From Candidatus Woesearchaeota archaeon (GTDB lineage Archaea; Nanobdellota; Nanobdellia; Pacearchaeales; GW2011-AR1): a DNA stretch of 64,000 nucleotides. Below the pieces are notes generated by a model. It did not search any database. It was given only the letters and a program-made list of their open reading frames with translations, and was not told where the DNA came from. Below are positions 1 to 64,000 of the stretch, piece by piece. The stretch lies in the NCBI GenBank assembly GCA_964372205.1, contig CAYJQB010000001.1, forward strand, positions 13,180 through 77,179, in the 5' to 3' direction. The first letter of the stretch is position 1; each line of letters begins with the position of its first letter. Position numbers and translations under genes: made by a program.

Positions 1-622
1 CTTCAATAATAGGAAAAAAACTTGGCACAATTATAACTTCCTTTCTTTTCCATTTACCAACTAAAAAACATTTATATTTCTCTTTTTTCACACTATTTTT
101 ATCTTGAAGAGTCACAGCGGGATGCGCGTGCCCCATTATCCAATATTTTATTTTTTCATAATAAATTTCTTTAAATTCTTTATTTCCATGAAGAAAAACA
201 AACTCTTTCCACAAATAATAATCAAGGATATCAATACCCTTCCTTTTAATAATATTTTTAGTCATAGTATCATGATTTCCTTTAACAATAACAATCTCTC
301 CGCCATCCTCAATTTTCCCTCTTAAATAATCAATAAATCCATGCACTTCTTTCCACTCGCTTCTCAATATTTTTCCAAACTCGTGTCTCAAGTCCCCTAA
401 CAAAATTATTTTATCAACTCTCTTCTTTCCAATAAAATCAAATACAGCATCCATTTCTTTAATTATTTCTTCGTATATTCCACTTGGCACAAGAATGCCC
501 GAGCTCCGCATAACCTCTTCATATCCTAAATGAAGATCTCCTATAACCAAAGCCCTTTCAACGTCCTTCCCTTTTCCGTACTCTATCAAAAGAGTCTTTC
601 CAATAAAATCTATTTTAATCAT
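1..622 (-). CDS. Metallophosphoesterase (MPE, calcineurin-like), partial; its C-terminal part lies beyond the window start
   Basis: The reverse-complement of 600-622 reads ATG ATT AAA ATA GAT (MIKIDFIGK...). The translation contains the GDLHLG, GDLRHEFG and GNHD metallophosphatase motifs. It lies immediately downstream of the Lhr helicase, matching the Lhr-MPE operon arrangement. Confidence 0.6.
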   Translation of the reverse strand, partial: MIKIDFIGKTLLIEYGKGKDVERALVIGDLHLGYEEVMRSSGILVPSGIYEEIIKEMDAVFDFIGKKRVDKIILLGDLRHEFGKILRSEWKEVHGFIDYLRGKIEDGGEIVIVKGNHDTMTKNIIKRKGIDILDYYLWKEFVFLHGNKEFKEIYYEKIKYWIMGHAHPAVTLQDKNSVKKEKYKCFLVGKWKRKEVIIVPSFFPIIE

Positions 623-636
623 AATTCACGTTCTCC

Positions 637-3234
637 TTAGTTCCCGCCTTTACTTTCAATAACACCCATTTGTAACTTATGCATTCTTCTTAAGAATTGC
701 AGTTTTTCTTCCATTCTTATAAGGTCTGCATGGCTTTGTAATATCAAACTCAATCCAAATGGAGAAACAAGAGGAGTTCTTACTTTCTTCACTTTAATCT
801 TTCCTTTCTCAATAGCATCAAGAATCGCCTTAGCCCTGTGTATGTCCATAACATCCTCAAGAACCTCTCTTCTAGCCTCTTGAAGTATAGGAAACTCGTT
901 ACTTATTTTTTGAACCGCAGCAAGTAAAAAGTGGGAATGCATCTGTTGTTTTCCAACAGTCTTGCTCCTCCCCTTATAATTTCTCAGTATCATTAAGCTT
1001 CTTGAAGCGCAATGCCTAAACCTTCTTCTTAAAACATCAGTTTTTTCAATAGCCTCCTTCAATATTAATTCAATATCTTTTGCTTTAACCCATTTCAAAA
1101 TCTTCTCTTCGTCAAGTTTCTCCCCAGCAATATAAAATCCATTATCGTTTATTCCAATTTCTATATCTCTATGCTTTAAACGAGCGGCCGCAAACCCGTA
1201 AACTCTAGAAAGCGCATCATTCACGCGTCGGCCGTACATACTATGAAATAACAGGTATTCTTTATCACTCTTGAACTTTTCAACTATAAGTTCTTTATCA
1301 GTAGGTATTTCACTAAATCTCGCCTGTTCCGAAAGATAGTCACACATCTGTTCGGCTTCAACATCATCGCAATAAAGATACTCCTTGATAAATTCAATCG
1401 TTTTTTCTTTGTTTTTTATCTTTTCCTTTACAAGCCCCCTGAATTTAGCAATATCTATAGCAACATCATAACTAAGAGGCAACATCTCCGAAAACCAAGA
1501 AGGAATGGTTGGACTTTTAGACACGTCCGCAATAACATACGCTTTCATCCCCTGGCTTCTAACAAACTGATACTTTTGCCCTCCCAAAACAAAAACATCC
1601 CCTCTTTTCATTTTTTCAAGAAAAGCTTCGTCTATCTTCCCAACAATCTGCCCCCTCTTTTCCACTGGAGCACTTATAACTACAGAAATGAACCCCTCTT
1701 CAGGGATTGTTCCTATATTAGTCATATAAATTATTCTCGCAGTCTTTCCTCTCTTTCCAATCTCTCCAGTACCTACATCATACCATATTTTTGCATAAAC
1801 ATTTCTGTGTTCTAAAGCATAATCACCCGCAAGATAAGAAACAACTGCAAAAAAATCTTCCTTACTCAAGGTAGCATAACAATAACTTTTTCTAATAACT
1901 TTTAACATGTCTTCCGCTTTCCAAATTTTTGAAATAGCCATCCCATATATCTGCTGAGCAAGAACATCTAAAGCGTTTTTAGGAATATCCACCTTGTCTA
2001 TTTTGTTTTCTATCATACTCTTCATCATTACTCCACACTCAATAAGGTCGTCCCTATCCGTCACAATAAACCTTCCTTTAGGATTACTATGTAACTTATG
2101 TCCCGCTCTTCCAATTCTCTGCAACGCCCGGGCAACACCCTTAGGAGATCTAAGCAAAACTACAAGGTCCACATTCCCGATATCAATTCCCAGTTCAAGA
2201 CTTGTACTACTCACAACAACTTTCAATTCCCCTTTTCTAAGCTTGTCTTCAATCTCAAATCTTTTTTCTTTGCTCATTGAACTATGATGCGCACCAATAA
2301 GTTCATTATATTTACCTGGAAAGTGCAAATCTAAATAATGAATTATTCTCTCAGTGGCAGCCCTCGTGTTAGTAAATATCAAAGTAGTCTTATGAGTCTG
2401 AATAAGCTCGTCTAAAATTCTATACATTTCTTTCTGACTCTCCACACTGTCTGCTTCAATCAAGTCTCTAGCAGGAGAGATTAGACCAATATCTACTTTT
2501 TTCATTAGTTTTACCTTCGCAATCAAGCAGTCTCTTCCATCCCCCACTAAAAATTTTGCAATCTCTTCCAGAGGAGCAATAGTAGCACTCAACCCAATAC
2601 GCACAGGTTCAATAAGACTAAAATCACAAAGTCTTTCCAGAGTCAAGCTCATATACACCCCTCTTTTATTGGCCATAGCGTGAATTTCATCAACAATGAT
2701 AAATTCCAAGGCTGTAAGATTCTCAACAAATTTAGTTGTAGTAAGAACAATGGCAAGACTCTCAGGAGTTGTAACATAAATATGAGGCACCTTTCTGGTG
2801 TGCTTTGCTCTTTCAGAAGCAGTAGTATCCCCGGTTCTAACACCAACTCTAATCTCTTGCATTTCAATTCCTTTTTCTTTAGCAAGGGCGTATATTTCTT
2901 TAAGAGGAGCTTCAAGGTTTACAAAAATATCATTGCTCAGAGCCTTCAACGGAGAAGTGTAAACAGCATATATTTTATCCTCAAGTTCTTTTTTAAGAGC
3001 AAGTCCAACAAGATAATTAATGATTCCAAGAAAAGCAGTAAGGGTTTTTGTCCCTCCGGTCGGTGCACTTATCAGTATATTTTTTCTATCGTATATTGTT
3101 TTTACCCCGTACAACTGTGTTAAAGAAAAGTCTTCAAATTTCCTAAAAAACCATTCAGCAACAATCGGATGCAATATCTTTCTTACTTCAGCAGCAGCAT
3201 AGGGCTCTTCCATAAAGGCAATTTCCCGAGCCAT
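637..3234 (-). CDS. lhr: Lhr-core superfamily-2 (SF2) ATP-dependent DNA helicase (865 aa)
   Basis: Walker A is APTGGTKT, motif II is DEIH and motif III is SAT. The size fits Lhr-core, and a co-oriented MPE gene lies directly downstream. Confidence 0.85.
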   Translation of the reverse strand: MAREIAFMEEPYAAAEVRKILHPIVAEWFFRKFEDFSLTQLYGVKTIYDRKNILISAPTGGTKTLTAFLGIINYLVGLALKKELEDKIYAVYTSPLKALSNDIFVNLEAPLKEIYALAKEKGIEMQEIRVGVRTGDTTASERAKHTRKVPHIYVTTPESLAIVLTTTKFVENLTALEFIIVDEIHAMANKRGVYMSLTLERLCDFSLIEPVRIGLSATIAPLEEIAKFLVGDGRDCLIAKVKLMKKVDIGLISPARDLIEADSVESQKEMYRILDELIQTHKTTLIFTNTRAATERIIHYLDLHFPGKYNELIGAHHSSMSKEKRFEIEDKLRKGELKVVVSSTSLELGIDIGNVDLVVLLRSPKGVARALQRIGRAGHKLHSNPKGRFIVTDRDDLIECGVMMKSMIENKIDKVDIPKNALDVLAQQIYGMAISKIWKAEDMLKVIRKSYCYATLSKEDFFAVVSYLAGDYALEHRNVYAKIWYDVGTGEIGKRGKTARIIYMTNIGTIPEEGFISVVISAPVEKRGQIVGKIDEAFLEKMKRGDVFVLGGQKYQFVRSQGMKAYVIADVSKSPTIPSWFSEMLPLSYDVAIDIAKFRGLVKEKIKNKEKTIEFIKEYLYCDDVEAEQMCDYLSEQARFSEIPTDKELIVEKFKSDKEYLLFHSMYGRRVNDALSRVYGFAAARLKHRDIEIGINDNGFYIAGEKLDEEKILKWVKAKDIELILKEAIEKTDVLRRRFRHCASRSLMILRNYKGRSKTVGKQQMHSHFLLAAVQKISNEFPILQEARREVLEDVMDIHRAKAILDAIEKGKIKVKKVRTPLVSPFGLSLILQSHADLIRMEEKLQFLRRMHKLQMGVIESKGGN

Positions 3235-3258
3235 GCGTATTTTGTCAGAATCATAGGT

Positions 3259-3999
3259 TTAAAGAACTATCGATACAGGACTATACTCAACAACAGTAAG
3301 GGCCAAAGAGCTAGCAGGCCGTATTGGCTCAGGGTCTTCTCTTTCTTTCCAGTTAGTTAATCTCTGTCTTTCACTATACAACGCTCTCCCAGTGTATTCT
3401 CTTACACTTCTTTCAAATCCTAAAACTTCCACACCTCTTATTTTATCGGAAGGAACTTCAGTAACAATGCTCAATTTTCCCTCCGGAGTCAAAACATAAC
3501 AAACTGACTGCACCAACCCTTCAAACTCTTCTTCTATTTCGAGGACATCATATTCAGGATAATTTCCAACTAGCGGAACAGGCGGAAAGAAAAAGAACGC
3601 TCTTTCAAATTTTCCTAAATGTTTAGGAATATAGCCTCCCAAAGATCTTGCAAAGAGTTTAAGATTTTGTGGCAAATCTTCCAATCCCCTTTTAGTCGCA
3701 AGGTATTTCGCTATTGAACGTATCATCTCCGGATAGGAACGACTTCCAGTGTCATGAATCCTAAATGGATAAGGTTCAACAGCAACTACCTGACTAGCGC
3801 CCCCTAAAGCAAGATCAAAACTGCTATTCAAACACCCTGCCCCAATATCAAGTATCCTTCGTCCACAAATATCTTCTAATAAACCCAAGGAGTCTAATAA
3901 AGAAGAATCGTAGTAATCTCTATTCAAAAGTTTTTCAAGGAGACTCCTTGTTTCTTCATCATTTTCAATCTCTTGCATAATATCCATGTTTTTACCCAT
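3259..3999 (-). CDS. Class I SAM-dependent methyltransferase-like protein
   Basis: An ILDIGAGC glycine-rich motif I is followed by an acidic AVE post-I motif. It is co-oriented with lhr, separated by a 24-nt gap, so it looks like the first gene of the operon. Confidence 0.45.
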   Translation of the reverse strand: MGKNMDIMQEIENDEETRSLLEKLLNRDYYDSSLLDSLGLLEDICGRRILDIGAGCLNSSFDLALGGASQVVAVEPYPFRIHDTGSRSYPEMIRSIAKYLATKRGLEDLPQNLKLFARSLGGYIPKHLGKFERAFFFFPPVPLVGNYPEYDVLEIEEEFEGLVQSVCYVLTPEGKLSIVTEVPSDKIRGVEVLGFERSVREYTGRALYSERQRLTNWKEREDPEPIRPASSLALTVVEYSPVSIVL

Positions 4000-4063
4000 T
4001 AAAATTCATTTTTAAAACTATCCAAACCGAATAACTTTAATACTTCTCAGTACACTTATCTCA

Positions 4064-4333
4064 ATGCCACAGATATCTAAACCAAAAAGAGACAAAATCT
4101 CAGAGCAAATACTCCACTTCCTATTTTCCATCTCTCCAGAATCAATTTTTACATCAAAAATAGCCCAAGAAATCATAAGAGACGAAGAATTCACAAAATC
4201 TCTTCTCCAAGAATTAGAAAAAAACAAACTAGTGGTAAAAATAAAGAAGTCTCCTCAAGGTTCAGATTACCAAAGGAGAGAACGTTGGAGACTTTCCAAT
4301 GAAGTCTATGAAGTTTTCAAGCAGCGACAATAG
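4064..4333 (+). CDS. Small hypothetical protein (89 aa), possibly wHTH
   Basis: Found from the ORF track; it has a charged helical C-terminus. There is no firm family assignment. Confidence 0.3.
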   Translation: MPQISKPKRDKISEQILHFLFSISPESIFTSKIAQEIIRDEEFTKSLLQELEKNKLVVKIKKSPQGSDYQRRERWRLSNEVYEVFKQRQ

Positions 4334-4733
4334 AATAATCCTTACATCCTAACTCTTTTCTAATATCTTCCAAAAGGATATCCCAACTGACTCTATCTAA
4401 TGGTTCAGGCACAATAATCTTTCTCGTTTTATCCAAGTAACTTTCATTAATATCCCAATCTCCGTATCTAACTTCTCTCCTGCCTTGAAAAAAATATCCC
4501 TCAGGAACTTCATTTAGAAGTCTATCAATAGGGGAAGAGAAATCCTCAGGGTATCTTCTTTGAAGCTCAATAAGCTCAGAAGCAATCTCTCTGGGAGACA
4601 AGCCTACCAAAACAAATAACCTAGAATTTATTACTGCAACTCCCAATGTGGGCAATCCAGGTGTTGGGCGATATAAACAAATCCTACCTCTATTCCGAGT
4701 TCTCCATGCCTCAATCTCTTGAGGAGTTATCAT
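4317..4733 (-). CDS. Hypothetical protein (138 aa)
   Basis: ORF only; no recognisable motifs. Confidence 0.35.
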   Translation of the reverse strand: MITPQEIEAWRTRNRGRICLYRPTPGLPTLGVAVINSRLFVLVGLSPREIASELIELQRRYPEDFSSPIDRLLNEVPEGYFFQGRREVRYGDWDINESYLDKTRKIIVPEPLDRVSWDILLEDIRKELGCKDYSIVAA

Positions 4734-4817
4734 TTTACCAGATAAGAGGCTATCGCAATTATATAAACTCTTTCCAATTACCTAAATCCTTAAAATCTCT
4801 TTCTCACTAAGAAAATC

Positions 4818-5543
4818 ATGCAGGAAGACAAAATAAAGGAATCTTTCGCTAACGTAAGGCAAGACATAGATTATCTTTACTACGAGATTCAAGAATTAAA
4901 ACGAACTATAGAAGAAATAAAAGAACTTCAGACAGAAATACTCAAGAAACAGACAGACAACAGACAATCAACAGACACTTCGACACATAATTTGCCTTTA
5001 GAAGACGTAAAAAGCCCAAATTTAACAATCTCCAGTGGAAATGAAGGGGTTCCAACAGACAGACAGACAGACCAACAGACAGACAGACAACCCCCCCATT
5101 TCCTATGGAATAAGAGAGAAAATCTTCAAAATCTATCTTCAAACAACTCAGAAATACACATAAAATCATCAGAAAAAGACAAAATAATGGAAAAATTACC
5201 AATTTTAGCCCAGCTGCACAGGGCCTCAGAATTCCTAGAATCATTAGACGAACTCAAGAAGGAAGTTCGCGTTAAGTTTAAAAAATTAACCTCTCAAGAA
5301 ATGCAAGTGTTTAGTAAAATATATGAATTAGAAGAACAAGGATTAATTGTAGATTATACTCTTCTTGCAGAAAAGCTTTCTTTAACAGAAAGTTCAATAA
5401 GAGATTATGTTCTTAGGTTGATACGAAAAGGAATTCCCGTCGAGAAACACAAAGAAAACAACAAAAGAATAACTCTTTTTATATCAAGAGAATTAAGAAA
5501 AATAGCGCCTTTAGAAACTATTCATCAACTAAGATCCATCTAG
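4818..5543 (+). CDS. Coiled-coil / C-terminal winged-helix DNA-binding protein, paralog A
   Basis: The N-terminus is heptad-rich (ELKRTIEEIKELQTEILKK). The C-terminal HTH (LSLTESSIRDYVLRLIRKG) is alignable with the 5848-6558 protein. The gene contains in-frame (AGAC)n repeats and a C7 tract. Confidence 0.5.
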   Translation: MQEDKIKESFANVRQDIDYLYYEIQELKRTIEEIKELQTEILKKQTDNRQSTDTSTHNLPLEDVKSPNLTISSGNEGVPTDRQTDQQTDRQPPHFLWNKRENLQNLSSNNSEIHIKSSEKDKIMEKLPILAQLHRASEFLESLDELKKEVRVKFKKLTSQEMQVFSKIYELEEQGLIVDYTLLAEKLSLTESSIRDYVLRLIRKGIPVEKHKENNKRITLFISRELRKIAPLETIHQLRSI

Positions 5544-5585
5544 GGAGTTTTCCGGAACACCGAATAAATTTTTAAAGTTTCCACT

Positions 5586-5900
5586 ATGTCAAATTTAAGC
5601 TTTTTAGAGCTTTAAATGCTCAAATTTAAGCTTTTTACTTTTTCCCACCTCAGAAAAATTGCTCACCAGAGGCAATTTTCCCTCATTTTTCCACGAACTT
5701 TAATTTTTTGCACAACTGATCATACTCACTTTTCAACAATTCTTAAAAAACAAAGAAAATCACTCACTTTTACATCAAAATTGAATCCTTTACAATACCC
5801 AAAGGCACTCACTTTTCCACTTTTTTTGAACATTTTTATATCTCTCCTCACTTTTTTTGTTTTTTAGCTGATTTTTTATCTCCCCCAACTCTCACTTTTG
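5586..5900. repeat. Periodic iteron-like direct repeats between the two convergent wHTH paralogs
   Basis: CAAATTTAAGCTTTTTA occurs twice (5590 and 5621). The motif (A/C)CTCACTTTT occurs five times (about 5717, 5763, 5808, 5847 and 5891) with a 39-46 bp period. Confidence 0.6.
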
Positions 5901-6558
5901 CATATTTTAGCAGTTTTTCCCTGATTTCTTCTGGCACATAGACTCTTTTTTTACCATTAGGTTCGGTTAACTCATACACCAAACCCTCACTTTTCTGTTT
6001 TATTGAGTTTATTTGGCCTCTAATTGTAGATCTCTCTTTTCCTAAAAGTCTAGCTAAGTCCTCATAACTAAGTTTCATCTCTTCTTCGGCATTCAAAAGG
6101 GTAAAAACTATCAATCTTTCATTAGCCGACAATTGTTGCAAAATTTGATGAAAATTGGCTGTTTGGACAGCTGTTTGAACAGGTTCTTGAACAGGATAAA
6201 CAGCTGTTTGTTTATCAACACCTGTTTGTTTTTTAAACACCTGTTTGCCTTCCTTTGCAAAATTAATCAAAGAAACAGCCTCTCTGATACTTTCAACCTC
6301 ATCTTGAATCGACGATATTTCCACTCTTAACTCATTTAACACATCAAACAGCTGTTTATCTTTGTTATCTAGGTGTTTAATCCACTTTCCAACTTTGTCA
6401 AAATCATCCTTAACTTCTTGAAAACCCCTTTTAGTGTTTTCTTCCAGTTTTTCTACCTTCTTTTTTCCAGAAAACCAAAACATACTATTTTTTAAACACC
6501 CATCTTTATAAATATTACGCTCAATAAGCCCGGAAAACAGCATTTCAATAAATCCCAA
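5848..6558 (-). CDS. Coiled-coil / C-terminal winged-helix DNA-binding protein, paralog B
   Basis: Same architecture as 4818-5543; the HTH reads LSYEDLARLLGKERSTIRGQI. The gene contains AAACAGCTGTTT palindromes that encode QTAVQT repeats. Confidence 0.5.
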   Translation of the reverse strand: MGFIEMLFSGLIERNIYKDGCLKNSMFWFSGKKKVEKLEENTKRGFQEVKDDFDKVGKWIKHLDNKDKQLFDVLNELRVEISSIQDEVESIREAVSLINFAKEGKQVFKKQTGVDKQTAVYPVQEPVQTAVQTANFHQILQQLSANERLIVFTLLNAEEEMKLSYEDLARLLGKERSTIRGQINSIKQKSEGLVYELTEPNGKKRVYVPEEIREKLLKYAKVRVGGDKKSAKKQKK

Positions 6559-6564
6559 AATAGC

Positions 6565-6685
6565 ACACTTAAACAGCTACAAACACCCTTAAACACCCTA
6601 GGATTTTTTTTAAACAGCTGTTTAAACACCCTTAAACACCCGTTTATCGTCGGTAAATTGTTTAAACACCCTTAAACACCCCAAA
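6565..6685. promoter_or_regulatory. Iteron array upstream of wHTH paralog B
   Basis: The unit AAACACCCTTAAACACCC occurs three times (6581, 6623 and 6663) with a ~41 bp period. AAACAGCTGTTT palindromes are interleaved. Confidence 0.55.
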
Positions 6686-6828
6686 ACAGACCCGTTTCAG
6701 CTAAAAAATTCAAAAAACTCTCCCAAAAGTCTAAAATAGTGCAATTTTTTCAAAAAATTGGAGGAAATATATTTAAACACTACTTGCTTCTAAAAGATAC
6801 TTAATAGAGGTTAAAAGGAGGTGTCAAA

Positions 6829-6972
6829 ATGAAATCAGGTTGGCAAAGTTGGTTAGCTTTGATTGGTGGTATTGTTGCTTTAGTTGGGCAATGGGTAGCA
6901 GGTTATTATTTACCAGCTATAGGCGGAATACTAGCAGTTATAGGCGGAATCGGCGCAATGACATCTAAATAA
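6829..6972 (+). CDS. Small hydrophobic membrane protein (47 aa), not in the ORF track
   Basis: An AAAGGAGGTG Shine-Dalgarno site lies 7 nt upstream of the ATG. The translation MKSGWQSWLALIGGIVALVGQWVAGYYLPAIGGILAVIGGIGAMTSK forms a glycine-zipper transmembrane hairpin. Confidence 0.45.
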   Translation: MKSGWQSWLALIGGIVALVGQWVAGYYLPAIGGILAVIGGIGAMTSK

Positions 6973-7100
6973 ACCGAATAAATTTTTTATTTTTTAACCT
7001 CTTTCTTATTATTTTTTCACACAATTTAAAAAAGAATTTGCCTCAACAGGAGTGAGGCGCGAAGCGCCGAGCGCGCTCGACATAAGAAAACAGAATCAAA

Positions 7101-7451
7101 ATGGCAGAAGAATTTACAAAAAAACAACAAAAAGAAGTAGAGAAAGAAGTAGAAAAACAAGTAGAAAAACGACTGAAAATCTACGAAAAACTGCTCAAAG
7201 AAGGACATGTTTTCAGATCAGAATTCAAAAAAGAAGCATCCACGGCCATAATAGCAGCATTCGGTTTTCTGATAGCTCTTTCATGGAAAGACTTTGTCAC
7301 AAAAATTGCTGAGAATCTTCAAGGCACAGGCATTATGGTTCGGTACCCATACTTAGCAGAGCTGTATGTTGCAGTAATTATTACTGCATTCTCAGTAATA
7401 GGTATAATGCTCATTTCCAGGTGGGCAAAAAAAGAGGATAAAAACAAATGA
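7101..7451 (+). CDS. Membrane protein with a lysine/glutamate-rich N-terminal repeat (116 aa)
   Basis: From the ORF track. It has KEVEKEVEKQVEK repeats and two transmembrane segments, and is a paralog of 7448-7747. Confidence 0.5.
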   Translation: MAEEFTKKQQKEVEKEVEKQVEKRLKIYEKLLKEGHVFRSEFKKEASTAIIAAFGFLIALSWKDFVTKIAENLQGTGIMVRYPYLAELYVAVIITAFSVIGIMLISRWAKKEDKNK

Positions 7452-7747
7452 GAGAAATAAAAAAGAAGACACACTTCTTCTTCATTGGAGGAGAAAACTT
7501 CAAAAAAGAGGTAAGAAGACAAATCAGATTACTAATCATAGTGACTCTTGGATTCACAATAGCATTTACATGGAGACAAACCATCTTTGATGTCGCCCAG
7601 TCACTCGTAATATTTTTCACAAAAGTAGAAGGCTCAGCCGCACTCAGCATACTTACCTCCATATTCATAACTCTTTTAAGTCTTCTTTTAATGCTAATAG
7701 CTTCCTTCTTTTTAAGAGAAAAATCAGCAGAAAACTACAGGTATTAA
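7448..7747 (+). CDS. Membrane protein, paralog of 7101-7451 (99 aa)
   Basis: Its start overlaps the upstream gene (ATGA). The AFTWRQTIFDVAQSL segment is alignable with ALSWKDFVTKIAENL in the paralog. Confidence 0.5.
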   Translation: MREIKKKTHFFFIGGENFKKEVRRQIRLLIIVTLGFTIAFTWRQTIFDVAQSLVIFFTKVEGSAALSILTSIFITLLSLLLMLIASFFLREKSAENYRY

Positions 7748-7789
7748 GGCACCAATAATATTTATTAACTTCAAACACTTAAAAAAAGG

Positions 7790-7951
7790 ATGGCTACAAT
7801 ATCATTAACAATCTCAGCAATACTCGCAATAATTCTAGGATTAGTAATACTTATCTGGCCAAAGCTTCTAAGATGGGCAGTAGGACTTTATCTTTTAATC
7901 TTCGGAATACTTCAACTCTTAGGGAATTACGTAGATTTTTCCCCAATATAA
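7790..7951 (+). CDS. Small membrane protein (53 aa), DUF3096-like, not in the ORF track
   Basis: MATISLTISAILAIILGLVILIWPKLLRWAVGLYLLIFGILQLLGNYVDFSPI forms two transmembrane helices; the resemblance to the DUF3096 pattern is from memory. Confidence 0.4.
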   Translation: MATISLTISAILAIILGLVILIWPKLLRWAVGLYLLIFGILQLLGNYVDFSPI

Positions 7952-7974
7952 TCTAGAAGGAGGTAAAAGAAAAG

Positions 7975-8145
7975 ATGCAAAGTAAATGGTATGGTTGGCT
8001 GGTTCTTTTGATAGGAATTCTATTAATAATCCCAATGTTTGGAGTCGCAGCATTAGGCACGTTAACTTCAGGATTTATTGGTTGGTTCATTCCAATAATA
8101 ATCATCCTCCTAGGAATTCTAGGTATAACGAAAGCTAAAAAGTAA
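7975..8145 (+). CDS. Small membrane protein (56 aa), not in the ORF track
   Basis: An AAGGAGGTAAAAG Shine-Dalgarno site precedes it. MQSKWYGWLVLLIGILLIIPMFGVAALGTLTSGFIGWFIPIIIILLGILGITKAKK is similar in style to the 6829-6972 protein. Confidence 0.45.
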   Translation: MQSKWYGWLVLLIGILLIIPMFGVAALGTLTSGFIGWFIPIIIILLGILGITKAKK

Positions 8146-8159
8146 TGCTAAAACCTTCT

Positions 8160-8215
8160 GCTTTCGCCTAAAACTTCCAACATAACTAATAAGTTCGGAT
8201 TAAGATATTAACGAT
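8160..8215 (+). promoter_or_regulatory. Repeated promoter/leader element, copy 1
   Basis: The sequence CTTTCGCCTAAAACTTCCAACATAACTAATAAGTTCGGATTAAGATA is near-identical to copy 2 and overlaps copy 3. It is followed by an AT-rich TATA-like tract. Confidence 0.5.
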
Positions 8216-8247
8216 AAAATTATAAACCTCCAATTACTAAATTAGTC

Positions 8248-8397
8248 GTGAAAAACGTTAAAGCATTCATAGGAATTCTATTAATCTTATTGATAGTTTT
8301 AGTTTTCTTTGTACCTCTGGGTTCAGGAATGTTTCCTTATATTTTAGTAGGAGTCATACTTCTAGGTCTTATTTGGAAAGTAGCTAAATGGTTTTAA
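8248..8397 (+). CDS. Small membrane protein (49 aa, GTG start), not in the ORF track
   Basis: VKNVKAFIGILLILLIVLVFFVPLGSGMFPYILVGVILLGLIWKVAKWF follows copy 1 of the repeated promoter element. The start codon is uncertain. Confidence 0.35.
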   Translation: MKNVKAFIGILLILLIVLVFFVPLGSGMFPYILVGVILLGLIWKVAKWF

Positions 8398-8466
8398 TCA
8401 ATTTAAAGGATTTATGTGTAAATACTTCGCACAAGATACATTAACTGAACTCAAGAAAAATTCGGG

Positions 8467-8724
8467 TTAAGCAGCAGAGTATTTTCTATCGTAATTTCTA
8501 TCAGCTAGACCTTGTCCAAGACCAAAAGCAAGACTTTCGAAAACACCGCGAGGCCTAGGAATTTGACCTTTCAATTCTCTCTCTTCTTCAACTACCGCAT
8601 TTATACTTGCATCAGACATGAAGAAAATATCTCCATCGTGTCTATGCTCTATATTTGCTTCTCTTCTCCCATTTTGATAAGCTTGTCCTAATCTATCAAC
8701 CCTACATTTTAATCCTTCAAACAT
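8467..8724 (-). CDS. Hypothetical protein (85 aa)
   Basis: ORF only. Confidence 0.35.
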   Translation of the reverse strand: MFEGLKCRVDRLGQAYQNGRREANIEHRHDGDIFFMSDASINAVVEEERELKGQIPRPRGVFESLAFGLGQGLADRNYDRKYSAA

Positions 8725-8804
8725 CTTTGAGTTTAACTTATTTTATTATTAAATATTTGTTGACTGGAAAGTATATTTTTTAGTCCACTCTTGTGCTAAA
8801 ACTT

Positions 8805-8870
8805 CCTGCTTTCGCCTAAAACCTCCAACATAACATATAAGTTCGGGTTAAGATAAATTTAAAAAGTTGA
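8805..8870 (+). promoter_or_regulatory. Repeated promoter/leader element, copy 2
   Basis: CTTTCGCCTAAAACCTCCAACATAACATATAAGTTCGGGTTAAGATAAATTTAAAAAG has a TTTAAA TATA-like box about 30 nt before the ATG at 8887. Confidence 0.5.
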
Positions 8871-8886
8871 ATTATTAAGAAACAAG

Positions 8887-9234
8887 ATGGATAATGGAAG
8901 AATCTTTAGAGCAGCAGGTTGTTTTGCCTTAGCAGCAATATCTTTCAAGACTAGCCAAGTTCTTTATAACGATTTCCTCAATATGCTTGCAGCACATAAT
9001 CCAGACACATCCTTAGTTCATCGAAGAGAAAGCCTTCCTCCACACTATATAGAAAAAATGAGTAATCGAGACTCAGACATTAAGGTTGAAATGGCATTAC
9101 GTGACGTGTTCGGAAGTATTGGAACTCTTGCAGCTTCAAGTTACTTAACTGCCCTCGGTGTTAATTTAGCAACCAGTAGGAGAAGATATGCCCCCGAGAG
9201 AGAACACCCAAGCCAAGGTTTAGAAAATTCTTAA
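8887..9234 (+). CDS. Hypothetical protein (115 aa)
   Basis: ORF downstream of promoter copy 2. Confidence 0.4.
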   Translation: MDNGRIFRAAGCFALAAISFKTSQVLYNDFLNMLAAHNPDTSLVHRRESLPPHYIEKMSNRDSDIKVEMALRDVFGSIGTLAASSYLTALGVNLATSRRRYAPEREHPSQGLENS

Positions 9235-9244
9235 TTTACACGCA

Positions 9245-9300
9245 AAAACCTCCAACATCATAGATAAGTTCGGATTAAGATAAATTTAAAAAGATAAGGT
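9245..9300 (+). promoter_or_regulatory. Repeated promoter/leader element, copy 3
   Basis: AAAACCTCCAACATCATAGATAAGTTCGGATTAAGATAAATTTAAAAAG lies 14 nt before the ATG at 9314. Confidence 0.5.
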
Positions 9301-9313
9301 ATTAAGAAAAAAC

Positions 9314-9736
9314 ATGTCACATCAGATAGGTTCAACGGACAGAGTAACCTTGGAAGGAAGAACTTTCGATGTTGAATTGAGACCCCACCACCGAGGTGAA
9401 ACCTATTCAAAGTGTGAAGTCGACTGCCCGGAGGGATGGCAAATTCCGATTTATTCTCTCTTACAAGGCATGAGAAATAATCCAGAATATAAAGAAAGAT
9501 TTGGTTTACTTATGATCTCCGAGTTTGTCCAAAATCCTGACGAAATCTCAAGACAGAAAGGTCTTGCCGCTTGGTTCTTTGCGAATTCGGCCGGAGCCGG
9601 CCTGAGTTGCTTTAGGGATCCTCAGAACAAAAGTCCTCTGCTCGGGGTACGTTACGCCCGTGAAATTTCTCAAGGACAACCAAATCCCGACAAACCAATA
9701 GATCCAGATGGAACTGGTGATTATCAAACACATTAA
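9314..9736 (+). CDS. Hypothetical protein (140 aa), noticeably more GC-rich than its surroundings
   Basis: ORF downstream of promoter copy 3. GC-rich stretches such as GCGAATTCGGCCGGAGCCGGCCTGAG stand out from the AT-rich neighbourhood. Confidence 0.45.
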   Translation: MSHQIGSTDRVTLEGRTFDVELRPHHRGETYSKCEVDCPEGWQIPIYSLLQGMRNNPEYKERFGLLMISEFVQNPDEISRQKGLAAWFFANSAGAGLSCFRDPQNKSPLLGVRYAREISQGQPNPDKPIDPDGTGDYQTH

Positions 9737-9747
9737 ATCTATAAAAT

Positions 9748-9984
9748 ATGACAAGAAGAAAACCCATAAGAAATCTTTTAGCAATATCTGCAATTGCCTT
9801 AGGAGTTTCTCAACTAGATAACTTCAGACCTGAACTTCACAAAGCATACCAAGAAACGTCTGCAGTAATTAGAGGAGAAAAAACATCTTTCAAAAAAGAG
9901 GACTTCAGTTCGAGAGAAATTCTTGCAGGCACACTTTACACATCAAGTTTATTAGGAGCAATTTATCTAATTACAAGAAAATGA
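9748..9984 (+). CDS. Hypothetical membrane-anchored protein (78 aa)
   Basis: ORF with an N-terminal hydrophobic segment and a C-terminal transmembrane segment. Confidence 0.35.
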   Translation: MTRRKPIRNLLAISAIALGVSQLDNFRPELHKAYQETSAVIRGEKTSFKKEDFSSREILAGTLYTSSLLGAIYLITRK

Positions 9985-10340
9985 GTAACTTAAAAAAAAT
10001 AATCGGACTAGGAACGGCATATACTGCATCATTTGCATTTGGATTTGCAAAAGGAATAAGTGCAGAGCAAGGATTTCCAATAACTGATACTCATTTAGAC
10101 GACACTCTAATGGCAGGGGTTCCATTTCTAAGCGCAATTATCGGAGCTAAAACTTTTCCAACACATTCAGACACCGAACGCGAAATGGAAAGATATCATC
10201 AAAGACCAACAGGAATGGAATACGCCCTCATTTCTGGAGAAAGAGCAGTTGGCGCAGGACTTGGCTTCGTCGGTTCTGTAATATCTCTCGGGTTAGGTTA
10301 TACTTTAGGATACACGGGCTCACATATTTTAAATCGTTAG
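9981..10340 (+). CDS. Hypothetical glycine-rich membrane protein (119 aa)
   Basis: Overlaps the previous ORF (ATGA). It has glycine-zipper-like segments. Confidence 0.4.
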   Translation: MSNLKKIIGLGTAYTASFAFGFAKGISAEQGFPITDTHLDDTLMAGVPFLSAIIGAKTFPTHSDTEREMERYHQRPTGMEYALISGERAVGAGLGFVGSVISLGLGYTLGYTGSHILNR

Positions 10341-10354
10341 AAATATGAATTAAT

Positions 10355-10684
10355 CTAATCTCCTAACGGCTCAAATCTAAAAGTGTCAATAGTATAATAA
10401 TCTCCGATTCTCGTCCAGGGTGTTTCTATTCTCAAGGATGAACCCAACAAACTCTCTGATTCAAGCTGAGCAATTTGTTTACCAATTTCATCGATTTCTT
10501 CAGGTTCCAGTCTTTTGTTTTGGTTAGTGTCAAACCTTTCCATAACACCTGGCCCATACTCTCCGAGTCTTTGAGCATATTTGTCCCGATTCGAGTCTAA
10601 CGCGTAAGTCACGATTATGGAAGAAGTTAAAGCAGCCACAGCTATAATTCCGTTATTAGCTGTCAGAATTCTCGGTATTTTCAT
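10355..10684 (-). CDS. Secreted protein with an EF-hand-like calcium-binding loop
   Basis: A signal-peptide-like N-terminus (MKIPRILTANNGIIAVAALTSS). The loop DTNQNKRLEPEE matches the 12-residue EF-hand pattern (D1, N3, N5, E12). Confidence 0.4.
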   Translation of the reverse strand: MKIPRILTANNGIIAVAALTSSIIVTYALDSNRDKYAQRLGEYGPGVMERFDTNQNKRLEPEEIDEIGKQIAQLESESLLGSSLRIETPWTRIGDYYTIDTFRFEPLGD

Positions 10685-10718
10685 GGATTGTTTTAAGATG
10701 AGAAGTTTTTAACGATTT

Positions 10719-11153
10719 CTATGCAACAGCGCCAGCCAATCCAAAGTTAGAATCTTCACAGTCCTCCTCGTTTCTCCTTGCCATGATTTTTCTTAATCTT
10801 TTAGACATGTTCTTCTTTCTTATAGCCCTGTTACATCCTTCTACAAAGCAATGATAATCTGTAATTGTTGCAGGAATTGTATTTGAACGTTCTGGCTCAA
10901 TTTCCGCACCGTTGGCGCCCAAATCATAGACTCGTCCATTCACTGGAAGAGTTTCAATTTCTATTCTATCGTGTTCACCAAGAATTTTCCTTTTAATCAT
11001 TCGCTCACCCAAAGCAAGAGCAGAGCCATTTGGATCCTCATAGGTTTTTCCGTTAACCAAGCAATAAGCAACTCTTCTATCAGCTAATCCAAGATTTTCA
11101 GAAGGAACACGTTCAAAATAAAGAAGCACTCTGCGAGATTTATCGCGCCCCAT
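10719..11153 (-). CDS. Hypothetical protein (144 aa)
   Basis: ORF with a possible Cys/His cluster (HCFVEGC). Composition is GC-richer than the neighbours. Confidence 0.35.
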   Translation of the reverse strand: MGRDKSRRVLLYFERVPSENLGLADRRVAYCLVNGKTYEDPNGSALALGERMIKRKILGEHDRIEIETLPVNGRVYDLGANGAEIEPERSNTIPATITDYHCFVEGCNRAIRKKNMSKRLRKIMARRNEEDCEDSNFGLAGAVA

Positions 11154-11203
11154 TTTAATAACCTTCAGAAATCTACATTTTTAATGATATCGGTGCTGTA
11201 AAA

Positions 11204-12811
11204 CTATTTCCTAACAAAATCCCTAAGGACTTTCAAAACTTCTTCTCTTTTTGAAGGAAGGAATGTAATGCTTCCTGCATTTTTATGCCCTCCACCGTCG
11301 GCAAAAGAGTCTTTCACTTTTTTGTTAATCTCTTTTATAAGTTCATGAACTGAAAAGTCTGCCTTGTCTGTAGCACGGATTGTTATAGCAGTGTTCATTA
11401 CTCCGACAGTAACAACCGCATCAAGTTTTTTATCTTTTTGAATAAAATCGTGCACAAGTCCAACCGCTCTTCCAGGTTTAGGAAAGAATCCAAATCCAGG
11501 AAACGTTTTGTCTATGTCTATTAATTGAAGAGTAACCCTTCCAAGCTTTTCAATTTGTGCCCCAGATTTTGCGATTTCAAGTCCCTTCTTATCTAGCTCA
11601 TTTATATATGGTGCCATAAGTTCGACAAGCTTCTTTTGTTGAGCTCTTGGTTCTCCAAAAATTATTTCTATATATTCTCTAGCTTCCATGAATTTCAATT
11701 TGGCAGAAACAAAATCTATCACCGTCGCTATATTTCCCAAAAGTTCTTTTGAATATCCCATCTCCTTTGCAAGTTTCAAATACTGATTTACAGCATCAGA
11801 GTTCAGTAAATCAATTCTGTCTGCAATTCCAGCCATCGCTGCTATCTGTTCAATATTTTCTACTTCGTAAATCATTCTAGCAAGTTCTGCGCACAACATT
11901 CCTGCAGAGAATTTTTGTCCATCTTCTCCAACTAGAAAAGGATTGACGTGTACAAGCACCTCACCACTAATAACATCCTCATCAAAATAGTGATGGTCTA
12001 TAACTATGAAATCCATCCCATGAACTTTTCCCTGTTTTATTCCCATTAAGTCTTCAGAGCTAGATCCGTTGTCAGCAATAACAACCAGGGGCATTTTATT
12101 TGAGAATTTTGCAACGTTCCTTAAAGAATTTGCAGTATCTCTTATAGAATCATCTATTTCATAGAAAGGTGCAGAGCAAGGAGCTCTTGTGTAAAACTCC
12201 CAAGCGCTTTTTCCTCCTCCGTGTTGCTGTTCTACTAATGGAATAATCGCTTTTTCAAGAGAATATCCTGCAGAATATCCATCGGCGTCGTTGTGATGTC
12301 TTACAATTATCGGGCGATTTTGCATTACTGCTAGTTTAATTTCCATTGCAGCCTTCATCATACTAGGTCTTAACTTATCTAATATTTCGCTGTCTATCAT
12401 AAATTCAACATCTCTTGCCTTAGATCTTTCACGCAATATATCTTGCATTTTTTCAGACAAAATTTCTTTTTCTTCAGAAGACAATTTTTTCATAGAAATT
12501 ATCTCGCCTTCCAAAGCATTGTTATATTCATTGATTTTAACCTTTGCAGAAATATAATCTTCAGCATTCACTTCAGGATAGGATCTCTCCCCCGGCTTGC
12601 TTGCAAATCCTTTGAGCATGAAGCTTGCAGTTCCATCACTGACAGAGAATAATGTAGGTCCAGAAGTCTGACTAACACTGTCAGTAACACACTCAAGCAG
12701 TAATACTTTTCCGATAGAGTTCCTGTCTATTTTGTCAAGAGTGCTCGATTTTGCTTCCTGGCCAGGTCTAGGCCTGAAATTTTGATTTTTCTTTTTTTGA
12801 TTCATTTTCAT
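11204..12811 (-). CDS. RecJ-like DHH/DHHA1 phosphoesterase (archaeal GAN/RecJ/Cdc45-like nuclease) with an N-terminal OB-like extension
   Basis: DHH family motifs RHHNDADG and VIDHHYF are present, and the C-terminal GGGHKNAGS is the DHHA1 motif. A non-catalytic N-terminal domain of about 150 aa precedes them. Confidence 0.8.
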   Translation of the reverse strand: MKMNQKKKNQNFRPRPGQEAKSSTLDKIDRNSIGKVLLLECVTDSVSQTSGPTLFSVSDGTASFMLKGFASKPGERSYPEVNAEDYISAKVKINEYNNALEGEIISMKKLSSEEKEILSEKMQDILRERSKARDVEFMIDSEILDKLRPSMMKAAMEIKLAVMQNRPIIVRHHNDADGYSAGYSLEKAIIPLVEQQHGGGKSAWEFYTRAPCSAPFYEIDDSIRDTANSLRNVAKFSNKMPLVVIADNGSSSEDLMGIKQGKVHGMDFIVIDHHYFDEDVISGEVLVHVNPFLVGEDGQKFSAGMLCAELARMIYEVENIEQIAAMAGIADRIDLLNSDAVNQYLKLAKEMGYSKELLGNIATVIDFVSAKLKFMEAREYIEIIFGEPRAQQKKLVELMAPYINELDKKGLEIAKSGAQIEKLGRVTLQLIDIDKTFPGFGFFPKPGRAVGLVHDFIQKDKKLDAVVTVGVMNTAITIRATDKADFSVHELIKEINKKVKDSFADGGGHKNAGSITFLPSKREEVLKVLRDFVRK

Positions 12812-12894
12812 TCTAATAACTACCTCATTAAAAATCTTTGTAAGATTCTTTTCTAATATACGAAATAATAAAAAAATAAATTTTTTATGCTAAT

Positions 12895-13089
12895 TTAATA
12901 GCCTCGCTTTTTCTTAAAGCAGTCCCTACAGTAAACTGGTTTTCCTTCTGTTGGTTTAAAAGGAACTTCACATTCCTGTTTACATTCGGCACAGATTGCT
13001 TTATGCATTTCTCTAGGTTTAAATGGTCCAGAATTTCTTCTGAAGCCGTTTCCACCTTGGTGTCTTGGTCCGTCAAATTGTCTATCCAT
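12895..13089 (-). CDS. CxxC-x17-CxxC zinc-ribbon protein (64 aa)
   Basis: CAECKQECEVPFKPTEGKPVYCRDCF follows a Gly/Arg-rich N-terminus (GGNGFRRNSGP). Confidence 0.55.
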   Translation of the reverse strand: MDRQFDGPRHQGGNGFRRNSGPFKPREMHKAICAECKQECEVPFKPTEGKPVYCRDCFKKKRGY

Positions 13090-13116
13090 GTTTCCTCCCT
13101 TATATTTTATTAAGCA

Positions 13117-13563
13117 TTATTTAGAATTAGGCTCAATCTCCACTACCTTTATTTTAAAAATAAGTGCCTTTCCTGCCAAAGGGTGATTTAAGTCTACAGT
13201 TACTTCTGTTTCACTAACTTCTACTATCTTCACAGGAAACTGCCTTCCATCAGGACTCTGTAAAACTAACATCATTCCCTTCTCAGGTTCTCTGTCCTTT
13301 GGAAGAGCTTCTCTAGGGATTTTTTGGACCAAATCATCTTTAATCTCCCCATAGGCTTCTTCAGCAGAAAGCTTGAATTCTTTCTCTTCTCCAAGCTCCA
13401 TGCCCTCAATTGCCTTTTCAAAACCATTTATAACCTGGCCATTTCCTGCAACAAATTCAAGAGGATGAGAATGGTCTCCATGCGTAGATGAATCAAAAAC
13501 AGTGCCGTCTTCCAGCTTCCCTTCGTATTCTACTTTTACTTTATTTCCTTTCGCAACTTTCAT
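13117..13563 (-). CDS. FKBP-type peptidyl-prolyl cis-trans isomerase (SlyD-like)
   Basis: MKVAKGNKVKVEYEGKLEDGTVFDSS...PLEFVAGNGQVINGFEKAIEGM is the canonical FKBP fold signature, with an insert-in-flap domain. Confidence 0.85.
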   Translation of the reverse strand: MKVAKGNKVKVEYEGKLEDGTVFDSSTHGDHSHPLEFVAGNGQVINGFEKAIEGMELGEEKEFKLSAEEAYGEIKDDLVQKIPREALPKDREPEKGMMLVLQSPDGRQFPVKIVEVSETEVTVDLNHPLAGKALIFKIKVVEIEPNSK

Positions 13564-13675
13564 TCTTACTAAGAATAAGCCTTCTTATTCTCTCACAATG
13601 CCAAAAAACAGGCTTATTTAAGTGTTTGCATTAAGAAAACGTAGCCTTTAATTAATCTAAAATACTCAGAAAGCC

Positions 13676-14800
13676 ATGAACTCAAAAATCTTATTTGTCT
13701 CTGCAGGAGGGATTTTGGTGATAGCAATAATTTTCTCCTTTTTGATATCTTCAGTAAATTCTTCCCCAGATTCTTCAGATTCTGCAAATTTAGAAGCTTG
13801 TCAAACGCTTTATTACAATGGAGATGACAGAATCAACCTTCTCTTTTTCGGAAATTCTAGACGAGTCAAGGAGTATGCAGATTTCCTTCTATCTTCGGAA
13901 CCCTTTGCAGAAAAGAGAGAATCTTTCAATGTTTACTATATAGATGAAAAAGACTATACCCCTGATTGTGGCAAGCTGTACAAGGGTGTAGCAGTTCTTT
14001 GTCATTCGAAAGATTTGATAAAAAAAGCAGCATCTTGTCCGAATGATTACATCTTCGTTCTAAAAGAAGCAGACCCTGAAATAAGGAGCACAGCCTATCA
14101 ACAAGTAGCAACACTTAACACTAATGTTCTTTCTACAGTCATCCTACATGAGTTTGGGCATCTTTTTGCAAATCTTGCCGAAGAATACGTTCCAGCAAGG
14201 CTATCTCCTTCTGCACAAAATTGTCAGGCGGAATGTGCAGATTTTGAACTTTCGGATGGTTGCTTCGAAGGATGCTCAAGAACAAACTATTACAGGTCAA
14301 TAGAAAATGGAGTTATGAAATCTTTGTTATCGAAAGACTTCGGAAAACTAAACAACAATCTAATAAGTAAAAAGATCACAGAAAACCAAAAAGCATCTCT
14401 AACGGGGCTGGCGATATCAGATGTTGATTATTGCAATGAAGAAGAATATCTCTTGATAGAAGGAGTCGTTGAGTACGGGCAGGTAACCATTACAGAAAAA
14501 ACCCTGGAAAATGGATGTTTAGGTTCAAACGGTGAAGGCTACGAAAAATATCAACTAATTTCTCCAGAAGGTTCAATTATATTTGAAGGAAGAACTCAAA
14601 TTAATCAGATTTTTACAGATACACAGTTGGATGGCGATTCACAGATTACTGGAGAGATATTTGTTGCAGACGATCAACAGGTATTCTTTAGAATACCTTC
14701 AGACACGGGCGCAGAAATAATCAACTTCATTGATGAATCAGGAAATTCAATTGGTAAAACAAATTTATTTGATATTGGGGGAAGAGCATGTCAAATTTGA
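13676..14800 (+). CDS. Secreted or membrane-anchored zinc metalloprotease-like protein (HExxH)
   Basis: An N-terminal signal/transmembrane segment, then the ILHEFGHLFANLAEEY zincin motif. The protein is cysteine-rich. Confidence 0.5.
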   Translation: MNSKILFVSAGGILVIAIIFSFLISSVNSSPDSSDSANLEACQTLYYNGDDRINLLFFGNSRRVKEYADFLLSSEPFAEKRESFNVYYIDEKDYTPDCGKLYKGVAVLCHSKDLIKKAASCPNDYIFVLKEADPEIRSTAYQQVATLNTNVLSTVILHEFGHLFANLAEEYVPARLSPSAQNCQAECADFELSDGCFEGCSRTNYYRSIENGVMKSLLSKDFGKLNNNLISKKITENQKASLTGLAISDVDYCNEEEYLLIEGVVEYGQVTITEKTLENGCLGSNGEGYEKYQLISPEGSIIFEGRTQINQIFTDTQLDGDSQITGEIFVADDQQVFFRIPSDTGAEIINFIDESGNSIGKTNLFDIGGRACQI

Positions 14801-15228
14801 ACAGGAGGGGAGTCTCAAACCTAGTTGCTGCAGTAGTTTTAATTCTTGTAGGAATAGTTTCTGTAACTATCGTTTTCATATCTCTCAACTCATTTGCTGC
14901 AAAACTATCTCCACAATTATCCTGTACGGAATTGGAAATAAAGAACAGTCTAAGAATCGAATCAGCCTGCTACAATTCTTTGTCGAACGAGATAGAGATA
15001 ATAGTAGACAGAGGCATTCAAGATGATGTCTCAATAGTCAGGCTTGAATTCACAGGAGCAGGACTTGACTGGCTATGTGGAGGATCTTGCAGTTCAGATT
15101 GTAATGTTCTCGAGACAGGAAGCTCAAAAAAATATTATCTTTCGCTGGAAGGAAGAAGTCTTCCAGAGGAGATTGTGTTAGCAGTCAATGGCTGTAGCTT
15201 AGTTTCTTCAAAAATAGATATCTGCTAG
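14788..15228 (+). CDS. Archaeal type IV pilin-like protein (class III signal peptide)
   Basis: The N-terminus NRRG/VSNLVAAVVLILVGIVSV matches a prepilin peptidase site followed by a hydrophobic helix. The C-terminal half is cysteine-rich. Its start overlaps the protease gene. Confidence 0.55.
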   Translation: MSNLNRRGVSNLVAAVVLILVGIVSVTIVFISLNSFAAKLSPQLSCTELEIKNSLRIESACYNSLSNEIEIIVDRGIQDDVSIVRLEFTGAGLDWLCGGSCSSDCNVLETGSSKKYYLSLEGRSLPEEIVLAVNGCSLVSSKIDIC

Positions 15229-15291
15229 GAGAACCCTTTTAACCACAAATCTTTAAATAAACACCCAATTAAGTTAATAAAAGAGGAAAAA

Positions 15292-16107
15292 ATGCAGGTC
15301 TTAGAAAAGCTAAAATCAGAGTTGAAGTTAAGGGGTTTCTCTCCCATGACTGTTCGCAACTATGCTTTTTTTGTGGACAAATTTATGAAATTCTCTAATA
15401 AAGACCCTACAGAATTAACAGAAGACGACGCAAAACTTTATCTCTCAGAGTTGTTCGAAACAAAATCAAAGAATACTATTATGCTTGCTGCAGCCGCGTT
15501 AAAATTCTTTTTTGGAGAAATACTAAAAAAGGATTTTTCAGGAGTAAAAGTTCCAAAAAAAGATAAGAAGCTTCCAGAAGTTCTTACAAGGGATGAGGTG
15601 AAAAAACTAATTGATTCAACAGATACAAAAAAATCGAAATTGATAATCTCTCTTTTATATTCCTCTGGGCTTAGAGTCTCAGAAATTGTAAGTCTGAAAC
15701 CTAGCGATATAGATTTTGAAGAAAATGTCGGATGGGTAAGAAAAGGAAAAGGATCAAAGGATAGAGTGTTTGTTCTAGCAGATTCATTATCAAAAGAAAT
15801 AACGGATTATATGAAAAAAAGAGCTGACAACAAATATGTCTTCTCAAAAAATCAACCACTCACTACAAGAAATATTCAAAAAATAGTTAAAAATGTTAGA
15901 GAGAAAGCAGGGATTTCAAAAAAGATTACTCCTCACACACTAAGACACAGCTTCGCAACTCATCTTTTGGAGGGCGGGACGGATATTAGGCTGATTCAGA
16001 CTCTTCTAGGACACTCTTCACTAAACACCACTCAGATATACACGCACGTGTCATCTGACCAATTGAAGAAGGTTGCGAATCCTTACGATTCTCTCACGAC
16101 TAAATAA
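15292..16107 (+). CDS. xerA: Tyrosine site-specific recombinase XerA
   Basis: The C-terminal catalytic region HTLRHSFATHLLEGGTDIRLIQTLLGHSSLNTTQIYTHV holds the R...HxxR...Y residues. The N-terminal core-binding domain is present. Confidence 0.85.
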   Translation: MQVLEKLKSELKLRGFSPMTVRNYAFFVDKFMKFSNKDPTELTEDDAKLYLSELFETKSKNTIMLAAAALKFFFGEILKKDFSGVKVPKKDKKLPEVLTRDEVKKLIDSTDTKKSKLIISLLYSSGLRVSEIVSLKPSDIDFEENVGWVRKGKGSKDRVFVLADSLSKEITDYMKKRADNKYVFSKNQPLTTRNIQKIVKNVREKAGISKKITPHTLRHSFATHLLEGGTDIRLIQTLLGHSSLNTTQIYTHVSSDQLKKVANPYDSLTTK

Positions 16108-16158
16108 TTTTTAACAAATTTTCTAAAAATTTAGTTTTTTAAAATAAAAATTAGATAT

Positions 16159-16569
16159 CTATCTGTAAGAAGTCTGTCTTTTAGCTCTTGCCTTAGAATC
16201 TCCAGGTTTGTAAGCTTCCTTTCTTCTTTTATCTGCAACAAGAATATTTCTGTCATATTCTATGAAAGCTTTCTTCAATTCCGAAGAGTTTGTAAACAAA
16301 ACAAGTGCCTTTGCAATTCCTTGCCTTCCAGCTTCCACTTGTGCTTCCTTGCCACCGCCAGAAGCATGTATTTGAACATCAAATTTGAAATCACCTAAAA
16401 TCTTTTTACCTATCTCAACAGGTTCTTGGAGAGCCAATCTGTGGAATATTCCAAGATTTTCATAAGGCAGACCATTGTAAATTATTTTTCCATTTCCTTC
16501 AGATAATCTTACTTTAGCAACTGCAGTTTTTCTTCTTCCTGAAGTGAAAATTATTTTTTCTTTATTCAT
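16159..16569 (-). CDS. rps9: 30S ribosomal protein S9 (uS9)
   Basis: GRRKTAVAKV...HASGGGKEAQ...KRQTSYR is the S9 signature. Gene order L18e-L13-S9 is conserved. Confidence 0.9.
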   Translation of the reverse strand: MNKEKIIFTSGRRKTAVAKVRLSEGNGKIIYNGLPYENLGIFHRLALQEPVEIGKKILGDFKFDVQIHASGGGKEAQVEAGRQGIAKALVLFTNSSELKKAFIEYDRNILVADKRRKEAYKPGDSKARAKRQTSYR

Positions 16570-16971
16570 TTAAATCTCCTTGCTTAACTTACCAAGTTTA
16601 ATTGTTTTAGTTTTCTTTTCCTTTCCAGCAAGTATCTTTTTAACATCTTTAAATTCATCAGGAGTCTGGTTGTAACATCTAACTCTCTTTAAAGCAGACA
16701 ACCCTCTCGCTTGCCTATGGGATAGCATTCCTCTTATAGTTCTCTTAAGAATTTTTTCAGGACTTTTATGAAGATAAGGTCCTTGTAAGTTTGCGCTGCC
16801 AAGAGTTCTCGTATACTGATATTCCTCAATGGTTGTTCTTGGGTTACCGGTAATGATAGCTTCCTCACAATTCACAATAGTTACTTTTTTACCAAGCAAA
16901 GCTTGTTTAGCAGCGTAACTAGCCAATCTTCCCAACACTGCTCCACTAGCATCAATAACTAAATCTTTCAT
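16570..16971 (-). CDS. rpl13: 50S ribosomal protein L13 (uL13)
   Basis: LVIDASGAVLGRLAS...GMLSHRQARG, in conserved operon context. Confidence 0.9.
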   Translation of the reverse strand: MKDLVIDASGAVLGRLASYAAKQALLGKKVTIVNCEEAIITGNPRTTIEEYQYTRTLGSANLQGPYLHKSPEKILKRTIRGMLSHRQARGLSALKRVRCYNQTPDEFKDVKKILAGKEKKTKTIKLGKLSKEI

Positions 16972-17336
16972 CTTAAAATTTTAACTCCTTCAGCTTTTGG
17001 ATTTTTCTTAATCTCTTCTAATAAATATACTATTTCGGACTTGGTTTTTACAAGTTTATCTTTGGCAGATTCGGAAAACTCAAGGGCACAAACTCTTACT
17101 CTTTTAGTAACCTCGCCAAGACCTAACACCTTACCGGGAATTACTAACGTGTCCCCCTCAGAGGAATTTTCATCTATCTCTTTTAGGTTTACTGCAGCAT
17201 AACCTCTTTTCGAACCGGATATTATTTGTGCAATTTTCATCCAGCATTTGTTCTTCTTAGCAAGAATTATAGTTTCCTCTATCACAGGATCCGTCTTTCT
17301 TCTTATTCTCTTGCTTATTTTTGTTTTGCTTATCAT
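16968..17336 (-). CDS. rpl18e: 50S ribosomal protein L18e (eL18)
   Basis: Size and basic composition fit L18e, and it sits between the RpoD/tRNA and L13 as in other archaea. Confidence 0.8.
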   Translation of the reverse strand: MISKTKISKRIRRKTDPVIEETIILAKKNKCWMKIAQIISGSKRGYAAVNLKEIDENSSEGDTLVIPGKVLGLGEVTKRVRVCALEFSESAKDKLVKTKSEIVYLLEEIKKNPKAEGVKILR

Positions 17337-17352
17337 TTTTCAATATGACTTA

Positions 17353-17436
17353 TGCGGGGAGAAGGATTCGAACCTTCGCAGGCACTAAGCCAACACGGCC
17401 TTAACGTGTCCCGTTTGACCGCTCCGGCATCCCCAC
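17353..17436 (-). tRNA. tRNA-Leu, class II; the anticodon loop reads TTAAGGC (anticodon AAG as read)
   Basis: By manual folding of the reverse-complement, the acceptor stem is GUGGGGA/UCCCCGC with discriminator A. The anticodon stem ACACG/CGTGT is perfect. It has a long variable arm and a GGTTCGAATCC T-arm. Confidence 0.7.
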
Positions 17437-17444
17437 GCGATTGA

Positions 17445-18140
17445 TTACTTAAGCGACTTTTCAATCTCGCTCAAATTGCCTTGTAAGGCCTCAATAGCAC
17501 TATTCAAAATTTCCTTGGCGCTAATCTGCCCAAAGGACTCAATTATTAATAGCATTTCATCTGATGACTTTGTTGCTTCCTTGTCAATCTTAGATATCTC
17601 TTCTTCCTCAACTTCCTTAAGGTCAACAATCCATGAGCTTCCCTTCTTCTCTTTAACCAAACCTTTACAATGCTCGATTATTTCAGCAACTTTCGAATTA
17701 GAAGATTTAACCTCAGAAAGATGTCTATAATAGAATAACCCTGGAACATATTTCGAGTGATTGATGGCTTTTCCTAATTTTGCGGTTCCAACAATTTCAA
17801 TATCCTGCCCCTTTTCAAGATTCGTTATAGGGATATTATCATAAACAACTTCTGCATCTCCCTTCAAATCTCCAGAGTATACAGTGCCTGGTCCAGATTT
17901 TTTCAAACTTAACTGGATTTCACTTTTATCACTCATTTTTTTATTTGTCTTTAAAGGCACCAATCCAATTCTCAATGCTATAATCTCATCATAGAGTGCT
18001 GAATCATTCTTGAAAAATTCAACTTCATCAATTGCAAGCACTTTCACTTCATCCACACTTCTCCTTATGGCATTTGCCAAGCTTTCATTTGCCTCTGTCC
18101 TCAAAACCAATTTTTCCGGTGTGTCTATAAGAGCTTTCAT
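17445..18140 (-). CDS. rpoD: DNA-directed RNA polymerase subunit D (Rpo3)
   Basis: Conserved position downstream of S13-S4-S11; it has an alpha-subunit-like N-terminus. Confidence 0.8.
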   Translation of the reverse strand: MKALIDTPEKLVLRTEANESLANAIRRSVDEVKVLAIDEVEFFKNDSALYDEIIALRIGLVPLKTNKKMSDKSEIQLSLKKSGPGTVYSGDLKGDAEVVYDNIPITNLEKGQDIEIVGTAKLGKAINHSKYVPGLFYYRHLSEVKSSNSKVAEIIEHCKGLVKEKKGSSWIVDLKEVEEEEISKIDKEATKSSDEMLLIIESFGQISAKEILNSAIEALQGNLSEIEKSLK

Positions 18141-18164
18141 TTTAATCTATAAAAAAGAGTTCTT

Positions 18165-18656
18165 TTAAACTCTTCTGCCTCTCTTACCTCCTTTCTTCTT
18201 CGGTCCACCTCTAGGAATTTTTGTGGTATCAAGTATACTGATAATTTTGAAACCTTCTTTTCCTAGAGTCTTTACCGCCGCATGGGCTCCAGGCCCCATT
18301 CCAGCACTATTAGTTTTTGTTCTCATTCTTACATATAAGCTTGTTATTCCCACATCTTTCGCTCTTTCAGCAGCATTCTTTGCAACAAACATTGCGGTAG
18401 TAGGATTAGCTTTCAATCTATCGTGTTTCGTGACCATTCCTCCAGAGACTCGTGATATAGTGTTTCCAACAAGGTCAGTTATATGGACTATAGTATTGTT
18501 GTAGGTGCTAAAGATATAAGCAATTCCGGCTCGCTCATCTGAAGTTTTCTTCTCCCTTGTTTCTCTAACGGGCCCTTGTTCTTCTTCCACTTTCACTTCC
18601 TGAACGTCTTCAATATTCATCTCCTGTTCTTCTTCCACTTTCACTTCCTCACTCAT
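18165..18656 (-). CDS. rps11: 30S ribosomal protein S11 (uS11) with an acidic N-terminal repeat extension
   Basis: The core HITDLVGNT...GMGPGAHAA is the S11 signature. The N-terminus carries a duplicated EEVKVEEEQ, encoded by a 24-bp direct repeat. Confidence 0.9.
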   Translation of the reverse strand: MSEEVKVEEEQEMNIEDVQEVKVEEEQGPVRETREKKTSDERAGIAYIFSTYNNTIVHITDLVGNTISRVSGGMVTKHDRLKANPTTAMFVAKNAAERAKDVGITSLYVRMRTKTNSAGMGPGAHAAVKTLGKEGFKIISILDTTKIPRGGPKKKGGKRGRRV

Positions 18657-19164
18657 TTGTCACCTCACTTTCTTCACTAGTTTCTTCTGCTTGAACTTTT
18701 ACCTTGGGTGCAACAACCTTTCTCTGTTTAATTTTGATTTCATTCTCTTCCTGAGCGCTAACAAGATAACTTGGAGAGTTCATCATCTTGTCACCAACAA
18801 GCACCTTTTTATGGACTATCATCTGTCTTGCATGATCAGGAGTATTTGCAAGACCTTTGTGGTACACTACAGTGGATAATCTCCTCTTCAATAGGTCTTC
18901 AACATTAAGAGCCAGAACTTCCGCGATTGAGTTCACCTTAAGTCCAGACTTATGAAGGTTACTTAAAAAAATCTGTTGATCTTCAGTACTTGCAGTGATA
19001 AGCTCTTTAGCTCTAGTTCTGAAATATTTTATCTTGGATTCCGTCTTCCAAATTTCTCTTTTATTTTTCAATCCATATTGAGAGACAATTTTATTTTCAG
19101 AGTCAATCCTAGGTTTGTCATATAGTTTTTTTGGCCAATCAAATTTTTTCTTTTTTCTTATCAT
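18649..19164 (-). CDS. rps4: 30S ribosomal protein S4 (uS4)
   Basis: An S4 domain (RRLSTVVYHKGLANTPDHARQMIVHKKVLV), in conserved order. Confidence 0.9.
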   Translation of the reverse strand: MIRKKKKFDWPKKLYDKPRIDSENKIVSQYGLKNKREIWKTESKIKYFRTRAKELITASTEDQQIFLSNLHKSGLKVNSIAEVLALNVEDLLKRRLSTVVYHKGLANTPDHARQMIVHKKVLVGDKMMNSPSYLVSAQEENEIKIKQRKVVAPKVKVQAEETSEESEVTNE

Positions 19165-19641
19165 TTAACTTTTCTTACCTGCCTTAGGTTTTTTAACTCC
19201 AACAGCTCTACCTCCTTTTCTAAAGTGACTTCTAGTTTTCTGACCTCTAGTAGGAAGTCCGAAGGCATGCCTCATTCCCCTATAGCTCTTTATTTTTTTC
19301 AGTCTTTTTATGTCAAACTCTTTTCGCATATCTAAGTCTACAGCAGTAAGGTGCCTTACTCCTCCAGTATCATAGTCGGATCTTCTGTTAACCAGGAAAA
19401 CAGGTAAGTCTGCATTTTGCAAGAACTTTTCAATTTTTTCTATTTCAGCCTTAGACAACTCTCCAATTCTCTTATCCTTGTCAAGCCCAAGTTTCAAACA
19501 AGTTGCTTTAGACACTGCCCAAGAAACACCTTTTATTTTTGTTAATCCTGGATAAAGTTTTTTGTTTCCAGAGATGTCTCTACCAAGAATTCTTATAAGG
19601 GATTCTCCTTTTTCTACAAGTTGAGTTTTTTTGTCTGCCAT
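19165..19641 (-). CDS. rps13: 30S ribosomal protein S13 (uS13)
   Basis: ILGRDISGNKKLYPGLTKIKGV...GLPTRGQKTRS matches S13. Confidence 0.9.
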   Translation of the reverse strand: MADKKTQLVEKGESLIRILGRDISGNKKLYPGLTKIKGVSWAVSKATCLKLGLDKDKRIGELSKAEIEKIEKFLQNADLPVFLVNRRSDYDTGGVRHLTAVDLDMRKEFDIKRLKKIKSYRGMRHAFGLPTRGQKTRSHFRKGGRAVGVKKPKAGKKS

Positions 19642-19642
19642 T

Positions 19643-20182
19643 TTATCTTACAAACAGAATTTGCCTTGGGTTTTCAGTTATCTCTTCCCAAATCCTTTTT
19701 TCTATAGCCTTTTTTGGATCAGGTAATCCAGCCACCCTTTGCCTGATATCTTCGAACGATTCGAAAGGTTTACTTTCCCGTTCTTTTACGATATCATTGG
19801 TGTGCTTTTTTCCAAATCCAGGCAAGAGTTCAAGTTGGTGCAATCTGGTATTTATTGCTTGGGCAGAATTAAAGAAATCTACAAATTTCTTCTCCTGCTC
19901 CGCAACCATTTTGTCTATGAACTCTCTCAGTTGGATCTTAGCAGTTTCCGTTAACTTCTCTGGAAGTAATCTTCCACGGATGAAGTATACTTTATCTCTC
20001 TTGTTCGGGCCTATATAAACTTTTTCCTGCAGCACGAATGCAGCCCCTCTGCTAGGAACTATTTCCAATAAAGAAAGATGTTTTTCACCAATAGTTTGTA
20101 CTATGGGATTCATTCTTCCTTCTAAAGGATAACCATGAGGTAGGTAATCTAAAACTATTGCATATTCGTCTCTTTCTTTCAT
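19643..20182 (-). CDS. DUF655-like helix-hairpin-helix nucleic-acid-binding protein
   Basis: An HhH motif (LLPGFGKKHTNDIV), with the conserved archaeal neighbourhood L21e-RpoF-DUF655. Confidence 0.55.
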   Translation of the reverse strand: MKERDEYAIVLDYLPHGYPLEGRMNPIVQTIGEKHLSLLEIVPSRGAAFVLQEKVYIGPNKRDKVYFIRGRLLPEKLTETAKIQLREFIDKMVAEQEKKFVDFFNSAQAINTRLHQLELLPGFGKKHTNDIVKERESKPFESFEDIRQRVAGLPDPKKAIEKRIWEEITENPRQILFVR

Positions 20183-20184
20183 CT

Positions 20185-20484
20185 TCAGTACTTCCTGACA
20201 ATCTCCAACAGAGCATTTATCTCCTCCTCATTAAGTGAAACATCATTGAATACTTTGTTTATGTCTTCTGCGTCTTTCGGCAAAAGGTCCACAACCTTTA
20301 CAATGTGTTCATTTTTTATTTTCAGATTATTAAGACTCCTTATCTCTTCACTCATACTAAGAGCTTTTTCTTTAGAAAGTTTACAATATTTTTTTAAGTA
20401 ATCTTCTAGATTTTTCTTTTCTTCAATACCCTTAACTATCTCTCTAACTTCTGCCAAAGTGACTGGTTGCATATCTAATATCAT
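20185..20484 (-). CDS. rpoF: DNA-directed RNA polymerase subunit F (Rpo4)
   Basis: About 100 aa, helical and acidic, sitting directly downstream of L21e as in other archaea. Confidence 0.55.
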   Translation of the reverse strand: MILDMQPVTLAEVREIVKGIEEKKNLEDYLKKYCKLSKEKALSMSEEIRSLNNLKIKNEHIVKVVDLLPKDAEDINKVFNDVSLNEEEINALLEIVRKY

Positions 20485-20738
20485 TTATCTATTCTCCTTA
20501 AGTGAACTGGCTTCACCATGAACTGTTTCCTACTATCAAAATCCTTTACCTCTACTACATAGGCTCTACCTCTTTTCTCAACTACCTTTCCAGTTCTTCC
20601 TTGCATCCTTTTAGGAAATCCAGGACTCTGAACTCCCAAATCCATGACTAGAGCAACCTGGTCTCCACTAACAAATCTTTGAAAATACTTGCTAAAGGAT
20701 ACCTTTCCTTTCTGTCTGATTCTTTTTCTTTTTAACAT
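20481..20738 (-). CDS. rpl21e: 50S ribosomal protein L21e (eL21)
   Basis: MLKRKRIRQKGKVSFSKYFQ...RMQGRTGKVVEKRGRAYVVEV matches L21e. The ORF-track N-terminus is trimmed to the internal Met at 20738. Confidence 0.8.
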   Translation of the reverse strand: MLKRKRIRQKGKVSFSKYFQRFVSGDQVALVMDLGVQSPGFPKRMQGRTGKVVEKRGRAYVVEVKDFDSRKQFMVKPVHLRRIDK

Positions 20739-20793
20739 AGTATATCTATGATTACCTAAAAATAGTAGTTTAAAAAGCTTGCTACCCGCGTCA

Positions 20794-20961
20794 AATACTG
20801 ACGCTTCCTTGATGCAAGTCCCCACTGTCTTTGGCAGATTGCATGTTTTGCTTTATAGCTGAGAACATTTTAGGCCCCCATACACCATGACCACATCTTT
20901 CACACACATCCACTACACTGTCAGGAGAAATCTCACTGGAACAATAAATGCATTTTTTCAT
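20794..20961 (-). CDS. Small zinc-ribbon protein (55 aa), not in the ORF track
   Basis: MKKCIYCSSEISPDSVVDVCERCGHGVWGPKMF... has two CxxC pairs. It fills the gap between L21e and the ABC permease. Confidence 0.4.
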
Positions 20962-21029
20962 TATACCCTCTTTTCAATTAGAAGGTTCTATGAGGGAGAG
21001 GTTTATAAATTTTTGTTTGATTTTTAACT

Positions 21030-22241
21030 TTATTCGTACCTCAAGGCGTCTACAGGATTTATTTTAGAAGCTCTTATGGCAGGAAGGGTGCCAGATACAG
21101 CTCCAGCCAAAAAAGCGAAAGCCAAAAGACCTGCAAACAATGAAGCAGGGGTTACTGCTCTGAGAAGCTCCGTTCCTAATTGGTTTATTGCTATGAGCTC
21201 TATAGATTTACTTATAATTAAACCCAAAGTTATTCCAATAAGCCCCCCTACAACTCCCAAAAATCCGGACTCGATGACAAAGATGAGTGCAATGTCACTA
21301 TTCTTTGCACCAACTGCTTTCATCACCCCTATTTCTTTTGTCCTCTCCAACACAGAGGTATACATTGTATTCGCAATACCAATTCCGCCAACGACAAGTG
21401 AAATCCCTGCTACTCCTAAAAGAAAGGCAGTGATTACATTCAATATAACTCCAAAACTCTCAAGCAACTGATCTGGCGTTAGTAAGCTAAAATCTCTTGA
21501 GTCTTCATCAACATTTCTACTTTTGTCAAGAGCCTTTTCAATTCTATCACTAACTTCCTCAACATCTTCACCAGCTTCAACCTGCACAATAATTGTATCT
21601 ATCCGATTTGTATCTGGAAATAGCTTCTTGAAATCTGTTTCAGACATATAAATCAGTCTGTCATCTCCCGGATTTCCAATTGGTTGAAGAATAGTTTTCA
21701 CTCTAAACTCCATTTCATTAATTGTCAGGGTGTCTCTATCATTTACAGATTTTCTGAAGAGATTATTGTATTTGTAATGGCTTCCAACCATAATTTCTCC
21801 AGTATCTCCTTCTTCAAGAAATTGTCCTTCATCTATCTTATAAGCTCCAGATTCAAGAAAAACACTTGACTGATCAAGGGGAAATCCAACTACAGAAAAG
21901 TATCTTTTTCCATCAGCAAACTCTATCTCTCCAGTCGCTGCAACCCAATAAGTATAATCTTCAACTCCAATCACTTTTTCAACAACATTAACGTCTTCAA
22001 TAGTTAGCTGTGTCGCACCTCCGGTTCCGGGACCAGCTAGTTGTCCTCTAGGTTGTATGAATATTTTGTCTGTGCCGAGCAGTCTGAATTGTTCTTCAAC
22101 CGCGCTCTCCAATCCTAATGAAAGACTAATCAGAACAAAGATTGTGGCTATAGAAATGAATATTCCTAAAACTGTAAGCCAGCTTCTCAATTTTCTATGA
22201 GATATATTTCTCAATGCAAGTTTAAAATAATCTTTAATCAT
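21030..22241 (-). CDS. ABC transporter permease, FtsX/MacB family
   Basis: An N-terminal transmembrane segment, a large extracytoplasmic domain and a C-terminal FtsX four-helix region. It is in tandem with a paralog. Confidence 0.8.
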   Translation of the reverse strand: MIKDYFKLALRNISHRKLRSWLTVLGIFISIATIFVLISLSLGLESAVEEQFRLLGTDKIFIQPRGQLAGPGTGGATQLTIEDVNVVEKVIGVEDYTYWVAATGEIEFADGKRYFSVVGFPLDQSSVFLESGAYKIDEGQFLEEGDTGEIMVGSHYKYNNLFRKSVNDRDTLTINEMEFRVKTILQPIGNPGDDRLIYMSETDFKKLFPDTNRIDTIIVQVEAGEDVEEVSDRIEKALDKSRNVDEDSRDFSLLTPDQLLESFGVILNVITAFLLGVAGISLVVGGIGIANTMYTSVLERTKEIGVMKAVGAKNSDIALIFVIESGFLGVVGGLIGITLGLIISKSIELIAINQLGTELLRAVTPASLFAGLLAFAFLAGAVSGTLPAIRASKINPVDALRYE

Positions 22242-23455
22242 TTTCTTAAAGCCTCCACAGGATTTAGTCTAGATGCTTGCAAAGCTGGAATTATCCCCGC
22301 AAGCATTCCGACGAGAAAAGAGAAAGAGATAGCTCCAAGAAGAAGAGGAACTGATAAAGTCACCCCCAAATCAACTCCTCCTAAAAAATTACTTGCAATA
22401 GAAGATATTCCTAATGCAATCCCAATACCAATAACCGCCCCCACGATTCCTCCTATTAGTCCGAGAAAAGCAGACTCTATAAAAAATATAAGCAGGATGT
22501 CAGAATTTCTAGCCCCTATTGCTTTCATGACTCCAATACTTTTTGTCCTCTCCAACACAGAGGTATACATTGTATTTGCAATACCAATTCCGCCTATTAA
22601 CAGGGCAATTCCTGCAATTCCTGCAACTACTAAGTTTATTATGTCCAGTATAGTATTTATTCCCGAAATGCTTTGTAATGGAGTCTGAACAGAAAAGTCT
22701 TCCTCACCTTCATCTAAATCCCTATCCTGTCTTAATTTTCTTTCAATGTTTTCTGCAACTCTTTCAATCTCATCCGCGTTTTCAACCTGCACAACAATTA
22801 AGTCGATTTCATTTTCAATATCGAGAATTCTCTCCAAATCACTTTCTAACATAAAAAGAGTGGTGTCAACAAAAAAACTTCCTGTGGGCTCAAGAATTCC
22901 TGCAACTTCAAAAGTTTCTCCTTGAATGTCTATTTCACTCCCCACAACTATCTCTTCGCCAAATTCTTCTTCTGTTGTAAAGCTACTACCCAGAACAACC
23001 TTTCTTCTGTCAGAAGGCTCAACTAGTCTTCCTTTTTCAGTTTCTCCGTTCAAGGCATCATAGACTACTTCCAGTTTCTCATCATCCTGTGGCAAGCTAG
23101 CCACACCCTTGAATTTTGCAATATCATCAACTTCTACTCTAACAACTCTTATGTGTCTAGCAATGGTGAACTCTACCCCTGCTACAGAATCAATAAGCTC
23201 CAAATCATAGTCATTAAGCTTTTTTACAACAGTGCTTCCAGGAGGGCCGAAACCAGTCCCTGCATTTTCAATCACAAGCTTATCTGGGTCGAGAGTTCCA
23301 AACTGTCCAGTGATTGTCTGTTGCAAACCCTGTCCAAGAGATATTAATGATACTACTGCTGCAATTCCAATAACTATCCCTAAAACAGTGAGCCAGCTTC
23401 TCAATCCTCTATGTCTTAAGTTTTGGAAAGCTAGAAAAAAATAATCTTTCAGCAT
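22238..23455 (-). CDS. ABC transporter permease, FtsX/MacB family (paralog)
   Basis: Same architecture as the downstream permease. Its 4-bp overlap with that permease indicates translational coupling. Confidence 0.8.
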   Translation of the reverse strand: MLKDYFFLAFQNLRHRGLRSWLTVLGIVIGIAAVVSLISLGQGLQQTITGQFGTLDPDKLVIENAGTGFGPPGSTVVKKLNDYDLELIDSVAGVEFTIARHIRVVRVEVDDIAKFKGVASLPQDDEKLEVVYDALNGETEKGRLVEPSDRRKVVLGSSFTTEEEFGEEIVVGSEIDIQGETFEVAGILEPTGSFFVDTTLFMLESDLERILDIENEIDLIVVQVENADEIERVAENIERKLRQDRDLDEGEEDFSVQTPLQSISGINTILDIINLVVAGIAGIALLIGGIGIANTMYTSVLERTKSIGVMKAIGARNSDILLIFFIESAFLGLIGGIVGAVIGIGIALGISSIASNFLGGVDLGVTLSVPLLLGAISFSFLVGMLAGIIPALQASRLNPVEALRK

Positions 23456-23460
23456 GGAGT

Positions 23461-24324
23461 TTAACCTCCTCTGCTCTGTTTAATTCTTCTCCTTTTTCTG
23501 ACGGCGCGCCAGATTATCCAAAGAACAATCAAAACAACAACAAGTCCGATATACAGTAAAGTGTTATTCTTTTGTATAATTCCTAATTCAACAGCCTGAT
23601 TTCTGGAATAAATTGTAACTGGAAGATTAATGTTTTCTTTTATTACTTCATTATCAAAGTTTCTATATTCTACTATCGCTACCAAGTTTGCTTGATTATT
23701 CCTAAAAATAACATCGAAGCTCGCAGTTTCAAAATCATCTGAGTCGACATTCCCTACATAAACTTCATCTTCAGACAAGAGAGTATATCCTTCAGGGAAA
23801 ACTTTTACAAGAACGAACCTAGCATCACTAAATCCTCTATTGACAATTTTTAGATTTAGGACTCCTTCTTCGCCGATTACAGGAGTTTCAGCCGACACCG
23901 AAAATGAAATCTCACTTTCACCCTTAACTCTTATACCAATAGAGCCAGTTCTTTCCTTTCTTTCACCATCAACATAATATGTAAGAGTGTAAGGTATCTT
24001 ATAGTCTCCAGGAACAATGTCATTGGACGCCTTTATCCTAATACTTACTTCTTCATCATCGCCAGAATTCAATTCATCAATTCCCTCTTCAGAACTTCCT
24101 ACAGGAGTAAATGGAAGATCCGTAAAGTCTAATCTTATAGATATATCTTCTACATCATCCTGTAAGATATTCTCAATGTCTAATCTGACTAGACCAGACT
24201 CTCCAGGAACAATCTCTTCTGTAAGGACAGATTGAATTACTACTGCAGAAGCTAAATCGACTCCCATTATCAAAATGATTCCCAAAGCCAAAATTGCTAT
24301 CTTTTTCATAATTTCTTCGACCAA
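23461..24324 (-). CDS. Exported membrane-anchored protein (COG1361-like surface protein associated with the MacB-type transporter)
   Basis: An N-terminal signal/transmembrane segment, a beta-rich acidic ectodomain, and a C-terminal transmembrane segment plus RKRRR tail. It lies between the ATPase and the permeases. Confidence 0.45.
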   Translation of the reverse strand: MVEEIMKKIAILALGIILIMGVDLASAVVIQSVLTEEIVPGESGLVRLDIENILQDDVEDISIRLDFTDLPFTPVGSSEEGIDELNSGDDEEVSIRIKASNDIVPGDYKIPYTLTYYVDGERKERTGSIGIRVKGESEISFSVSAETPVIGEEGVLNLKIVNRGFSDARFVLVKVFPEGYTLLSEDEVYVGNVDSDDFETASFDVIFRNNQANLVAIVEYRNFDNEVIKENINLPVTIYSRNQAVELGIIQKNNTLLYIGLVVVLIVLWIIWRAVRKRRRIKQSRGG

Positions 24325-24370
24325 ATCGAGTTTAAAAATATTTGTATTTTTTAACTAAAAAGTGAATACA

Positions 24371-25084
24371 CTAACTTTTCTTTTTCCACTTTCCATTAAT
24401 TTTTTCCAAAATATTTTCAATTTTACCATCCTTTATTGAATAGATTTTTCTGGCATGTGCCTCAGCTAACTCAGGTTCGTGAGTTATTACAATTATAGTC
24501 TTTCCTTGTTGATTCAGCTTTTCTAAAAAGTCCATAACCATTTCACCAGTTTTCGTATCCAAATTTCCAGTAGGTTCATCTGCAAGAATTATCTCAGGAT
24601 TATTAGCAAGAGCTCTTGCTATTGCCACTCTTTGCTGTTGTCCTCCAGAAAGTTGATTGGGATAGTGCTCCATACGATTTTCAAGCTCAACCAATTTTAA
24701 TAATTCCTCAGCTCTCTTATTTCTAGATTTAATATCTGCTCCCTGAAAGAGCATAGGAAGCATTACATTCTCTTTAGCAGTCAAGTTCTGGATTAAGTTA
24801 AAACTCTGAAAGATGAATCCAATTTTCTTTCCTCTAATTTGGGCAATCTCACTTTCTTCTAATTTTTTAATGTCCTGACCATCAAGATAAATTCTGCCAT
24901 TTGTCGGAAGATCAAGACTTCCAGTCAGATTCATGGCAGTGCTTTTTCCACTTCCAGAAGGTCCCATAATGGCTACAAAGTCCCCTTCCATTATTTCGAC
25001 ATTGATATCATCAAGAGCTTTCACTACATTATCTCCCATTTCATAATATTTTGAAACATCTTCAAGTTTCAGTATTTCAGCCAT
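24371..25084 (-). CDS. ABC transporter ATP-binding protein (MacB/LolD-type)
   Basis: Walker [10 protein letters not shown], signature [15 protein letters not shown] and Walker [12 protein letters not shown]. Confidence 0.9.
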
Positions 25085-25134
25085 ATTAAACTGGCTACAA
25101 TAAGCTTTAAAAACCTTCTTTCAGCAATAATAAC

Positions 25135-25332
25135 ATGATAATCCCAGTAAGATGTTTTAGTTGCGGAAAGCCCATAGGTCATTTGTGGGAAAAATACAAA
25201 CAAAGACTTGAAGCAGGCGAAGACGCAGGCAAGATTCTAGATGAACTAGGGTTAGAAAGATACTGCTGCAGAGCTTGTATGTTAGGTCATGCAGACATGC
25301 TTCCAGAAGTCAGTAAGTTCAAGAAATCCTAA
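25135..25332 (+). CDS. rpoN: DNA-directed RNA polymerase subunit N (Rpo10)
   Basis: MIIPVRCFSCGKPIG...LGLERYCCRACMLGH is the Rpo10 zinc-binding signature. Confidence 0.85.
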   Translation: MIIPVRCFSCGKPIGHLWEKYKQRLEAGEDAGKILDELGLERYCCRACMLGHADMLPEVSKFKKS

Positions 25333-25333
25333 A

Positions 25334-25570
25334 ATGAATCATTTTGAAATTTATAAAAGAGAATCTACTTCTGAAGGAGGCAGTAGAGCCCTAGCACTTT
25401 CACATTTTAATGCTGGATGCGATGACGAATTTATGAAATGTTCTAGCAGAGAAGAAATTATCGAGAGAGCCGAAGAAATTAGAGTCCAATATGATATTCA
25501 AAAAGGTACGAGAGAATTTAATGTACTGGTAGCAAAGGCATCATCACATGGCTTGAGATATTCAAGATAA
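25334..25570 (+). CDS. Hypothetical protein (about 78 aa from the internal Met)
   Basis: ORF immediately after rpoN; no recognisable motif. Confidence 0.3.
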   Translation: MNHFEIYKRESTSEGGSRALALSHFNAGCDDEFMKCSSREEIIERAEEIRVQYDIQKGTREFNVLVAKASSHGLRYSR

Positions 25571-25576
25571 GTCAGA

Positions 25577-25843
25577 TTAACTCATTTTCCACCTGTTCAA
25601 AAACCCACATTTAGAACATTCAACAGTCTTGTACATTTTTCCAACCCTTATTTTGCCTTTATTATATTTCAAATCAGAATAGCACCTCTTACAGAATCTC
25701 TTTCTGTAATCTTTCAACTTTAGGTTATATGACATCGCAAGCCTTTTCGTCTTTCTGACATTTTTCGAATCAAGCTCTTCGGTTTGCCGAAAAAAACCGT
25801 CTATCCTTTCTTCAGCTTGTTTCTTACTTAACTTATTTTTCAT
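25577..25843 (-). CDS. rnp4: RNase P protein component 4 (Rpp21/Rnp4)
   Basis: A basic protein with a C-terminal zinc ribbon (CKRCYSDL...VECSKCGFLNR) and an N-terminal helical region (AEERIDGFF). The ORF-track start is trimmed to the internal Met. Confidence 0.65.
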   Translation of the reverse strand: MKNKLSKKQAEERIDGFFRQTEELDSKNVRKTKRLAMSYNLKLKDYRKRFCKRCYSDLKYNKGKIRVGKMYKTVECSKCGFLNRWKMS

Positions 25844-26122
25844 AACTGATTTAATCCAATTATATTTAAATAACTCTCTTCTTTCACATCTACAATGTTC
25901 AGGATAATCTCTGAAGGCTTGGTTGAAAGGATAAAACAAGAACGTCAAAGATGGGGGGAAATTTCTGAAGCAAGGAGAATTCTAAGAAGATATGAAAAAG
26001 ACATGGAGGAAGGATTATCAGGCCATTATGATGGATTAAGACTAATTCCTTCAAAAGTTATAGATGCTCAATTATGTTTAACTGTTTCAGGATATAGATT
26101 AAACTTACGATAAAAAAAATGA

Positions 26123-26237
26123 AGAAGACAGCATCTGTGCTTCGCCTCTGTTCGGAGACTAACACACCAGACGTGGCAGGCTTAACTTCTGTGTTCGGAA
26201 AGGGAACAGGTGTTTCCCAACCACTATGGCCGTCTTC
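26123..26237 (-). rRNA. rrf: 5S ribosomal RNA
   Basis: The reverse-complement contains GGCCATAGTGGTTGGGAAACACCTGTTCCCTTTCCGAACACAGAAGTTAAGCC, the universal 5S loop-C/helix-III signature. The terminal helix is GAAGACGGC/GCTGTCTTC. Confidence 0.7.
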
Positions 26238-26315
26238 AGAAATATCCTTTATTTAGAGTATAAAAACCTTTCCAATCAATAACTTTAAAATAAGCTAATC
26301 TCCTATCTTTGGTAA

Positions 26316-26399
26316 GCGGGGATGCCGGAGTGGTCAAACGGGACGGACTCAAGATCCGTTAGCTTAGTGCTTACGAAGGTTCGAATCCTTCTCCCCGCA
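26316..26399 (+). tRNA. tRNA-Leu(CAA), class II
   Basis: By manual folding, the acceptor stem is GCGGGGA/TCCCCGC with discriminator A. The anticodon stem ACGGA/TCCGT flanks loop CTCAAGA. It has a long variable arm. Confidence 0.8.
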
Positions 26400-26400
26400 T

Positions 26401-26475
26401 GCTCCCGTAGCTCAGCCTGGATAGAGCATTGGGGTCCTAACCCAAGGGTCACAGGTTCAAATCCTGTCGGGAGCG
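26401..26475 (+). tRNA. tRNA-Arg(CCT)
   Basis: Acceptor stem GCTCCCG/CGGGAGC. Anticodon stem TTGGG/CCCAA flanks loop GTCCTAA. T-loop TTCAAAT. It starts 1 nt after tRNA-Leu. Confidence 0.75.
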
Positions 26476-26521
26476 TTCTAAAAGCAAATCTTTAAAACCC
26501 ACTTCTCAATAGAATAAACAT

Positions 26522-26593
26522 GCGTGGGTAGTTCAGTGGTTAGAATCTCGGCCTTCCAAGTCGATGACCCGGGTTCGAATCCCGGCCCGCGCA
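26522..26593 (+). tRNA. tRNA-Gly(TCC)
   Basis: Acceptor stem GCGTGGG/CCCGCGC with discriminator A. Anticodon stem TCGGC/GTCGA flanks loop CTTCCAA. T-loop TTCGAAT. Confidence 0.75.
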
Positions 26594-26637
26594 TGCTTAA
26601 TTAAACTTTTAAACCCTCGCAGTTTAGTGTTTTTATC

Positions 26638-27543
26638 ATGTCAGAAAAAGATTCATCAGAAGTTAAATTGCAAAAGAATTGGTACGACAAAAATTACAAA
26701 AAGTTGCTGATTCTTCCAATAATTTTGCTTATAGCATCAATATTCATTCTATTCCAGACGTATTCAGAAACTGGAGACATCATAAGAAAAGATGTATCGA
26801 TTGTAGGAGGCTCAACAATCACTGTTTTTGATGAATCGACAGATGTAGTCTCTCTAAAAAATGTTTTAAGTCTAGATTTCCCAGACATCCTAGTTAGAGG
26901 AATTTCGGACATAAGGACTGGAAATCAACAAGCCTTCTTTATAGAAACTACGGCTTCTCCAGAAGAAATCATTCCAGCAATAGAATCTTACTTAGGCTAT
27001 TCACTCACAGAAGAAAATTCTTCTGTCGAATTCACAGGCCAGGCTGTCTCTACAAGTTTCTACAAACAACTTCAAGTAGCCGTGCTCATAGCATTTGTTT
27101 TTATGGCAATAGTAGTCTTCATCATATTCAGAACTCCCGTTCCAAGTCTTGCAGTCATTATATCTGCCTTTGCAGACATCATAATGACCATAGCAGTTAT
27201 TGATTCAATAGGGATGAACCTATCAATGGGAGGAATAGTCGCAATTCTGATGTTAATAGGTTATTCAGTAGACACAGATATTCTGCTTACAACAAGAATG
27301 TTGAGAAAGAAGGAGGGTTCGATAAACAGAAGAATAATTGATGCTTTTAAGACGGGAATCACAATGACTTTAACATCCATAGTTGCAATTGGTGTTGCAC
27401 TTTTAATCATCTACAACTTTTCGGACACTTTAAGGCAGATATTCACCATATTATTGATAGGGTTAGGATTCGACATATTCAATACTTGGGTAACGAATGC
27501 TTCAGTATTAAAATGGTATGCGGAGGTTAAGAAGGTACAATGA
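26638..27543 (+). CDS. secF: Protein-export membrane protein SecF
   Basis: A signal anchor, a periplasmic domain and a C-terminal six-transmembrane bundle. It is directly followed by secD (4-bp overlap). Confidence 0.8.
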   Translation: MSEKDSSEVKLQKNWYDKNYKKLLILPIILLIASIFILFQTYSETGDIIRKDVSIVGGSTITVFDESTDVVSLKNVLSLDFPDILVRGISDIRTGNQQAFFIETTASPEEIIPAIESYLGYSLTEENSSVEFTGQAVSTSFYKQLQVAVLIAFVFMAIVVFIIFRTPVPSLAVIISAFADIIMTIAVIDSIGMNLSMGGIVAILMLIGYSVDTDILLTTRMLRKKEGSINRRIIDAFKTGITMTLTSIVAIGVALLIIYNFSDTLRQIFTILLIGLGFDIFNTWVTNASVLKWYAEVKKVQ

Positions 27544-29048
27544 AGATAACTTGGAAAGTATGGATGTTAATAATTATTTTAGCACTCTCTCTTTTGGCAA
27601 TAAAACCTTCATTTGAGTCAGGCGTTTTAATAAGGTCAGTCGATCAGTCTTCAGACCTCTTTAGCCAAGGAATGAGGTCCGGGGAAGTAATCAAAGAAGT
27701 AAACGGTTTGGAAATCTCCACAGTATCAGATTATACTTCTGTGATGAATCAGATTTTTCCAACAATGGAAAATGTCAGAATAGATATTGCAACCAAAACT
27801 GCGACTTATGTCCTGTTTACAAATCAAACTCCTGAAATAACAGTTTCTGAAATTCCACAGACAAGACTGAAAACAGGCTTAGACATTCAGGGAGGGGCGA
27901 GGGCATTAGTTCAACCACAAGGAGAACTGACAGATTCACAAATGCAGGATTTGATAGCTGTTAGTAGCAATAGGTTTAATGTTTTCGGAATCTCAGATGT
28001 AAAAATTAGGGGAGTGACAGATCTTTCAGGAAACAAATACATGTTAGTGGAGGTTGCAGGTGCAACTCCTTCCGATCTAGAAGAGTTAGTCTCACAACAA
28101 GGAAAATTTGAAGCAAGAATTGGAGATGAATTGGCATTTGTTGGAGGAGACGAAGATATAACTTCAGTGTGTAGAAATGATGCCAGATGTGCAGGCATAA
28201 CAAGTTGCAATCCTTCAGGACAGGACTACTTCTGTAATTTCGCATTCACTATTTATTTGAGTGATGAAGCAGCAGAAAGACATGCAGAAATAACTGGAAA
28301 ATTAGGTCTTGATTCAGAGTCGGGGGGGAGATATCTTGACGAGAATCTTACTCTTGTTTTAGATGATAAAATTGTAGATCAATTAAAAATAAGTGCCGGA
28401 TTGAAAGGCCAAAAGGCAACAGAAATCTCTATTCAGGGATCAGGCCAAGGAGTTACACAAGAAGAAGCTTATGAAGCTGCCCAAAGTGATATGCACAATC
28501 TTCAGACAATTCTCATAACCGGAAGCTTGCCCTACAAATTAGAACTAGTAAAGTTAGACACGATCTCTCCTTTATTAGGAAAAGAGTTCACTTCTCTGAT
28601 TCTTCTTGCGGGAGCTGCAGCAATAGTTGCTGTGGCTATAGTGGTATTCATTAGATACAGAAACTTCAAAGCTTCTCTTGCCCTTCTTTTAACTTCTTTC
28701 TCAGAATTGCTTATTATCTTGGGTGTCGCAGCATTGATAAGCTGGAATTTAGACCTTCCTTCAATTGCAGGAATTCTCGCAACAATTGGTACAGGTGTTG
28801 ACCAGCAGATTGTTATTCTTGATGAAGCCAGAACAGGAAAAAGCGTAAGCATAAAACAAAGAATCAAGAGAGCTTTATTCGTAGTGATGACTGCTTATCT
28901 GACTTCTCTAGTTTCATTACTACCTCTTTACTGGGCAGGGGCTGGGCTTTTCAAGGGATTTGCAATAACCTCCATAATCGGAATCACAGCAGGAGTGTTT
29001 ATAACCAGACCTGCATTTGCAGATATGATAAGTAAGATAGAGGAATAA
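27540..29048 (+). CDS. secD: Protein-export membrane protein SecD
   Basis: A large extracytoplasmic domain followed by a six-transmembrane bundle homologous to SecF (AGILATIGTGVDQQIVI). Confidence 0.8.
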   Translation: MKITWKVWMLIIILALSLLAIKPSFESGVLIRSVDQSSDLFSQGMRSGEVIKEVNGLEISTVSDYTSVMNQIFPTMENVRIDIATKTATYVLFTNQTPEITVSEIPQTRLKTGLDIQGGARALVQPQGELTDSQMQDLIAVSSNRFNVFGISDVKIRGVTDLSGNKYMLVEVAGATPSDLEELVSQQGKFEARIGDELAFVGGDEDITSVCRNDARCAGITSCNPSGQDYFCNFAFTIYLSDEAAERHAEITGKLGLDSESGGRYLDENLTLVLDDKIVDQLKISAGLKGQKATEISIQGSGQGVTQEEAYEAAQSDMHNLQTILITGSLPYKLELVKLDTISPLLGKEFTSLILLAGAAAIVAVAIVVFIRYRNFKASLALLLTSFSELLIILGVAALISWNLDLPSIAGILATIGTGVDQQIVILDEARTGKSVSIKQRIKRALFVVMTAYLTSLVSLLPLYWAGAGLFKGFAITSIIGITAGVFITRPAFADMISKIEE

Positions 29049-29405
29049 ATGTTATCACGTTGGCATATAATTTTTGGAGCAGTATTCACATTATTTTTAG
29101 GGGTAATGATACCAGGGCTAAAAACATTCTACTTAGGTCTCGTTTTTTTCACATCCTTTCTTGTAGCCTTCGATCACTTAAGAACAACCAACCAAAAGAG
29201 AAGCTCAAAAAGTGAATTTTATTTTTTTCACACTTTAGAGGTTATCGCGGTAACTGGGCTGATAAGCGTTTTTTCTACTCCCTTTTTCTTCGTTTTCATA
29301 GGATTTGTGTTCCACACAACTATAGACATAGTAGAATCTTTCAAGAATAACACTTTTAACAAACGAGAGTTCTTTTTATTCAAGTGGATTTCTGGAAAAG
29401 ATTAA
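29049..29405 (+). CDS. Hypothetical membrane protein (118 aa)
   Basis: ORF with three to four transmembrane segments. Confidence 0.4.
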   Translation: MLSRWHIIFGAVFTLFLGVMIPGLKTFYLGLVFFTSFLVAFDHLRTTNQKRSSKSEFYFFHTLEVIAVTGLISVFSTPFFFVFIGFVFHTTIDIVESFKNNTFNKREFFLFKWISGKD

Positions 29406-29423
29406 TAAGGCTTTAATCATATT

Positions 29424-30995
29424 TTGAAAGTGGAAGGCAAAGAATCTACGGAGCTAAATCGTTCTTTAAAGATTTTAGTAAGTGCTTCTTTTATTGTTGT
29501 AATCACAACAATCCTATCAAAGATACTAACTTATCTTTACAGAATAATAATAGCAAGAAATTATACTCCTGAAACTTACGGAGTGTATTCTCTTAGTTTG
29601 ATGGTTGTGGGATGGATTACCGTTCTTGCAGGGCTTGGGTTCGCAGGCGGTCTCTCCAGATATATCCCCTATTACAGGGGCAAAAATGAAGAATACAAGT
29701 CTTCAGTCTTAGTTAGAAAGATAAGTCTGCTTCTTCTAATTTCTGGAATACTAGGCATGTTTATCATGCTGGCATTAAGCGGATTTATAGCAAATAATTT
29801 GTTTCATGCCCCAGAATTAGAGTCCCTTTTAATGATATTTAGCGTAGCTATTCCATTTACAGTTCTAGCCGGAGTCTTTTTTACAGTTTTAAGATCTTAT
29901 GAAAAAATTGGGTGGCTATCTTTCATAGTTAATATCCTGCAGAACTCTGTAAAGATTCTAGTTTTGATAGCCTTAATATTACTAGGGTTTGGTGCGAAAT
30001 CCATAGCATTCTCATACGTTGCAGGAATTGCAATTGCACTAACTGTAGCGTATATGGTATCCAGAAGAAAAGTTTCTATCCTCTTCAGAAAACAGGACAA
30101 AAAAAGTTCAAGCGCCAAAGACAAGAATCTCATGAAGCCCCTAATCTCTTATTCCTGGCCACTAATAATTTTCGGCTTCATGTCCTCTATTCTTAGTTGG
30201 ACTGATACTTTTATGATTGGACTCTTAAGTACAACAGAAAATGTGGGTTTCTACAACGCAGCACTCCCGATAGCTTTGCTTATTACAATGTCTACTGATC
30301 TTTTCAGGCAGACTCTGCTTCCATTGATAACAAAAGAATATGGCAAAAAAAATATGCAAGCAGTGAAGTCTATAAGCAAGCAAGTAACAAAGTGGCTGTT
30401 AATTGCAGCAATACCGATATTTACAGCAATTTACTTATTCCCAGAAGAGGCTATCCGAATAATTTTCGGCCCAGAGTATCTTCCTTCGACAGATGCTCTG
30501 AAAGTTTTATCAGTAGGATTTTTTGTAACTTCTGTTTTCTTCGTTTCTCCAGAAATACTCTTGATGAAAGGAAAATCCAAACTTATTTTAGCAAATACTC
30601 TAGTGGTAGTTCTGTTAAATCTGATATTGAATTATTTTATGATAAACCTTTATGGTATAACCGGCGCAGCAATTTCAACTTCAATTTCTCTGATTCTTCT
30701 AAGCTTTTTGTTCACTTATCAATCTTGGAAAGTGTCATCTATATTTGTGATGAAAAAAGACATGCTGAATGTTCTTTTATCAGGAGTTTTATCTTTCGTT
30801 CTGACATTGGTAGCTTCTTTATATTTCGGAAAAGACTTATTCGGGGCACTCGCAAGCGGAACAGTATTCATAGTAGCTTACCCACTAGCTCTTTATCTGA
30901 CAAAGTCTATAGACCTCAACGACTATTCTATTTTAGCGGCGATAAAGGGCAAGGCTTTGAGAAAAGTCCATAACAAAATAGACCTCATCGATTAA
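29424..30995 (+). CDS. Oligo/polysaccharide flippase (Wzx-like, MOP superfamily), TTG start
   Basis: About 14 transmembrane segments with PST-family topology. It is the first gene of the glycan island. Confidence 0.7.
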   Translation: MKVEGKESTELNRSLKILVSASFIVVITTILSKILTYLYRIIIARNYTPETYGVYSLSLMVVGWITVLAGLGFAGGLSRYIPYYRGKNEEYKSSVLVRKISLLLLISGILGMFIMLALSGFIANNLFHAPELESLLMIFSVAIPFTVLAGVFFTVLRSYEKIGWLSFIVNILQNSVKILVLIALILLGFGAKSIAFSYVAGIAIALTVAYMVSRRKVSILFRKQDKKSSSAKDKNLMKPLISYSWPLIIFGFMSSILSWTDTFMIGLLSTTENVGFYNAALPIALLITMSTDLFRQTLLPLITKEYGKKNMQAVKSISKQVTKWLLIAAIPIFTAIYLFPEEAIRIIFGPEYLPSTDALKVLSVGFFVTSVFFVSPEILLMKGKSKLILANTLVVVLLNLILNYFMINLYGITGAAISTSISLILLSFLFTYQSWKVSSIFVMKKDMLNVLLSGVLSFVLTLVASLYFGKDLFGALASGTVFIVAYPLALYLTKSIDLNDYSILAAIKGKALRKVHNKIDLID

Positions 30996-32160
30996 TTAGA
31001 CTTATAACTGCGGAGTATATCTCTTCAACACTTATTGAGTTCATGTGGACTTTCTGACAGATATCACAGGCATATCTTCTGCAATCATGAGCCTTGTTTT
31101 CATGATAAATATTGATATTCTTCTTATCGGGATCTATCGGTCCTATCCTCTTAGGAGAATCAGAACTATAGATTATCACAGCAGGGGTGCCCACTTGTGA
31201 AGTTATATGTGCAGTAGAAGTGTCAAGAGTAATAGTGGCATTGGCTCGTTTCAAGATAGATGCAAAAGACTCTATATCTGGGGTTTTACCAACCGCATAA
31301 ACCACCTGGTTTTTATTTTTGACTAAATCATATATCTTATTTGTAATTTGAGATTCGGAACCGACTCCAGAGATAATCACTTTTACATCGAGGCTCTCAG
31401 TTAAACTATCTATCAGTTTTGCCCACCTTTCTTCAGGCCAGAGGTGTGCAGGAGTCTTTTCTTCTTTCAGAGCATTTACTATTTTACCTGCACACGGATG
31501 GACTACAATAACCTTCTCTCCTTTTTTGACATGCTTCTTGAAGAACTTATTTGCAAAATCTTCGCTTTTTTTAGTGAAGTAGAAAGAAGGGCGATCAACT
31601 TCAAGTTTTAATAATCGGAAAAGAGCGATAAGAGTCTCTGGACCGTTTGCTCTAACAGGGTAAGGTCTTCGACTTGCTAAAATAGGAAAAATCTGTTTTC
31701 TAATTTTTCCCGGTTTGGCTCTAAATGAGTCTACTGATGAGATGTATTTTATTTTCGACAAAGCTAAAAATAATTCTCTATCTAAAATCTTTCTCTGCCT
31801 AGAAGCATCCATCAAGATAACGGCATCAATTTGCTTATCATTTATTAAATTCTTTGCCTGTCCCAATGTAACTGCCTCTATTTCTTGATTTTTTACAAAT
31901 TTTCTATTTTTTTCTAATGTCAATAAATAGAAACTTATCTGATACTTTTTAAGAACTGAATTCATAATTCCTATTACATTATAAATATCTCCTACCGCCC
32001 CGCCACAAATTACTAAAATTTTATTTATCTCTCCAGACTTCACCCTTGTAAATTTTCTAGGATCTAATAAAATCCAAAAAAGATAGTAGCTGAAATTTGA
32101 GAATTCTTTTATAACGTTTCCCGTGAATATTTTCAATTTTTCAAATAGAGATATATTCAT
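30985..32160 (-). CDS. Glycosyltransferase family 9 (heptosyltransferase-like)
   Basis: ILVICGGAVGDIYN is a GT9 N-terminal motif. The C-terminal DTSTAHITSQVGTPAVIIYS is the hallmark GT9 donor-binding motif. Confidence 0.6.
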   Translation of the reverse strand: MNISLFEKLKIFTGNVIKEFSNFSYYLFWILLDPRKFTRVKSGEINKILVICGGAVGDIYNVIGIMNSVLKKYQISFYLLTLEKNRKFVKNQEIEAVTLGQAKNLINDKQIDAVILMDASRQRKILDRELFLALSKIKYISSVDSFRAKPGKIRKQIFPILASRRPYPVRANGPETLIALFRLLKLEVDRPSFYFTKKSEDFANKFFKKHVKKGEKVIVVHPCAGKIVNALKEEKTPAHLWPEERWAKLIDSLTESLDVKVIISGVGSESQITNKIYDLVKNKNQVVYAVGKTPDIESFASILKRANATITLDTSTAHITSQVGTPAVIIYSSDSPKRIGPIDPDKKNINIYHENKAHDCRRYACDICQKVHMNSISVEEIYSAVISLINR

Positions 32161-32235
32161 TAATATCTCTCAAAATGTCTCTTTATTAAAGTTTGCAATC
32201 AGCAGCTAAGGAATATTTATAAATTAAAGAAAAGA

Positions 32236-32829
32236 GTGATAAAAATGAATAAACTAAAATTTAGAACCTCCCCAAACAGCTACTTGAAAAAATTTTTCAA
32301 TATAAGAGTAGAAAGAGTATTTCCTAGGGGTTTTGAAAGATTTGGAGTTTCAGGAAACAATCTTATAGGAATAGAAATAGGAGTTTTCGAAGGAGAACAC
32401 GCAGCCTCTCTCATAAAAAATCTCAATATCAAAAAACTATATCTTATAGATCCCTATGTTATTCCCAACAAAGAGGACATATTTTGGACTAAAAAAATCT
32501 TGAATGCAAAAAAAAATGTCCAAAATAAATTCAGGAAGGACAAGAGAATAAGAGTCATCCACAAATATTCAACAGATGCAGTTAAGGACATAGAGGAGTT
32601 GGTAGACTTCATATATATCGATGGAAACCACGAATATTTAGCAGTAAGAGAAGATATTAACAATTATTGGAAAATTCTAAAAAAAGGAGGAGTCTTAGGA
32701 GGACACGACGTCCACAATGCAGTCCGAGCTCACAATAGAGGGGTTATGAAAGCAGTCTTTGAATTTGCCCTTTTAAAAAAGGTAGAAGTTATAATTGAAG
32801 GCGAAGACTGGTGGATAAAAAAACCTTAA
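32236..32829 (+). CDS. Class I SAM-dependent methyltransferase (CmcI/Methyltransf_24-like)
   Basis: IGIEIGVFEGEHAASL and FIYIDGNHEYLAVREDINNYWKILKKGGVLGGHD. Confidence 0.55.
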   Translation: MIKMNKLKFRTSPNSYLKKFFNIRVERVFPRGFERFGVSGNNLIGIEIGVFEGEHAASLIKNLNIKKLYLIDPYVIPNKEDIFWTKKILNAKKNVQNKFRKDKRIRVIHKYSTDAVKDIEELVDFIYIDGNHEYLAVREDINNYWKILKKGGVLGGHDVHNAVRAHNRGVMKAVFEFALLKKVEVIIEGEDWWIKKP

Positions 32830-33485
32830 ATTTGGTTTCTTGAATTTGGGCTTGCAAAGACAATCATCGTATCTTTGAATTTATCGCCCGCCAAACTAAC
32901 AACTCCCTTGACTATTTTTCTCCTAAGGGGATCTTTCCTTAAGAAAGGGTAATATGCATATTTGTATTTTTTAACTATGAACCCTGATCTTTCTAGAAGC
33001 ACAGTCATAACTTCAGGTGCAAACCAAACTGTGTGCTCTCTCGCTTTACTGCCATGAGGATCATTAGTATACTTGTAAACCATTTCAAACCATCTAAATG
33101 CACAAAAGGCGTTAGGCGTGGTAAGGATAAGCAAACCGTCTTTTCTAAGGTGCTTCTTACATCTTTCCAAAAATAATCCTGGATTACTGAGGTGTTCCAC
33201 AAGCTCTCCAGCAAATATCACATCAAATTTTTTTTTGAATGAAAATGATTCTGCATTTTGGCAAGTAACATCATAACCTTGTTTGTTCAAGCTTTCCACA
33301 GCCGATTTTAAGATATCTATGCCAGAGACTGATTTTGCATGCTCTTTCAAAAAATCATGAACCCAAATTCGACTCTTATGTTTTCTTTTTAAATCATGAT
33401 CAACACAGCCCACATCAAGCACATCTTTTCCAACTACATAAGGATAAATTGCTTTCAAAACTTCGTCTCTCGAAAAATTTATCAT
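32826..33485 (-). CDS. Class I SAM-dependent methyltransferase
   Basis: Motif I is VLDVGCVDH and the post-II motif is FAGELVEHL. Confidence 0.65.
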   Translation of the reverse strand: MINFSRDEVLKAIYPYVVGKDVLDVGCVDHDLKRKHKSRIWVHDFLKEHAKSVSGIDILKSAVESLNKQGYDVTCQNAESFSFKKKFDVIFAGELVEHLSNPGLFLERCKKHLRKDGLLILTTPNAFCAFRWFEMVYKYTNDPHGSKAREHTVWFAPEVMTVLLERSGFIVKKYKYAYYPFLRKDPLRRKIVKGVVSLAGDKFKDTMIVFASPNSRNQI

Positions 33486-34258
33486 ATCTTAGCTATTTCG
33501 ATCCCCTTTTTTAACTTTTTCGCTTTTTTCTCTTTGAGTCGGACAATGAATGAATTACCATACCAACCAAATTTTTGAAATTCAATAGACTCAAATTTAG
33601 GATTTTTTGTGAGCCATTCTTTAAACGCAAGCTGTTCTCCTCTATTGGGGTCCCCTCTAAAGCAAAACCAGTCATCAAACACTAGGATAGCTCCGTTCTG
33701 CAAAAGGTCATTTACAAAATCAAGAACAAACACTGCCGATTCATAAAGATCGGAATCTATATACACAAGCGCAGCTTTTTCGATTTTCAGCTTCTTCTTA
33801 GTTTCAATATTAAGGGTTTTATCATACCACCCCTTAACAAGATGAACTTTATTCATATTAACTTTACTTTTTTCCAGTCTCCTAACAAAACTTTTATATG
33901 GAAAAGCATAATCTCCCTCATTAAAATGCTTAAATCCTTCGTTATCAAGCTTATTTTTAACAGGAGGGATGCCTTCAAAACTGTCAAATCCAATAAATCT
34001 CATTGCCTTTAGATTTTTGCCCATAGTTTGAGCTATGTGGTACGAAGATATGAATGTATTTCCTTCAGAAACTCCAAATTCAAGATAATCTCCCTCTATT
34101 TTATTGCTCCTCAAATAGTCCATCGCTTTAAATAAAAATCTTTCTCTTTCGGAATAAGCAAAAAATTCGTTGAAATGAGAAAATAGTGGTCTAAACCTAA
34201 AAGGTTTGAATTTTAAATCTTTATAGGTCTTCTTTAGATTGGATTTGAAAACAGGCAT
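33482..34258 (-). CDS. TylF/MycF-family sugar O-methyltransferase
   Basis: LVYIDSDLYESAVFVLDFVNDLLQNGAILVFDDW is the TylF/macrocin-O-methyltransferase core. Confidence 0.6.
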   Translation of the reverse strand: MPVFKSNLKKTYKDLKFKPFRFRPLFSHFNEFFAYSERERFLFKAMDYLRSNKIEGDYLEFGVSEGNTFISSYHIAQTMGKNLKAMRFIGFDSFEGIPPVKNKLDNEGFKHFNEGDYAFPYKSFVRRLEKSKVNMNKVHLVKGWYDKTLNIETKKKLKIEKAALVYIDSDLYESAVFVLDFVNDLLQNGAILVFDDWFCFRGDPNRGEQLAFKEWLTKNPKFESIEFQKFGWYGNSFIVRLKEKKAKKLKKGIEIAKI

Positions 34259-34276
34259 TTTAATTTGCTATTTTAT

Positions 34277-35257
34277 TCATTTATAAAATTTTTCCCCAGT
34301 TCCTTTATAAAAATTTACCATCTTTGAAATCCCTTCATCTATGAAAATTTTCGGTTTCCAATTTAGTACCTTTCTTGCTTTGTCAATATCAAGATAGAAG
34401 CTATCTTCAAAATCAAAAGCATCTGAATTTTTCTCTATCTTAATCGAGCCTCTGCCAACCTTCATGATTATTTTCGTGGCTAGAGAAATCAAAGCAACTG
34501 GCTCACCTGAGCCAAAATTAAACACTTCTTTCCCAGCATTCTCACAAATTCCGGAAATAGTCAGGGCATCAATAAGATCTGCTAAATATATAAAATCTCT
34601 AATTCTATTGCTTTTTTCACGAACTAACAAATCATTATCCTCCAGCGCTCTCTTGATAAACCAATTCATTAAACCATCAGAGGGCGAGACTATTTTATTT
34701 TTCTCACCATAAACTATTCCAATTCTTGCTATTACGAAATCCAATCCAGATTCTTGATAAAGTTTTTCAGATTCCTTTTTGATATGTCCATAAACATTGA
34801 ATGGATTTAGTTCCGATTTTTCGTTAATTGGACTTTTTTCAGGCTCAACCAACCCATAAACTAGTCTTGAACTAGTATAAACAATTCTCACCGAAGGATT
34901 ATATTTTTTACATCCTTCAATTAACTTCTCTCTGTTTACAACAAACCTTGAAACATTTTCAGATTCCGAGCTGTTTCTATCAACTGATTCTGCCAAATCA
35001 AAAATCAAGTTTTTACCAAATATTTCTTCAAGGAGGACATCTTCCGAAAATTCAAGGACTCTAATCTTATTTCTTATATCCGATATATTTGATAACTTTT
35101 CTAAACTTCTGGTGATTATGGTGATATTCGCACCAAGAGAAACTAATAATCGAGCAAGATTACTCCCAATAAATCCAAGTCCTCCAATCAGAAGAACATT
35201 TTTTCCAAGGTAATTTTGTCCAAGGTTCATGACAACTGGGATAAGTTCTCCCACCAA
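34277..35257 (-). CDS. NAD-dependent epimerase/dehydratase (SDR family)
   Basis: An N-terminal Rossmann fold (LLIGGLGFIGSNLARLL) and a YxxxK-type active site. Confidence 0.75.
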   Translation of the reverse strand: MVGELIPVVMNLGQNYLGKNVLLIGGLGFIGSNLARLLVSLGANITIITRSLEKLSNISDIRNKIRVLEFSEDVLLEEIFGKNLIFDLAESVDRNSSESENVSRFVVNREKLIEGCKKYNPSVRIVYTSSRLVYGLVEPEKSPINEKSELNPFNVYGHIKKESEKLYQESGLDFVIARIGIVYGEKNKIVSPSDGLMNWFIKRALEDNDLLVREKSNRIRDFIYLADLIDALTISGICENAGKEVFNFGSGEPVALISLATKIIMKVGRGSIKIEKNSDAFDFEDSFYLDIDKARKVLNWKPKIFIDEGISKMVNFYKGTGEKFYK

Positions 35258-36189
35258 GACTTATTTTCTTTATACCACTTGACAGTCTCAGTTAGACCTT
35301 TTTCAAACGAAATCTTTTGAGTCCAACCCAATTTTTTTATTTTGTTTGTATCTATGCTGTACCTTTTATCATTAAATGGTCTGTCTCTTATAAACTCTAT
35401 AAAGCTTTCATCTTTATTCATGAGGCTCAATATCTTTTTAGTCAATTCTAAATTCGTCAGTTCATCAGAAGTCCCTATATTGTAAACTTCTCCAACTTCT
35501 CCTTTTTCAAAAATAACATGGAGCGCTTCACAAAAATCGTTCACATTTATATATGTCCTAATATTTGATCCATCTCCGTGGATAGTTACTTTTTCGCCCT
35601 TAATGAGGCGGGAAATAAACTTAGGAATTATCTTTTCTGTAAATTGGTGGGACCCATAAACATTATTTCCTCTAACTATTACAATTGGAAGTTTATATGT
35701 TTGTAAATAGCCAAGAGCAACCATCTCTGCAGCTGCTTTAGACGCGGAGTAGGGATTAGTAGGATTTAAAATACTATTCTCAATAAAAGACCCTTCAACA
35801 ATGTCTCCATAGACTTCATCGGTGCTTATGTGAAAAATTTTCTTTACGCCATTTATTCTTGCAGCCTCAAGCAAAATATGGGTTCCCAGAGTATTGGTTC
35901 TAGTAAAGTTCAGAGAATCTCCAATTGAATTATCAACGTGACTCTCAGCTGCAAAATGAAATATGAGATCTACATCTTTTAATAGATAACATAAGAAATT
36001 AAGGTCACAGACATCACCTTTAACAAACCTATAGTTAGGCAGATTTTCTATATCTTTAAGTCTTTCTAAGTTACCAGCATAAGTTAGTTTGTCAAAATTT
36101 ATGATTTCATGTTCAGAATACTTTTTAACCATATGTCTGACAAAATGGCTCCCAATAAATCCAGCGCCACCAGTAATAAGGATTTTCAT
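35227..36189 (-). CDS. rfbB: dTDP-glucose 4,6-dehydratase
   Basis: MKILITGGAGFIGSHFV...FVKGDVCD...HFAAESHVDNSI...YSASKAAAE is the canonical RmlB signature. The start is trimmed to the Met at 36189. Confidence 0.85.
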   Translation of the reverse strand: MKILITGGAGFIGSHFVRHMVKKYSEHEIINFDKLTYAGNLERLKDIENLPNYRFVKGDVCDLNFLCYLLKDVDLIFHFAAESHVDNSIGDSLNFTRTNTLGTHILLEAARINGVKKIFHISTDEVYGDIVEGSFIENSILNPTNPYSASKAAAEMVALGYLQTYKLPIVIVRGNNVYGSHQFTEKIIPKFISRLIKGEKVTIHGDGSNIRTYINVNDFCEALHVIFEKGEVGEVYNIGTSDELTNLELTKKILSLMNKDESFIEFIRDRPFNDKRYSIDTNKIKKLGWTQKISFEKGLTETVKWYKENKSWWENLSQLS

Positions 36190-36211
36190 CAATATTGGGT
36201 TAAATCTGACA

Positions 36212-37471
36212 TTAATAAATTTTTGCACTTGTCTTTCCAGACAAAAGTGAAGAGTATATATCAGACAATCTACTAATCAATATTCTTTTATCATAATTTA
36301 GAAGAATAAATTTTCTCCCATTTTCTCCCATTTTCTCCCGTAGTTTTTTATTCTTGGACAAATATTCCGATTTTTCAGCAAGACTTTGAACATCTTTCTC
36401 TGCAACCAAAAATCCTGTCTTTGAATCTTGAACAACTTCAGGGATTGACGAATGAATAGTCGAAATTACTGGAAGGCCTGTTGCTTGAGCTTCCATCAGT
36501 ACCATTGGAGTGCCTTCAGTATCTCCCTGAAGGGAAACATGACTTGGGAGGATAAATATGTCAGATTTTTCATACAATTTTGGGATAATATCAGGGTTAA
36601 CAGCTCCTAGAAATTCAACATTCTGTTCAATGTCCAATTTCTTTGCAAGACTTTCTAAAAACGGTCTCATAGGCCCATCTCCGGCAATAATATATCTCGC
36701 ATTAATTTTTTTAGAAATCTTGGCAATAGCCTCTAAAGCATATCTGTGCCCTTTTTTTTCAACTAGTCTTCCAACAGTCAAAAAAGTAATCTCTTTTCGT
36801 CCAGGCCTCTTAATCAATTTAAATTTCGAAGTGTCGATTCCGAGTGGGAGGACACTAATCTTATTTTCAGGACAACCAAGAGCGATTAGCCTTTCCTTGA
36901 ATTTTAGAGATAACGGTAAAAAAATGTCTCCTGATTCAAATAAGGGAAGATAAACGTTCTTGTTTGTTTGTTCAACAAAAGAAGAAAGATCTCCTCCGTA
37001 GAACGAAGTAGCGTATTTCGCTCGTATTCCCACATCTTTGAGAATTGCTCCATAAAGCCCTCTTTGTCCAAAGTGACTATGGATTATATCGAAATTTTCT
37101 TTAGACTTGATAAACTTTAAAGCCATAAACAGAGGAATTAAAGAAAAAGCCACCTTTCCAAATTTGAAAAAATTCAACGACCTAAGGATTGCAACTGGAT
37201 GCTTTGAGATGTTGCTTGAGATTAGTTTAATAGCCTCCACAAATCGCTTTTTTTTCGATCTTGGAATATTTAAGTAAACAGTCCGATTTTCAAGAGAGTA
37301 TTCTTGGAATTTACTAGAGACAACCTCATCAGATTTTCGAATCGCAATAATTTTGATTTCCATTCCCATATCAATTAATCCAGTAATTTGATCCATGATG
37401 AATGTTTCAGTAGTCAATGGAAACTCACCAACAATAAATGCTACCTTAAGATTACTATTTTTTCGATACAT
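36212..37471 (-). CDS. Glycosyltransferase family 4 (GT4)
   Basis: A GT-B C-terminal EX7E-like motif (EGTPMVLMEAQATGLPVISTIHSSIPEVV). The 3' region contains ATTTTCTCCC repeated three times. Confidence 0.8.
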   Translation of the reverse strand: MYRKNSNLKVAFIVGEFPLTTETFIMDQITGLIDMGMEIKIIAIRKSDEVVSSKFQEYSLENRTVYLNIPRSKKKRFVEAIKLISSNISKHPVAILRSLNFFKFGKVAFSLIPLFMALKFIKSKENFDIIHSHFGQRGLYGAILKDVGIRAKYATSFYGGDLSSFVEQTNKNVYLPLFESGDIFLPLSLKFKERLIALGCPENKISVLPLGIDTSKFKLIKRPGRKEITFLTVGRLVEKKGHRYALEAIAKISKKINARYIIAGDGPMRPFLESLAKKLDIEQNVEFLGAVNPDIIPKLYEKSDIFILPSHVSLQGDTEGTPMVLMEAQATGLPVISTIHSSIPEVVQDSKTGFLVAEKDVQSLAEKSEYLSKNKKLREKMGENGRKFILLNYDKRILISRLSDIYSSLLSGKTSAKIY

Positions 37472-37503
37472 TTTTTTTCAAAATTTAGACATTATTTAAA
37501 AGT

Positions 37504-38622
37504 TTGGATAGCCGAAATCTATATAAAACTACCTTTGAACCAAAGATAATGGTAAGAAGAATTTGTTTCTTCAGCGTAGGTTTCGCATTCAATAGACTGG
37601 TACGATTGAGATATTACGAAAAAATATTTCCTAAAAATATAGAAATTTTTTTGATAACCACAGACAAGCACAAAGACATCCATAAATGGAAGCTCAATCG
37701 AACAAAGATTATAACTCTTCAAAACAATCCTCTAAAAAATATGTTTGAGATAAGAAAATTATGTAAGAAAAATGACATTGAAATAGTCAGCAATCTGGGG
37801 CATCCTTTCGGTATAATTCCTTTAATTTTTGCAAGCTTGTTTAACCGAAAGAAAGTGCTCTTGTACTTTCTAGGAGATATTTTAGAGATTTACAAAACAA
37901 CTAATTTGTCTTCAAAGAAGATAAAATTATTCTTGATAATTTTGCCATATGTTTTTCTCTCAGCTTTTTCTGATAAAGTAGCCTTCGTAGGATACAGAAG
38001 CTATAAAAAATCATCTATAGCCATGTTGCTTCCTAAAAAAAAGGCTCGTTATTTACTAGCACCCGTAAATGTCAATCTGTTCAAACCTCTTAAAAAATCA
38101 AAAAGTAGAAAAAAACTAAACATTGGAAAAGATAAAAAGATAGTTCTCTTCGTCGGAAGAGTTACTTATCTGAAGGGAGGAGACCTTTTATGTAAATTAA
38201 TCCTTGCAAATCCTCAAATAGACTTCATCGTGATAGGAAAATGGGTGGATAAAGAAATTCCCAAAATCAAGGCGTCCAATCTTAAAGTAATCGACGCAGT
38301 TCCGAATCAGAATCTTCCAGACTACTACTCTTCTGCAGACTTGGTCTTTGCTTATAACAGACAAGGTGACCAGCCTCAAATTGTAGGAGGAGAGTCTCTT
38401 GCTTGTGGGGTGCCAGTAATACACACAAAAAGAATACATGCTCCAGACAAAGAATTCATAATCAAAGTTGCAGATGACTTGTCTGATGCAAATAAAAAGA
38501 TTAACCTTTTCTTAAAGAAAAAAGCAAGTAAAAATCTCTCAAAATCTGCGAGGGAATATGCAGTAAAATATCTTTCAGACGAATCTTGGGAAAATAAATA
38601 TCTGGAATTTTACTTACATTAA
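37504..38622 (+). CDS. Glycosyltransferase (GT4-like)
   Basis: A GT-B C-terminal domain (GGESLACGVPVIHT). Confidence 0.55.
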   Translation: MDSRNLYKTTFEPKIMVRRICFFSVGFAFNRLVRLRYYEKIFPKNIEIFLITTDKHKDIHKWKLNRTKIITLQNNPLKNMFEIRKLCKKNDIEIVSNLGHPFGIIPLIFASLFNRKKVLLYFLGDILEIYKTTNLSSKKIKLFLIILPYVFLSAFSDKVAFVGYRSYKKSSIAMLLPKKKARYLLAPVNVNLFKPLKKSKSRKKLNIGKDKKIVLFVGRVTYLKGGDLLCKLILANPQIDFIVIGKWVDKEIPKIKASNLKVIDAVPNQNLPDYYSSADLVFAYNRQGDQPQIVGGESLACGVPVIHTKRIHAPDKEFIIKVADDLSDANKKINLFLKKKASKNLSKSAREYAVKYLSDESWENKYLEFYLH

Positions 38623-38656
38623 TTTTATATAATCCTCCAAGGTTAATACTTTTAAA

Positions 38657-38727
38657 GCTGCTGTGGTGTAACGGTAACACGCTTCCTTCACGTGGAAGAA
38701 CTCGAGGTTCAATTCCTTGCGGCGGCA
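38657..38727 (+). tRNA. tRNA-Val(CAC)
   Basis: By manual folding, the acceptor stem is GCTGCTG/CGGCGGC (two G-U pairs) with discriminator A. D stem GTGT/ACAC. Anticodon stem CTTCC/GGAAG flanks loop TTCACGT. T-loop TTCAATT. Confidence 0.7.
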
Positions 38728-39416
38728 TCTCTGATTAGTTCGTCATGAGTGCTTTTTTCTATTTTACCAATACGCTTCTTAATTAGGTTGTTTATTTCCC
38801 AGAATATTTTAAAGTTTCTTATCAATTTTCTTCTGATTGCAGTAAATAAAGGATAATCTAGATAATAATATACAAGCTCCCCACCCCATTCTTCTTTGAA
38901 AGAGTTCACATTCTTCAAATGACCTCTAGCTTTTATCTGCCACCCACCCAAGTCTACAAAGGAATACTCATTCTCCAGAGAATATTTTAGAGTTATCCAA
39001 TACATGTAATCGTTAGGGCGAAATTGGTTGAATTCCTTTTTGTTAGCAAATACCAAAGGCCTTATACCCCTTTTTCCAGAATCTTTCCCATAAAGTTTAT
39101 CAGAGACTTCTCCAAGGATAAAACATCCCACAACTTCATTGTCCTTCTTGATAAAGAATAGTTTATCTCCCGCAGGTTCAACAAACTTTCTCCATTTTTC
39201 ATAAACCCACTTAATTGCTCCACCCTCTTCTAAGATAGTCATATGCATCTCAAACATTTTTTCCAAGTCTTTATCAGAATTAGCTTTTTCATATGTCAAG
39301 CCCGACTTTATAGATTGTTTGACGTACTTTCTTCGGGTATACTTTACATTGCGCCAGACTTCCTCCTCAGTTTTGCCCTCCAGACTAATTATAAGAGTAG
39401 CATTTATATCTTTCAT
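38709..39416 (-). CDS. FemAB-like / GNAT-fold acyl- or aminoacyl-transferase
   Basis: Size and composition fit the FemAB/BioF2-like acetyltransferase family. Its last 19 nt overlap the 3' end of tRNA-Val on the opposite strand. Confidence 0.45.
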   Translation of the reverse strand: MKDINATLIISLEGKTEEEVWRNVKYTRRKYVKQSIKSGLTYEKANSDKDLEKMFEMHMTILEEGGAIKWVYEKWRKFVEPAGDKLFFIKKDNEVVGCFILGEVSDKLYGKDSGKRGIRPLVFANKKEFNQFRPNDYMYWITLKYSLENEYSFVDLGGWQIKARGHLKNVNSFKEEWGGELVYYYLDYPLFTAIRRKLIRNFKIFWEINNLIKKRIGKIEKSTHDELIRDAAARN

Positions 39417-39450
39417 AACCTTGCTAAAAAAAAGAGCTTAAAATAGTTTG

Positions 39451-40170
39451 TCATTTTTTCTTTCTAAAAAGAAAATACATAGGGGTGGATACTTTAGACA
39501 TTCTATCAGCCAAAAGAGAGTTTAGCTTGTAGGAGGTTTTATGGGCGGATTTTGGAAATAATTTAATCGGTAGAAATACTTTTGATTTTACTTCTTTGAT
39601 TTCCAGACTATTTTTACTTGCTAACTTTTTAACGTCATTATAGCTCAGAAGATTAAAATGGCGCAGTTTTCCAGTCATCAATCTTAACTTGGTAGTTGGA
39701 TAGGAAAAGGAATGTTTATTGAAGAAATCAAGGATTAAAAATCCTCCAGGTTTAGTCACTCTAACCATTTCAGTTACAATTTTCTTATAATTAGGAGTAT
39801 GGCAAAGGAACTTCGAGCTTATGACAACAGAAAAAGTGTTATTTGGAAATGGTAGTTTCTCAGCATCAGATTTTACTAGTTTGGCTGAAGGATAGCTCTT
39901 TTCAGCAATTTTAAGCATATCTTCGGAAATATCAACTCCATAGACTTTACGAGAGCCGTAATGTTTGAACATTATTCCAGTTCCACAAGCTACATCCAGA
40001 ATCTTCCCTTTAGGAGGCACGCTTGATAAAAAGGACTCAATTATTTTACCTTCCCTATCAAGAACGTCTTTCTGTCTGATGTCATTAAGTCTTGCAAAAT
40101 TGTATTTCAAGGCAGTCTCACCCGAATAGTGCTTATCTAATTTTTTTTTGATTTCTTGTCCCTTTGCCAT
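39451..40170 (-). CDS. Class I SAM-dependent methyltransferase
   Basis: Motif I is ILDVACGTGIMF. Confidence 0.7.
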   Translation of the reverse strand: MAKGQEIKKKLDKHYSGETALKYNFARLNDIRQKDVLDREGKIIESFLSSVPPKGKILDVACGTGIMFKHYGSRKVYGVDISEDMLKIAEKSYPSAKLVKSDAEKLPFPNNTFSVVISSKFLCHTPNYKKIVTEMVRVTKPGGFLILDFFNKHSFSYPTTKLRLMTGKLRHFNLLSYNDVKKLASKNSLEIKEVKSKVFLPIKLFPKSAHKTSYKLNSLLADRMSKVSTPMYFLFRKKK

Positions 40171-40780
40171 ATTTTGATAGAATAAATATCTTATTTATAA
40201 GTGTTGCCAAGTATAACACGGAGTAGAATACTATCAATATTGAGAAAAACTTGAACATAAACAAGAAGAAAAATATTGTAAATGGGCCATCTATAGGAAG
40301 AAAGGAGTATATCGGCGACAAGATTCCTTGTTTTTCAGTAGGGCTTCTCAGTCTGTCTAAAGAAATTCCTTTATTTCTGAGCCAAATCTGTTCAGCTACA
40401 AGATTAGCAATTATCAATCCAGATCCCAAGAACCCGAGCACTAAGTTGATTGTATTTGAAGAGTAATTTAAGGTTACTGCAAGGAGAAACAGCATCGATA
40501 CCACATAATGTGCACCTCTATCAAATATATTCCATTTTATAGAGAAAGATTTGTAATACTTAGCCAGCTCTCCATCAATGTAATCTACAAGGAATACAAT
40601 TTGGTATATGAACAATACTATAATTGCAACCTTGAAATCAAAAAAGATTATAGAAAATGCAGCAAACAATGCAAAAGCTATTCTAAACAACACTAAACTT
40701 TCAGGCATTATTCCTAGTCTTTTACATAACGGGAGCAAATGTCTTTTAGCGATACCTCTTAATAATCTGGACTTATACAT
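40133..40780 (-). CDS. CDP-alcohol phosphatidyltransferase-family membrane protein
   Basis: DYIDGELAKY...FDRGAHYV resembles the D-x2-DG-x2-AR...G-x3-D-x3-D motif. It has about six transmembrane segments. Confidence 0.45.
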   Translation of the reverse strand: MYKSRLLRGIAKRHLLPLCKRLGIMPESLVLFRIAFALFAAFSIIFFDFKVAIIVLFIYQIVFLVDYIDGELAKYYKSFSIKWNIFDRGAHYVVSMLFLLAVTLNYSSNTINLVLGFLGSGLIIANLVAEQIWLRNKGISLDRLRSPTEKQGILSPIYSFLPIDGPFTIFFFLFMFKFFSILIVFYSVLYLATLINKIFILSKYGKGTRNQKKIR

Positions 40781-40821
40781 TTTTGTTCATATCTTACAAA
40801 ATTAATAAACATTATGAATAG

Positions 40822-41547
40822 TCATAGACTGTGGTTGACCAGTTGGAAATAATAATCCAGCTTGAAATTCCTTTTCAGGACATAATAAATCTTAGGATGT
40901 TTTTTCATCATTTTTTTTGATTCGTTTATGACTTTCCTAACAAATGGAGCTCTGCTTTTTCTTACAATCTTCTTCTCAGGATCTCTATAAATTGTGTTAA
41001 ACCTTTTATTCATACTCGGAGGACTAAAATCTCTCACACCTAAAAATCTAAAGAGCCTATTAAGTTCATAATGTTTATTCTCATTTTCCATATCAAAAAT
41101 GAACAAATTCTCCTTACCAAATTCTTTTAACCAAGGTTCAATATAATTTTGTTGATTTATCATTTCAACAGGGTTATCACTAACATCCGTTCCATCAACC
41201 AAGTCGTAGAACTTTGCCACATTGTAAGCGGATTCTGCCCTCTTTTTTTCGTTTCTCTGATAAATAATAATCTTCACATTGGGAAATAGCTGCTTCAGAA
41301 GCTTTGCAGATTCCTTTTTGAAGATTATCAATGTGCTAATCTCGCCCACAACTTTATTAAAATCACATTTTTTGAATTTTTTCTCATAATTCTTTAGGCC
41401 CATTACACGGTATTCATCTGGAAAATAATTTATTTCGGTATGAAGATTAAATTTAGGTATACTGATGTCTGGATGTTCATAGAGACAGTGAGTTAGCCAA
41501 CTAGAGCCACTTCTTCCAAACCCCACTCCAATAAAATCTAATTTCAT
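40822..41547 (-). CDS. Sulfotransferase-family protein
   Basis: The N-terminal VGFGRSGSSWLTHCL matches the PAPS 5'-phosphosulfate-binding loop. The size fits Sulfotransfer_1/3. Confidence 0.6.
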   Translation of the reverse strand: MKLDFIGVGFGRSGSSWLTHCLYEHPDISIPKFNLHTEINYFPDEYRVMGLKNYEKKFKKCDFNKVVGEISTLIIFKKESAKLLKQLFPNVKIIIYQRNEKKRAESAYNVAKFYDLVDGTDVSDNPVEMINQQNYIEPWLKEFGKENLFIFDMENENKHYELNRLFRFLGVRDFSPPSMNKRFNTIYRDPEKKIVRKSRAPFVRKVINESKKMMKKHPKIYYVLKRNFKLDYYFQLVNHSL

Positions 41548-41548
41548 A

Positions 41549-42193
41549 TTATTTTTTGATGAGTTTGTTTCTCAATAAAATTTGTCTTCCAATTCGATGG
41601 TATATTATTTTAGCTTTGTCTATCTTAAATCCTTCTCTTTCCAATATTTGTTTTAGTTCTTTGATATTGTATTGATAAATCTTATATCCTGTTATTCTGA
41701 ATAATCTCTGATAAAAGAATCCAACAACTCTCCTGATTGCTGACTTATCTTCAGCATCAAAAATCAAATAACCTCCGTCTTTAAGCACCCTCTTACTCTC
41801 ATTTATAGCCCTAATCAAATCCTCCCTGTCAAGATGGTTCCATACTCTCATGGTGACTACTTTATCGAAAGAATTGTCTTTGAATGGCATCTTGAACATA
41901 TCCGCATGCAAGCACTTAGCTTTAGGATTTTTAGAATTGGCTATTTTAAGCATACCTTCTGAAGTGTCTATCGCAGTAACTTCTCCTAAATGTTTAGTAA
42001 GAAATCCCGAACTGCATCCAAGTTCCAAGACTTTTTCCTTACCCTTTTTATCAATCAACTCTAAAAAATATCTTAACTCGACAGCCCTTTTTCTTCTTCT
42101 ATAAGACGTTCCTTCTCTTTGACCATCATAAGTTCCAGTCACATTTCTTTGTCGATAATAGTCTGTAAACTTACTAGCATTCTTACTTTTCAT
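41549..42193 (-). CDS. Class I SAM-dependent methyltransferase
   Basis: Motif I is VLELGCSSGFLT, with an acidic residue after beta2 (AIDTSE). Confidence 0.7.
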   Translation of the reverse strand: MKSKNASKFTDYYRQRNVTGTYDGQREGTSYRRRKRAVELRYFLELIDKKGKEKVLELGCSSGFLTKHLGEVTAIDTSEGMLKIANSKNPKAKCLHADMFKMPFKDNSFDKVVTMRVWNHLDREDLIRAINESKRVLKDGGYLIFDAEDKSAIRRVVGFFYQRLFRITGYKIYQYNIKELKQILEREGFKIDKAKIIYHRIGRQILLRNKLIKK

Positions 42194-42217
42194 TATTTTA
42201 TTTACTTTTAGCCCCTT

Positions 42218-42505
42218 TTAAAGTTTTTTAAGATATTCTTTATGGCTTCGAGTATAATAAAAAACATAAATCCCTATATATATTAGGGTAGTGATTATGG
42301 CGATAGTATACTTAATCACAAGGGGCGATTGAGCTATCAGAACTGCGTAAATCAGTGCAATCATATTGGCCAGCAAGAAAATAACAAAAAGAAACAGACT
42401 GACTCCACTTGTATCTTTGGATTTTAAAGTTTTAATCATTTGAGGAATTATCATAATTGAGAATAAGAATGTGGCAATCCACCCTAAAATCTGTGCAAGA
42501 TCCAT
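42218..42505 (-). CDS. SemiSWEET / PQ-loop small sugar transporter-like protein (95 aa, three transmembrane segments)
   Basis: The first transmembrane segment carries a PQ motif (IIPQMIKTLKSK). Size and topology match bacterial SemiSWEETs or the lipid-A-disaccharide-synthase N-terminal (LAB_N) fold. Confidence 0.45.
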   Translation of the reverse strand: MDLAQILGWIATFLFSIMIIPQMIKTLKSKDTSGVSLFLFVIFLLANMIALIYAVLIAQSPLVIKYTIAIITTLIYIGIYVFYYTRSHKEYLKKL

Positions 42506-42579
42506 CTATCTGGGTTCGGCTAGAGATTTATAAATTTTAGTATAGATATCTTTTTAAGTTAAACTCAATTAAAAAATTT

Positions 42580-43569
42580 ATGTCTGGAAACTTTAAGATA
42601 ATCAGCACTATAGGTCCAGGGTCTAACAATCCAAAAATTTTAGAAAGCCTCAAAGAAAAAGGAGTAAACTTCTTTAGAATAAACCTATCGCATACTGATG
42701 AAGAAGACATAGAGGACAGAATAAAAGACCTCCTGCCATACAAAGTACCCATAATCCTAGATACGGAAGGTTCTCAGATAAGGTCGGGCAATAACGAAGA
42801 AATGTTTCTAAAAGAAGGAGAAGAGATTAAAATATTTAATAAAAAGATTGATTGCAACAGCACTAAACTATTTTTTAGACCTTTCAATGTTATAAACAAG
42901 CTAAAAGTCGGAGACACAATCCATGTCGATTTTGAGATGACTTCTTTGGAAGTAATAAACACTTCTCACCTCAGCGAAGGGTATGTCATTTGTAAAATAA
43001 TAAATGGTGGGCCAGTAGGATCCAAAAAAGGAGTTCACATAGAAGGAAGTTTTAATTTTCCAGCATTCAGTCAAAAAGATAAGAGAGCTATAGATTTAGC
43101 GAAAAAATATGATATTGGCACATTCACACTATCATTCATAAGAAATGCGAAAGAGGTACAGGAGTTCAAGGAGCTTTATCCAGGGGCAATAGCATATTCC
43201 AAAATCGAATGCAAACAAGCAGTAGAAAATATGGATGAGATAATTGACATAGCAGATGGAGTTCTAGTAGACAGGGGCGATTTAAGCAGAGAGGTAGAAT
43301 CAGAATCTATTCCATTCATAAAGAAAGAAATAATCAAAAGATGCAATATTGTAGGGAAGCCCGTATTTGTAGCCACAAACACCTTAGAAAGCATGGCTTC
43401 TTCTTTAAGATATAACCAAGCTGAAATCAATGATGTGGCAAACATTCTCCTAGATGGGGCCACAGGAATCGCATTGACAAAGGAGACTGCAGTAGGAAAG
43501 TATCCCATAGAAACTGTTGAAAGATTGCTAAAAATTATGAAGGAAGCGGAAAAGACTAGAGGCAGTTAA
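42580..43569 (+). CDS. Pyruvate kinase-like barrel-domain protein (truncated, lacking the C-terminal domain)
   Basis: KIISTIGPGS...FFRINLSHTDEE...ILDTEGSQIR matches the pyruvate kinase N-terminal, A and B domains. At 329 aa it stops before the allosteric C-domain. Confidence 0.55.
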   Translation: MSGNFKIISTIGPGSNNPKILESLKEKGVNFFRINLSHTDEEDIEDRIKDLLPYKVPIILDTEGSQIRSGNNEEMFLKEGEEIKIFNKKIDCNSTKLFFRPFNVINKLKVGDTIHVDFEMTSLEVINTSHLSEGYVICKIINGGPVGSKKGVHIEGSFNFPAFSQKDKRAIDLAKKYDIGTFTLSFIRNAKEVQEFKELYPGAIAYSKIECKQAVENMDEIIDIADGVLVDRGDLSREVESESIPFIKKEIIKRCNIVGKPVFVATNTLESMASSLRYNQAEINDVANILLDGATGIALTKETAVGKYPIETVERLLKIMKEAEKTRGS

Positions 43570-43613
43570 GCATCCATAGGTATATTTTAAAACCCTCTTA
43601 AATACAGATTTTC

Positions 43614-44753
43614 ATGAAAATAGCTCATGTGGCTCCAGAATTTTACCCAGCCATAGGAGGTGTAGGCCAGGTTGTCAGAGAGCTAGCAAAAAGACAAGCA
43701 AGAGCAGGACACGAAGTTCATGTTTTTGCGCCAGCATGGGACAAAAAAGGAAGAATTCCCCCCCGTGATGAAAATATTGAAGGAATCCATCTGCATAGGT
43801 GCGTTTATTGGTTCAGAGCAGCGAATTTCATGACTTTCTGGCCATCTTTTTTCCTTAAGATTCTTAAGGAAGACTTTGATGTAATCCATAGTCATTTGTT
43901 TGCACACCCACATTTTGTCCTTTCAGCATTGTGTGCGAAATTAAAGGGAATACCTCACATACACACAACTCATTGTCCGTGGAGCGATGCTCCAAGGTCT
44001 TTGGTGGGAAGGTTTGGAGTAATAATGAGTTACAATGTTTTTTCAAGGTTGGCTCTAAAACTGACTGACAAGATAATCGCAATTACTCCTTGGGAGAACG
44101 AGATGATTAAAAGATATGGGGGAGACAAATCTAAGATAGTGAACATTCCCAATGGGATGTCTGAAATGTTTTTCAAAAGAGTAAATAAAAATGATTTCAA
44201 AAAAAGACTAGGGATAAAAGATGACTTGGTTTTATTTTTTGGAAGACTGAACATTACAAAGTCCCCTGAAGATTTTGTGAAGATTGCGAAAGAGGTGCTG
44301 AAAAAAAGGCCGAAAACAACTTTTGTCATAAGGGGACCAGATGAAGGTATGAAAAAAGAAGTAAAGAAGTTGATAGGGTCAGAAAAGAAGATAATTCTTC
44401 TAGAAGAAACTCGTGACAGAAACGAAATAGTAAAAATGTATCAAGACTCTCAGATTTATGTCTTACCCAGCTATAGGGAAGGATTGCCTCTTACAATTTT
44501 TGAAGCTATGGCATCAGGTTTACCAATTATAGCGACTCCCGTGAACGGAATTCCTTACGAGATAAGGCAACCAGACAATGGATTTTTAATACAGCACGGA
44601 GACATAAATGGTTTCGCAAATAAAATCATAGAACTATTGGATAATAAAAAATTACTTAAGAAAATATCTGAATCAAATATAAAAAAATCGAAGAAGTACG
44701 ACTGGGATTTAATCAATAAAGAAACTCTAAACTTATATTCAATCAAAAAATGA
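43614..44753 (+). CDS. Glycosyltransferase family 4
   Basis: MKIAHVAPEFYPAIGGVGQVV is the GT4 N-terminus. The C-terminal motif is EGLPLTIFEAMASGLPIIAT. Confidence 0.8.
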   Translation: MKIAHVAPEFYPAIGGVGQVVRELAKRQARAGHEVHVFAPAWDKKGRIPPRDENIEGIHLHRCVYWFRAANFMTFWPSFFLKILKEDFDVIHSHLFAHPHFVLSALCAKLKGIPHIHTTHCPWSDAPRSLVGRFGVIMSYNVFSRLALKLTDKIIAITPWENEMIKRYGGDKSKIVNIPNGMSEMFFKRVNKNDFKKRLGIKDDLVLFFGRLNITKSPEDFVKIAKEVLKKRPKTTFVIRGPDEGMKKEVKKLIGSEKKIILLEETRDRNEIVKMYQDSQIYVLPSYREGLPLTIFEAMASGLPIIATPVNGIPYEIRQPDNGFLIQHGDINGFANKIIELLDNKKLLKKISESNIKKSKKYDWDLINKETLNLYSIKK

Positions 44754-45625
44754 TTTCAGTAGTAATAACTTCATTCAAGGAAGAAAAAACTATAGGCCGA
44801 GCCATAAAAGCTATTCTGCCACAGATATCAAAACAGGACGAGCTTATAATCACAGCTCCAGACGATTTAACTATAGAGGAGGCTAAAAAATATTCCCGTT
44901 TAGACAGCAGGGTCAAAATTCTAAGAGACGAGGGGAAGGGAAAGTCACCCGCGATGAATGCCGTAATCCCAAAATGTAATGGAGAATTAATAATATTTAC
45001 AGATGGAGACGTATTTATAGGTGAAGATTCAATAAATAGTCTAACCTCGCCATTTAAAGATTCTAAAGTGGGAGCTGTATGTGGGAGACCAATGTCTGTT
45101 AATGATAAGAGCAACCTTTTTGGCTTTTGGGCGTATCTTCTTACTGAAATAGCCCATACTCGAAGAAAGAGAGCATATAAGACAGGAAGACGATTCTTTT
45201 GCAGTGGGTACCTTTTTGCTATCAGAAAAAAATTGTTTCCTAATTTAATTGAAAACCTCCTATCTGAAGATGGTTATATTTCCCATCAAGTCTACGAATC
45301 AGGACACCTGATTTATTATCAAGATAAATCAAAGGTTTATGTAAAATACCCTGATAATTTTAAGGACTGGATAAATCAAAAAAAAAGAAGCGCTGGAGGA
45401 TATAATCAAATAAAAAAATTGATAGGAGTAGAAATGAGGTCTTTCCGTAAAGAGTCCTTGGGAGTCTTAGACTTTTTGAGATACGTTACAAACACAAGAA
45501 GAGCTTATTGGATAATTCTTCTATTTTTTTCAAGAGTTTATCTCTGGGCAGTTATTTATAGAGACATCAACATGCGAAAAAAATCTCACAGAGACATTTG
45601 GAAAAGAGTGGAAAGCACAAAATAA
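44750..45625 (+). CDS. Glycosyltransferase family 2
   Basis: ISVVITSFKEEKTIGRAI and a DGD motif form the GT-A fold. The C-terminal region is hydrophobic. Confidence 0.7.
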   Translation: MISVVITSFKEEKTIGRAIKAILPQISKQDELIITAPDDLTIEEAKKYSRLDSRVKILRDEGKGKSPAMNAVIPKCNGELIIFTDGDVFIGEDSINSLTSPFKDSKVGAVCGRPMSVNDKSNLFGFWAYLLTEIAHTRRKRAYKTGRRFFCSGYLFAIRKKLFPNLIENLLSEDGYISHQVYESGHLIYYQDKSKVYVKYPDNFKDWINQKKRSAGGYNQIKKLIGVEMRSFRKESLGVLDFLRYVTNTRRAYWIILLFFSRVYLWAVIYRDINMRKKSHRDIWKRVESTK

Positions 45626-45659
45626 ATACAAATAAAAAACCTCGATTCGTAATAGAAAT

Positions 45660-47318
45660 ATGTCAGATAAAAGAAAAGAGCAATTAAAAAACTGGTTGAA
45701 AAATTATGAAAATTTTGCCCTAGTGATTATAGTTATAGCAACCCTAATTATAAGACTTTATTATTTCGGACTGACAAATGGCCAGCCTCTTTGGTGGGAT
45801 GAAGCAGATTACCTCGCATATGCAAAAAACCTTGCAGGGTACCCTGTAAGTTGGATAGTCACAGCACAGCATAATTCTCTCTATTCTTTTTTAGCAGCAA
45901 TTCTTTTCAGTAGCGGGTTAGGAGAAACAGGAATTAAGCTATTACTACAGCTTGTTCCTTCAACACTTAGTGTAATCTTGGTTTATTTAATCGCATCCAA
46001 GATGTATAATGATAAACGAATAGGCATTGCAGCAGCTTTCGCAATAGGATTTTTCTGGGAGCACCTGTTTAACTCAACCAGATTTCACGTTGATATCCCT
46101 GCCCTGTTTTTTGGGTTTTTAGCGATATACATCTTTTGGACAGGATATGAGAAAAAAGAAAAGATATTCAGAAAAATAAATTCTAACTATGCGATACCTC
46201 TTACAGTTTTATCTTTAATATTAGCATACTCTATAAGAAGAGGTTATATTTTGTTTGCCGCCTTTCCATTAGTCTATGTTATTTTGACTAAGAACTGGAA
46301 GCATTTGGTTAAAGACAAAATGAATTGGTTCAGCCTTATACTAGGTATAGTGTTATTCTTCCTGATAGAAACAACAATCTTTTCTTCAGGAATAGGATAT
46401 GTAAGCGGAACCTACTTTCATGAAGAGCTACCTATCAATTTCTTGCCCTTAAAGGTTTTCGGAGCTTTCTTCATCTTAGGGGGAATTACAAAAAGCATTT
46501 GGTTTTACCTGTTCTTAATTGGAATAGCTTTGATGATTTCAAGACTGGCTTTATCATATGGATACATAAAAAAACCTGAAAATTATGAGACGCGTGCAGA
46601 CTTGTTCAATGTTTTAAGCATAGTAATCACCCTAGCATTTTTTATTCTCATTTTAAGAACTCCAGATACATTCGGAGAACCAAGGTGGTATTTTCCACTT
46701 TTATTTGCCACTTTAATAAGCATAAGCAAATCATCGATTTTCATTGCGGACTTTTTCAAAAAGTATCATAAAAGCTTGAGTCTTGCGGTTCTTGTATTAC
46801 TATTAGGTTTAGGAGCATTTTATCAGCTTAATCAGGCAGATGACTCCATCCGGTCAAAATTAGAGTCATTTGGAAACATAAGAGATGTCAGTCTTTCCCT
46901 CAAAGAGAAAATGTCCGAGGATGAAATAATAATAACTAAAGGGCAACCGCAAGTAGAGTATTATTCAGAGAGGAAAACTGTGAATCCTCAGGACTGGGCA
47001 GGAGCAGATTTTCGTAATTCTAGTCTGACTAAAGAGCATTTTGAGGCAACAATGAAAAAAATATCAGAAACCCCAGAAGCAAAATATATGATAATCACTT
47101 TCTCAGAGCATAGCTACCCTCAATGGATGCAAAAAATTCAGTATGATGAAAGTGGAAGAACCGTCTCATGGGAAATTCCGTTTTTAGACACCAGAATAAA
47201 TTTTGTCACAGGTGAGCAAAAGATTGAACCCTCTGCAACTTATGAAGATTATAATCTTACTTTCACACTCATTGATATAAAACAAGAAGTTTTCGTATAT
47301 AGAATATCAGGAAATTAA
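45660..47318 (+). CDS. GT-C fold membrane glycosyltransferase (PMT/ArnT-like, GT39/GT83-like)
   Basis: About 11 transmembrane segments with a first-loop PLWWDEADY (DE motif). Confidence 0.55.
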   Translation: MSDKRKEQLKNWLKNYENFALVIIVIATLIIRLYYFGLTNGQPLWWDEADYLAYAKNLAGYPVSWIVTAQHNSLYSFLAAILFSSGLGETGIKLLLQLVPSTLSVILVYLIASKMYNDKRIGIAAAFAIGFFWEHLFNSTRFHVDIPALFFGFLAIYIFWTGYEKKEKIFRKINSNYAIPLTVLSLILAYSIRRGYILFAAFPLVYVILTKNWKHLVKDKMNWFSLILGIVLFFLIETTIFSSGIGYVSGTYFHEELPINFLPLKVFGAFFILGGITKSIWFYLFLIGIALMISRLALSYGYIKKPENYETRADLFNVLSIVITLAFFILILRTPDTFGEPRWYFPLLFATLISISKSSIFIADFFKKYHKSLSLAVLVLLLGLGAFYQLNQADDSIRSKLESFGNIRDVSLSLKEKMSEDEIIITKGQPQVEYYSERKTVNPQDWAGADFRNSSLTKEHFEATMKKISETPEAKYMIITFSEHSYPQWMQKIQYDESGRTVSWEIPFLDTRINFVTGEQKIEPSATYEDYNLTFTLIDIKQEVFVYRISGN

Positions 47319-48463
47319 GATTTTATAACTTTTTTAATAGTACTATTTAGTTCATCGTGTATCAAGTCTTCCCTAAATCTAGCTACACTCTTAGAAACCT
47401 TTTTTTTGTCCCATTTTCTGTCTAAAGCTTGAATTAGTTTCGATGAAAAACTTTTTATGTCGTAGGGTTCAGCCAAAAATCCGTTAACACCTTCTACAAT
47501 AGTCTCTTCGGGCCCAGCACCATCTTTCCAGGCAATTACAGGACATCCACAAGCCATAGCTTCTATAGGAGTAAGTCCAAAATCTTCCTTTGGAGCAGAC
47601 ATTAAAAAACATTCTGCAAAATTGTAAAGCTTAACAAGCTCTTCTGAGGAAACTTTTCCAAGAATTTTAACCTTATTTTCTAGTTTGAGTTTAGAAATAA
47701 GCTCACGTATTTTATTCTCCTCCTCAATAGTCCCAGAAATAACCAGTTCAATATCTTTTTTTTGCTCTGCAACTTTTGCAAATGCCATTACTGCCAAATC
47801 AGGTCTCTTATCTTTAATCATTCGGCCATGCAATAGTAAATATTTTTTCTTACTTCTTCCAGTATTCTTAATAATTTTAAATTGATTTGCTACAGAAGGA
47901 TAGATAACTTTGGGCAAGATGCCATAAATAGAACGAATTCTCTTCGCAGTATAGTTGCTATTTGCTAGAACAATATCTGCAGATTTGACGGCTTCAGTAT
48001 CTAATCTTCTAAGGAATCCTCCAAAGAAGACTCCTAGCACATACGCCAAAAGTCTTGGAACATTATTAACGTATTTGATGCTCCTATTGTATAAATATTG
48101 AGGGGGATGATGCATCATAACTATATAGGGTGTACCCTCAAGGAGTTTTTTCATTCGAGCCAATCTAGATGACATAAAACTATGACTTATGATAAGATCT
48201 GTCTTTACTGACCTAATTCTTTTAGGAAACAAAAGATACGACGCCAGTTTCATAACCTCATTTTTTCCAGATCCTAACTGAGAAATCTTTACATTCTTGC
48301 TTAATCCCAGACTTTCAGTGACCTCTTTATGATTTTTAGCCACGTATCCAAAGAGCATTTCAACTTGATAGTCCCTATTTAGATGGTTTGCCTGAAAGAA
48401 CATGACTCTCTCTAATCCGCCAATTTCTTTTAGAAAATCATAGGAGATAATTATTTTTTTCAT
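47315..48463 (-). CDS. Glycosyltransferase family 4
   Basis: A GT-B C-terminal motif (EDFGLTPIEAMACGCPVIAW). Confidence 0.75.
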   Translation of the reverse strand: MKKIIISYDFLKEIGGLERVMFFQANHLNRDYQVEMLFGYVAKNHKEVTESLGLSKNVKISQLGSGKNEVMKLASYLLFPKRIRSVKTDLIISHSFMSSRLARMKKLLEGTPYIVMMHHPPQYLYNRSIKYVNNVPRLLAYVLGVFFGGFLRRLDTEAVKSADIVLANSNYTAKRIRSIYGILPKVIYPSVANQFKIIKNTGRSKKKYLLLHGRMIKDKRPDLAVMAFAKVAEQKKDIELVISGTIEEENKIRELISKLKLENKVKILGKVSSEELVKLYNFAECFLMSAPKEDFGLTPIEAMACGCPVIAWKDGAGPEETIVEGVNGFLAEPYDIKSFSSKLIQALDRKWDKKKVSKSVARFREDLIHDELNSTIKKVIKS

Positions 48464-49389
48464 CTTCTTAGTCTAAGGGTCCAACCTTTTTTAGTATTTC
48501 TAGGTTGAAAGATTGCAAAACCTTCAGCCAGAGCAGTCAAAAATATCCAAGTAAACACCAAAATTCCAGCATAAATTCCACTCTTGAACGAATTAAAAAA
48601 TATGTAAGGCAAAGACTTAGAGTAATACTCCGCATAACTTTTCTTCTTAGTCAATCCTGCAGAGCTAAGTTGTTTTCGAGCAATAGAAGTCCTAATTTTC
48701 TGTTTGAAGAAATCTCTTGGCACAATTTTGTTATATGAAACAACCATTCTTGGCATTTTAGGATCATCAAATATAGCTATCTTAAACCCTTTATCAAAAA
48801 TATGTTTCGTTCTTTCAAAGTCATCTCCAAGAGAAAAATTTTCAGAGTATAATTCCTTTCGGAATATATTTGTCAGGAACATTGTTGGCTCAGTAAGAAC
48901 CCTCATCTCAGAGTGTTGTTTAGTAAAATTATCTTTTTGAAATTTGAACCAATACAAAGAACTGTAAGAAACCATCTTAAACACCCAGTTACCCTTTTCC
49001 ATAGAGTCTTTGTTCCATTCAACTGGAAAAGACTCAGCTATTCCTCCAACTTCGGAATCCTCAAAAACACTCAAAAATTTATGCAATGACAAAGAGTCTC
49101 CAACCTTAAAAACCCAGTCAGCATCATTTATTATAATAATGTCTCCCTTTGACATTTTAACAATATTGTTTATTACTGCAGGCTTTCCGCTTCGGAGATT
49201 CAATTTGAAATACTTAAATTTTTTAGATTTTTTTGTAAATTCTTTTACAATCTCTTCAGTCCTATCAGTACAGCCATCTAACCCAAGAATAACTTCATAA
49301 TCCTTATAGGGAAGATTAAGCAAATTTTCTAAAGTTTTCCGGATTATTTTTTCTTCGTTATGCGCTGCAATCAGGAATGAAAGTTTCAT
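48460..49389 (-). CDS. Glycosyltransferase family 2 with a C-terminal membrane anchor
   Basis: LSFLIAAHNEEKII...DADW is GT-A. The C-terminal transmembrane segment is IYAGILVFTWIFLTALA. Confidence 0.7.
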   Translation of the reverse strand: MKLSFLIAAHNEEKIIRKTLENLLNLPYKDYEVILGLDGCTDRTEEIVKEFTKKSKKFKYFKLNLRSGKPAVINNIVKMSKGDIIIINDADWVFKVGDSLSLHKFLSVFEDSEVGGIAESFPVEWNKDSMEKGNWVFKMVSYSSLYWFKFQKDNFTKQHSEMRVLTEPTMFLTNIFRKELYSENFSLGDDFERTKHIFDKGFKIAIFDDPKMPRMVVSYNKIVPRDFFKQKIRTSIARKQLSSAGLTKKKSYAEYYSKSLPYIFFNSFKSGIYAGILVFTWIFLTALAEGFAIFQPRNTKKGWTLRLRR

Positions 49390-50168
49390 TTAGGTATAAA
49401 CCCCACAAATTTATCATAAATTTTAATGAATCTTTTTAATGGCGAATTCAATATTCTCAGTCTTAGTATGGCCAACACCATCCAAGGACCAGCTTGCCAA
49501 AAGTTTATTTTAGAGTATTCTTTATCAATCCATACAGTAGGACAGGATCTGACTTTAAATCCCTGTTTTTTTAGAACATAAAGGAGATCGACATCGAAAG
49601 CCCATTTTGACATAGTAAGCTTTGGCAGAACCATTTCCAAAGCATTTCTCCTAAATATCTTGGCTCCACACTGTGTGTCTCCATATGGCAAAAGAAGGAC
49701 AGACCTAACTACAAAGTTAAACAACCTTTTAGCCAGAAGTCTTTGGATGGAAGGAGGCGGATAAATCTTGGAGTCTTTATGATATCTATCTGCTATCACA
49801 CCAGCAACCCCCTTCATATTTGTAATAAGCTTCCAATATTCCTCCGGAGAGGTAGCCATGTCAGCATCTACAAAACCTATAACTTCATACCCTTCCTTTA
49901 GGGATCTCTTAAAACCTTCAACTACTGCATATCCTTTTCCACCCCTAATCAACACCATGCAGTTTATATTTTTGTTAAGAGAAGAATATCTTTTTACAAC
50001 TTCCTGTGTTGCATCTTTAGTGTTGTTTATGACCACAAGAATCTGATACTCTAATATTTTTTTCTTTCTTAAATCCTCAAAAAAGATAGAATACTTTTCA
50101 AGAGTCTTGCCTATCCTTTTTTCTTCATTATGTGCCGGCACAATTATCGAAATTTTCCCAAATTCCAT
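49386..50168 (-). CDS. Polyprenyl/dolichyl-phosphate sugar synthase (DPM1/GtrB-like GT2)
   Basis: ISIIVPAHNEEKRI...GKGYAV...FVDADM is the DPM1-like signature. Confidence 0.7.
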   Translation of the reverse strand: MEFGKISIIVPAHNEEKRIGKTLEKYSIFFEDLRKKKILEYQILVVINNTKDATQEVVKRYSSLNKNINCMVLIRGGKGYAVVEGFKRSLKEGYEVIGFVDADMATSPEEYWKLITNMKGVAGVIADRYHKDSKIYPPPSIQRLLAKRLFNFVVRSVLLLPYGDTQCGAKIFRRNALEMVLPKLTMSKWAFDVDLLYVLKKQGFKVRSCPTVWIDKEYSKINFWQAGPWMVLAILRLRILNSPLKRFIKIYDKFVGFIPK

Positions 50169-50241
50169 GATTTTAAAGAAAGACTAACTTTTTTAAATAT
50201 ATATACAGTGGTTTTATATATCTAAAAAATCAAGTGAAATC

Positions 50242-52107
50242 ATGTCAGACCTAGTAAACAAGACTATAGACAAAATATTCGATATGAGGAAAGAAACATT
50301 TCTCCTTATTCTAATCTTTTTGCTTGCTTTTATTCTAAGGTTTATAGCAGCCATAAATGCTTCAGTTTCTGCAGACGACATGCATCATGTTATTCATGCA
50401 CTGAATTTTTTGAGCTCAGACAGACTAATTTTATGGGATCAATCATCAGGTCTATGGCATGCATTTACAAGCGTGATATATGAGGTTCTTGGAACAACGC
50501 AATTAGCTTCTAGGTTCGCCTCAATAATCTTCGGTTCATTAAGTGTTTTGTTAGTATTTTCTCTAACCAAGGAGTTCTTTAATGAAAAAATCTCCCTGAT
50601 TGCAGCATTTCTGCTCGCAGTGTCTCCTTTTCAGATTCTAAATACCATGGCGGAGATGGACATCATGGCAATGTTTTTTGTTCTAATTTCATTAGTCTCC
50701 TTCATAAAAGCCACGAAGTCAGAAAAACTCTCCTTATTTGCCACAAGCGGGGTAGCCATGGGGTTAGCGATATACACAAAAGTCTACCCTTTATTATTCA
50801 TTCCTTCAATTCTATTATTTTTCGTTTATACAAGACATAAATCCAAACAGAAAATTGTCAATTTTCGAAACATAAAATTTATCTTAATTTTCCTATTTGC
50901 AATTTTCATTTTCACAATCCCTGCTCTAACTCATAATTATCTATTATACAAGGACAAAGGATTTTTGGATTTGCAATTCACCAGAGCGCTAGGATTAGGA
51001 GAGGAGATTTCTAAAGATTACTACGGATGGACTGCAGATTTCCACACAAGGAACTCTTGGAAGGGATTGTTCTTTGGAGATGAAAGGCATGTTGCGGATG
51101 GGAGCCCGCTTTTACTAGCTGCAATAGGATTTGTGAGATTAAGGGACCCAATTGGATTCTATCTAGGGCTTCTAGGAATAATCTTAATTTTAAGCAGAAA
51201 AGAGTCCAAAGAGTATCTTGTCTTTTTCCTTCTAAGCATATTATTCGTTTTACCGTTTTTGGCATCAATAATCCTTTTACCTAAGCATTACTTATTTTTG
51301 GAGATATTGATGATGCCCATGGCTGCTCTTTCTATTGAATCATTTTCAAGCAAGATTAATAGAAACAAAAATTCAAAAAAATTGATAATTTTAGTGATAT
51401 TATCTCTATCTATAATCTTCCTTGGAGCTCCAGCCATAAAACACGTTTACCAGCCAAATCTTTATTCATTCTATGGAAAAAGTCAGATAGCGCAAATAAT
51501 TGATTTTAAAATGGATTCAATTTCAGAAGAATCTTTAATGGTGTCAGATTCTAGAATCTACAGAGGCAGAGTTCATTGGACATCCTTAGGAAGACCTTAT
51601 TTGGAAGGAGTTCAGTTCATTGAACTGTTAAATCAACAGGATGACATACCTGGAAAAGTATTGTCTCAAAAAGTTTACTATATTGAGTGTGTTCTGGATG
51701 ATTGTGGCTGGGGAACAATTAAATACCAGCCAGAATTCAACGCATCTATGGAAACTCTGACAGATTTTTTCATCCAAAATGGAAAACTTGAAAAGGTGAT
51801 AACTGAGCCTTCGGATTCAAAAGTTTTCTACCCTCTTATATCTTCTAACAACAAAAGAGAAGTAATAAGAATATACTCTCTAGATATTCCAATAAAAGAA
51901 CAGATTATTCAGTTTGCTAAACAGCCTAAGGAGTGGTTCTTATATTCTGTAGGATTCTCACCAAAAGAAAAACAGTTCGATTATTACGAAACTAACAATG
52001 CCTTAGATTCATTCTTAGACATGTTAGCTCATTGGATAGTGAAACTGGCAGTTATTTTGGCTTTCATAAGTCCAATTTTTGTAATTTATTTAATAGTTAG
52101 AAAATGA
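50242..52107 (+). CDS. GT-C fold membrane glycosyltransferase (PMT_2/ArnT-like)
   Basis: Many transmembrane segments, and a first-loop acidic motif SADDMHH. It is paired with DPM1-like GT2 genes on both sides. Confidence 0.55.
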   Translation: MSDLVNKTIDKIFDMRKETFLLILIFLLAFILRFIAAINASVSADDMHHVIHALNFLSSDRLILWDQSSGLWHAFTSVIYEVLGTTQLASRFASIIFGSLSVLLVFSLTKEFFNEKISLIAAFLLAVSPFQILNTMAEMDIMAMFFVLISLVSFIKATKSEKLSLFATSGVAMGLAIYTKVYPLLFIPSILLFFVYTRHKSKQKIVNFRNIKFILIFLFAIFIFTIPALTHNYLLYKDKGFLDLQFTRALGLGEEISKDYYGWTADFHTRNSWKGLFFGDERHVADGSPLLLAAIGFVRLRDPIGFYLGLLGIILILSRKESKEYLVFFLLSILFVLPFLASIILLPKHYLFLEILMMPMAALSIESFSSKINRNKNSKKLIILVILSLSIIFLGAPAIKHVYQPNLYSFYGKSQIAQIIDFKMDSISEESLMVSDSRIYRGRVHWTSLGRPYLEGVQFIELLNQQDDIPGKVLSQKVYYIECVLDDCGWGTIKYQPEFNASMETLTDFFIQNGKLEKVITEPSDSKVFYPLISSNNKREVIRIYSLDIPIKEQIIQFAKQPKEWFLYSVGFSPKEKQFDYYETNNALDSFLDMLAHWIVKLAVILAFISPIFVIYLIVRK

Positions 52108-52811
52108 AGATAAGTATAATCGTGCCGGTTTACAATGAAGAAAAAACGCTAGCAAAAATCTTAGACAAGCTAGTTTCAGTAGACCTAAATCTCAAAAAGG
52201 AGATTCTTATAATAGATGACGGCAGCAAAGACAATACTAAGAAAGTCGCATTAGATTATATAAAAAAGAAAAAACAAAAGAATATCGAATTCAAATTCTA
52301 TTTGAAAAAAAATGGTGGAAAAGGGTCTGCAGTTAGGCAAGGCATAAAACTCGCAACAGGAGACATAATAACAATACAGGATGCTGATTTAGAGTACAAC
52401 CCTGAAGATTATAAACTTTTGATAACGCCAATCATTAATGGAACTGCCTCAGTAGTTTATGGTTCAAGAATGTTAAATAAGAACAACGAAATTGGTTATT
52501 TTGTGTATTATCTTGGAAATAAGTTTCTAACTCTTTTAACTAAACTATTATACTTTTCGGGGATTACCGATATGGAAACTTGCTATAAGGTGTTCCGAGC
52601 AGACATAATTAAGAGCATACCTCTAAAATCAAATAAATTTGATATAGAGCCAGAAATAACTGCTAAAATTCTAAGGAAGGGGGTAAAAATAAAAGAAATC
52701 CCCATTTCCTACAGCCCAAGGACAATAGAGGAAGGAAAGAAGATTAATTGGAAAGATGGTTTACATGCCATATTGGTTCTACTTAAATGGAGATTTGCAA
52801 AATGGAACTAG
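52104..52811 (+). CDS. Polyprenyl/dolichyl-phosphate sugar synthase (DPM1-like GT2)
   Basis: KISIIVPVYNEEKTL...ILIIDDGSKDNT...GKGSAV...QDADL. Confidence 0.75.
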   Translation: MKISIIVPVYNEEKTLAKILDKLVSVDLNLKKEILIIDDGSKDNTKKVALDYIKKKKQKNIEFKFYLKKNGGKGSAVRQGIKLATGDIITIQDADLEYNPEDYKLLITPIINGTASVVYGSRMLNKNNEIGYFVYYLGNKFLTLLTKLLYFSGITDMETCYKVFRADIIKSIPLKSNKFDIEPEITAKILRKGVKIKEIPISYSPRTIEEGKKINWKDGLHAILVLLKWRFAKWN

Positions 52812-53617
52812 ATATCCTAAAAAAGATAACTCACAGATCCAAAATATTATTATCTTTAGTCAAAGATTCATTCTATATTTGGAAATTTTCAGACTGGATT
52901 CAAGTATGGTTCACAAATAGACGAAAGGAAATTACAATCAAGGGGCTTAAGTTCCAGATTAGAAATCACAATTATTTATCCAAAGTCACAGATATAGCAA
53001 TGATTTTCGAAATAATTCATTTTAACCACTACGGAATATGTGACATAAATCCAAAAGACATAGTAATAGACATAGGAGCTCACATAGGCAGCTTTACTCT
53101 ATTAGCATCAAAAAAGGCCAACAAAGGCAAAGTTCTTTCGTATGAACCTTCTCAGGAATCTTTTAAATTATTAAAAGAAAATGTTAAAATAAACAACGGA
53201 AATAATATTATTCTTCATAACGAAGCGGTAGGAAAAAATTCTGGAGAAGGATATCTCTTCCAGCATAAAAACAACGCAGAAAATTCCCTATATAAAAAAT
53301 CCAATAATAAAAAAAAGATTCATTTAACAACTCTTGCAGAAATATTTCGCAAATATCAATTAAACAAGTGCGATGTGCTAAAATTAGACTGTGAAGGAGC
53401 AGAATATGATATTCTCTTCTCTTCGGGAAACCAATTATCCAAGGTTAAAAAAATCATATTAGAATATCACGAACCAACATACTTTGGAATCGATAATAAA
53501 TATAGCGTAAATTCCTTAATGGAGTTCCTCAAAAAAAAAGGTTTCAAGGTTAATGTTACTAAAGACACTCATTACCAAGGAATAATTTACGCACAACAGA
53601 CTAATCTCTTAAGATGA
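52787..53617 (+). CDS. FkbM-family methyltransferase
   Basis: IDIGAHIGSFTLLAS...VLSYEPSQESFKLLKENV matches the FkbM domain. Confidence 0.65.
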   Translation: MEICKMELDILKKITHRSKILLSLVKDSFYIWKFSDWIQVWFTNRRKEITIKGLKFQIRNHNYLSKVTDIAMIFEIIHFNHYGICDINPKDIVIDIGAHIGSFTLLASKKANKGKVLSYEPSQESFKLLKENVKINNGNNIILHNEAVGKNSGEGYLFQHKNNAENSLYKKSNNKKKIHLTTLAEIFRKYQLNKCDVLKLDCEGAEYDILFSSGNQLSKVKKIILEYHEPTYFGIDNKYSVNSLMEFLKKKGFKVNVTKDTHYQGIIYAQQTNLLR

Positions 53618-54851
53618 CTATAGTCCCCCAAAGAAAAGCCGCAGAAGCAGTAACGAATGCTATAGAAAACTGGAAGAGATTAGCAGAGAAATAGTAAAGC
53701 AAGAATACTTCCAAAATCAAGAAGACAGGAAGGTACTGATAATTCTTAACCTTTCCCAAGGATAATTTATATAACAAAACAAGATTGTTTATAGAAAGAA
53801 ATACAAATCCAATTGAAAGATAGAATAAAATAGATGAGGACTCTAGAATAACTTTCCCTGAAAAAATCCATACTATAAATGATGGAAAGAAAAAGAACAA
53901 AACGAGTCCAATAAACAGCGGCACAATAAGGAGTCCGAATGCGTTGTAGAAAACACCTTCAGATTTATTTTTTTTCAGTTCATTCTCAGAGGATATTGGA
54001 AACATGGCTCTACTTATGGGCTGAGTGCCAAGAAAGATTGTTTTTGCAAGTATTGATGCAATAGAGTATGCACCTGCCAGCCCATCGGAGAACACTATCT
54101 TTGCAATTATAACATCGATACTATAGAATGCTAATATTGAAAAGATGATTATAAAAGAAGGCAAGGAATATTTCTCCTGCTTTTTGATATGTCCCGACTT
54201 TGAACTCATTATATCCCCAAGGCTGACAAATGAAAGTGCCAATGCAGTTCCTGTGCCAATTAATGTGCCAATTATTGCCCCATAAACCCCCCATCCTAAG
54301 AATACCAAAATAAGAGATATCACAAGTTTAAATGCAGATTCAGAAACCATGTTTGCTCCTAAAGCGCGAAATCTCTTCTTGCCTTGGATTATTCCCCTAG
54401 TCAATGGTAAGGAAAATGCTAAAAATATCATCAACCCATTCAAAAGCATCAAGGGATAGTCTATCTTCATTAAATCAGATATCTTTATGGTAGCAATAGC
54501 ATAAAGCATGAAAATAACGAGAGAGTAAACGAAAAATTTCTTTGAAGATGCCTTTAGCATGCCCTTTATTTTACTTTTATTTTGTTCACCAGAAGAAAAC
54601 TTAGTAAAAACTAACTGGATAGATTCAGTAAATATCCCGAGCATGTAAATAATAGCATATAATGCAGAAAGTGTTCCGAATTCTTCAACTCCAAGAAGTC
54701 TAGCCATTGAGAAATGGAACATGAAATTTAGAAAATTGTAAATCCCAAAGAATATCAATAAAACTACACTTCCTCTGATTAATATTTTGTCCAACTTCAT
54801 TTTACAAAAAATGCAAATACTATTGCAATTATAACAACTTGGAACAGCCAA
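53601..54851 (-). CDS. Oligosaccharide flippase / polysaccharide biosynthesis membrane protein (MOP superfamily)
   Basis: 12-14 transmembrane segments with Wzx-like organisation. Confidence 0.55.
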   Translation of the reverse strand: MAVPSCYNCNSICIFCKMKLDKILIRGSVVLLIFFGIYNFLNFMFHFSMARLLGVEEFGTLSALYAIIYMLGIFTESIQLVFTKFSSGEQNKSKIKGMLKASSKKFFVYSLVIFMLYAIATIKISDLMKIDYPLMLLNGLMIFLAFSLPLTRGIIQGKKRFRALGANMVSESAFKLVISLILVFLGWGVYGAIIGTLIGTGTALALSFVSLGDIMSSKSGHIKKQEKYSLPSFIIIFSILAFYSIDVIIAKIVFSDGLAGAYSIASILAKTIFLGTQPISRAMFPISSENELKKNKSEGVFYNAFGLLIVPLFIGLVLFFFFPSFIVWIFSGKVILESSSILFYLSIGFVFLSINNLVLLYKLSLGKVKNYQYLPVFLILEVFLLYYFSANLFQFSIAFVTASAAFLWGTIVILRD

Positions 54852-55792
54852 ATAGAATAAACAACTCTTCTCTCCGTTGGTTTAATTCCAAACTTTTTCA
54901 TCAACAGGATTGAAAGATGATTAAGACTATAGATTTTAGAATACTTAAGATCCAGCGTATCTTCTCCAACAGGCTTCGCGAAAGACTGTTTAACTAGCCC
55001 GCCTCTAAGCTTCAGAATAGTTTCAATTATGTAAGGTATAAAAAGCAAAATTGCTACCTTCTCAAAGTTGCCCAAGATAGCAAATATTGCTATGAGGCCT
55101 CCAAGAGGATAAGTCAAAGTATCGCCAGGGAATACTTGTGCAGGATAGATGTTATAAAAAAGAAACGCTAACAAGGCGGCGACTATAATAAATCCTATCA
55201 AAGCAAGCCAAGAGTTTCCAGTGGTATAAGCAACTAAAGAGAGCGCTGAAATCAAAATGATTCCTTGGCCAGCTTCCAGTCCATTGAATCCTGCAAGAAA
55301 GTTGAAAGTTGTAGATGTTGCAATTACACCGATAGGGATTAAGATTAAAGGATATAACAGCCCAGAATTTATTTCTCCAATAAAAGGGACAGAAAAAGCG
55401 CTATGTCCTGCGTTTATGACCATCAAGGGAACTGCAGCAAAAAAGCACAGAGCTATTCTAGTTCTTCTTCTTAATCCTATTTTCCATCCGAGAGAGTCAT
55501 CTATAAGTCCTATCATTGCCAATATCAACAGACTTGTGGTAATCGCAAAAATCTCAATCAAATTAGAGCTAGAGTCAAATAAGAATTGGACTATCGCCAC
55601 ATATATGAGTATTCCTAGAATAAATGCTGTAACCGTCACAATTCCTCCAGTCTCAGCAACTTGAGTTTCTCGGTATTTGTTCATGTCTTTTCCTACAAAA
55701 CCGAATTTTGTAGCCTTCTTTATCCAGAATGGCATAGCAAGAAGACTAATTAAAAAGCTTATCAAAATAGGGAGCAGAAGCACCCAGTTCAT
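54797..55792 (-). CDS. aglH: UDP-HexNAc:dolichyl-phosphate HexNAc-1-phosphate transferase (AglH/WecA/MraY family)
   Basis: A polytopic membrane protein with the characteristic N-terminus (LLAMPFWIKKATKFGFVGKDMNKY) and cytoplasmic-loop motifs of the GPT family. Confidence 0.75.
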   Translation of the reverse strand: MNWVLLLPILISFLISLLAMPFWIKKATKFGFVGKDMNKYRETQVAETGGIVTVTAFILGILIYVAIVQFLFDSSSNLIEIFAITTSLLILAMIGLIDDSLGWKIGLRRRTRIALCFFAAVPLMVINAGHSAFSVPFIGEINSGLLYPLILIPIGVIATSTTFNFLAGFNGLEAGQGIILISALSLVAYTTGNSWLALIGFIIVAALLAFLFYNIYPAQVFPGDTLTYPLGGLIAIFAILGNFEKVAILLFIPYIIETILKLRGGLVKQSFAKPVGEDTLDLKYSKIYSLNHLSILLMKKFGIKPTERRVVYSIWLFQVVIIAIVFAFFVK

Positions 55793-58503
55793 TACGCGCT
55801 CCTTATCTCTTCAGGGTACTTTGTCTGAAGAAATTCTGCTCTGAACTTAACATCATTAGAATAATCAATCTCCCATATTTTTATGGGCCCTCTTGCTCCT
55901 TGGAAATAAACGAAATCTCCTACTTTCAAACCCGATTGGCTTTCTAATTGCTTTATAAGGAAATCTTTTTCTTCGTGAACTAAACTGAATCCTTCTACAT
56001 CCTCTTCAAATAGATACAGCTTAGCAAATTGGCTGTGGATAGTTCTTTTACTGAGAAATATCATAGCTCCCGACTCATCATAATCCATTCCACCACTACT
56101 TTGAGATAATTGTGGGAAGATGAATGCACCAGCATCCAACCCCTCACCTAAATCATACATAGTTCCATTGAAATGGATATATCTTAATGGCAGATTATAT
56201 TGGGTTCCTCTGTAAACAAAAATCCCTTCTGCACTATCCACTTTCTGGTTCTCATCAAAACCAACTACAACTCCTCCTATGCCTGCAATATTATTATTGC
56301 TATAATCTCCTTTAGATCCCGGCAAGAATATCTGAGTGCCATTTAGATTGTATGATAAATCTTCATCAAGGATGGTTCCTCCAAGATACAAGTATTTTGT
56401 AGAATTTTTGGCCTCAAATGTCCTAGACGAATCTTTCAAGAAAATACTCAAATAACTTGCCCTGTCATAATCTTTATCAGATCCTATCAGCGAGTATGCA
56501 GGATATTTACCTATGTCGCTAGAATCTATCAAGAAATGAGTAACATTATGAGCGTACAAAAATTCAAGAGCTGCCTTTTCATCATTTCCAGTCAAAGCAT
56601 ATCTTCCCATAAGATGATTCCAGTAGGATACAGAGTTTCCTCCATCAAGGACAGTAGCTCTTTCACCTATAGACTGTAACCAATATCCATAATCCCACCA
56701 ATGTGCAAAAACAGATTCTTGAGGAGTATTCTCTCTTACCCAAGCCATTGCTTTTTGCCATTGTTGATTATATGCAGACGGCACATAAGAGCTTGCTTGA
56801 GAAGCGGAAACTTGATAAAAGTAATATGCAGAGAATAGAGATGCAAAAAGGACTATAGCTGCAATTATTACCGAAGCAACTTTCTTCTGTTTCTGCTGAT
56901 TTACTTGTTGAATAAGACTCATCAAAAAGAAACCTACGACTATGCTTGCTGGGGGAACTAAGACCATTACAGTTCTTACTGCAGCCTTTGCAGAAATCAC
57001 TCCAAACAAAAAGAATACTATGAGGATGATTATTCCAATTCCAACTTTTTTGAACTCATCCATCCTTTGAGTTTTATAGTACTTATAATAATAAAATCCT
57101 ACTGCTCCTATCAGAACACCAAAGCCCAAAATATACAAACCGATACTAGCAAAATTCTCACCATTTAACAGGCTACTTGAGGAGTATCTCCCGAAAATAA
57201 AGCTTAGAAGGAAAATCACATAAGCTGAAGTCATTATTAATTGCTCTTTCTTTTTCATGAAGTTCAATGTCAAATACACCAAAAAGATTGAGCCTACGAA
57301 AAATAGCCAGAAATAAACAGGTATTCCATTATAAATTGGGCCAAAACTACTAACCCATTCTTGGAAGTATGGTTGTCTATTTTCAGCAACCGTCTGAATA
57401 AGCCGAGTAGTAGCTGGCTTTATGAACACATCTTTAATGTCAATTATTCTAGATATCAGTTGGGAAAAACCATAAGCTACACTAAACAATACTGCTCCTA
57501 AAAATCCAGAGATTATGGTGGAGGTTACTTCCTTAGGAAATTTCTTAATTGTTGGATTATCAAAATATCTTTTTAGTTTTGTTTCAAAGAACACGTAATT
57601 GAGTGCCATGGTGAAGAGCACCCCGAAAGCGATTGCAGTTGCTGTTGAAGCAAAAATACTTCCAAAAATATATTTGTGAGTCATAACCATTATAGAGGAT
57701 GAAGTTATCAGCCAAAGACCATAAACTATTGTTTTTTCCAGGTTGACACTTCTTAGGATAAATGCTATAAACACTGCAGGTGCAATAACTAGGAAGATAT
57801 ACACATAACCTCCCCATATAGATGCCATCCCAGCTGTAGCCAATCCAGAAAGAATAGCAAATACATATTTGGCATATTTCTTCTCAGACTCCCAGCCAGA
57901 GATAAACAGATATAAAGCCATAAACAGGAAGAAAAATGCCGCGGACTCTTTTTCAGGTATGCCTGCAATAGTTCTAGGTAGGAGAGCAGGAATTATTGAA
58001 AGGAATAAAGCCGAGATAAGTCCGACACCGTTTGCGAACTTAACTCCATATTTTTTTAGAAAAATTCTTCTTGCAAAAAGAAAGAAAGCTATTACTGTTA
58101 TTGCAAAAAAGAAAACCGGATACAACACTGCTGATTGAGTCACAGACTCACTTCCAAAAAGAGATATTACATTGTGAAACCACGCAATCATATAAGGGTG
58201 AAGAAGATATTCATGACCAGTCTCAAAACCTAACGGAACATACCTCATGGTGTCTAAAGCCATCAAACTTCCATTTTCAACAATATATTTTGCCCATCTT
58301 AGAAAAAGAAATGGATCTAAATCCGGCCCCAGCGTCCAGGTGCCTGTAGTTATATCCTTTAACCCATAAAGATTCAATGTCCTTATTCTTACCGCTAAAA
58401 AGACTATAACTGCCAGCAAGACATAAGTAAAAAGATGATATTTTTCTTTAATAAACTTCAAAAACTTCCTTTTTCTTTCAAGAATATTTCTGTCTTCATC
58501 CAT
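55792..58503 (-). CDS. aglB: Archaeal oligosaccharyltransferase AglB (STT3 homolog)
   Basis: The diagnostic WWDYGYW motif (AHWWDYGYWLQSIGE). It has a 13-transmembrane N-terminal domain and a C-terminal globular domain, at 903 aa. Confidence 0.9.
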   Translation of the reverse strand: MDEDRNILERKRKFLKFIKEKYHLFTYVLLAVIVFLAVRIRTLNLYGLKDITTGTWTLGPDLDPFLFLRWAKYIVENGSLMALDTMRYVPLGFETGHEYLLHPYMIAWFHNVISLFGSESVTQSAVLYPVFFFAITVIAFFLFARRIFLKKYGVKFANGVGLISALFLSIIPALLPRTIAGIPEKESAAFFFLFMALYLFISGWESEKKYAKYVFAILSGLATAGMASIWGGYVYIFLVIAPAVFIAFILRSVNLEKTIVYGLWLITSSSIMVMTHKYIFGSIFASTATAIAFGVLFTMALNYVFFETKLKRYFDNPTIKKFPKEVTSTIISGFLGAVLFSVAYGFSQLISRIIDIKDVFIKPATTRLIQTVAENRQPYFQEWVSSFGPIYNGIPVYFWLFFVGSIFLVYLTLNFMKKKEQLIMTSAYVIFLLSFIFGRYSSSSLLNGENFASIGLYILGFGVLIGAVGFYYYKYYKTQRMDEFKKVGIGIIILIVFFLFGVISAKAAVRTVMVLVPPASIVVGFFLMSLIQQVNQQKQKKVASVIIAAIVLFASLFSAYYFYQVSASQASSYVPSAYNQQWQKAMAWVRENTPQESVFAHWWDYGYWLQSIGERATVLDGGNSVSYWNHLMGRYALTGNDEKAALEFLYAHNVTHFLIDSSDIGKYPAYSLIGSDKDYDRASYLSIFLKDSSRTFEAKNSTKYLYLGGTILDEDLSYNLNGTQIFLPGSKGDYSNNNIAGIGGVVVGFDENQKVDSAEGIFVYRGTQYNLPLRYIHFNGTMYDLGEGLDAGAFIFPQLSQSSGGMDYDESGAMIFLSKRTIHSQFAKLYLFEEDVEGFSLVHEEKDFLIKQLESQSGLKVGDFVYFQGARGPIKIWEIDYSNDVKFRAEFLQTKYPEEIRSA

Positions 58504-58543
58504 ATTTATCTTATAAAATTGGCTTATATAAATCTTCCATTTC

Positions 58544-59401
58544 TTAGCTGAACATTATCGGGGTGATGAAGACTTCTATCAGTGCAGAAAGGAATAGGAC
58601 TACTACTGCCAAGATTATCAAGTTCAAAGAGTCCTGCAAAACCTCCCAGAATTTTTCAGAGCCAACTTCGTGTCTGATAACCGAAATAGAGACTATTCCT
58701 CCAGCCAAAGCTGCTATGAAATAAGAAGCTATCTCCGGAAGACCATGTATTAAGTATCTTAACAGACCTAACGGTAAGGCGCTTAAGTTAGACTTGGTGA
58801 AAATAGCTATAGCTGCAGCTATCACAGTCGCATTCCAAGCAAGAATGAAAATTACTCCCGCTCCGAAGATTAGAGAGAACACCAATGTGAATATCAATAC
58901 GTAGATGTTGTTTGCAAATATCAAAAACAATCTCTCCTTGTTTGTAGCAAAAACAGTAGAAGAAGTGCCCTTTACCCCATATTGCGAAACGCAGTTCTCA
59001 AAACTGCTTGGTCTATTAATAAGGCAGTAAGTCTCTATTTGCGCTTTCGAGGTTTGAGTAGTAGGAAGTAGAATGTACCAAAATGAAAAAGCGACAACAA
59101 ATCCAAGGAACAGCCATAGAAATGCCATCAAAGCCCGATTATGCTCCTTCAAAAGTTTAAACATGCCCATATGTTGAGTGGCCTTTTCTTCTTCTAATTT
59201 TATAACATAATACATAAAAGGAATTGAAAACATTACGGTAAATGTAACCACCAAGATACCAGAATAGTTAGCAAGTACTACATCTTGAGAGAATATCCAA
59301 TTGACAAGAAGTATTGAAATGCTTGCGTAGAATGCCCCAACAAAAAAAAGCTCCCATGGCCTCCTCTCAGCCTTCCGTGGACTTATTAACATCTCAAGCA
59401 T
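58544..59401 (-). CDS. SpoIIM-like / DUF95 family membrane protein
   Basis: About six transmembrane segments. The topology and size fit the stage II sporulation protein M superfamily. Confidence 0.45.
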   Translation of the reverse strand: MLEMLISPRKAERRPWELFFVGAFYASISILLVNWIFSQDVVLANYSGILVVTFTVMFSIPFMYYVIKLEEEKATQHMGMFKLLKEHNRALMAFLWLFLGFVVAFSFWYILLPTTQTSKAQIETYCLINRPSSFENCVSQYGVKGTSSTVFATNKERLFLIFANNIYVLIFTLVFSLIFGAGVIFILAWNATVIAAAIAIFTKSNLSALPLGLLRYLIHGLPEIASYFIAALAGGIVSISVIRHEVGSEKFWEVLQDSLNLIILAVVVLFLSALIEVFITPIMFS

Positions 59402-59442
59402 AATTAATATTTAGGAATATTGCTTAAATAGTTTGCGCAAGA

Positions 59443-59832
59443 TTAACCTTTCTCAATCTCTCTCATCAAAACTTCCAATTCGGAATTGATTCTCACAATT
59501 TGATCCCTTAGCTGAAGTCTCATGTTTTCCAATCTGGCTATCTGATCGTTTACAACCGAAGAGGTTTCTGCGAATGTTTTTTTTACAAAAACTCCTGCAC
59601 CCACATCAACAAAAAGACTTTCTTCTTTTTTTTCAGTCTTCATAAATACCCCTCTCCCCAAAGGAGAAAGTATTTCTTTTTCCTCACTGTCTTCTAAAGC
59701 TTCAAGAGACAAGTTGAACTCTTTTAGCTCAACCATTTGTTGTTGAATGTAATTCATCTGTTCTTCTAAAGCCCTAGACTGCTGAATTAATGCCTCAAAC
59801 CTGATAAATTGCTCATTTTCAGTATTAGTCAT
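59443..59832 (-). CDS. pfdA: Prefoldin alpha subunit
   Basis: Coiled coils flank two beta-hairpins (LSPLGRGVFMKTE and LFVDVGAGVFVKK). Confidence 0.65.
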   Translation of the reverse strand: MTNTENEQFIRFEALIQQSRALEEQMNYIQQQMVELKEFNLSLEALEDSEEKEILSPLGRGVFMKTEKKEESLFVDVGAGVFVKKTFAETSSVVNDQIARLENMRLQLRDQIVRINSELEVLMREIEKG

Positions 59833-59844
59833 AGAACAAGCCCC

Positions 59845-60267
59845 TTATGGAAGTTTAAAAACTTTCCTGAAGGCAAAGCTGAATATTATGGCTGATACTA
59901 AATACCACCAAAACCAGCTACCTGCCAAAGTCGTTTCAACAAAAACTCCTTTTATCCACCAGAAAACTATCAATACAGGGATTAAAGTTATTATCATAGG
60001 CTTCATGGAATGTCTAAACTGTTCCATACTATGATTTACCATCTCTTTGGAAAGCTCCATCTGCTTAGCAGGATCATTTTTATACTGCTTCATTTGCGCC
60101 TGTAATTCTTTTTGACGCTTACGAGATTCTCTAAGCTTATTTTTATCCAGCACAAAATAGTTTATTGCGCTTATGAACAAAGAAACCAATGCAGAGATTA
60201 CTACAATACTAATACGAGGATTGTTTTGAATAATCTCTATAATCATTATCACAAAAGGAAAAATCAC
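59845..60267 (-). CDS. DUF106-family membrane protein (archaeal Oxa1/YidC-superfamily insertase homolog)
   Basis: Three transmembrane segments with a cytosolic basic coiled coil (RESRKRQKELQAQMKQ). It sits immediately downstream of secY. Confidence 0.6.
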   Translation of the reverse strand: MIFPFVIMIIEIIQNNPRISIVVISALVSLFISAINYFVLDKNKLRESRKRQKELQAQMKQYKNDPAKQMELSKEMVNHSMEQFRHSMKPMIITLIPVLIVFWWIKGVFVETTLAGSWFWWYLVSAIIFSFAFRKVFKLP

Positions 60268-60276
60268 TTTTTAAAT

Positions 60277-61677
60277 TTACCCTATAAACTTTCTAAGAGA
60301 AGGATGCATGTCTACTGCATGTTGCTGTGCTATATTCTGATAGAACTGATAAGTAATCATAACAGCGAGGAGAATTGCAGTCCCAGAAGTAAGTGCTCCT
60401 AACATATTAGCAATTGCAGAGAGTGCTCCAACAGCTAATCCTCCCATCACTGTTAAAGGCATGATGTATCTAGAAAGAATACTCTCTAAAATCCTCTGGT
60501 CTTTTCTGAACCCTGGTATTTGCAATCCTGAAGACATTATGTTTTTAGCCTGGCTAGCCGCATCCATACCGGCAGTCTTCACCCAAAATACAGAGAATAT
60601 CATTGCAAAAATCATGTAAAATAGTAAATGACTTATACCTTGAAGAATCAATGAGAACGTGAGATTTCCTCGTATTATTGCCTCTAACAAATTAGAAGAA
60701 CCCAACCAATAAGAAAGTCCGGATATAGGAACTCCATTAGAGAATCCTCCTAAGAAAGTAGCATACCCTAACCAATTTTCCAAGAGCCCTGCAAATAACT
60801 GTAAGTTAGCTATCAATGCCGAAACCAGAATCACCGGAATAACTGAAGCATAGAAGAAAGCTAGAGGCCATTTTACTCCAAACCCTCTAAGTCTGTCATA
60901 ACTTAAAGGTATCTCTACCTTCAGACTTTGCGCCCAAACCACTCCAAGAAATACTAAAATAGTGACTGCAATAATTGCAAGAGCCAAAGTCAATTGATTA
61001 ACGTCGCCATTTATCAAAGACTGAATAATAACTAATATCTGTCCAGTACATTGTCCCTCACCGAAATTTATCAAACAATTCTCTCCAGTAGGTCCCGTGA
61101 ACTGGAACAGCCCAGTAAATAGCTGTAATGCTACTCCTGCCAGGATGAACATTGAAACCCCTGAGCCGAACCCCCATTTGTTCATAACTTCATCCATAAA
61201 CATTATCGCAAAACCTCCCAGAATCAACTGAAATATAACTACTCCTGCAAATCCAGGAGCTGCCTGCAAGCCTTGCATCATAACATAAACGATAGCCTCA
61301 AAAAATATGAAAAAGATAACACCCAACTTCTGTATTCCTTGGAAAAGTCTTTTACCTTCTTCAGTCTTAGTATTAATATTAAGTATTCCAGAACCAACAA
61401 GCAGTTGAAGAATTATAGAGGACATAACTATTGGTCCAATCCCCAGACTGATTATACTTCCAAAATCAGTTCCGAGAATTGTTGCCAGAAATTTGAATCT
61501 TTCAAGGGCATTGGCGCTTAAACCATGAAGTGGTATATTATAGAGAACAAAGAAGATGCCCATTATAATCAGAGTCCATTTGAGCTTTGTGTTAAAACCC
61601 AACTTTTTTTCTGAAGGCTTCTTTACCTCAGGAATAAAATATAATATTTGTCTCAGTCCCATATTTCTTTTAAACAA
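60277..61677 (-). CDS. secY: Preprotein translocase subunit SecY
   Basis: Ten transmembrane segments. It lies downstream of L15 as in all archaea. Confidence 0.9.
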   Translation of the reverse strand: MFKRNMGLRQILYFIPEVKKPSEKKLGFNTKLKWTLIIMGIFFVLYNIPLHGLSANALERFKFLATILGTDFGSIISLGIGPIVMSSIILQLLVGSGILNINTKTEEGKRLFQGIQKLGVIFFIFFEAIVYVMMQGLQAAPGFAGVVIFQLILGGFAIMFMDEVMNKWGFGSGVSMFILAGVALQLFTGLFQFTGPTGENCLINFGEGQCTGQILVIIQSLINGDVNQLTLALAIIAVTILVFLGVVWAQSLKVEIPLSYDRLRGFGVKWPLAFFYASVIPVILVSALIANLQLFAGLLENWLGYATFLGGFSNGVPISGLSYWLGSSNLLEAIIRGNLTFSLILQGISHLLFYMIFAMIFSVFWVKTAGMDAASQAKNIMSSGLQIPGFRKDQRILESILSRYIMPLTVMGGLAVGALSAIANMLGALTSGTAILLAVMITYQFYQNIAQQHAVDMHPSLRKFIG

Positions 61678-61693
61678 AACCGCTTTTTAAAAC

Positions 61694-62146
61694 TTAACGC
61701 TTCTCAGCGATTATTATCTCTCCGCCAGCTTTTCTGATAGCTTCTTGAGCTCCTTTGGAAGCAGCCTTTGCATTAATATTCATCTTTCTTACAGGAGAAT
61801 CATTTCCAATTATCTTGTATTTAGACAGGTCAAGTTCAATGAATTCCTTGTTATCCTTTCCAAGACCCCTTTCTATAAGCGACGAAATGCTATTGTTTAT
61901 TGTAGATATGCTAATGCTAGGGGTTGGTGTTTTTGGACCTCTTCTAAGAGTTTTATCCTTGCCAAAGTAGTCTCCTCCATACAACTTAGTCACTAAAGTC
62001 TTTTTCTGATCAGCTCTCTTTCCAGTTCCAGCCATTCCAACTCCACCTCTATGTCCACTACCTCTAGCTTTCTTTTTGAATCCTCTTCCATGGCTATGGC
62101 TACCTCTGAATCTTGTTGCCTTTTTTCTTTTTTTTACCCTAATCAT
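61694..62146 (-). CDS. rpl15: 50S ribosomal protein L15 (uL15)
   Basis: RFRGSHSHGRGFKKKARGSGHRGGVG is the L15 signature. Confidence 0.9.
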   Translation of the reverse strand: MIRVKKRKKATRFRGSHSHGRGFKKKARGSGHRGGVGMAGTGKRADQKKTLVTKLYGGDYFGKDKTLRRGPKTPTPSISISTINNSISSLIERGLGKDNKEFIELDLSKYKIIGNDSPVRKMNINAKAASKGAQEAIRKAGGEIIIAEKR

Positions 62147-62559
62147 AACATCTTCTCCACTAAGTCATTTATCTTCTCTTTATTGTCTCCAAGAACTCCT
62201 TTGTTAACACCAAAGTGCTTCTTAGTGTCAATTCCACCTCTAGGAGGATGCAGTCTGAAAAATGGTTTCAATCCAAGTTTTTCCATATCTTTTTTCTCCA
62301 ATTCTAAAGCGACTTTTTTTGAATCTATAGCTTTTCCGTCGACAGATTTTCCTCTTTTGGCCAGCAACTTTTCCAAAACATCATCTCTTATTGTTCCAAA
62401 AGCCACATGATTTCTTATTGTTTTCAAAAGTTTTCTATTCTCAGCATTGTCATGCATAAGAACAGCAGAATACTTCCTTCTTAATCTTGCTCTAAACATA
62501 GTCTCTGCTATATTTCCTGAAACATCCACTTGACCTGAGATTCTTATAACTAATATCAT
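62143..62559 (-). CDS. rpl30: 50S ribosomal protein L30 (uL30)
   Basis: MILVIRISGQVDV matches archaeal L30P. It is in the conserved S5-L30-L15 order. Confidence 0.85.
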   Translation of the reverse strand: MILVIRISGQVDVSGNIAETMFRARLRRKYSAVLMHDNAENRKLLKTIRNHVAFGTIRDDVLEKLLAKRGKSVDGKAIDSKKVALELEKKDMEKLGLKPFFRLHPPRGGIDTKKHFGVNKGVLGDNKEKINDLVEKML

Positions 62560-63344
62560 TGTGTTCTCCTTAGAGTTTTGCCCAATGCATCAACACATGC
62601 CTTCACATGATTGAAAGTCGTTCTAGTTTGGCCTTTGCTTGTAGCATAGACATCTTTCACTCCAGCGAGTTTCAGAACCTTTTTAAGTTCATCTCCAACA
62701 ACAAGTCCAGTTCCCTGAGGAGCAGGCATCAACTTTACTCTAACACTACCAGATTTTCCTTCAACAACAAAAGGAACTGTATGCTTTTCTCCACATGAAC
62801 AATCAAAATGAGCACATGCTCTCTCAACTCGAATCATATTCAACTTAGCTTTTCTAATTGCTTTTTCTCTAGCGGGCAAAGTTTCCTTAGCCTGTCCAGT
62901 GCCTATCCCTACATGACCATTCTTATCTCCAACAACAGCCATTGCAGAGAATGTCAATACGTTTCCTTCCATAGTTTTTTTCTGAGTTTGTCTCCATGCT
63001 CTCCTTTTTCCACCGCCAAATTTTCCCTTCGCTTGGCCTATAGAAATCAAATCAGTTTCAAGGTTTTTTAACAAGATATCAACTATTTCTGCTTCTAGGA
63101 TTTTCTTTCTGTTTTCAAGAATATTATCAAAATCTTTTTCATTTCCTGCTCTCACATCTTTTCCTATCTGAGTCTTTGGAGCCCAAGCATCAAGTTTGTC
63201 TTGATGATCTCTTCTTTCTCTAGCAGCTCTTTTTTCAGCAGGAGTTCCTTCTTCAACAAATTCAGGCTTTTCTAACTTTTCAAGATTTTCTGGAGTTGCC
63301 TCTATCAAATCTTTCGGTTGATTTTTTGTTTCTTTTTCAGCCAT
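62556..63344 (-). CDS. rps5: 30S ribosomal protein S5 (uS5) with an N-terminal extension
   Basis: VGDKNGHVGIGTGQAKE...GTGLVVGDELKKVLKLAGVKDVY is the S5 signature. An approximately 60-aa charged N-terminal extension precedes it. Confidence 0.9.
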   Translation of the reverse strand: MAEKETKNQPKDLIEATPENLEKLEKPEFVEEGTPAEKRAARERRDHQDKLDAWAPKTQIGKDVRAGNEKDFDNILENRKKILEAEIVDILLKNLETDLISIGQAKGKFGGGKRRAWRQTQKKTMEGNVLTFSAMAVVGDKNGHVGIGTGQAKETLPAREKAIRKAKLNMIRVERACAHFDCSCGEKHTVPFVVEGKSGSVRVKLMPAPQGTGLVVGDELKKVLKLAGVKDVYATSKGQTRTTFNHVKACVDALGKTLRRTQ

Positions 63345-63825
63345 TCTTTATTTTCTCCTTGACTTTTTCAATCAAATTTAAGTTCCTATCTTCTTTTTTA
63401 AGCATTTCTCCCGGAAGAGCTTCTTCGCTGTGAGGAATATCTAATCCTGCATCAACAGCACCATTCAACACAGCATACAATCTTCCTTTCTTAATGTTTC
63501 TATGAAGTCCGATATCCAAGATTATTTTTTTGTTCTTTCCATATTTTTTACCAATCAAAAATCCTGTTAAATACGCTGCACCCAGATTCTTCAAGCTTCC
63601 AATTTTCTCTTCAGGCCAGCCATACTTTATCAAATCTTTTGAGGTGACGCCAAGAACTATTTTATCCTGTGCAACCTCTGTTTCGATTATCTGTGCCACA
63701 ATATATCTATTTGTCTTCCTGACTACTAATCTTGGTAGTTCAGATTTCAGAAGTGAAAATCTAGCTCGGTAATCAGTCTTTCCCTGTTTTCTTCTTCTTC
63801 TAATAGTTTTTTGTATTTTGTGCAT
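63337..63825 (-). CDS. rpl18: 50S ribosomal protein L18 (uL18)
   Basis: LVVRKTNRYIVAQII...GAAYLTGFLIGKK matches L18. Confidence 0.9.
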   Translation of the reverse strand: MHKIQKTIRRRRKQGKTDYRARFSLLKSELPRLVVRKTNRYIVAQIIETEVAQDKIVLGVTSKDLIKYGWPEEKIGSLKNLGAAYLTGFLIGKKYGKNKKIILDIGLHRNIKKGRLYAVLNGAVDAGLDIPHSEEALPGEMLKKEDRNLNLIEKVKEKIKNG

Positions 63826-64000
63826 TTATTTTTCTCCTAAATTCTTGACTCTTTCTTTTAATTGAGACAGGCTTTTATGTTGTCTTGCTCTGATTTCCTT
63901 TCTCAAAGTCAAATAATTTTCAGAGCTTATTTTTTGCTTTAGTTTAAGATTTTTTATATGCGCTCTAAGTTTTCTAGTTATAGCCATATATTCTTTTTTC
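63826..64000 (-). CDS. rpl19e: 50S ribosomal protein L19e (eL19), C-terminal part; the gene continues past the window end
   Basis: An open frame reaches the window edge and encodes ...ITRKLRAHIKNLKLKQKISSENYLTLRKEIRARQ, which is basic and helical. It lies upstream of L18 as in the conserved L32e-L19e-L18 order. Confidence 0.55.
   Translation of the reverse strand, partial: KKEYMAITRKLRAHIKNLKLKQKISSENYLTLRKEIRARQHKSLSQLKERVKNLGEK

Follow-up and report, generated by a model that had tools for sequence, protein, structure and literature searches.

The region 29424–58503 of the window (the whole stretch of DNA analysed, 64 kb) is interpreted here as a protein N-glycosylation and surface-glycan locus anchored by the oligosaccharyltransferase AglB, with the steps and modules proposed below; on the gene families identified, this reading is given a probability of about 0.7. 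The host is an uncultured small-genome DPANN archaeon of the Pacearchaeota/Woesearchaeota type. Every one of the best 80 relatives of its AglB belongs to a MAG labelled as Pacearchaeota, Woesearchaeota or Nanoarchaeota, or simply as 'archaeon', and archaeal ribosomal genes lie downstream of the island. The island holds 28 protein genes and one tRNA gene without gaps, nearly all of the genes being glycan-related, and its ends fall exactly on the starts of two genes, one for a MOP flippase (29424) and, on the minus strand, aglB (58503). Its GC content (0.343) is slightly below that of the flanks (0.366 and 0.368), and all of the genes tested against a sister strain are under purifying selection (dN/dS 0.03–0.16). 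By Pfam, the glycosyltransferases comprise four GT4, four GT2, one GT9 and two GT-C enzymes. There are six methyltransferases: TylF, Methyltransf_24 and FkbM types and three generic SAM types. A previous sequence-only reading had described an AglB/AglH-anchored glycan locus rich in methyltransferases (three of TylF/CmcI/FkbM type and three generic) and had named AglB with WWDYG, AglH, flippases, GT2 and GT4 transferases and RfbB; the profile scores agree with it on all of these. Family assignments given below are above Pfam or NCBIfam curated cut-offs unless marked as weaker, and strands are denoted + and −.

Conserved core and proposed pathway

AglB (55792–58503, −; PF02516, STT3, 55.1 bits; PF21436, STT3-PglB core domain, 27 bits) contains WWDYG at residues 602–606, D61-x-D63 and DIGK near residue 665, with about 13 predicted TM helices, and full-length relatives were found in at least 80 species-level genomes. 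The AglH-type polyprenol-phosphate GlcNAc-1-P transferase (54797–55792, −; PF00953, 108.6 bits) is encoded next to aglB in 60 of the 80 relatives' loci, and SpoIIM adjoins AglB in 52 of them. Two further genes belong to the core: MOP-family flippase 2 (53601–54851, −; PF01943, 53.2 bits), which is present in 46 of 86 loci and adjoins AglH in 34, and the weakly ArnC/AglJ-like GT2_260 (49386–50168, −; PF00535, 69.2 bits; ArnC match E 3e-9, AglJ match E 3e-8), which is present in 43 of 86. The core AglB–AglH–flippase 2–GT2_260 borders SpoIIM–prefoldin–EMC3–SecY, an arrangement kept across relatives. The locus is modular, with a conserved core and exchangeable modules outward of it.

The pathway proposed here combines these family assignments with the Haloferax/Halobacterium paradigm. 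AglH would prime dolichol phosphate at the cytoplasmic face, and the lipid-linked glycan would be extended by the soluble GT2, GT4 and GT9 enzymes. Soluble methyltransferases and a soluble sulfotransferase would decorate it on the cytoplasmic side, where this step is placed because SAM and PAPS are cytoplasmic. The decorated glycan would be translocated by a MOP flippase and transferred to Asn by AglB. At the outer face, at least one pair of a DPMS-like GT2 and a GT-C enzyme (GT2_235 and PMT2_621) would add a sugar from Dol-P-sugar, and the second GT-C enzyme (PMT552) may do likewise.

GT2_235 (52104–52811, +) is of the polyprenol-phosphate sugar synthase type (DPMS/AglJ-like); in the PDB it best matches 5MLZ, the Dol-P-Man synthase of Pyrococcus (E 5.5e-18), followed by ArnC and GtrB, and it matches AglJ with E 1e-34. 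It is found side by side with the PMT_2/ArnT-like PMT2_621 (50242–52107, +; PF13231, 65.2 bits; ∼11 TM helices) in 11 of 14 loci. The PMT-like PMT552 (45660–47318, +; PF02366, 30.6 bits versus a cut-off of 22.7; ∼10 TM helices) has a homologue next to that of GT2_291 (44750–45625, +; PF00535, 75.9 bits; one C-terminal TM helix) in seven of 14 loci. However, GT2_291 showed no similarity to DPMS, GtrB or ArnC, and its best PDB match is GalT1, which is not a Dol-P-sugar synthase. Thus, of the two complete synthase–GT-C pairs claimed previously, GT2_235 with PMT2_621 stands as the only clear predicted one. Together with the MshA/BshA-like GT4_379 (43614–44753, +; PF00534, 113.4 bits; PF13439, 104 bits), GT2_291 and PMT552 form a trio that recurs in six loci (L022, L033, L085, L086, L087 and L092). 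The same part of the island encodes a GT4 (47315–48463, −; PF00534, 131.9 bits), a GT2 (48460–49389, −; PF00535, 82.8 bits) and an FkbM-family methyltransferase (52787–53617, +; PF05050, 82.5 bits; TIGR01444, 111 bits versus 37.7).

Exchangeable modules

At the other end of the island lies MOP-family flippase 1 (29424–30995, +; Wzx/MurJ-like, ∼12 TM helices; PF01943, 102.7 bits, with MatE and MurJ matches), homologues of which adjoin the sulfation module in L082, L084, L085 and L088. It is followed by a hypervariable 6-deoxyhexose, O-methylation and GT9 cassette (30985–38622), which is one exchangeable module. The cassette is far more diverged from the sister strain than the rest of the locus, which indicates allelic replacement. 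Its GT9 enzyme (30985–32160, −; PF01075, 61.1 bits versus a cut-off of 22) is divergent and heptosyltransferase-like; it matches 3TOV, WaaC and WaaF in the PDB (E 6e-4 to 3e-3), its motif reads LDTSTAHIT and it scores under every NCBIfam heptosyltransferase cut-off. The family and the DTSTAHI motif had been recognized in the sequence-only reading, and the Pfam score bears out this assignment, but the supposed rarity of GT9 in archaea does not extend to this lineage, since GT9 genes recur in eight relatives' loci (L015, L026, L043, L068, L071, L082, L084 and L088). The cassette further encodes a CmcI/TylF-like Methyltransf_24 enzyme (32236–32829, +; PF13578, 58.1 bits), a generic class I SAM methyltransferase (32826–33485, −; PF13489 and PF08241), a TylF-type sugar O-methyltransferase (33482–34258, −; PF05711, 57.6 bits), an extended SDR (34277–35257, −; PF01370, 86.9 bits), which is a candidate nucleotide-sugar epimerase or 4-ketoreductase scoring under every NCBIfam equivalog cut-off, the dTDP-glucose 4,6-dehydratase RfbB (35227–36228, −; TIGR01181, 410.3 bits versus 365.1) and a WcaL-like GT4 (36212–37471, −; PF00534, 159 bits; TIGR04005, 238.9 bits, below cut-off). 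Its last gene, a GT4 (37504–38622, +; PF00534, 49.2 bits), is conserved as a companion to the Fem-like gene described below; homologues with 51–54% identity adjoin the latter in L085 and L087, and in L082 they are close to it. No RmlA, ADP-heptose or cytidylyltransferase genes were found in the 64-kb window.

A sulfotransferase, two Methyltransf_11 (MT11) enzymes, a divergent CDP-alcohol phosphotransferase and a single-domain Fem-type transferase make up a decoration module typical of the clade. The sulfotransferase (40822–41547, −; PF00685, 32.4 bits versus a cut-off of 22; 65 homologue clusters) is a soluble carbohydrate enzyme of the PAPS type with both PAPS-binding motifs intact (GRSGSSW and RNEKKRAES) and a PDB match to 3RNL (E 4e-5). 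A sulfotransferase with a PAPS-binding loop had been noted before, and structural homology bears out the enzyme: the best 50 Foldseek PDB matches of the AF2 model (pLDDT 89.8) are all PAPS sulfotransferases. One Methyltransf_11 enzyme (41549–42193, −; PF08241, 83.3 bits) is the conserved neighbour of the sulfotransferase, with homologues of 66–68% identity in L020, L082 and L085. The gene for the other, MT11_239 (39451–40170, −; PF08241, 87.8 bits), adjoins that of the CDP-alcohol phosphotransferase-fold membrane protein (CDP-AP-like; 40133–40780, −) in every locus having the latter (L020, L084, L086 and L092). This membrane protein had been called a CDP-alcohol phosphatidyltransferase; the fold is retained, but it is a divergent relative, scoring 17.4 bits for PF01066 (below the cut-off of 22) and missing the fourth Asp and second Gly of the family signature. 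The invariant residues are D66, D69, G70, A73 and D87, and the position of the fourth Asp is taken by His91. Each of the 26 best PDB matches of its AF2 model (pLDDT 77) is a CDP-alcohol phosphotransferase; TM-scores span 0.34–0.69 and exceed 0.6 for the best dozen. The predicted FemAB-like transferase (38709–39416, −; FemAB, 24.4 bits versus a cut-off of 24, a weaker assignment) is likewise a Fem-type (aminoacyl-tRNA-dependent) homologue, albeit with one GNAT domain and not a full FemAB. Its family profile matches the aminoacyl-tRNA-dependent peptide synthase 9WQW (E 4e-22) and FemX (1e-12), 23–24 of 30 members match FemAB or Acetyltransf_6, and K174 is invariant and F173 nearly so (≥90%). The gene set regarded as unusual in the sequence-only reading is thus present, but the sulfotransferase, Fem-like, CDP-AP-like, MT11 pair and GT9 genes recur in the clade.

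Three features had gone unmentioned in that reading: the pyruvate kinase gene discussed below, a gene for a 95-residue PQ-loop/SemiSWEET-like protein with three TM helices (42218–42505, −; PF04193, 46.7 bits versus 22; MtN3_slv, 28.5 bits), which is kept in the sister strain (dN/dS 0.12), and a tRNA-Val(CAC) gene inside the island (38657–38727, +; ARAGORN; Rfam tRNA, 56.9 bits). No att-like repeat was found in the window.

The relatives differ in how these modules are placed. L086 is collinear with the window over 38.7–55 kb, and the SecD–hyp118 boundary is common to the window and L085. Modules and AglB core form one uninterrupted stretch in the window, in L086 and in L092; in L082, L084 and L088 aglB is over 10 kb away from the decoration module.

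Pyruvate kinase and its probable link to PAPS supply

A pyruvate kinase barrel without the C-terminal domain (PK329; 42580–43569, +; PF00224, 239.5 bits, no PK_C domain) is encoded in the island; its gene and the sulfotransferase operon are divergently transcribed. PK329 keeps the catalytic Lys, Glu, Asp and Thr, and reads DTEGSQIR where canonical enzymes have DTKGPEIR; D[TS]EGxQ[IVL]R occurs in 118 of 120 members of the kinase family. It is 51–54% identical to the kinase domain of fusions with ATP sulfurylase (ATPS) and, in some, APS kinase (APSK). Fusions confirmed by Pfam in relatives are PK+PUA_2+ATPS+APSK (917 residues), PK+PUA_2+ATPS (736 and 737 residues) and PK+APSK (522 residues), and every one lies within ∼100 bases of a sulfotransferase gene. 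By sequence comparison, PK329 is a member of this sulfation-linked subfamily. Stand-alone kinases are close to sulfotransferases in L086 and L087 (beside or one gene off) and in L092; in the window and L092 up to three genes intervene. L086 also encodes an equivalog-level CysQ. In 11 of the 12 lineages examined, bacteria included, the kinase has a sulfotransferase, ATPS or APSK as its neighbour, and the link to sulfation holds in three loci outside Pacearchaeota (the bacterial L089/90 and L091, and L094). The most likely role of PK329 would be to use PEP to convert the ADP made by APS kinase to ATP, driving PAPS formation for the sulfotransferase.

Alternative readings

A less probable but serious alternative is that the 29 kb combine at least two distinct pathways. 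In that case the AglB-transferred N-glycan would be built by the AglB-proximal part alone (∼47–58.5 kb), and a second glycoconjugate by flippase 1 together with the cassette and the sulfation/decoration module. The second product could be another N-glycan (compare the low-salt pathway of Haloferax), a lipid-linked polysaccharide or an O-glycan whose synthesis uses the PMT-like GT-C enzyme. The presence of MOP flippases and GT-C enzymes in twos would suit such a division, as would the distance between aglB and the decoration module in L082, L084 and L088, the match of PMT552 to the protein O-mannosyltransferase family and the loci in which flippase-1 homologues accompany the sulfotransferase/kinase module (L082, L084, L085 and L088), where the 20 kb covered contained no aglB or aglH. 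Furthermore, there is a precedent in Haloferax, the two pathways of which each have their own flippase-like protein (PMC3871713). However, AglH is the sole priming phosphoglycosyltransferase in the island, the contiguity of the modules with the AglB core in three loci favours a single pathway, and a second flippase-like protein can translocate Dol-P-sugar within one pathway, as with AglR.

The remaining alternatives concern single modules. It is unlikely that the CDP-AP-like, MT11_239 and Fem-like trio remodels the head groups of membrane lipids instead of the glycan, joining a polar alcohol to a CDP-activated lipid that is then aminoacylated and methylated. Tandem-GNAT enzymes such as MprF are known to carry out tRNA-dependent aminoacylation of lipids, the CDP-AP-like fold matches the lipid head-group synthases PIPS, PgsA and PSS, one homologue is annotated at source as phosphatidylglycerophosphate synthase and both MT11 proteins weakly match the phospholipid N-methyltransferase PmtA. 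However, these PmtA matches fall far short of cut-off and are no stronger than those to dozens of further methyltransferase models. Among the best fold matches, AF2299 and IPCT-DIPPS, is an enzyme acting on soluble CDP-inositol, the fourth catalytic Asp is replaced and the trio always occurs within glycan clusters, beside glycosyltransferases and the sulfotransferase. Slightly less likely again is that sulfation is defunct in this strain, the sulfotransferase being a relic after loss of the ATPS and APSK parts of an ancestral fusion. No ATPS, APSK or CysQ gene was found in the 64-kb window, architectures in the family include the triple fusion, partial fusions and the kinase by itself, and in L085 a short APS-kinase-like remnant follows the stop codon of the PK–ATPS gene. 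Yet the absence covers only 64 kb of the genome, the sulfotransferase and PK329 each have a dN/dS of 0.05 between the sister strains, which marks strong purifying selection, the PAPS-binding motifs are intact and the syntenic L086, also kinase-only, retains three sulfotransferases and CysQ. The least probable reading is that PK329 is the glycolytic enzyme of the cell, placed in the island by chance with no role in sulfation. It does have the catalytic residues expected of an active pyruvate kinase, the window offers it no ATPS or APSK to serve and sulfur genes are missing from the neighbourhood of one homologue (L093); against this stand the four fusions, the gene neighbourhoods in nearly all lineages, the noncanonical motif and the lack of the regulatory domain throughout the subfamily.

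Implications

AglB-anchored glycosylation clusters of this type are already known, and the glycan made by this one is uncharacterized, as the sequence-only reading had also held. A link between this kinase and sulfate activation was not found described in the literature searched; on the fusions and gene neighbourhoods, PK329 probably supports PAPS supply. The locus is not a one-off island but a conserved, modular feature of the clade.

Gene content and type of the locus

The glycan locus (29424-58503) is densely filled by 28 protein genes and a tRNA gene. Pfam and NCBIfam models agreed with almost all of the calls made by eye in the sequence-only reading, including AglB with its WWDYG motif, AglH, the flippases, the GT2 and GT4 transferases and RfbB, as well as three sugar-type methyltransferases (TylF, Methyltransf_24 and FkbM) and three generic SAM methyltransferases. 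According to Pfam, there are two MOP-family flippases, four GT4 and four GT2 transferases, and two GT-C enzymes, PMT and PMT_2. RfbB reaches the equivalog level, with 410 bits for TIGR01181 (cut-off 365), and family models give a second SDR enzyme beside this call. Absent from the earlier reading were a 95-residue PQ-loop/SemiSWEET-like gene (42218-42505, minus strand; PF04193, 46.7 bits), a pyruvate kinase barrel gene (42580-43569, plus strand) and tRNA-Val(CAC) (38657-38727, plus strand).

AglB matches PF02516 (STT3) with 55.1 bits and PF21436 (STT3/PglB core domain) with 27 bits, and carries WWDYG at residues 602-606, the EL1 DxD as D61xD63 and DIGK near residue 665, with about 13 predicted transmembrane helices. 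The gene for the AglH-type GlcNAc-1-P transferase (PF00953, 108.6 bits) overlaps the aglB stop codon and is adjoined by a MOP flippase gene, so that the priming transferase and a flippase candidate cluster with aglB. Judged by its gene families and their clustering, the locus is a predicted AglB-based archaeal N-glycosylation cluster.

The contig that encodes AglB, from an ENA metagenome, is 246 kb long, and identical proteins are carried by a 660-kb contig, the longest with these genes. Directly beyond aglB lie archaeal ribosomal protein genes and genes for SecY, an EMC3/TMCO1-family protein, prefoldin and SpoIIM. More than 575 relatives of AglB came from a scan limited to one genome per species; the best 80 of these, which were used here, are 42-55% identical and nearly all full length, and their MAG labels are Pacearchaeota, Woesearchaeota, Nanoarchaeota or just 'archaeon', with no other label. 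The named homologues of the sulfotransferase are also Pacearchaeota or Nanoarchaeota. From these relatives it follows that the host is an uncultured DPANN archaeon.

Sulfotransferase and associated pyruvate kinase

A sulfotransferase with a PAPS-binding loop had been proposed at 40822-41547, and both its motifs and its fold bear this out. The protein matches PF00685 with 32.4 bits (cut-off 22) and contains GRSGSSW at residues 11-17 (5'-PSB) and RNEKKRAES at residues 98-106 (3'-PB); across 39 homologues, R12 and R98 are nearly invariant and S106 is invariant. An AF2 model using these 39 homologues gave a pLDDT of 89.8 and a pTM of 0.87, and the top 50 Foldseek matches in the PDB were all PAPS-dependent sulfotransferases, with 3RNL as the best (E 1e-8), followed by heparan-sulfate 3-O-sulfotransferases with TM-scores near 0.57. 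Homologues fall into 65 clusters at 38-75% identity (47-75% save the weakest).

The 64-kb window contains no ATP sulfurylase (ATPS), APS kinase (APSK) or CysQ gene, the first two having been sought by tblastn, which also found no ATPS or APSK remnants after the kinase gene or anywhere else in the window. In four related loci (L082, L084, L085 and L088), ATPS and/or APSK are present as kinase fusions beside the orthologous sulfotransferase, and a further locus, L086, has three sulfotransferases together with CysQ at the equivalog level (TIGR01331, 280 bits against 228.8).

The kinase in question matches PF00224 with 239.5 bits and has no match to PF02887 (PK_C); TIGR01064 gives 264.7 bits over model positions 3-337 of 476, below its equivalog cut-off of 306.4. 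Its alignment with the Geobacillus pyruvate kinase (PDB 2E28, E 9e-56) spans the barrel and cap domains over their full length; the KIE, RGDL, AT and ET motifs align with those of 2E28, and the enzyme retains the catalytic Lys (KIE), Glu, Asp (RGDL) and Thr. In contrast to canonical pyruvate kinases, which combine PF00224 and PF02887, the enzyme is without the C-terminal allosteric/tetramerisation domain, and has DTEGSQIR in place of DTKGPEIR and DRGDLS in place of ARGDLG. These substitutions recur among 120 kinase homologues (D[TS]EGxQ[IVL]R in 118 and DRGDLS in 116), and the C-terminal domain is absent in all members. By these sequence characters, the DTEGxQxR kinases can be regarded as a distinct pyruvate kinase subfamily.

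In every sulfotransferase-homologue locus examined, a kinase homologue is adjacent or one gene away. In L082/L083, two independent assemblies, Pfam resolves it as a 917-residue protein consisting of pyruvate kinase, PUA_2, ATP-sulfurylase and APS kinase domains; in L084 and L085 it is a protein of 737 and 736 residues, respectively, with pyruvate kinase, PUA_2 and ATP-sulfurylase domains; and in L088 a 522-residue protein joins pyruvate kinase to APS kinase. The window, L086, L087 and L092 (the sister strain) encode the kinase alone (328-329 residues). Over residues 1-325, the window kinase and the kinase domains of the fusions share 51-54% identity, and L085 is syntenic with the window, its fusion gene being followed by the same glycosyltransferase genes, namely GT4_379 (43614-44753, plus strand), GT2_291 (44750-45625, plus strand) and the GT-C gene PMT552 (45660-47318, plus strand). 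At positions 3492-3651 of L085, the match to the 917-residue triple fusion runs about 55 residues beyond the stop of the 736-residue gene, which suggests a decayed APSK start overlapped by the next GT4 gene and, hence, ongoing domain loss.

The association is also found outside archaea. On a Terriglobales contig a 329-residue kinase adjoins two or three sulfotransferases, and on an Anaerolineaceae chromosome an ATPS-APSK gene is followed by a gene for pyruvate kinase with PUA_2; judged from these gene neighbourhoods, the link between kinase and sulfation reaches into bacteria. In a blind check on two further kinase homologues, L094 was positive, with a 339-residue kinase gene overlapping an APSK gene and with ATPS, TauE and sulfatase genes nearby. 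The other, L093, was uninformative, having no sulfur genes in the 12 kb flanking the kinase homologue (6 kb on each side).

The reading put forward here is that the pyruvate kinases without the C-terminal domain are a dedicated component of sulfate activation and sulfation, with PEP driving the synthesis of PAPS. Its probability is placed a little short of one half (about 0.45). No such component, and no pyruvate kinase fusion with ATPS or APSK or link to sulfation, was found described in the literature searched. The window kinase would be the stand-alone form, coupling PEP to PAPS synthesis, and the most economical route would be for the kinase to turn the ADP from APS kinase back into ATP. 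APS kinase forms a dead-end enzyme-ADP-APS complex, and removal of ADP should therefore help PAPS synthesis. In the forms that lack APS kinase, phosphorylation could instead draw directly on PEP, but this is less likely, since the kinase co-occurs with APS kinase in two types of fusion. Bifunctional PAPS synthases, known from animals (PAPSS), bacteria and fungi, are ATPS-APSK fusions, and the 917-residue protein of the relatives holds the PUA_2, ATPS and APSK domains in the usual order. It differs from them in carrying a pyruvate kinase barrel (A and B domains, without the C domain) at its N-terminus, and the family differs further in its kinase-ATPS, kinase-APSK and kinase-alone versions.

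Glycosyltransferases and the PQ-loop protein

The protein encoded at 30985-32160 belongs to GT9, as had been claimed: PF01075 matches residues 193-361 with 61.1 bits (cut-off 22), the sequence LDTSTAHIT is present, and its PDB sequence matches are GT9 enzymes alone (3TOV, WaaC and WaaF; E 6e-4 to 3e-3). It shares the GT9 domain, the DTxxxH motif and the N-terminal G-D motif with WaaC and WaaF of the LPS core (CAZy GT9), but in an archaeon its acceptor cannot be lipid A-Kdo. All heptosyltransferase equivalogs (WaaC/WaaF/WaaQ) scored below cut-off, the best being TIGR02195 with 53.8 bits, far under 134.6, and no genes for ADP-heptose synthesis (GmhA, HldE or GmhB) were found in the 64-kb window. 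The family had been described as rare in archaea, which does not hold for this lineage, where GT9 genes also occur in L015, L026, L043, L068, L071, L082/L083, L084 and L088. In L082/L083 GT9 is fused to NUDIX and in L084 to GT2, the latter locus also containing an HldE-like gene (CTP_transf_like and PfkB). Orthology of the window GT9 with the other GT9 genes of the clade was considered and rejected, identity being about 24% with no tblastn match; by sequence, it represents a lineage separate from the other Pacearchaeota GT9 proteins.

Two pairs of a Dol-P-sugar synthase and a GT-C transferase had been proposed, one of which stands. GT2_235 (52104-52811, plus strand) matches Dol-P-Man synthase (5MLZ, E 5.5e-18), ArnC (6e-15) and GtrB (1e-11) in the PDB, and adjoins the PMT_2-type GT-C gene PMT2_621 (50242-52107, plus strand) in 11 of 14 loci. 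For the second pair, GT2_291 and PMT552, conserved adjacency (seven of 14 loci) is what was found: GT2_291 had no DPMS, ArnC or GtrB match in the PDB search, its best matches being GalT1-type GT2 enzymes. Neither GT-C protein had matches in single-sequence PDB searches. A further transferase, GT2_260 (49386-50168, minus strand), is transcribed divergently from PMT2_621 and shows weak similarity to ArnC and AglJ.

The PQ-loop gene lies between the sulfotransferase operon and the kinase gene, encodes three transmembrane segments and is under purifying selection; it was seen only in the window and the sister strain L092. The eukaryotic PQ-loop protein MPDU1 is needed for the use of Dol-P-sugars, and the archaeal protein might, speculatively, be a candidate factor for the translocation of a sugar or Dol-P-sugar.

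Fem-like and CDP-alcohol phosphatidyltransferase-like proteins

The FemAB-like transferase of the sequence-only reading proved to be a half-size Fem protein rather than a full two-domain FemAB. As a single sequence it scores 24.4 bits against PF02388 (cut-off 24). A full-library search gave a family of 200-235-residue proteins, with longer ones aligning over their C-terminal half. A profile of 30 members matched an aminoacyl-tRNA-dependent peptide synthase (9WQW, E 4e-22), Staphylococcus aureus FemX (6SNR, 3e-18), Weissella FemX (1NE9, 1e-12) and FemA (6e-8) in the PDB, in all cases over the C-terminal GNAT domain. Of these members, 23-24 match Pfam FemAB or Acetyltransf_6, and 23 match PF02388. 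In the family motif FK(E)xWGG the Lys is invariant and the Phe is present in at least 90% of rows, and this conserved FK motif points to putative use of an aminoacyl-tRNA donor. The two-GNAT architecture is lacking, as the 235-residue protein aligns to approximately 145-307 of the 311 residues of 9WQW and to 171-306 of FemX. FemX, FemA, FemB and 9WQW have two domains, with or without a coiled coil, in 310-430 residues, whereas the window family has one GNAT domain in 200-235 residues and the window gene sits in a glycan cluster rather than in peptidoglycan synthesis. From the profile matches, the protein is judged a real half-size member of the superfamily. A literature search on AglU with threonine found nothing relevant.

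The tRNA-Val(CAC) gene overlaps the 3' end of the Fem-like gene by 19 nt. A dedicated tRNA for the Fem-like enzyme was considered and rejected: none lies beside the Fem-like gene in L020, L082, L084 or L086-L088, and the one tRNA near it in L085 is an unrelated tRNA-Tyr, so that the pairing is not general. An integrative element at tRNA-Val was rejected as well, there being no repeat of the tRNA 3' end in the window, with the integrase at 15292-16107 lying 23 kb away.

The proposed CDP-alcohol phosphatidyltransferase (CDP-AP-like; 40133-40780, minus strand) has the six-helix fold, but its score and its signature fall short. PF01066 gave 17.4 bits, under the cut-off of 22, and a single-sequence PDB search gave E 3. 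Homologues were taken from the fetched loci, a word-index search having returned only five proteins. Compared with the signature D1xxD2GxxAR...GxxxD3xxxD4, residues D66, D69, G70, A73, K74 and D87 are kept, while Trp replaces the second Gly and His91 replaces D4; His91 is found in eight of nine aligned homologues. With an AF2 model (pLDDT 77), Foldseek ranks 1-26 were all CDP-alcohol phosphotransferases (AF2299, IPCT-DIPPS, PIPS, PgsA and PSS), with TM-scores above 0.6 for the best dozen (TMq up to 0.69, probability about 1.0), and about 0.35 lower down, though E reached only 7e-3. The predicted model thus has the family fold and the sequence fails the signature, and the protein is not filed as a proven member. 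The gene order CDP-AP-like, MT11_239 (the neighbouring gene, 39451-40170, minus strand) and Fem-like is kept in L084, L086 and L092; in L020 the first two are in order and are followed by an unidentified 212-residue ORF on the opposite strand. Possible roles of the trio are attachment of a phospho-alcohol and an amino acid or, alternatively, an action on lipids.

Conservation and variation of the locus

Synteny was surveyed by tblastn with all window proteins against 80 AglB-anchored loci. AglB and AglH are adjacent in 60 of the 80 relatives and AglB and SpoIIM in 52 loci; a flippase of the second type is present in 46 and a GT2_260-type transferase in 43. Median identity across these loci is 46% for AglB compared with 66% for SecY and 67% for SpoIIM, and the closest relative, L008, is 50% identical in AglB compared with 82% in SecY and 86% in SpoIIM. 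By these identities, AglB changes much faster than its housekeeping neighbours. AglB (55792-58503), AglH and the flippase were all observed to be far more diverged from their relatives than the adjacent SpoIIM/SecY region (58544-61677).

The trio GT4_379-GT2_291-PMT552 recurs in L022, L033, L085, L086, L087 and L092, L086 is collinear with the window over 38.7-55 kb, and the left boundary, SecD followed by a hypothetical 118-residue protein, is common to L085 and the window. This 118-residue multi-TM protein of unknown function (29049-29405, plus strand) is encoded directly after SecD, and its preservation at the same position in L085 makes it part of the flank, not of the island. Recurring modules combined with shared flanks and boundary argue for a fixed chromosomal site with variable content rather than a foreign island: the locus consists of a conserved core plus exchangeable outer modules.

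The sister strain L092 has the same gene order as the window. Over 38.3-50.1 kb, which takes in the kinase, sulfotransferase, Fem-like, CDP-AP-like and PQ-loop genes, the DNA is 89% identical and the proteins 87-95%, with dS 0.34-0.67 and dN/dS 0.05-0.16, and flippase 1 (29424-30995, plus strand) is 92% identical. The genes from GT9 through the GT4 transferase gene GT4_372 (30985-38622; GT4_372 itself at 37504-38622, plus strand) are only 56-82% identical, with dS 1.2-3.7 and dN/dS 0.03-0.16 for the three tested; PMT2_621 is likewise divergent (56%). Flippase 1 and GT4_372 are directly adjacent in L085, which places the cassette in a variable slot. Synonymous divergence of this degree combined with purifying selection indicates replacement by a distant allele, not decay, and the sequence comparison thus points to allelic replacement of the cassette 30985-38622, the same pattern as in serotype loci. 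Similarity to L092 jumps to 89% at 38298, about 360 bp from tRNA-Val(CAC); this tRNA is probably also present in L092, because the DNA match spans its position.

Bacterial O-antigen and capsule loci have conserved flanks and a conserved core around a central cassette that is exchanged between strains. The locus resembles them in the divergence of its cassette (dS 1.2-3.7 compared with 0.34-0.67 elsewhere in the locus) and in a GC content of 0.343, slightly below the flanks (0.366 and 0.368). Unlike in those loci, AglB is predicted to pass the product on to protein, and neither a Wzy polymerase nor a chain-length regulator is present in the locus.

Surroundings of the locus

A lone 5S rRNA gene (minus strand) beside a tRNA-Leu/Arg/Gly cluster was observed at 26123-26594, just upstream of SecF/SecD, with no 16S or 23S gene near it. 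Upstream of these RNA genes lies an exporter operon (21030-25084, minus strand) of two MacB/FtsX-type permeases, a 287-residue ORF with no match and an ABC ATPase. A tyrosine recombinase (15292-16107, plus strand; Phage_integrase, 164 bits) lies among small ORFs with no match at 13.6-16.1 kb and may be of the XerC/D kind or belong to a small integrated element. Approximately 8 kb at 3259-11153 consist mostly of short ORFs, and no Pfam match was found in any ORF tested there (3259-3999, 4317-4733, 4818-5543, 5848-6558, 9314-9736 and 10719-11153). Among the related loci, L082/L083 (1-5266) and L088 (14247-18725) contain the GT9-NUDIX fusion, B12-binding radical SAM and SPASM radical SAM enzymes, and QueC-like and nucleoside 2-deoxyribosyltransferase-like proteins, a set unexpected in a glycan locus.

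Discussion

The earlier observation of an unusual glycan locus is confirmed, and its interpretation is partly supported. Gene families, modular conservation, selective constraint and fusions are the directly supported elements; the order of reactions proposed here follows the Haloferax and Halobacterium paradigm (PMC3871713, PMC11980604). Dolichol phosphate would be primed by AglH and the glycan lengthened by the cytoplasmic GT2, GT4 and GT9 enzymes, one sugar probably being a 6-deoxyhexose made via RfbB and the SDR enzyme. The lipid-linked glycan would then be modified by the soluble methyltransferases and the soluble sulfotransferase, translocated by a MOP flippase and transferred to Asn by AglB. 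Finally, a Dol-P-sugar from GT2_235 would be used by PMT2_621 outside the membrane.

Two pathways are described in Haloferax volcanii, one with AglJ/G/I/E/D, AglP, AglR, AglS and AglB and a second with Agl5-Agl15, the latter including a separate flippase and sulfation by Agl7 (PMC3871713). As seen or predicted for the present locus, the genes are clustered round aglB, assembly is cytoplasmic on a lipid carrier, a methyltransferase decorates the glycan, and the last sugar involves a Dol-P-sugar synthase, a flippase-like protein and an outer-face transferase (PMC3871713). However, priming is here assigned to an AglH-type GlcNAc-1-P transferase and not only to an AglJ-type GT2, methyltransferases are far more numerous (six), the host is a DPANN archaeon, and the functions are predicted from genes; the GT9, Fem-like, CDP-AP-like, PQ-loop and pyruvate kinase proteins have no counterpart among the Agl proteins (PMC3871713). 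Halobacterium salinarum has the N-glycan sulfotransferases Agl30 (membrane) and Agl31 (soluble), likewise archaeal sulfotransferases in an N-glycosylation cluster when compared by description (PMC11980604). The window enzyme resembles Agl31 in being soluble and would be expected to modify the glycan while it is lipid-linked, whereas its type comes with a PAPS module that includes a kinase, a combination not described for Halobacterium.

As a kind, the locus is an AglB-anchored glycosylation cluster, a variant by virtue of its DPANN host, recurrent decoration module and kinase-linked sulfation. The literature searched yielded nothing relevant on DPANN sulfotransferases and no DPANN glycan or glycosylation pathway. 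The strongest new lead is the association of pyruvate kinase with PAPS synthesis, and this hypothesis extends beyond archaea, as the same association is found in bacteria. Sulfate activation is an energetically uphill step, and the link could explain what drives it in fermentative organisms.

Attachment to other microbes is the assumed way of life of DPANN cells, which makes surface chemistry central to their biology. Despite its very small genome, the lineage devotes about 28 genes to a decorated surface glycan and keeps them under purifying selection; the decorating module turns up repeatedly across the clade, and one cassette has been exchanged between near-identical strains, as in bacterial serotype loci. 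If the proposed role of the kinase in sulfation is true, this small-genome organism would invest in a sulfated, methylated and strain-variable surface glycan, which may mediate contact with a host cell.
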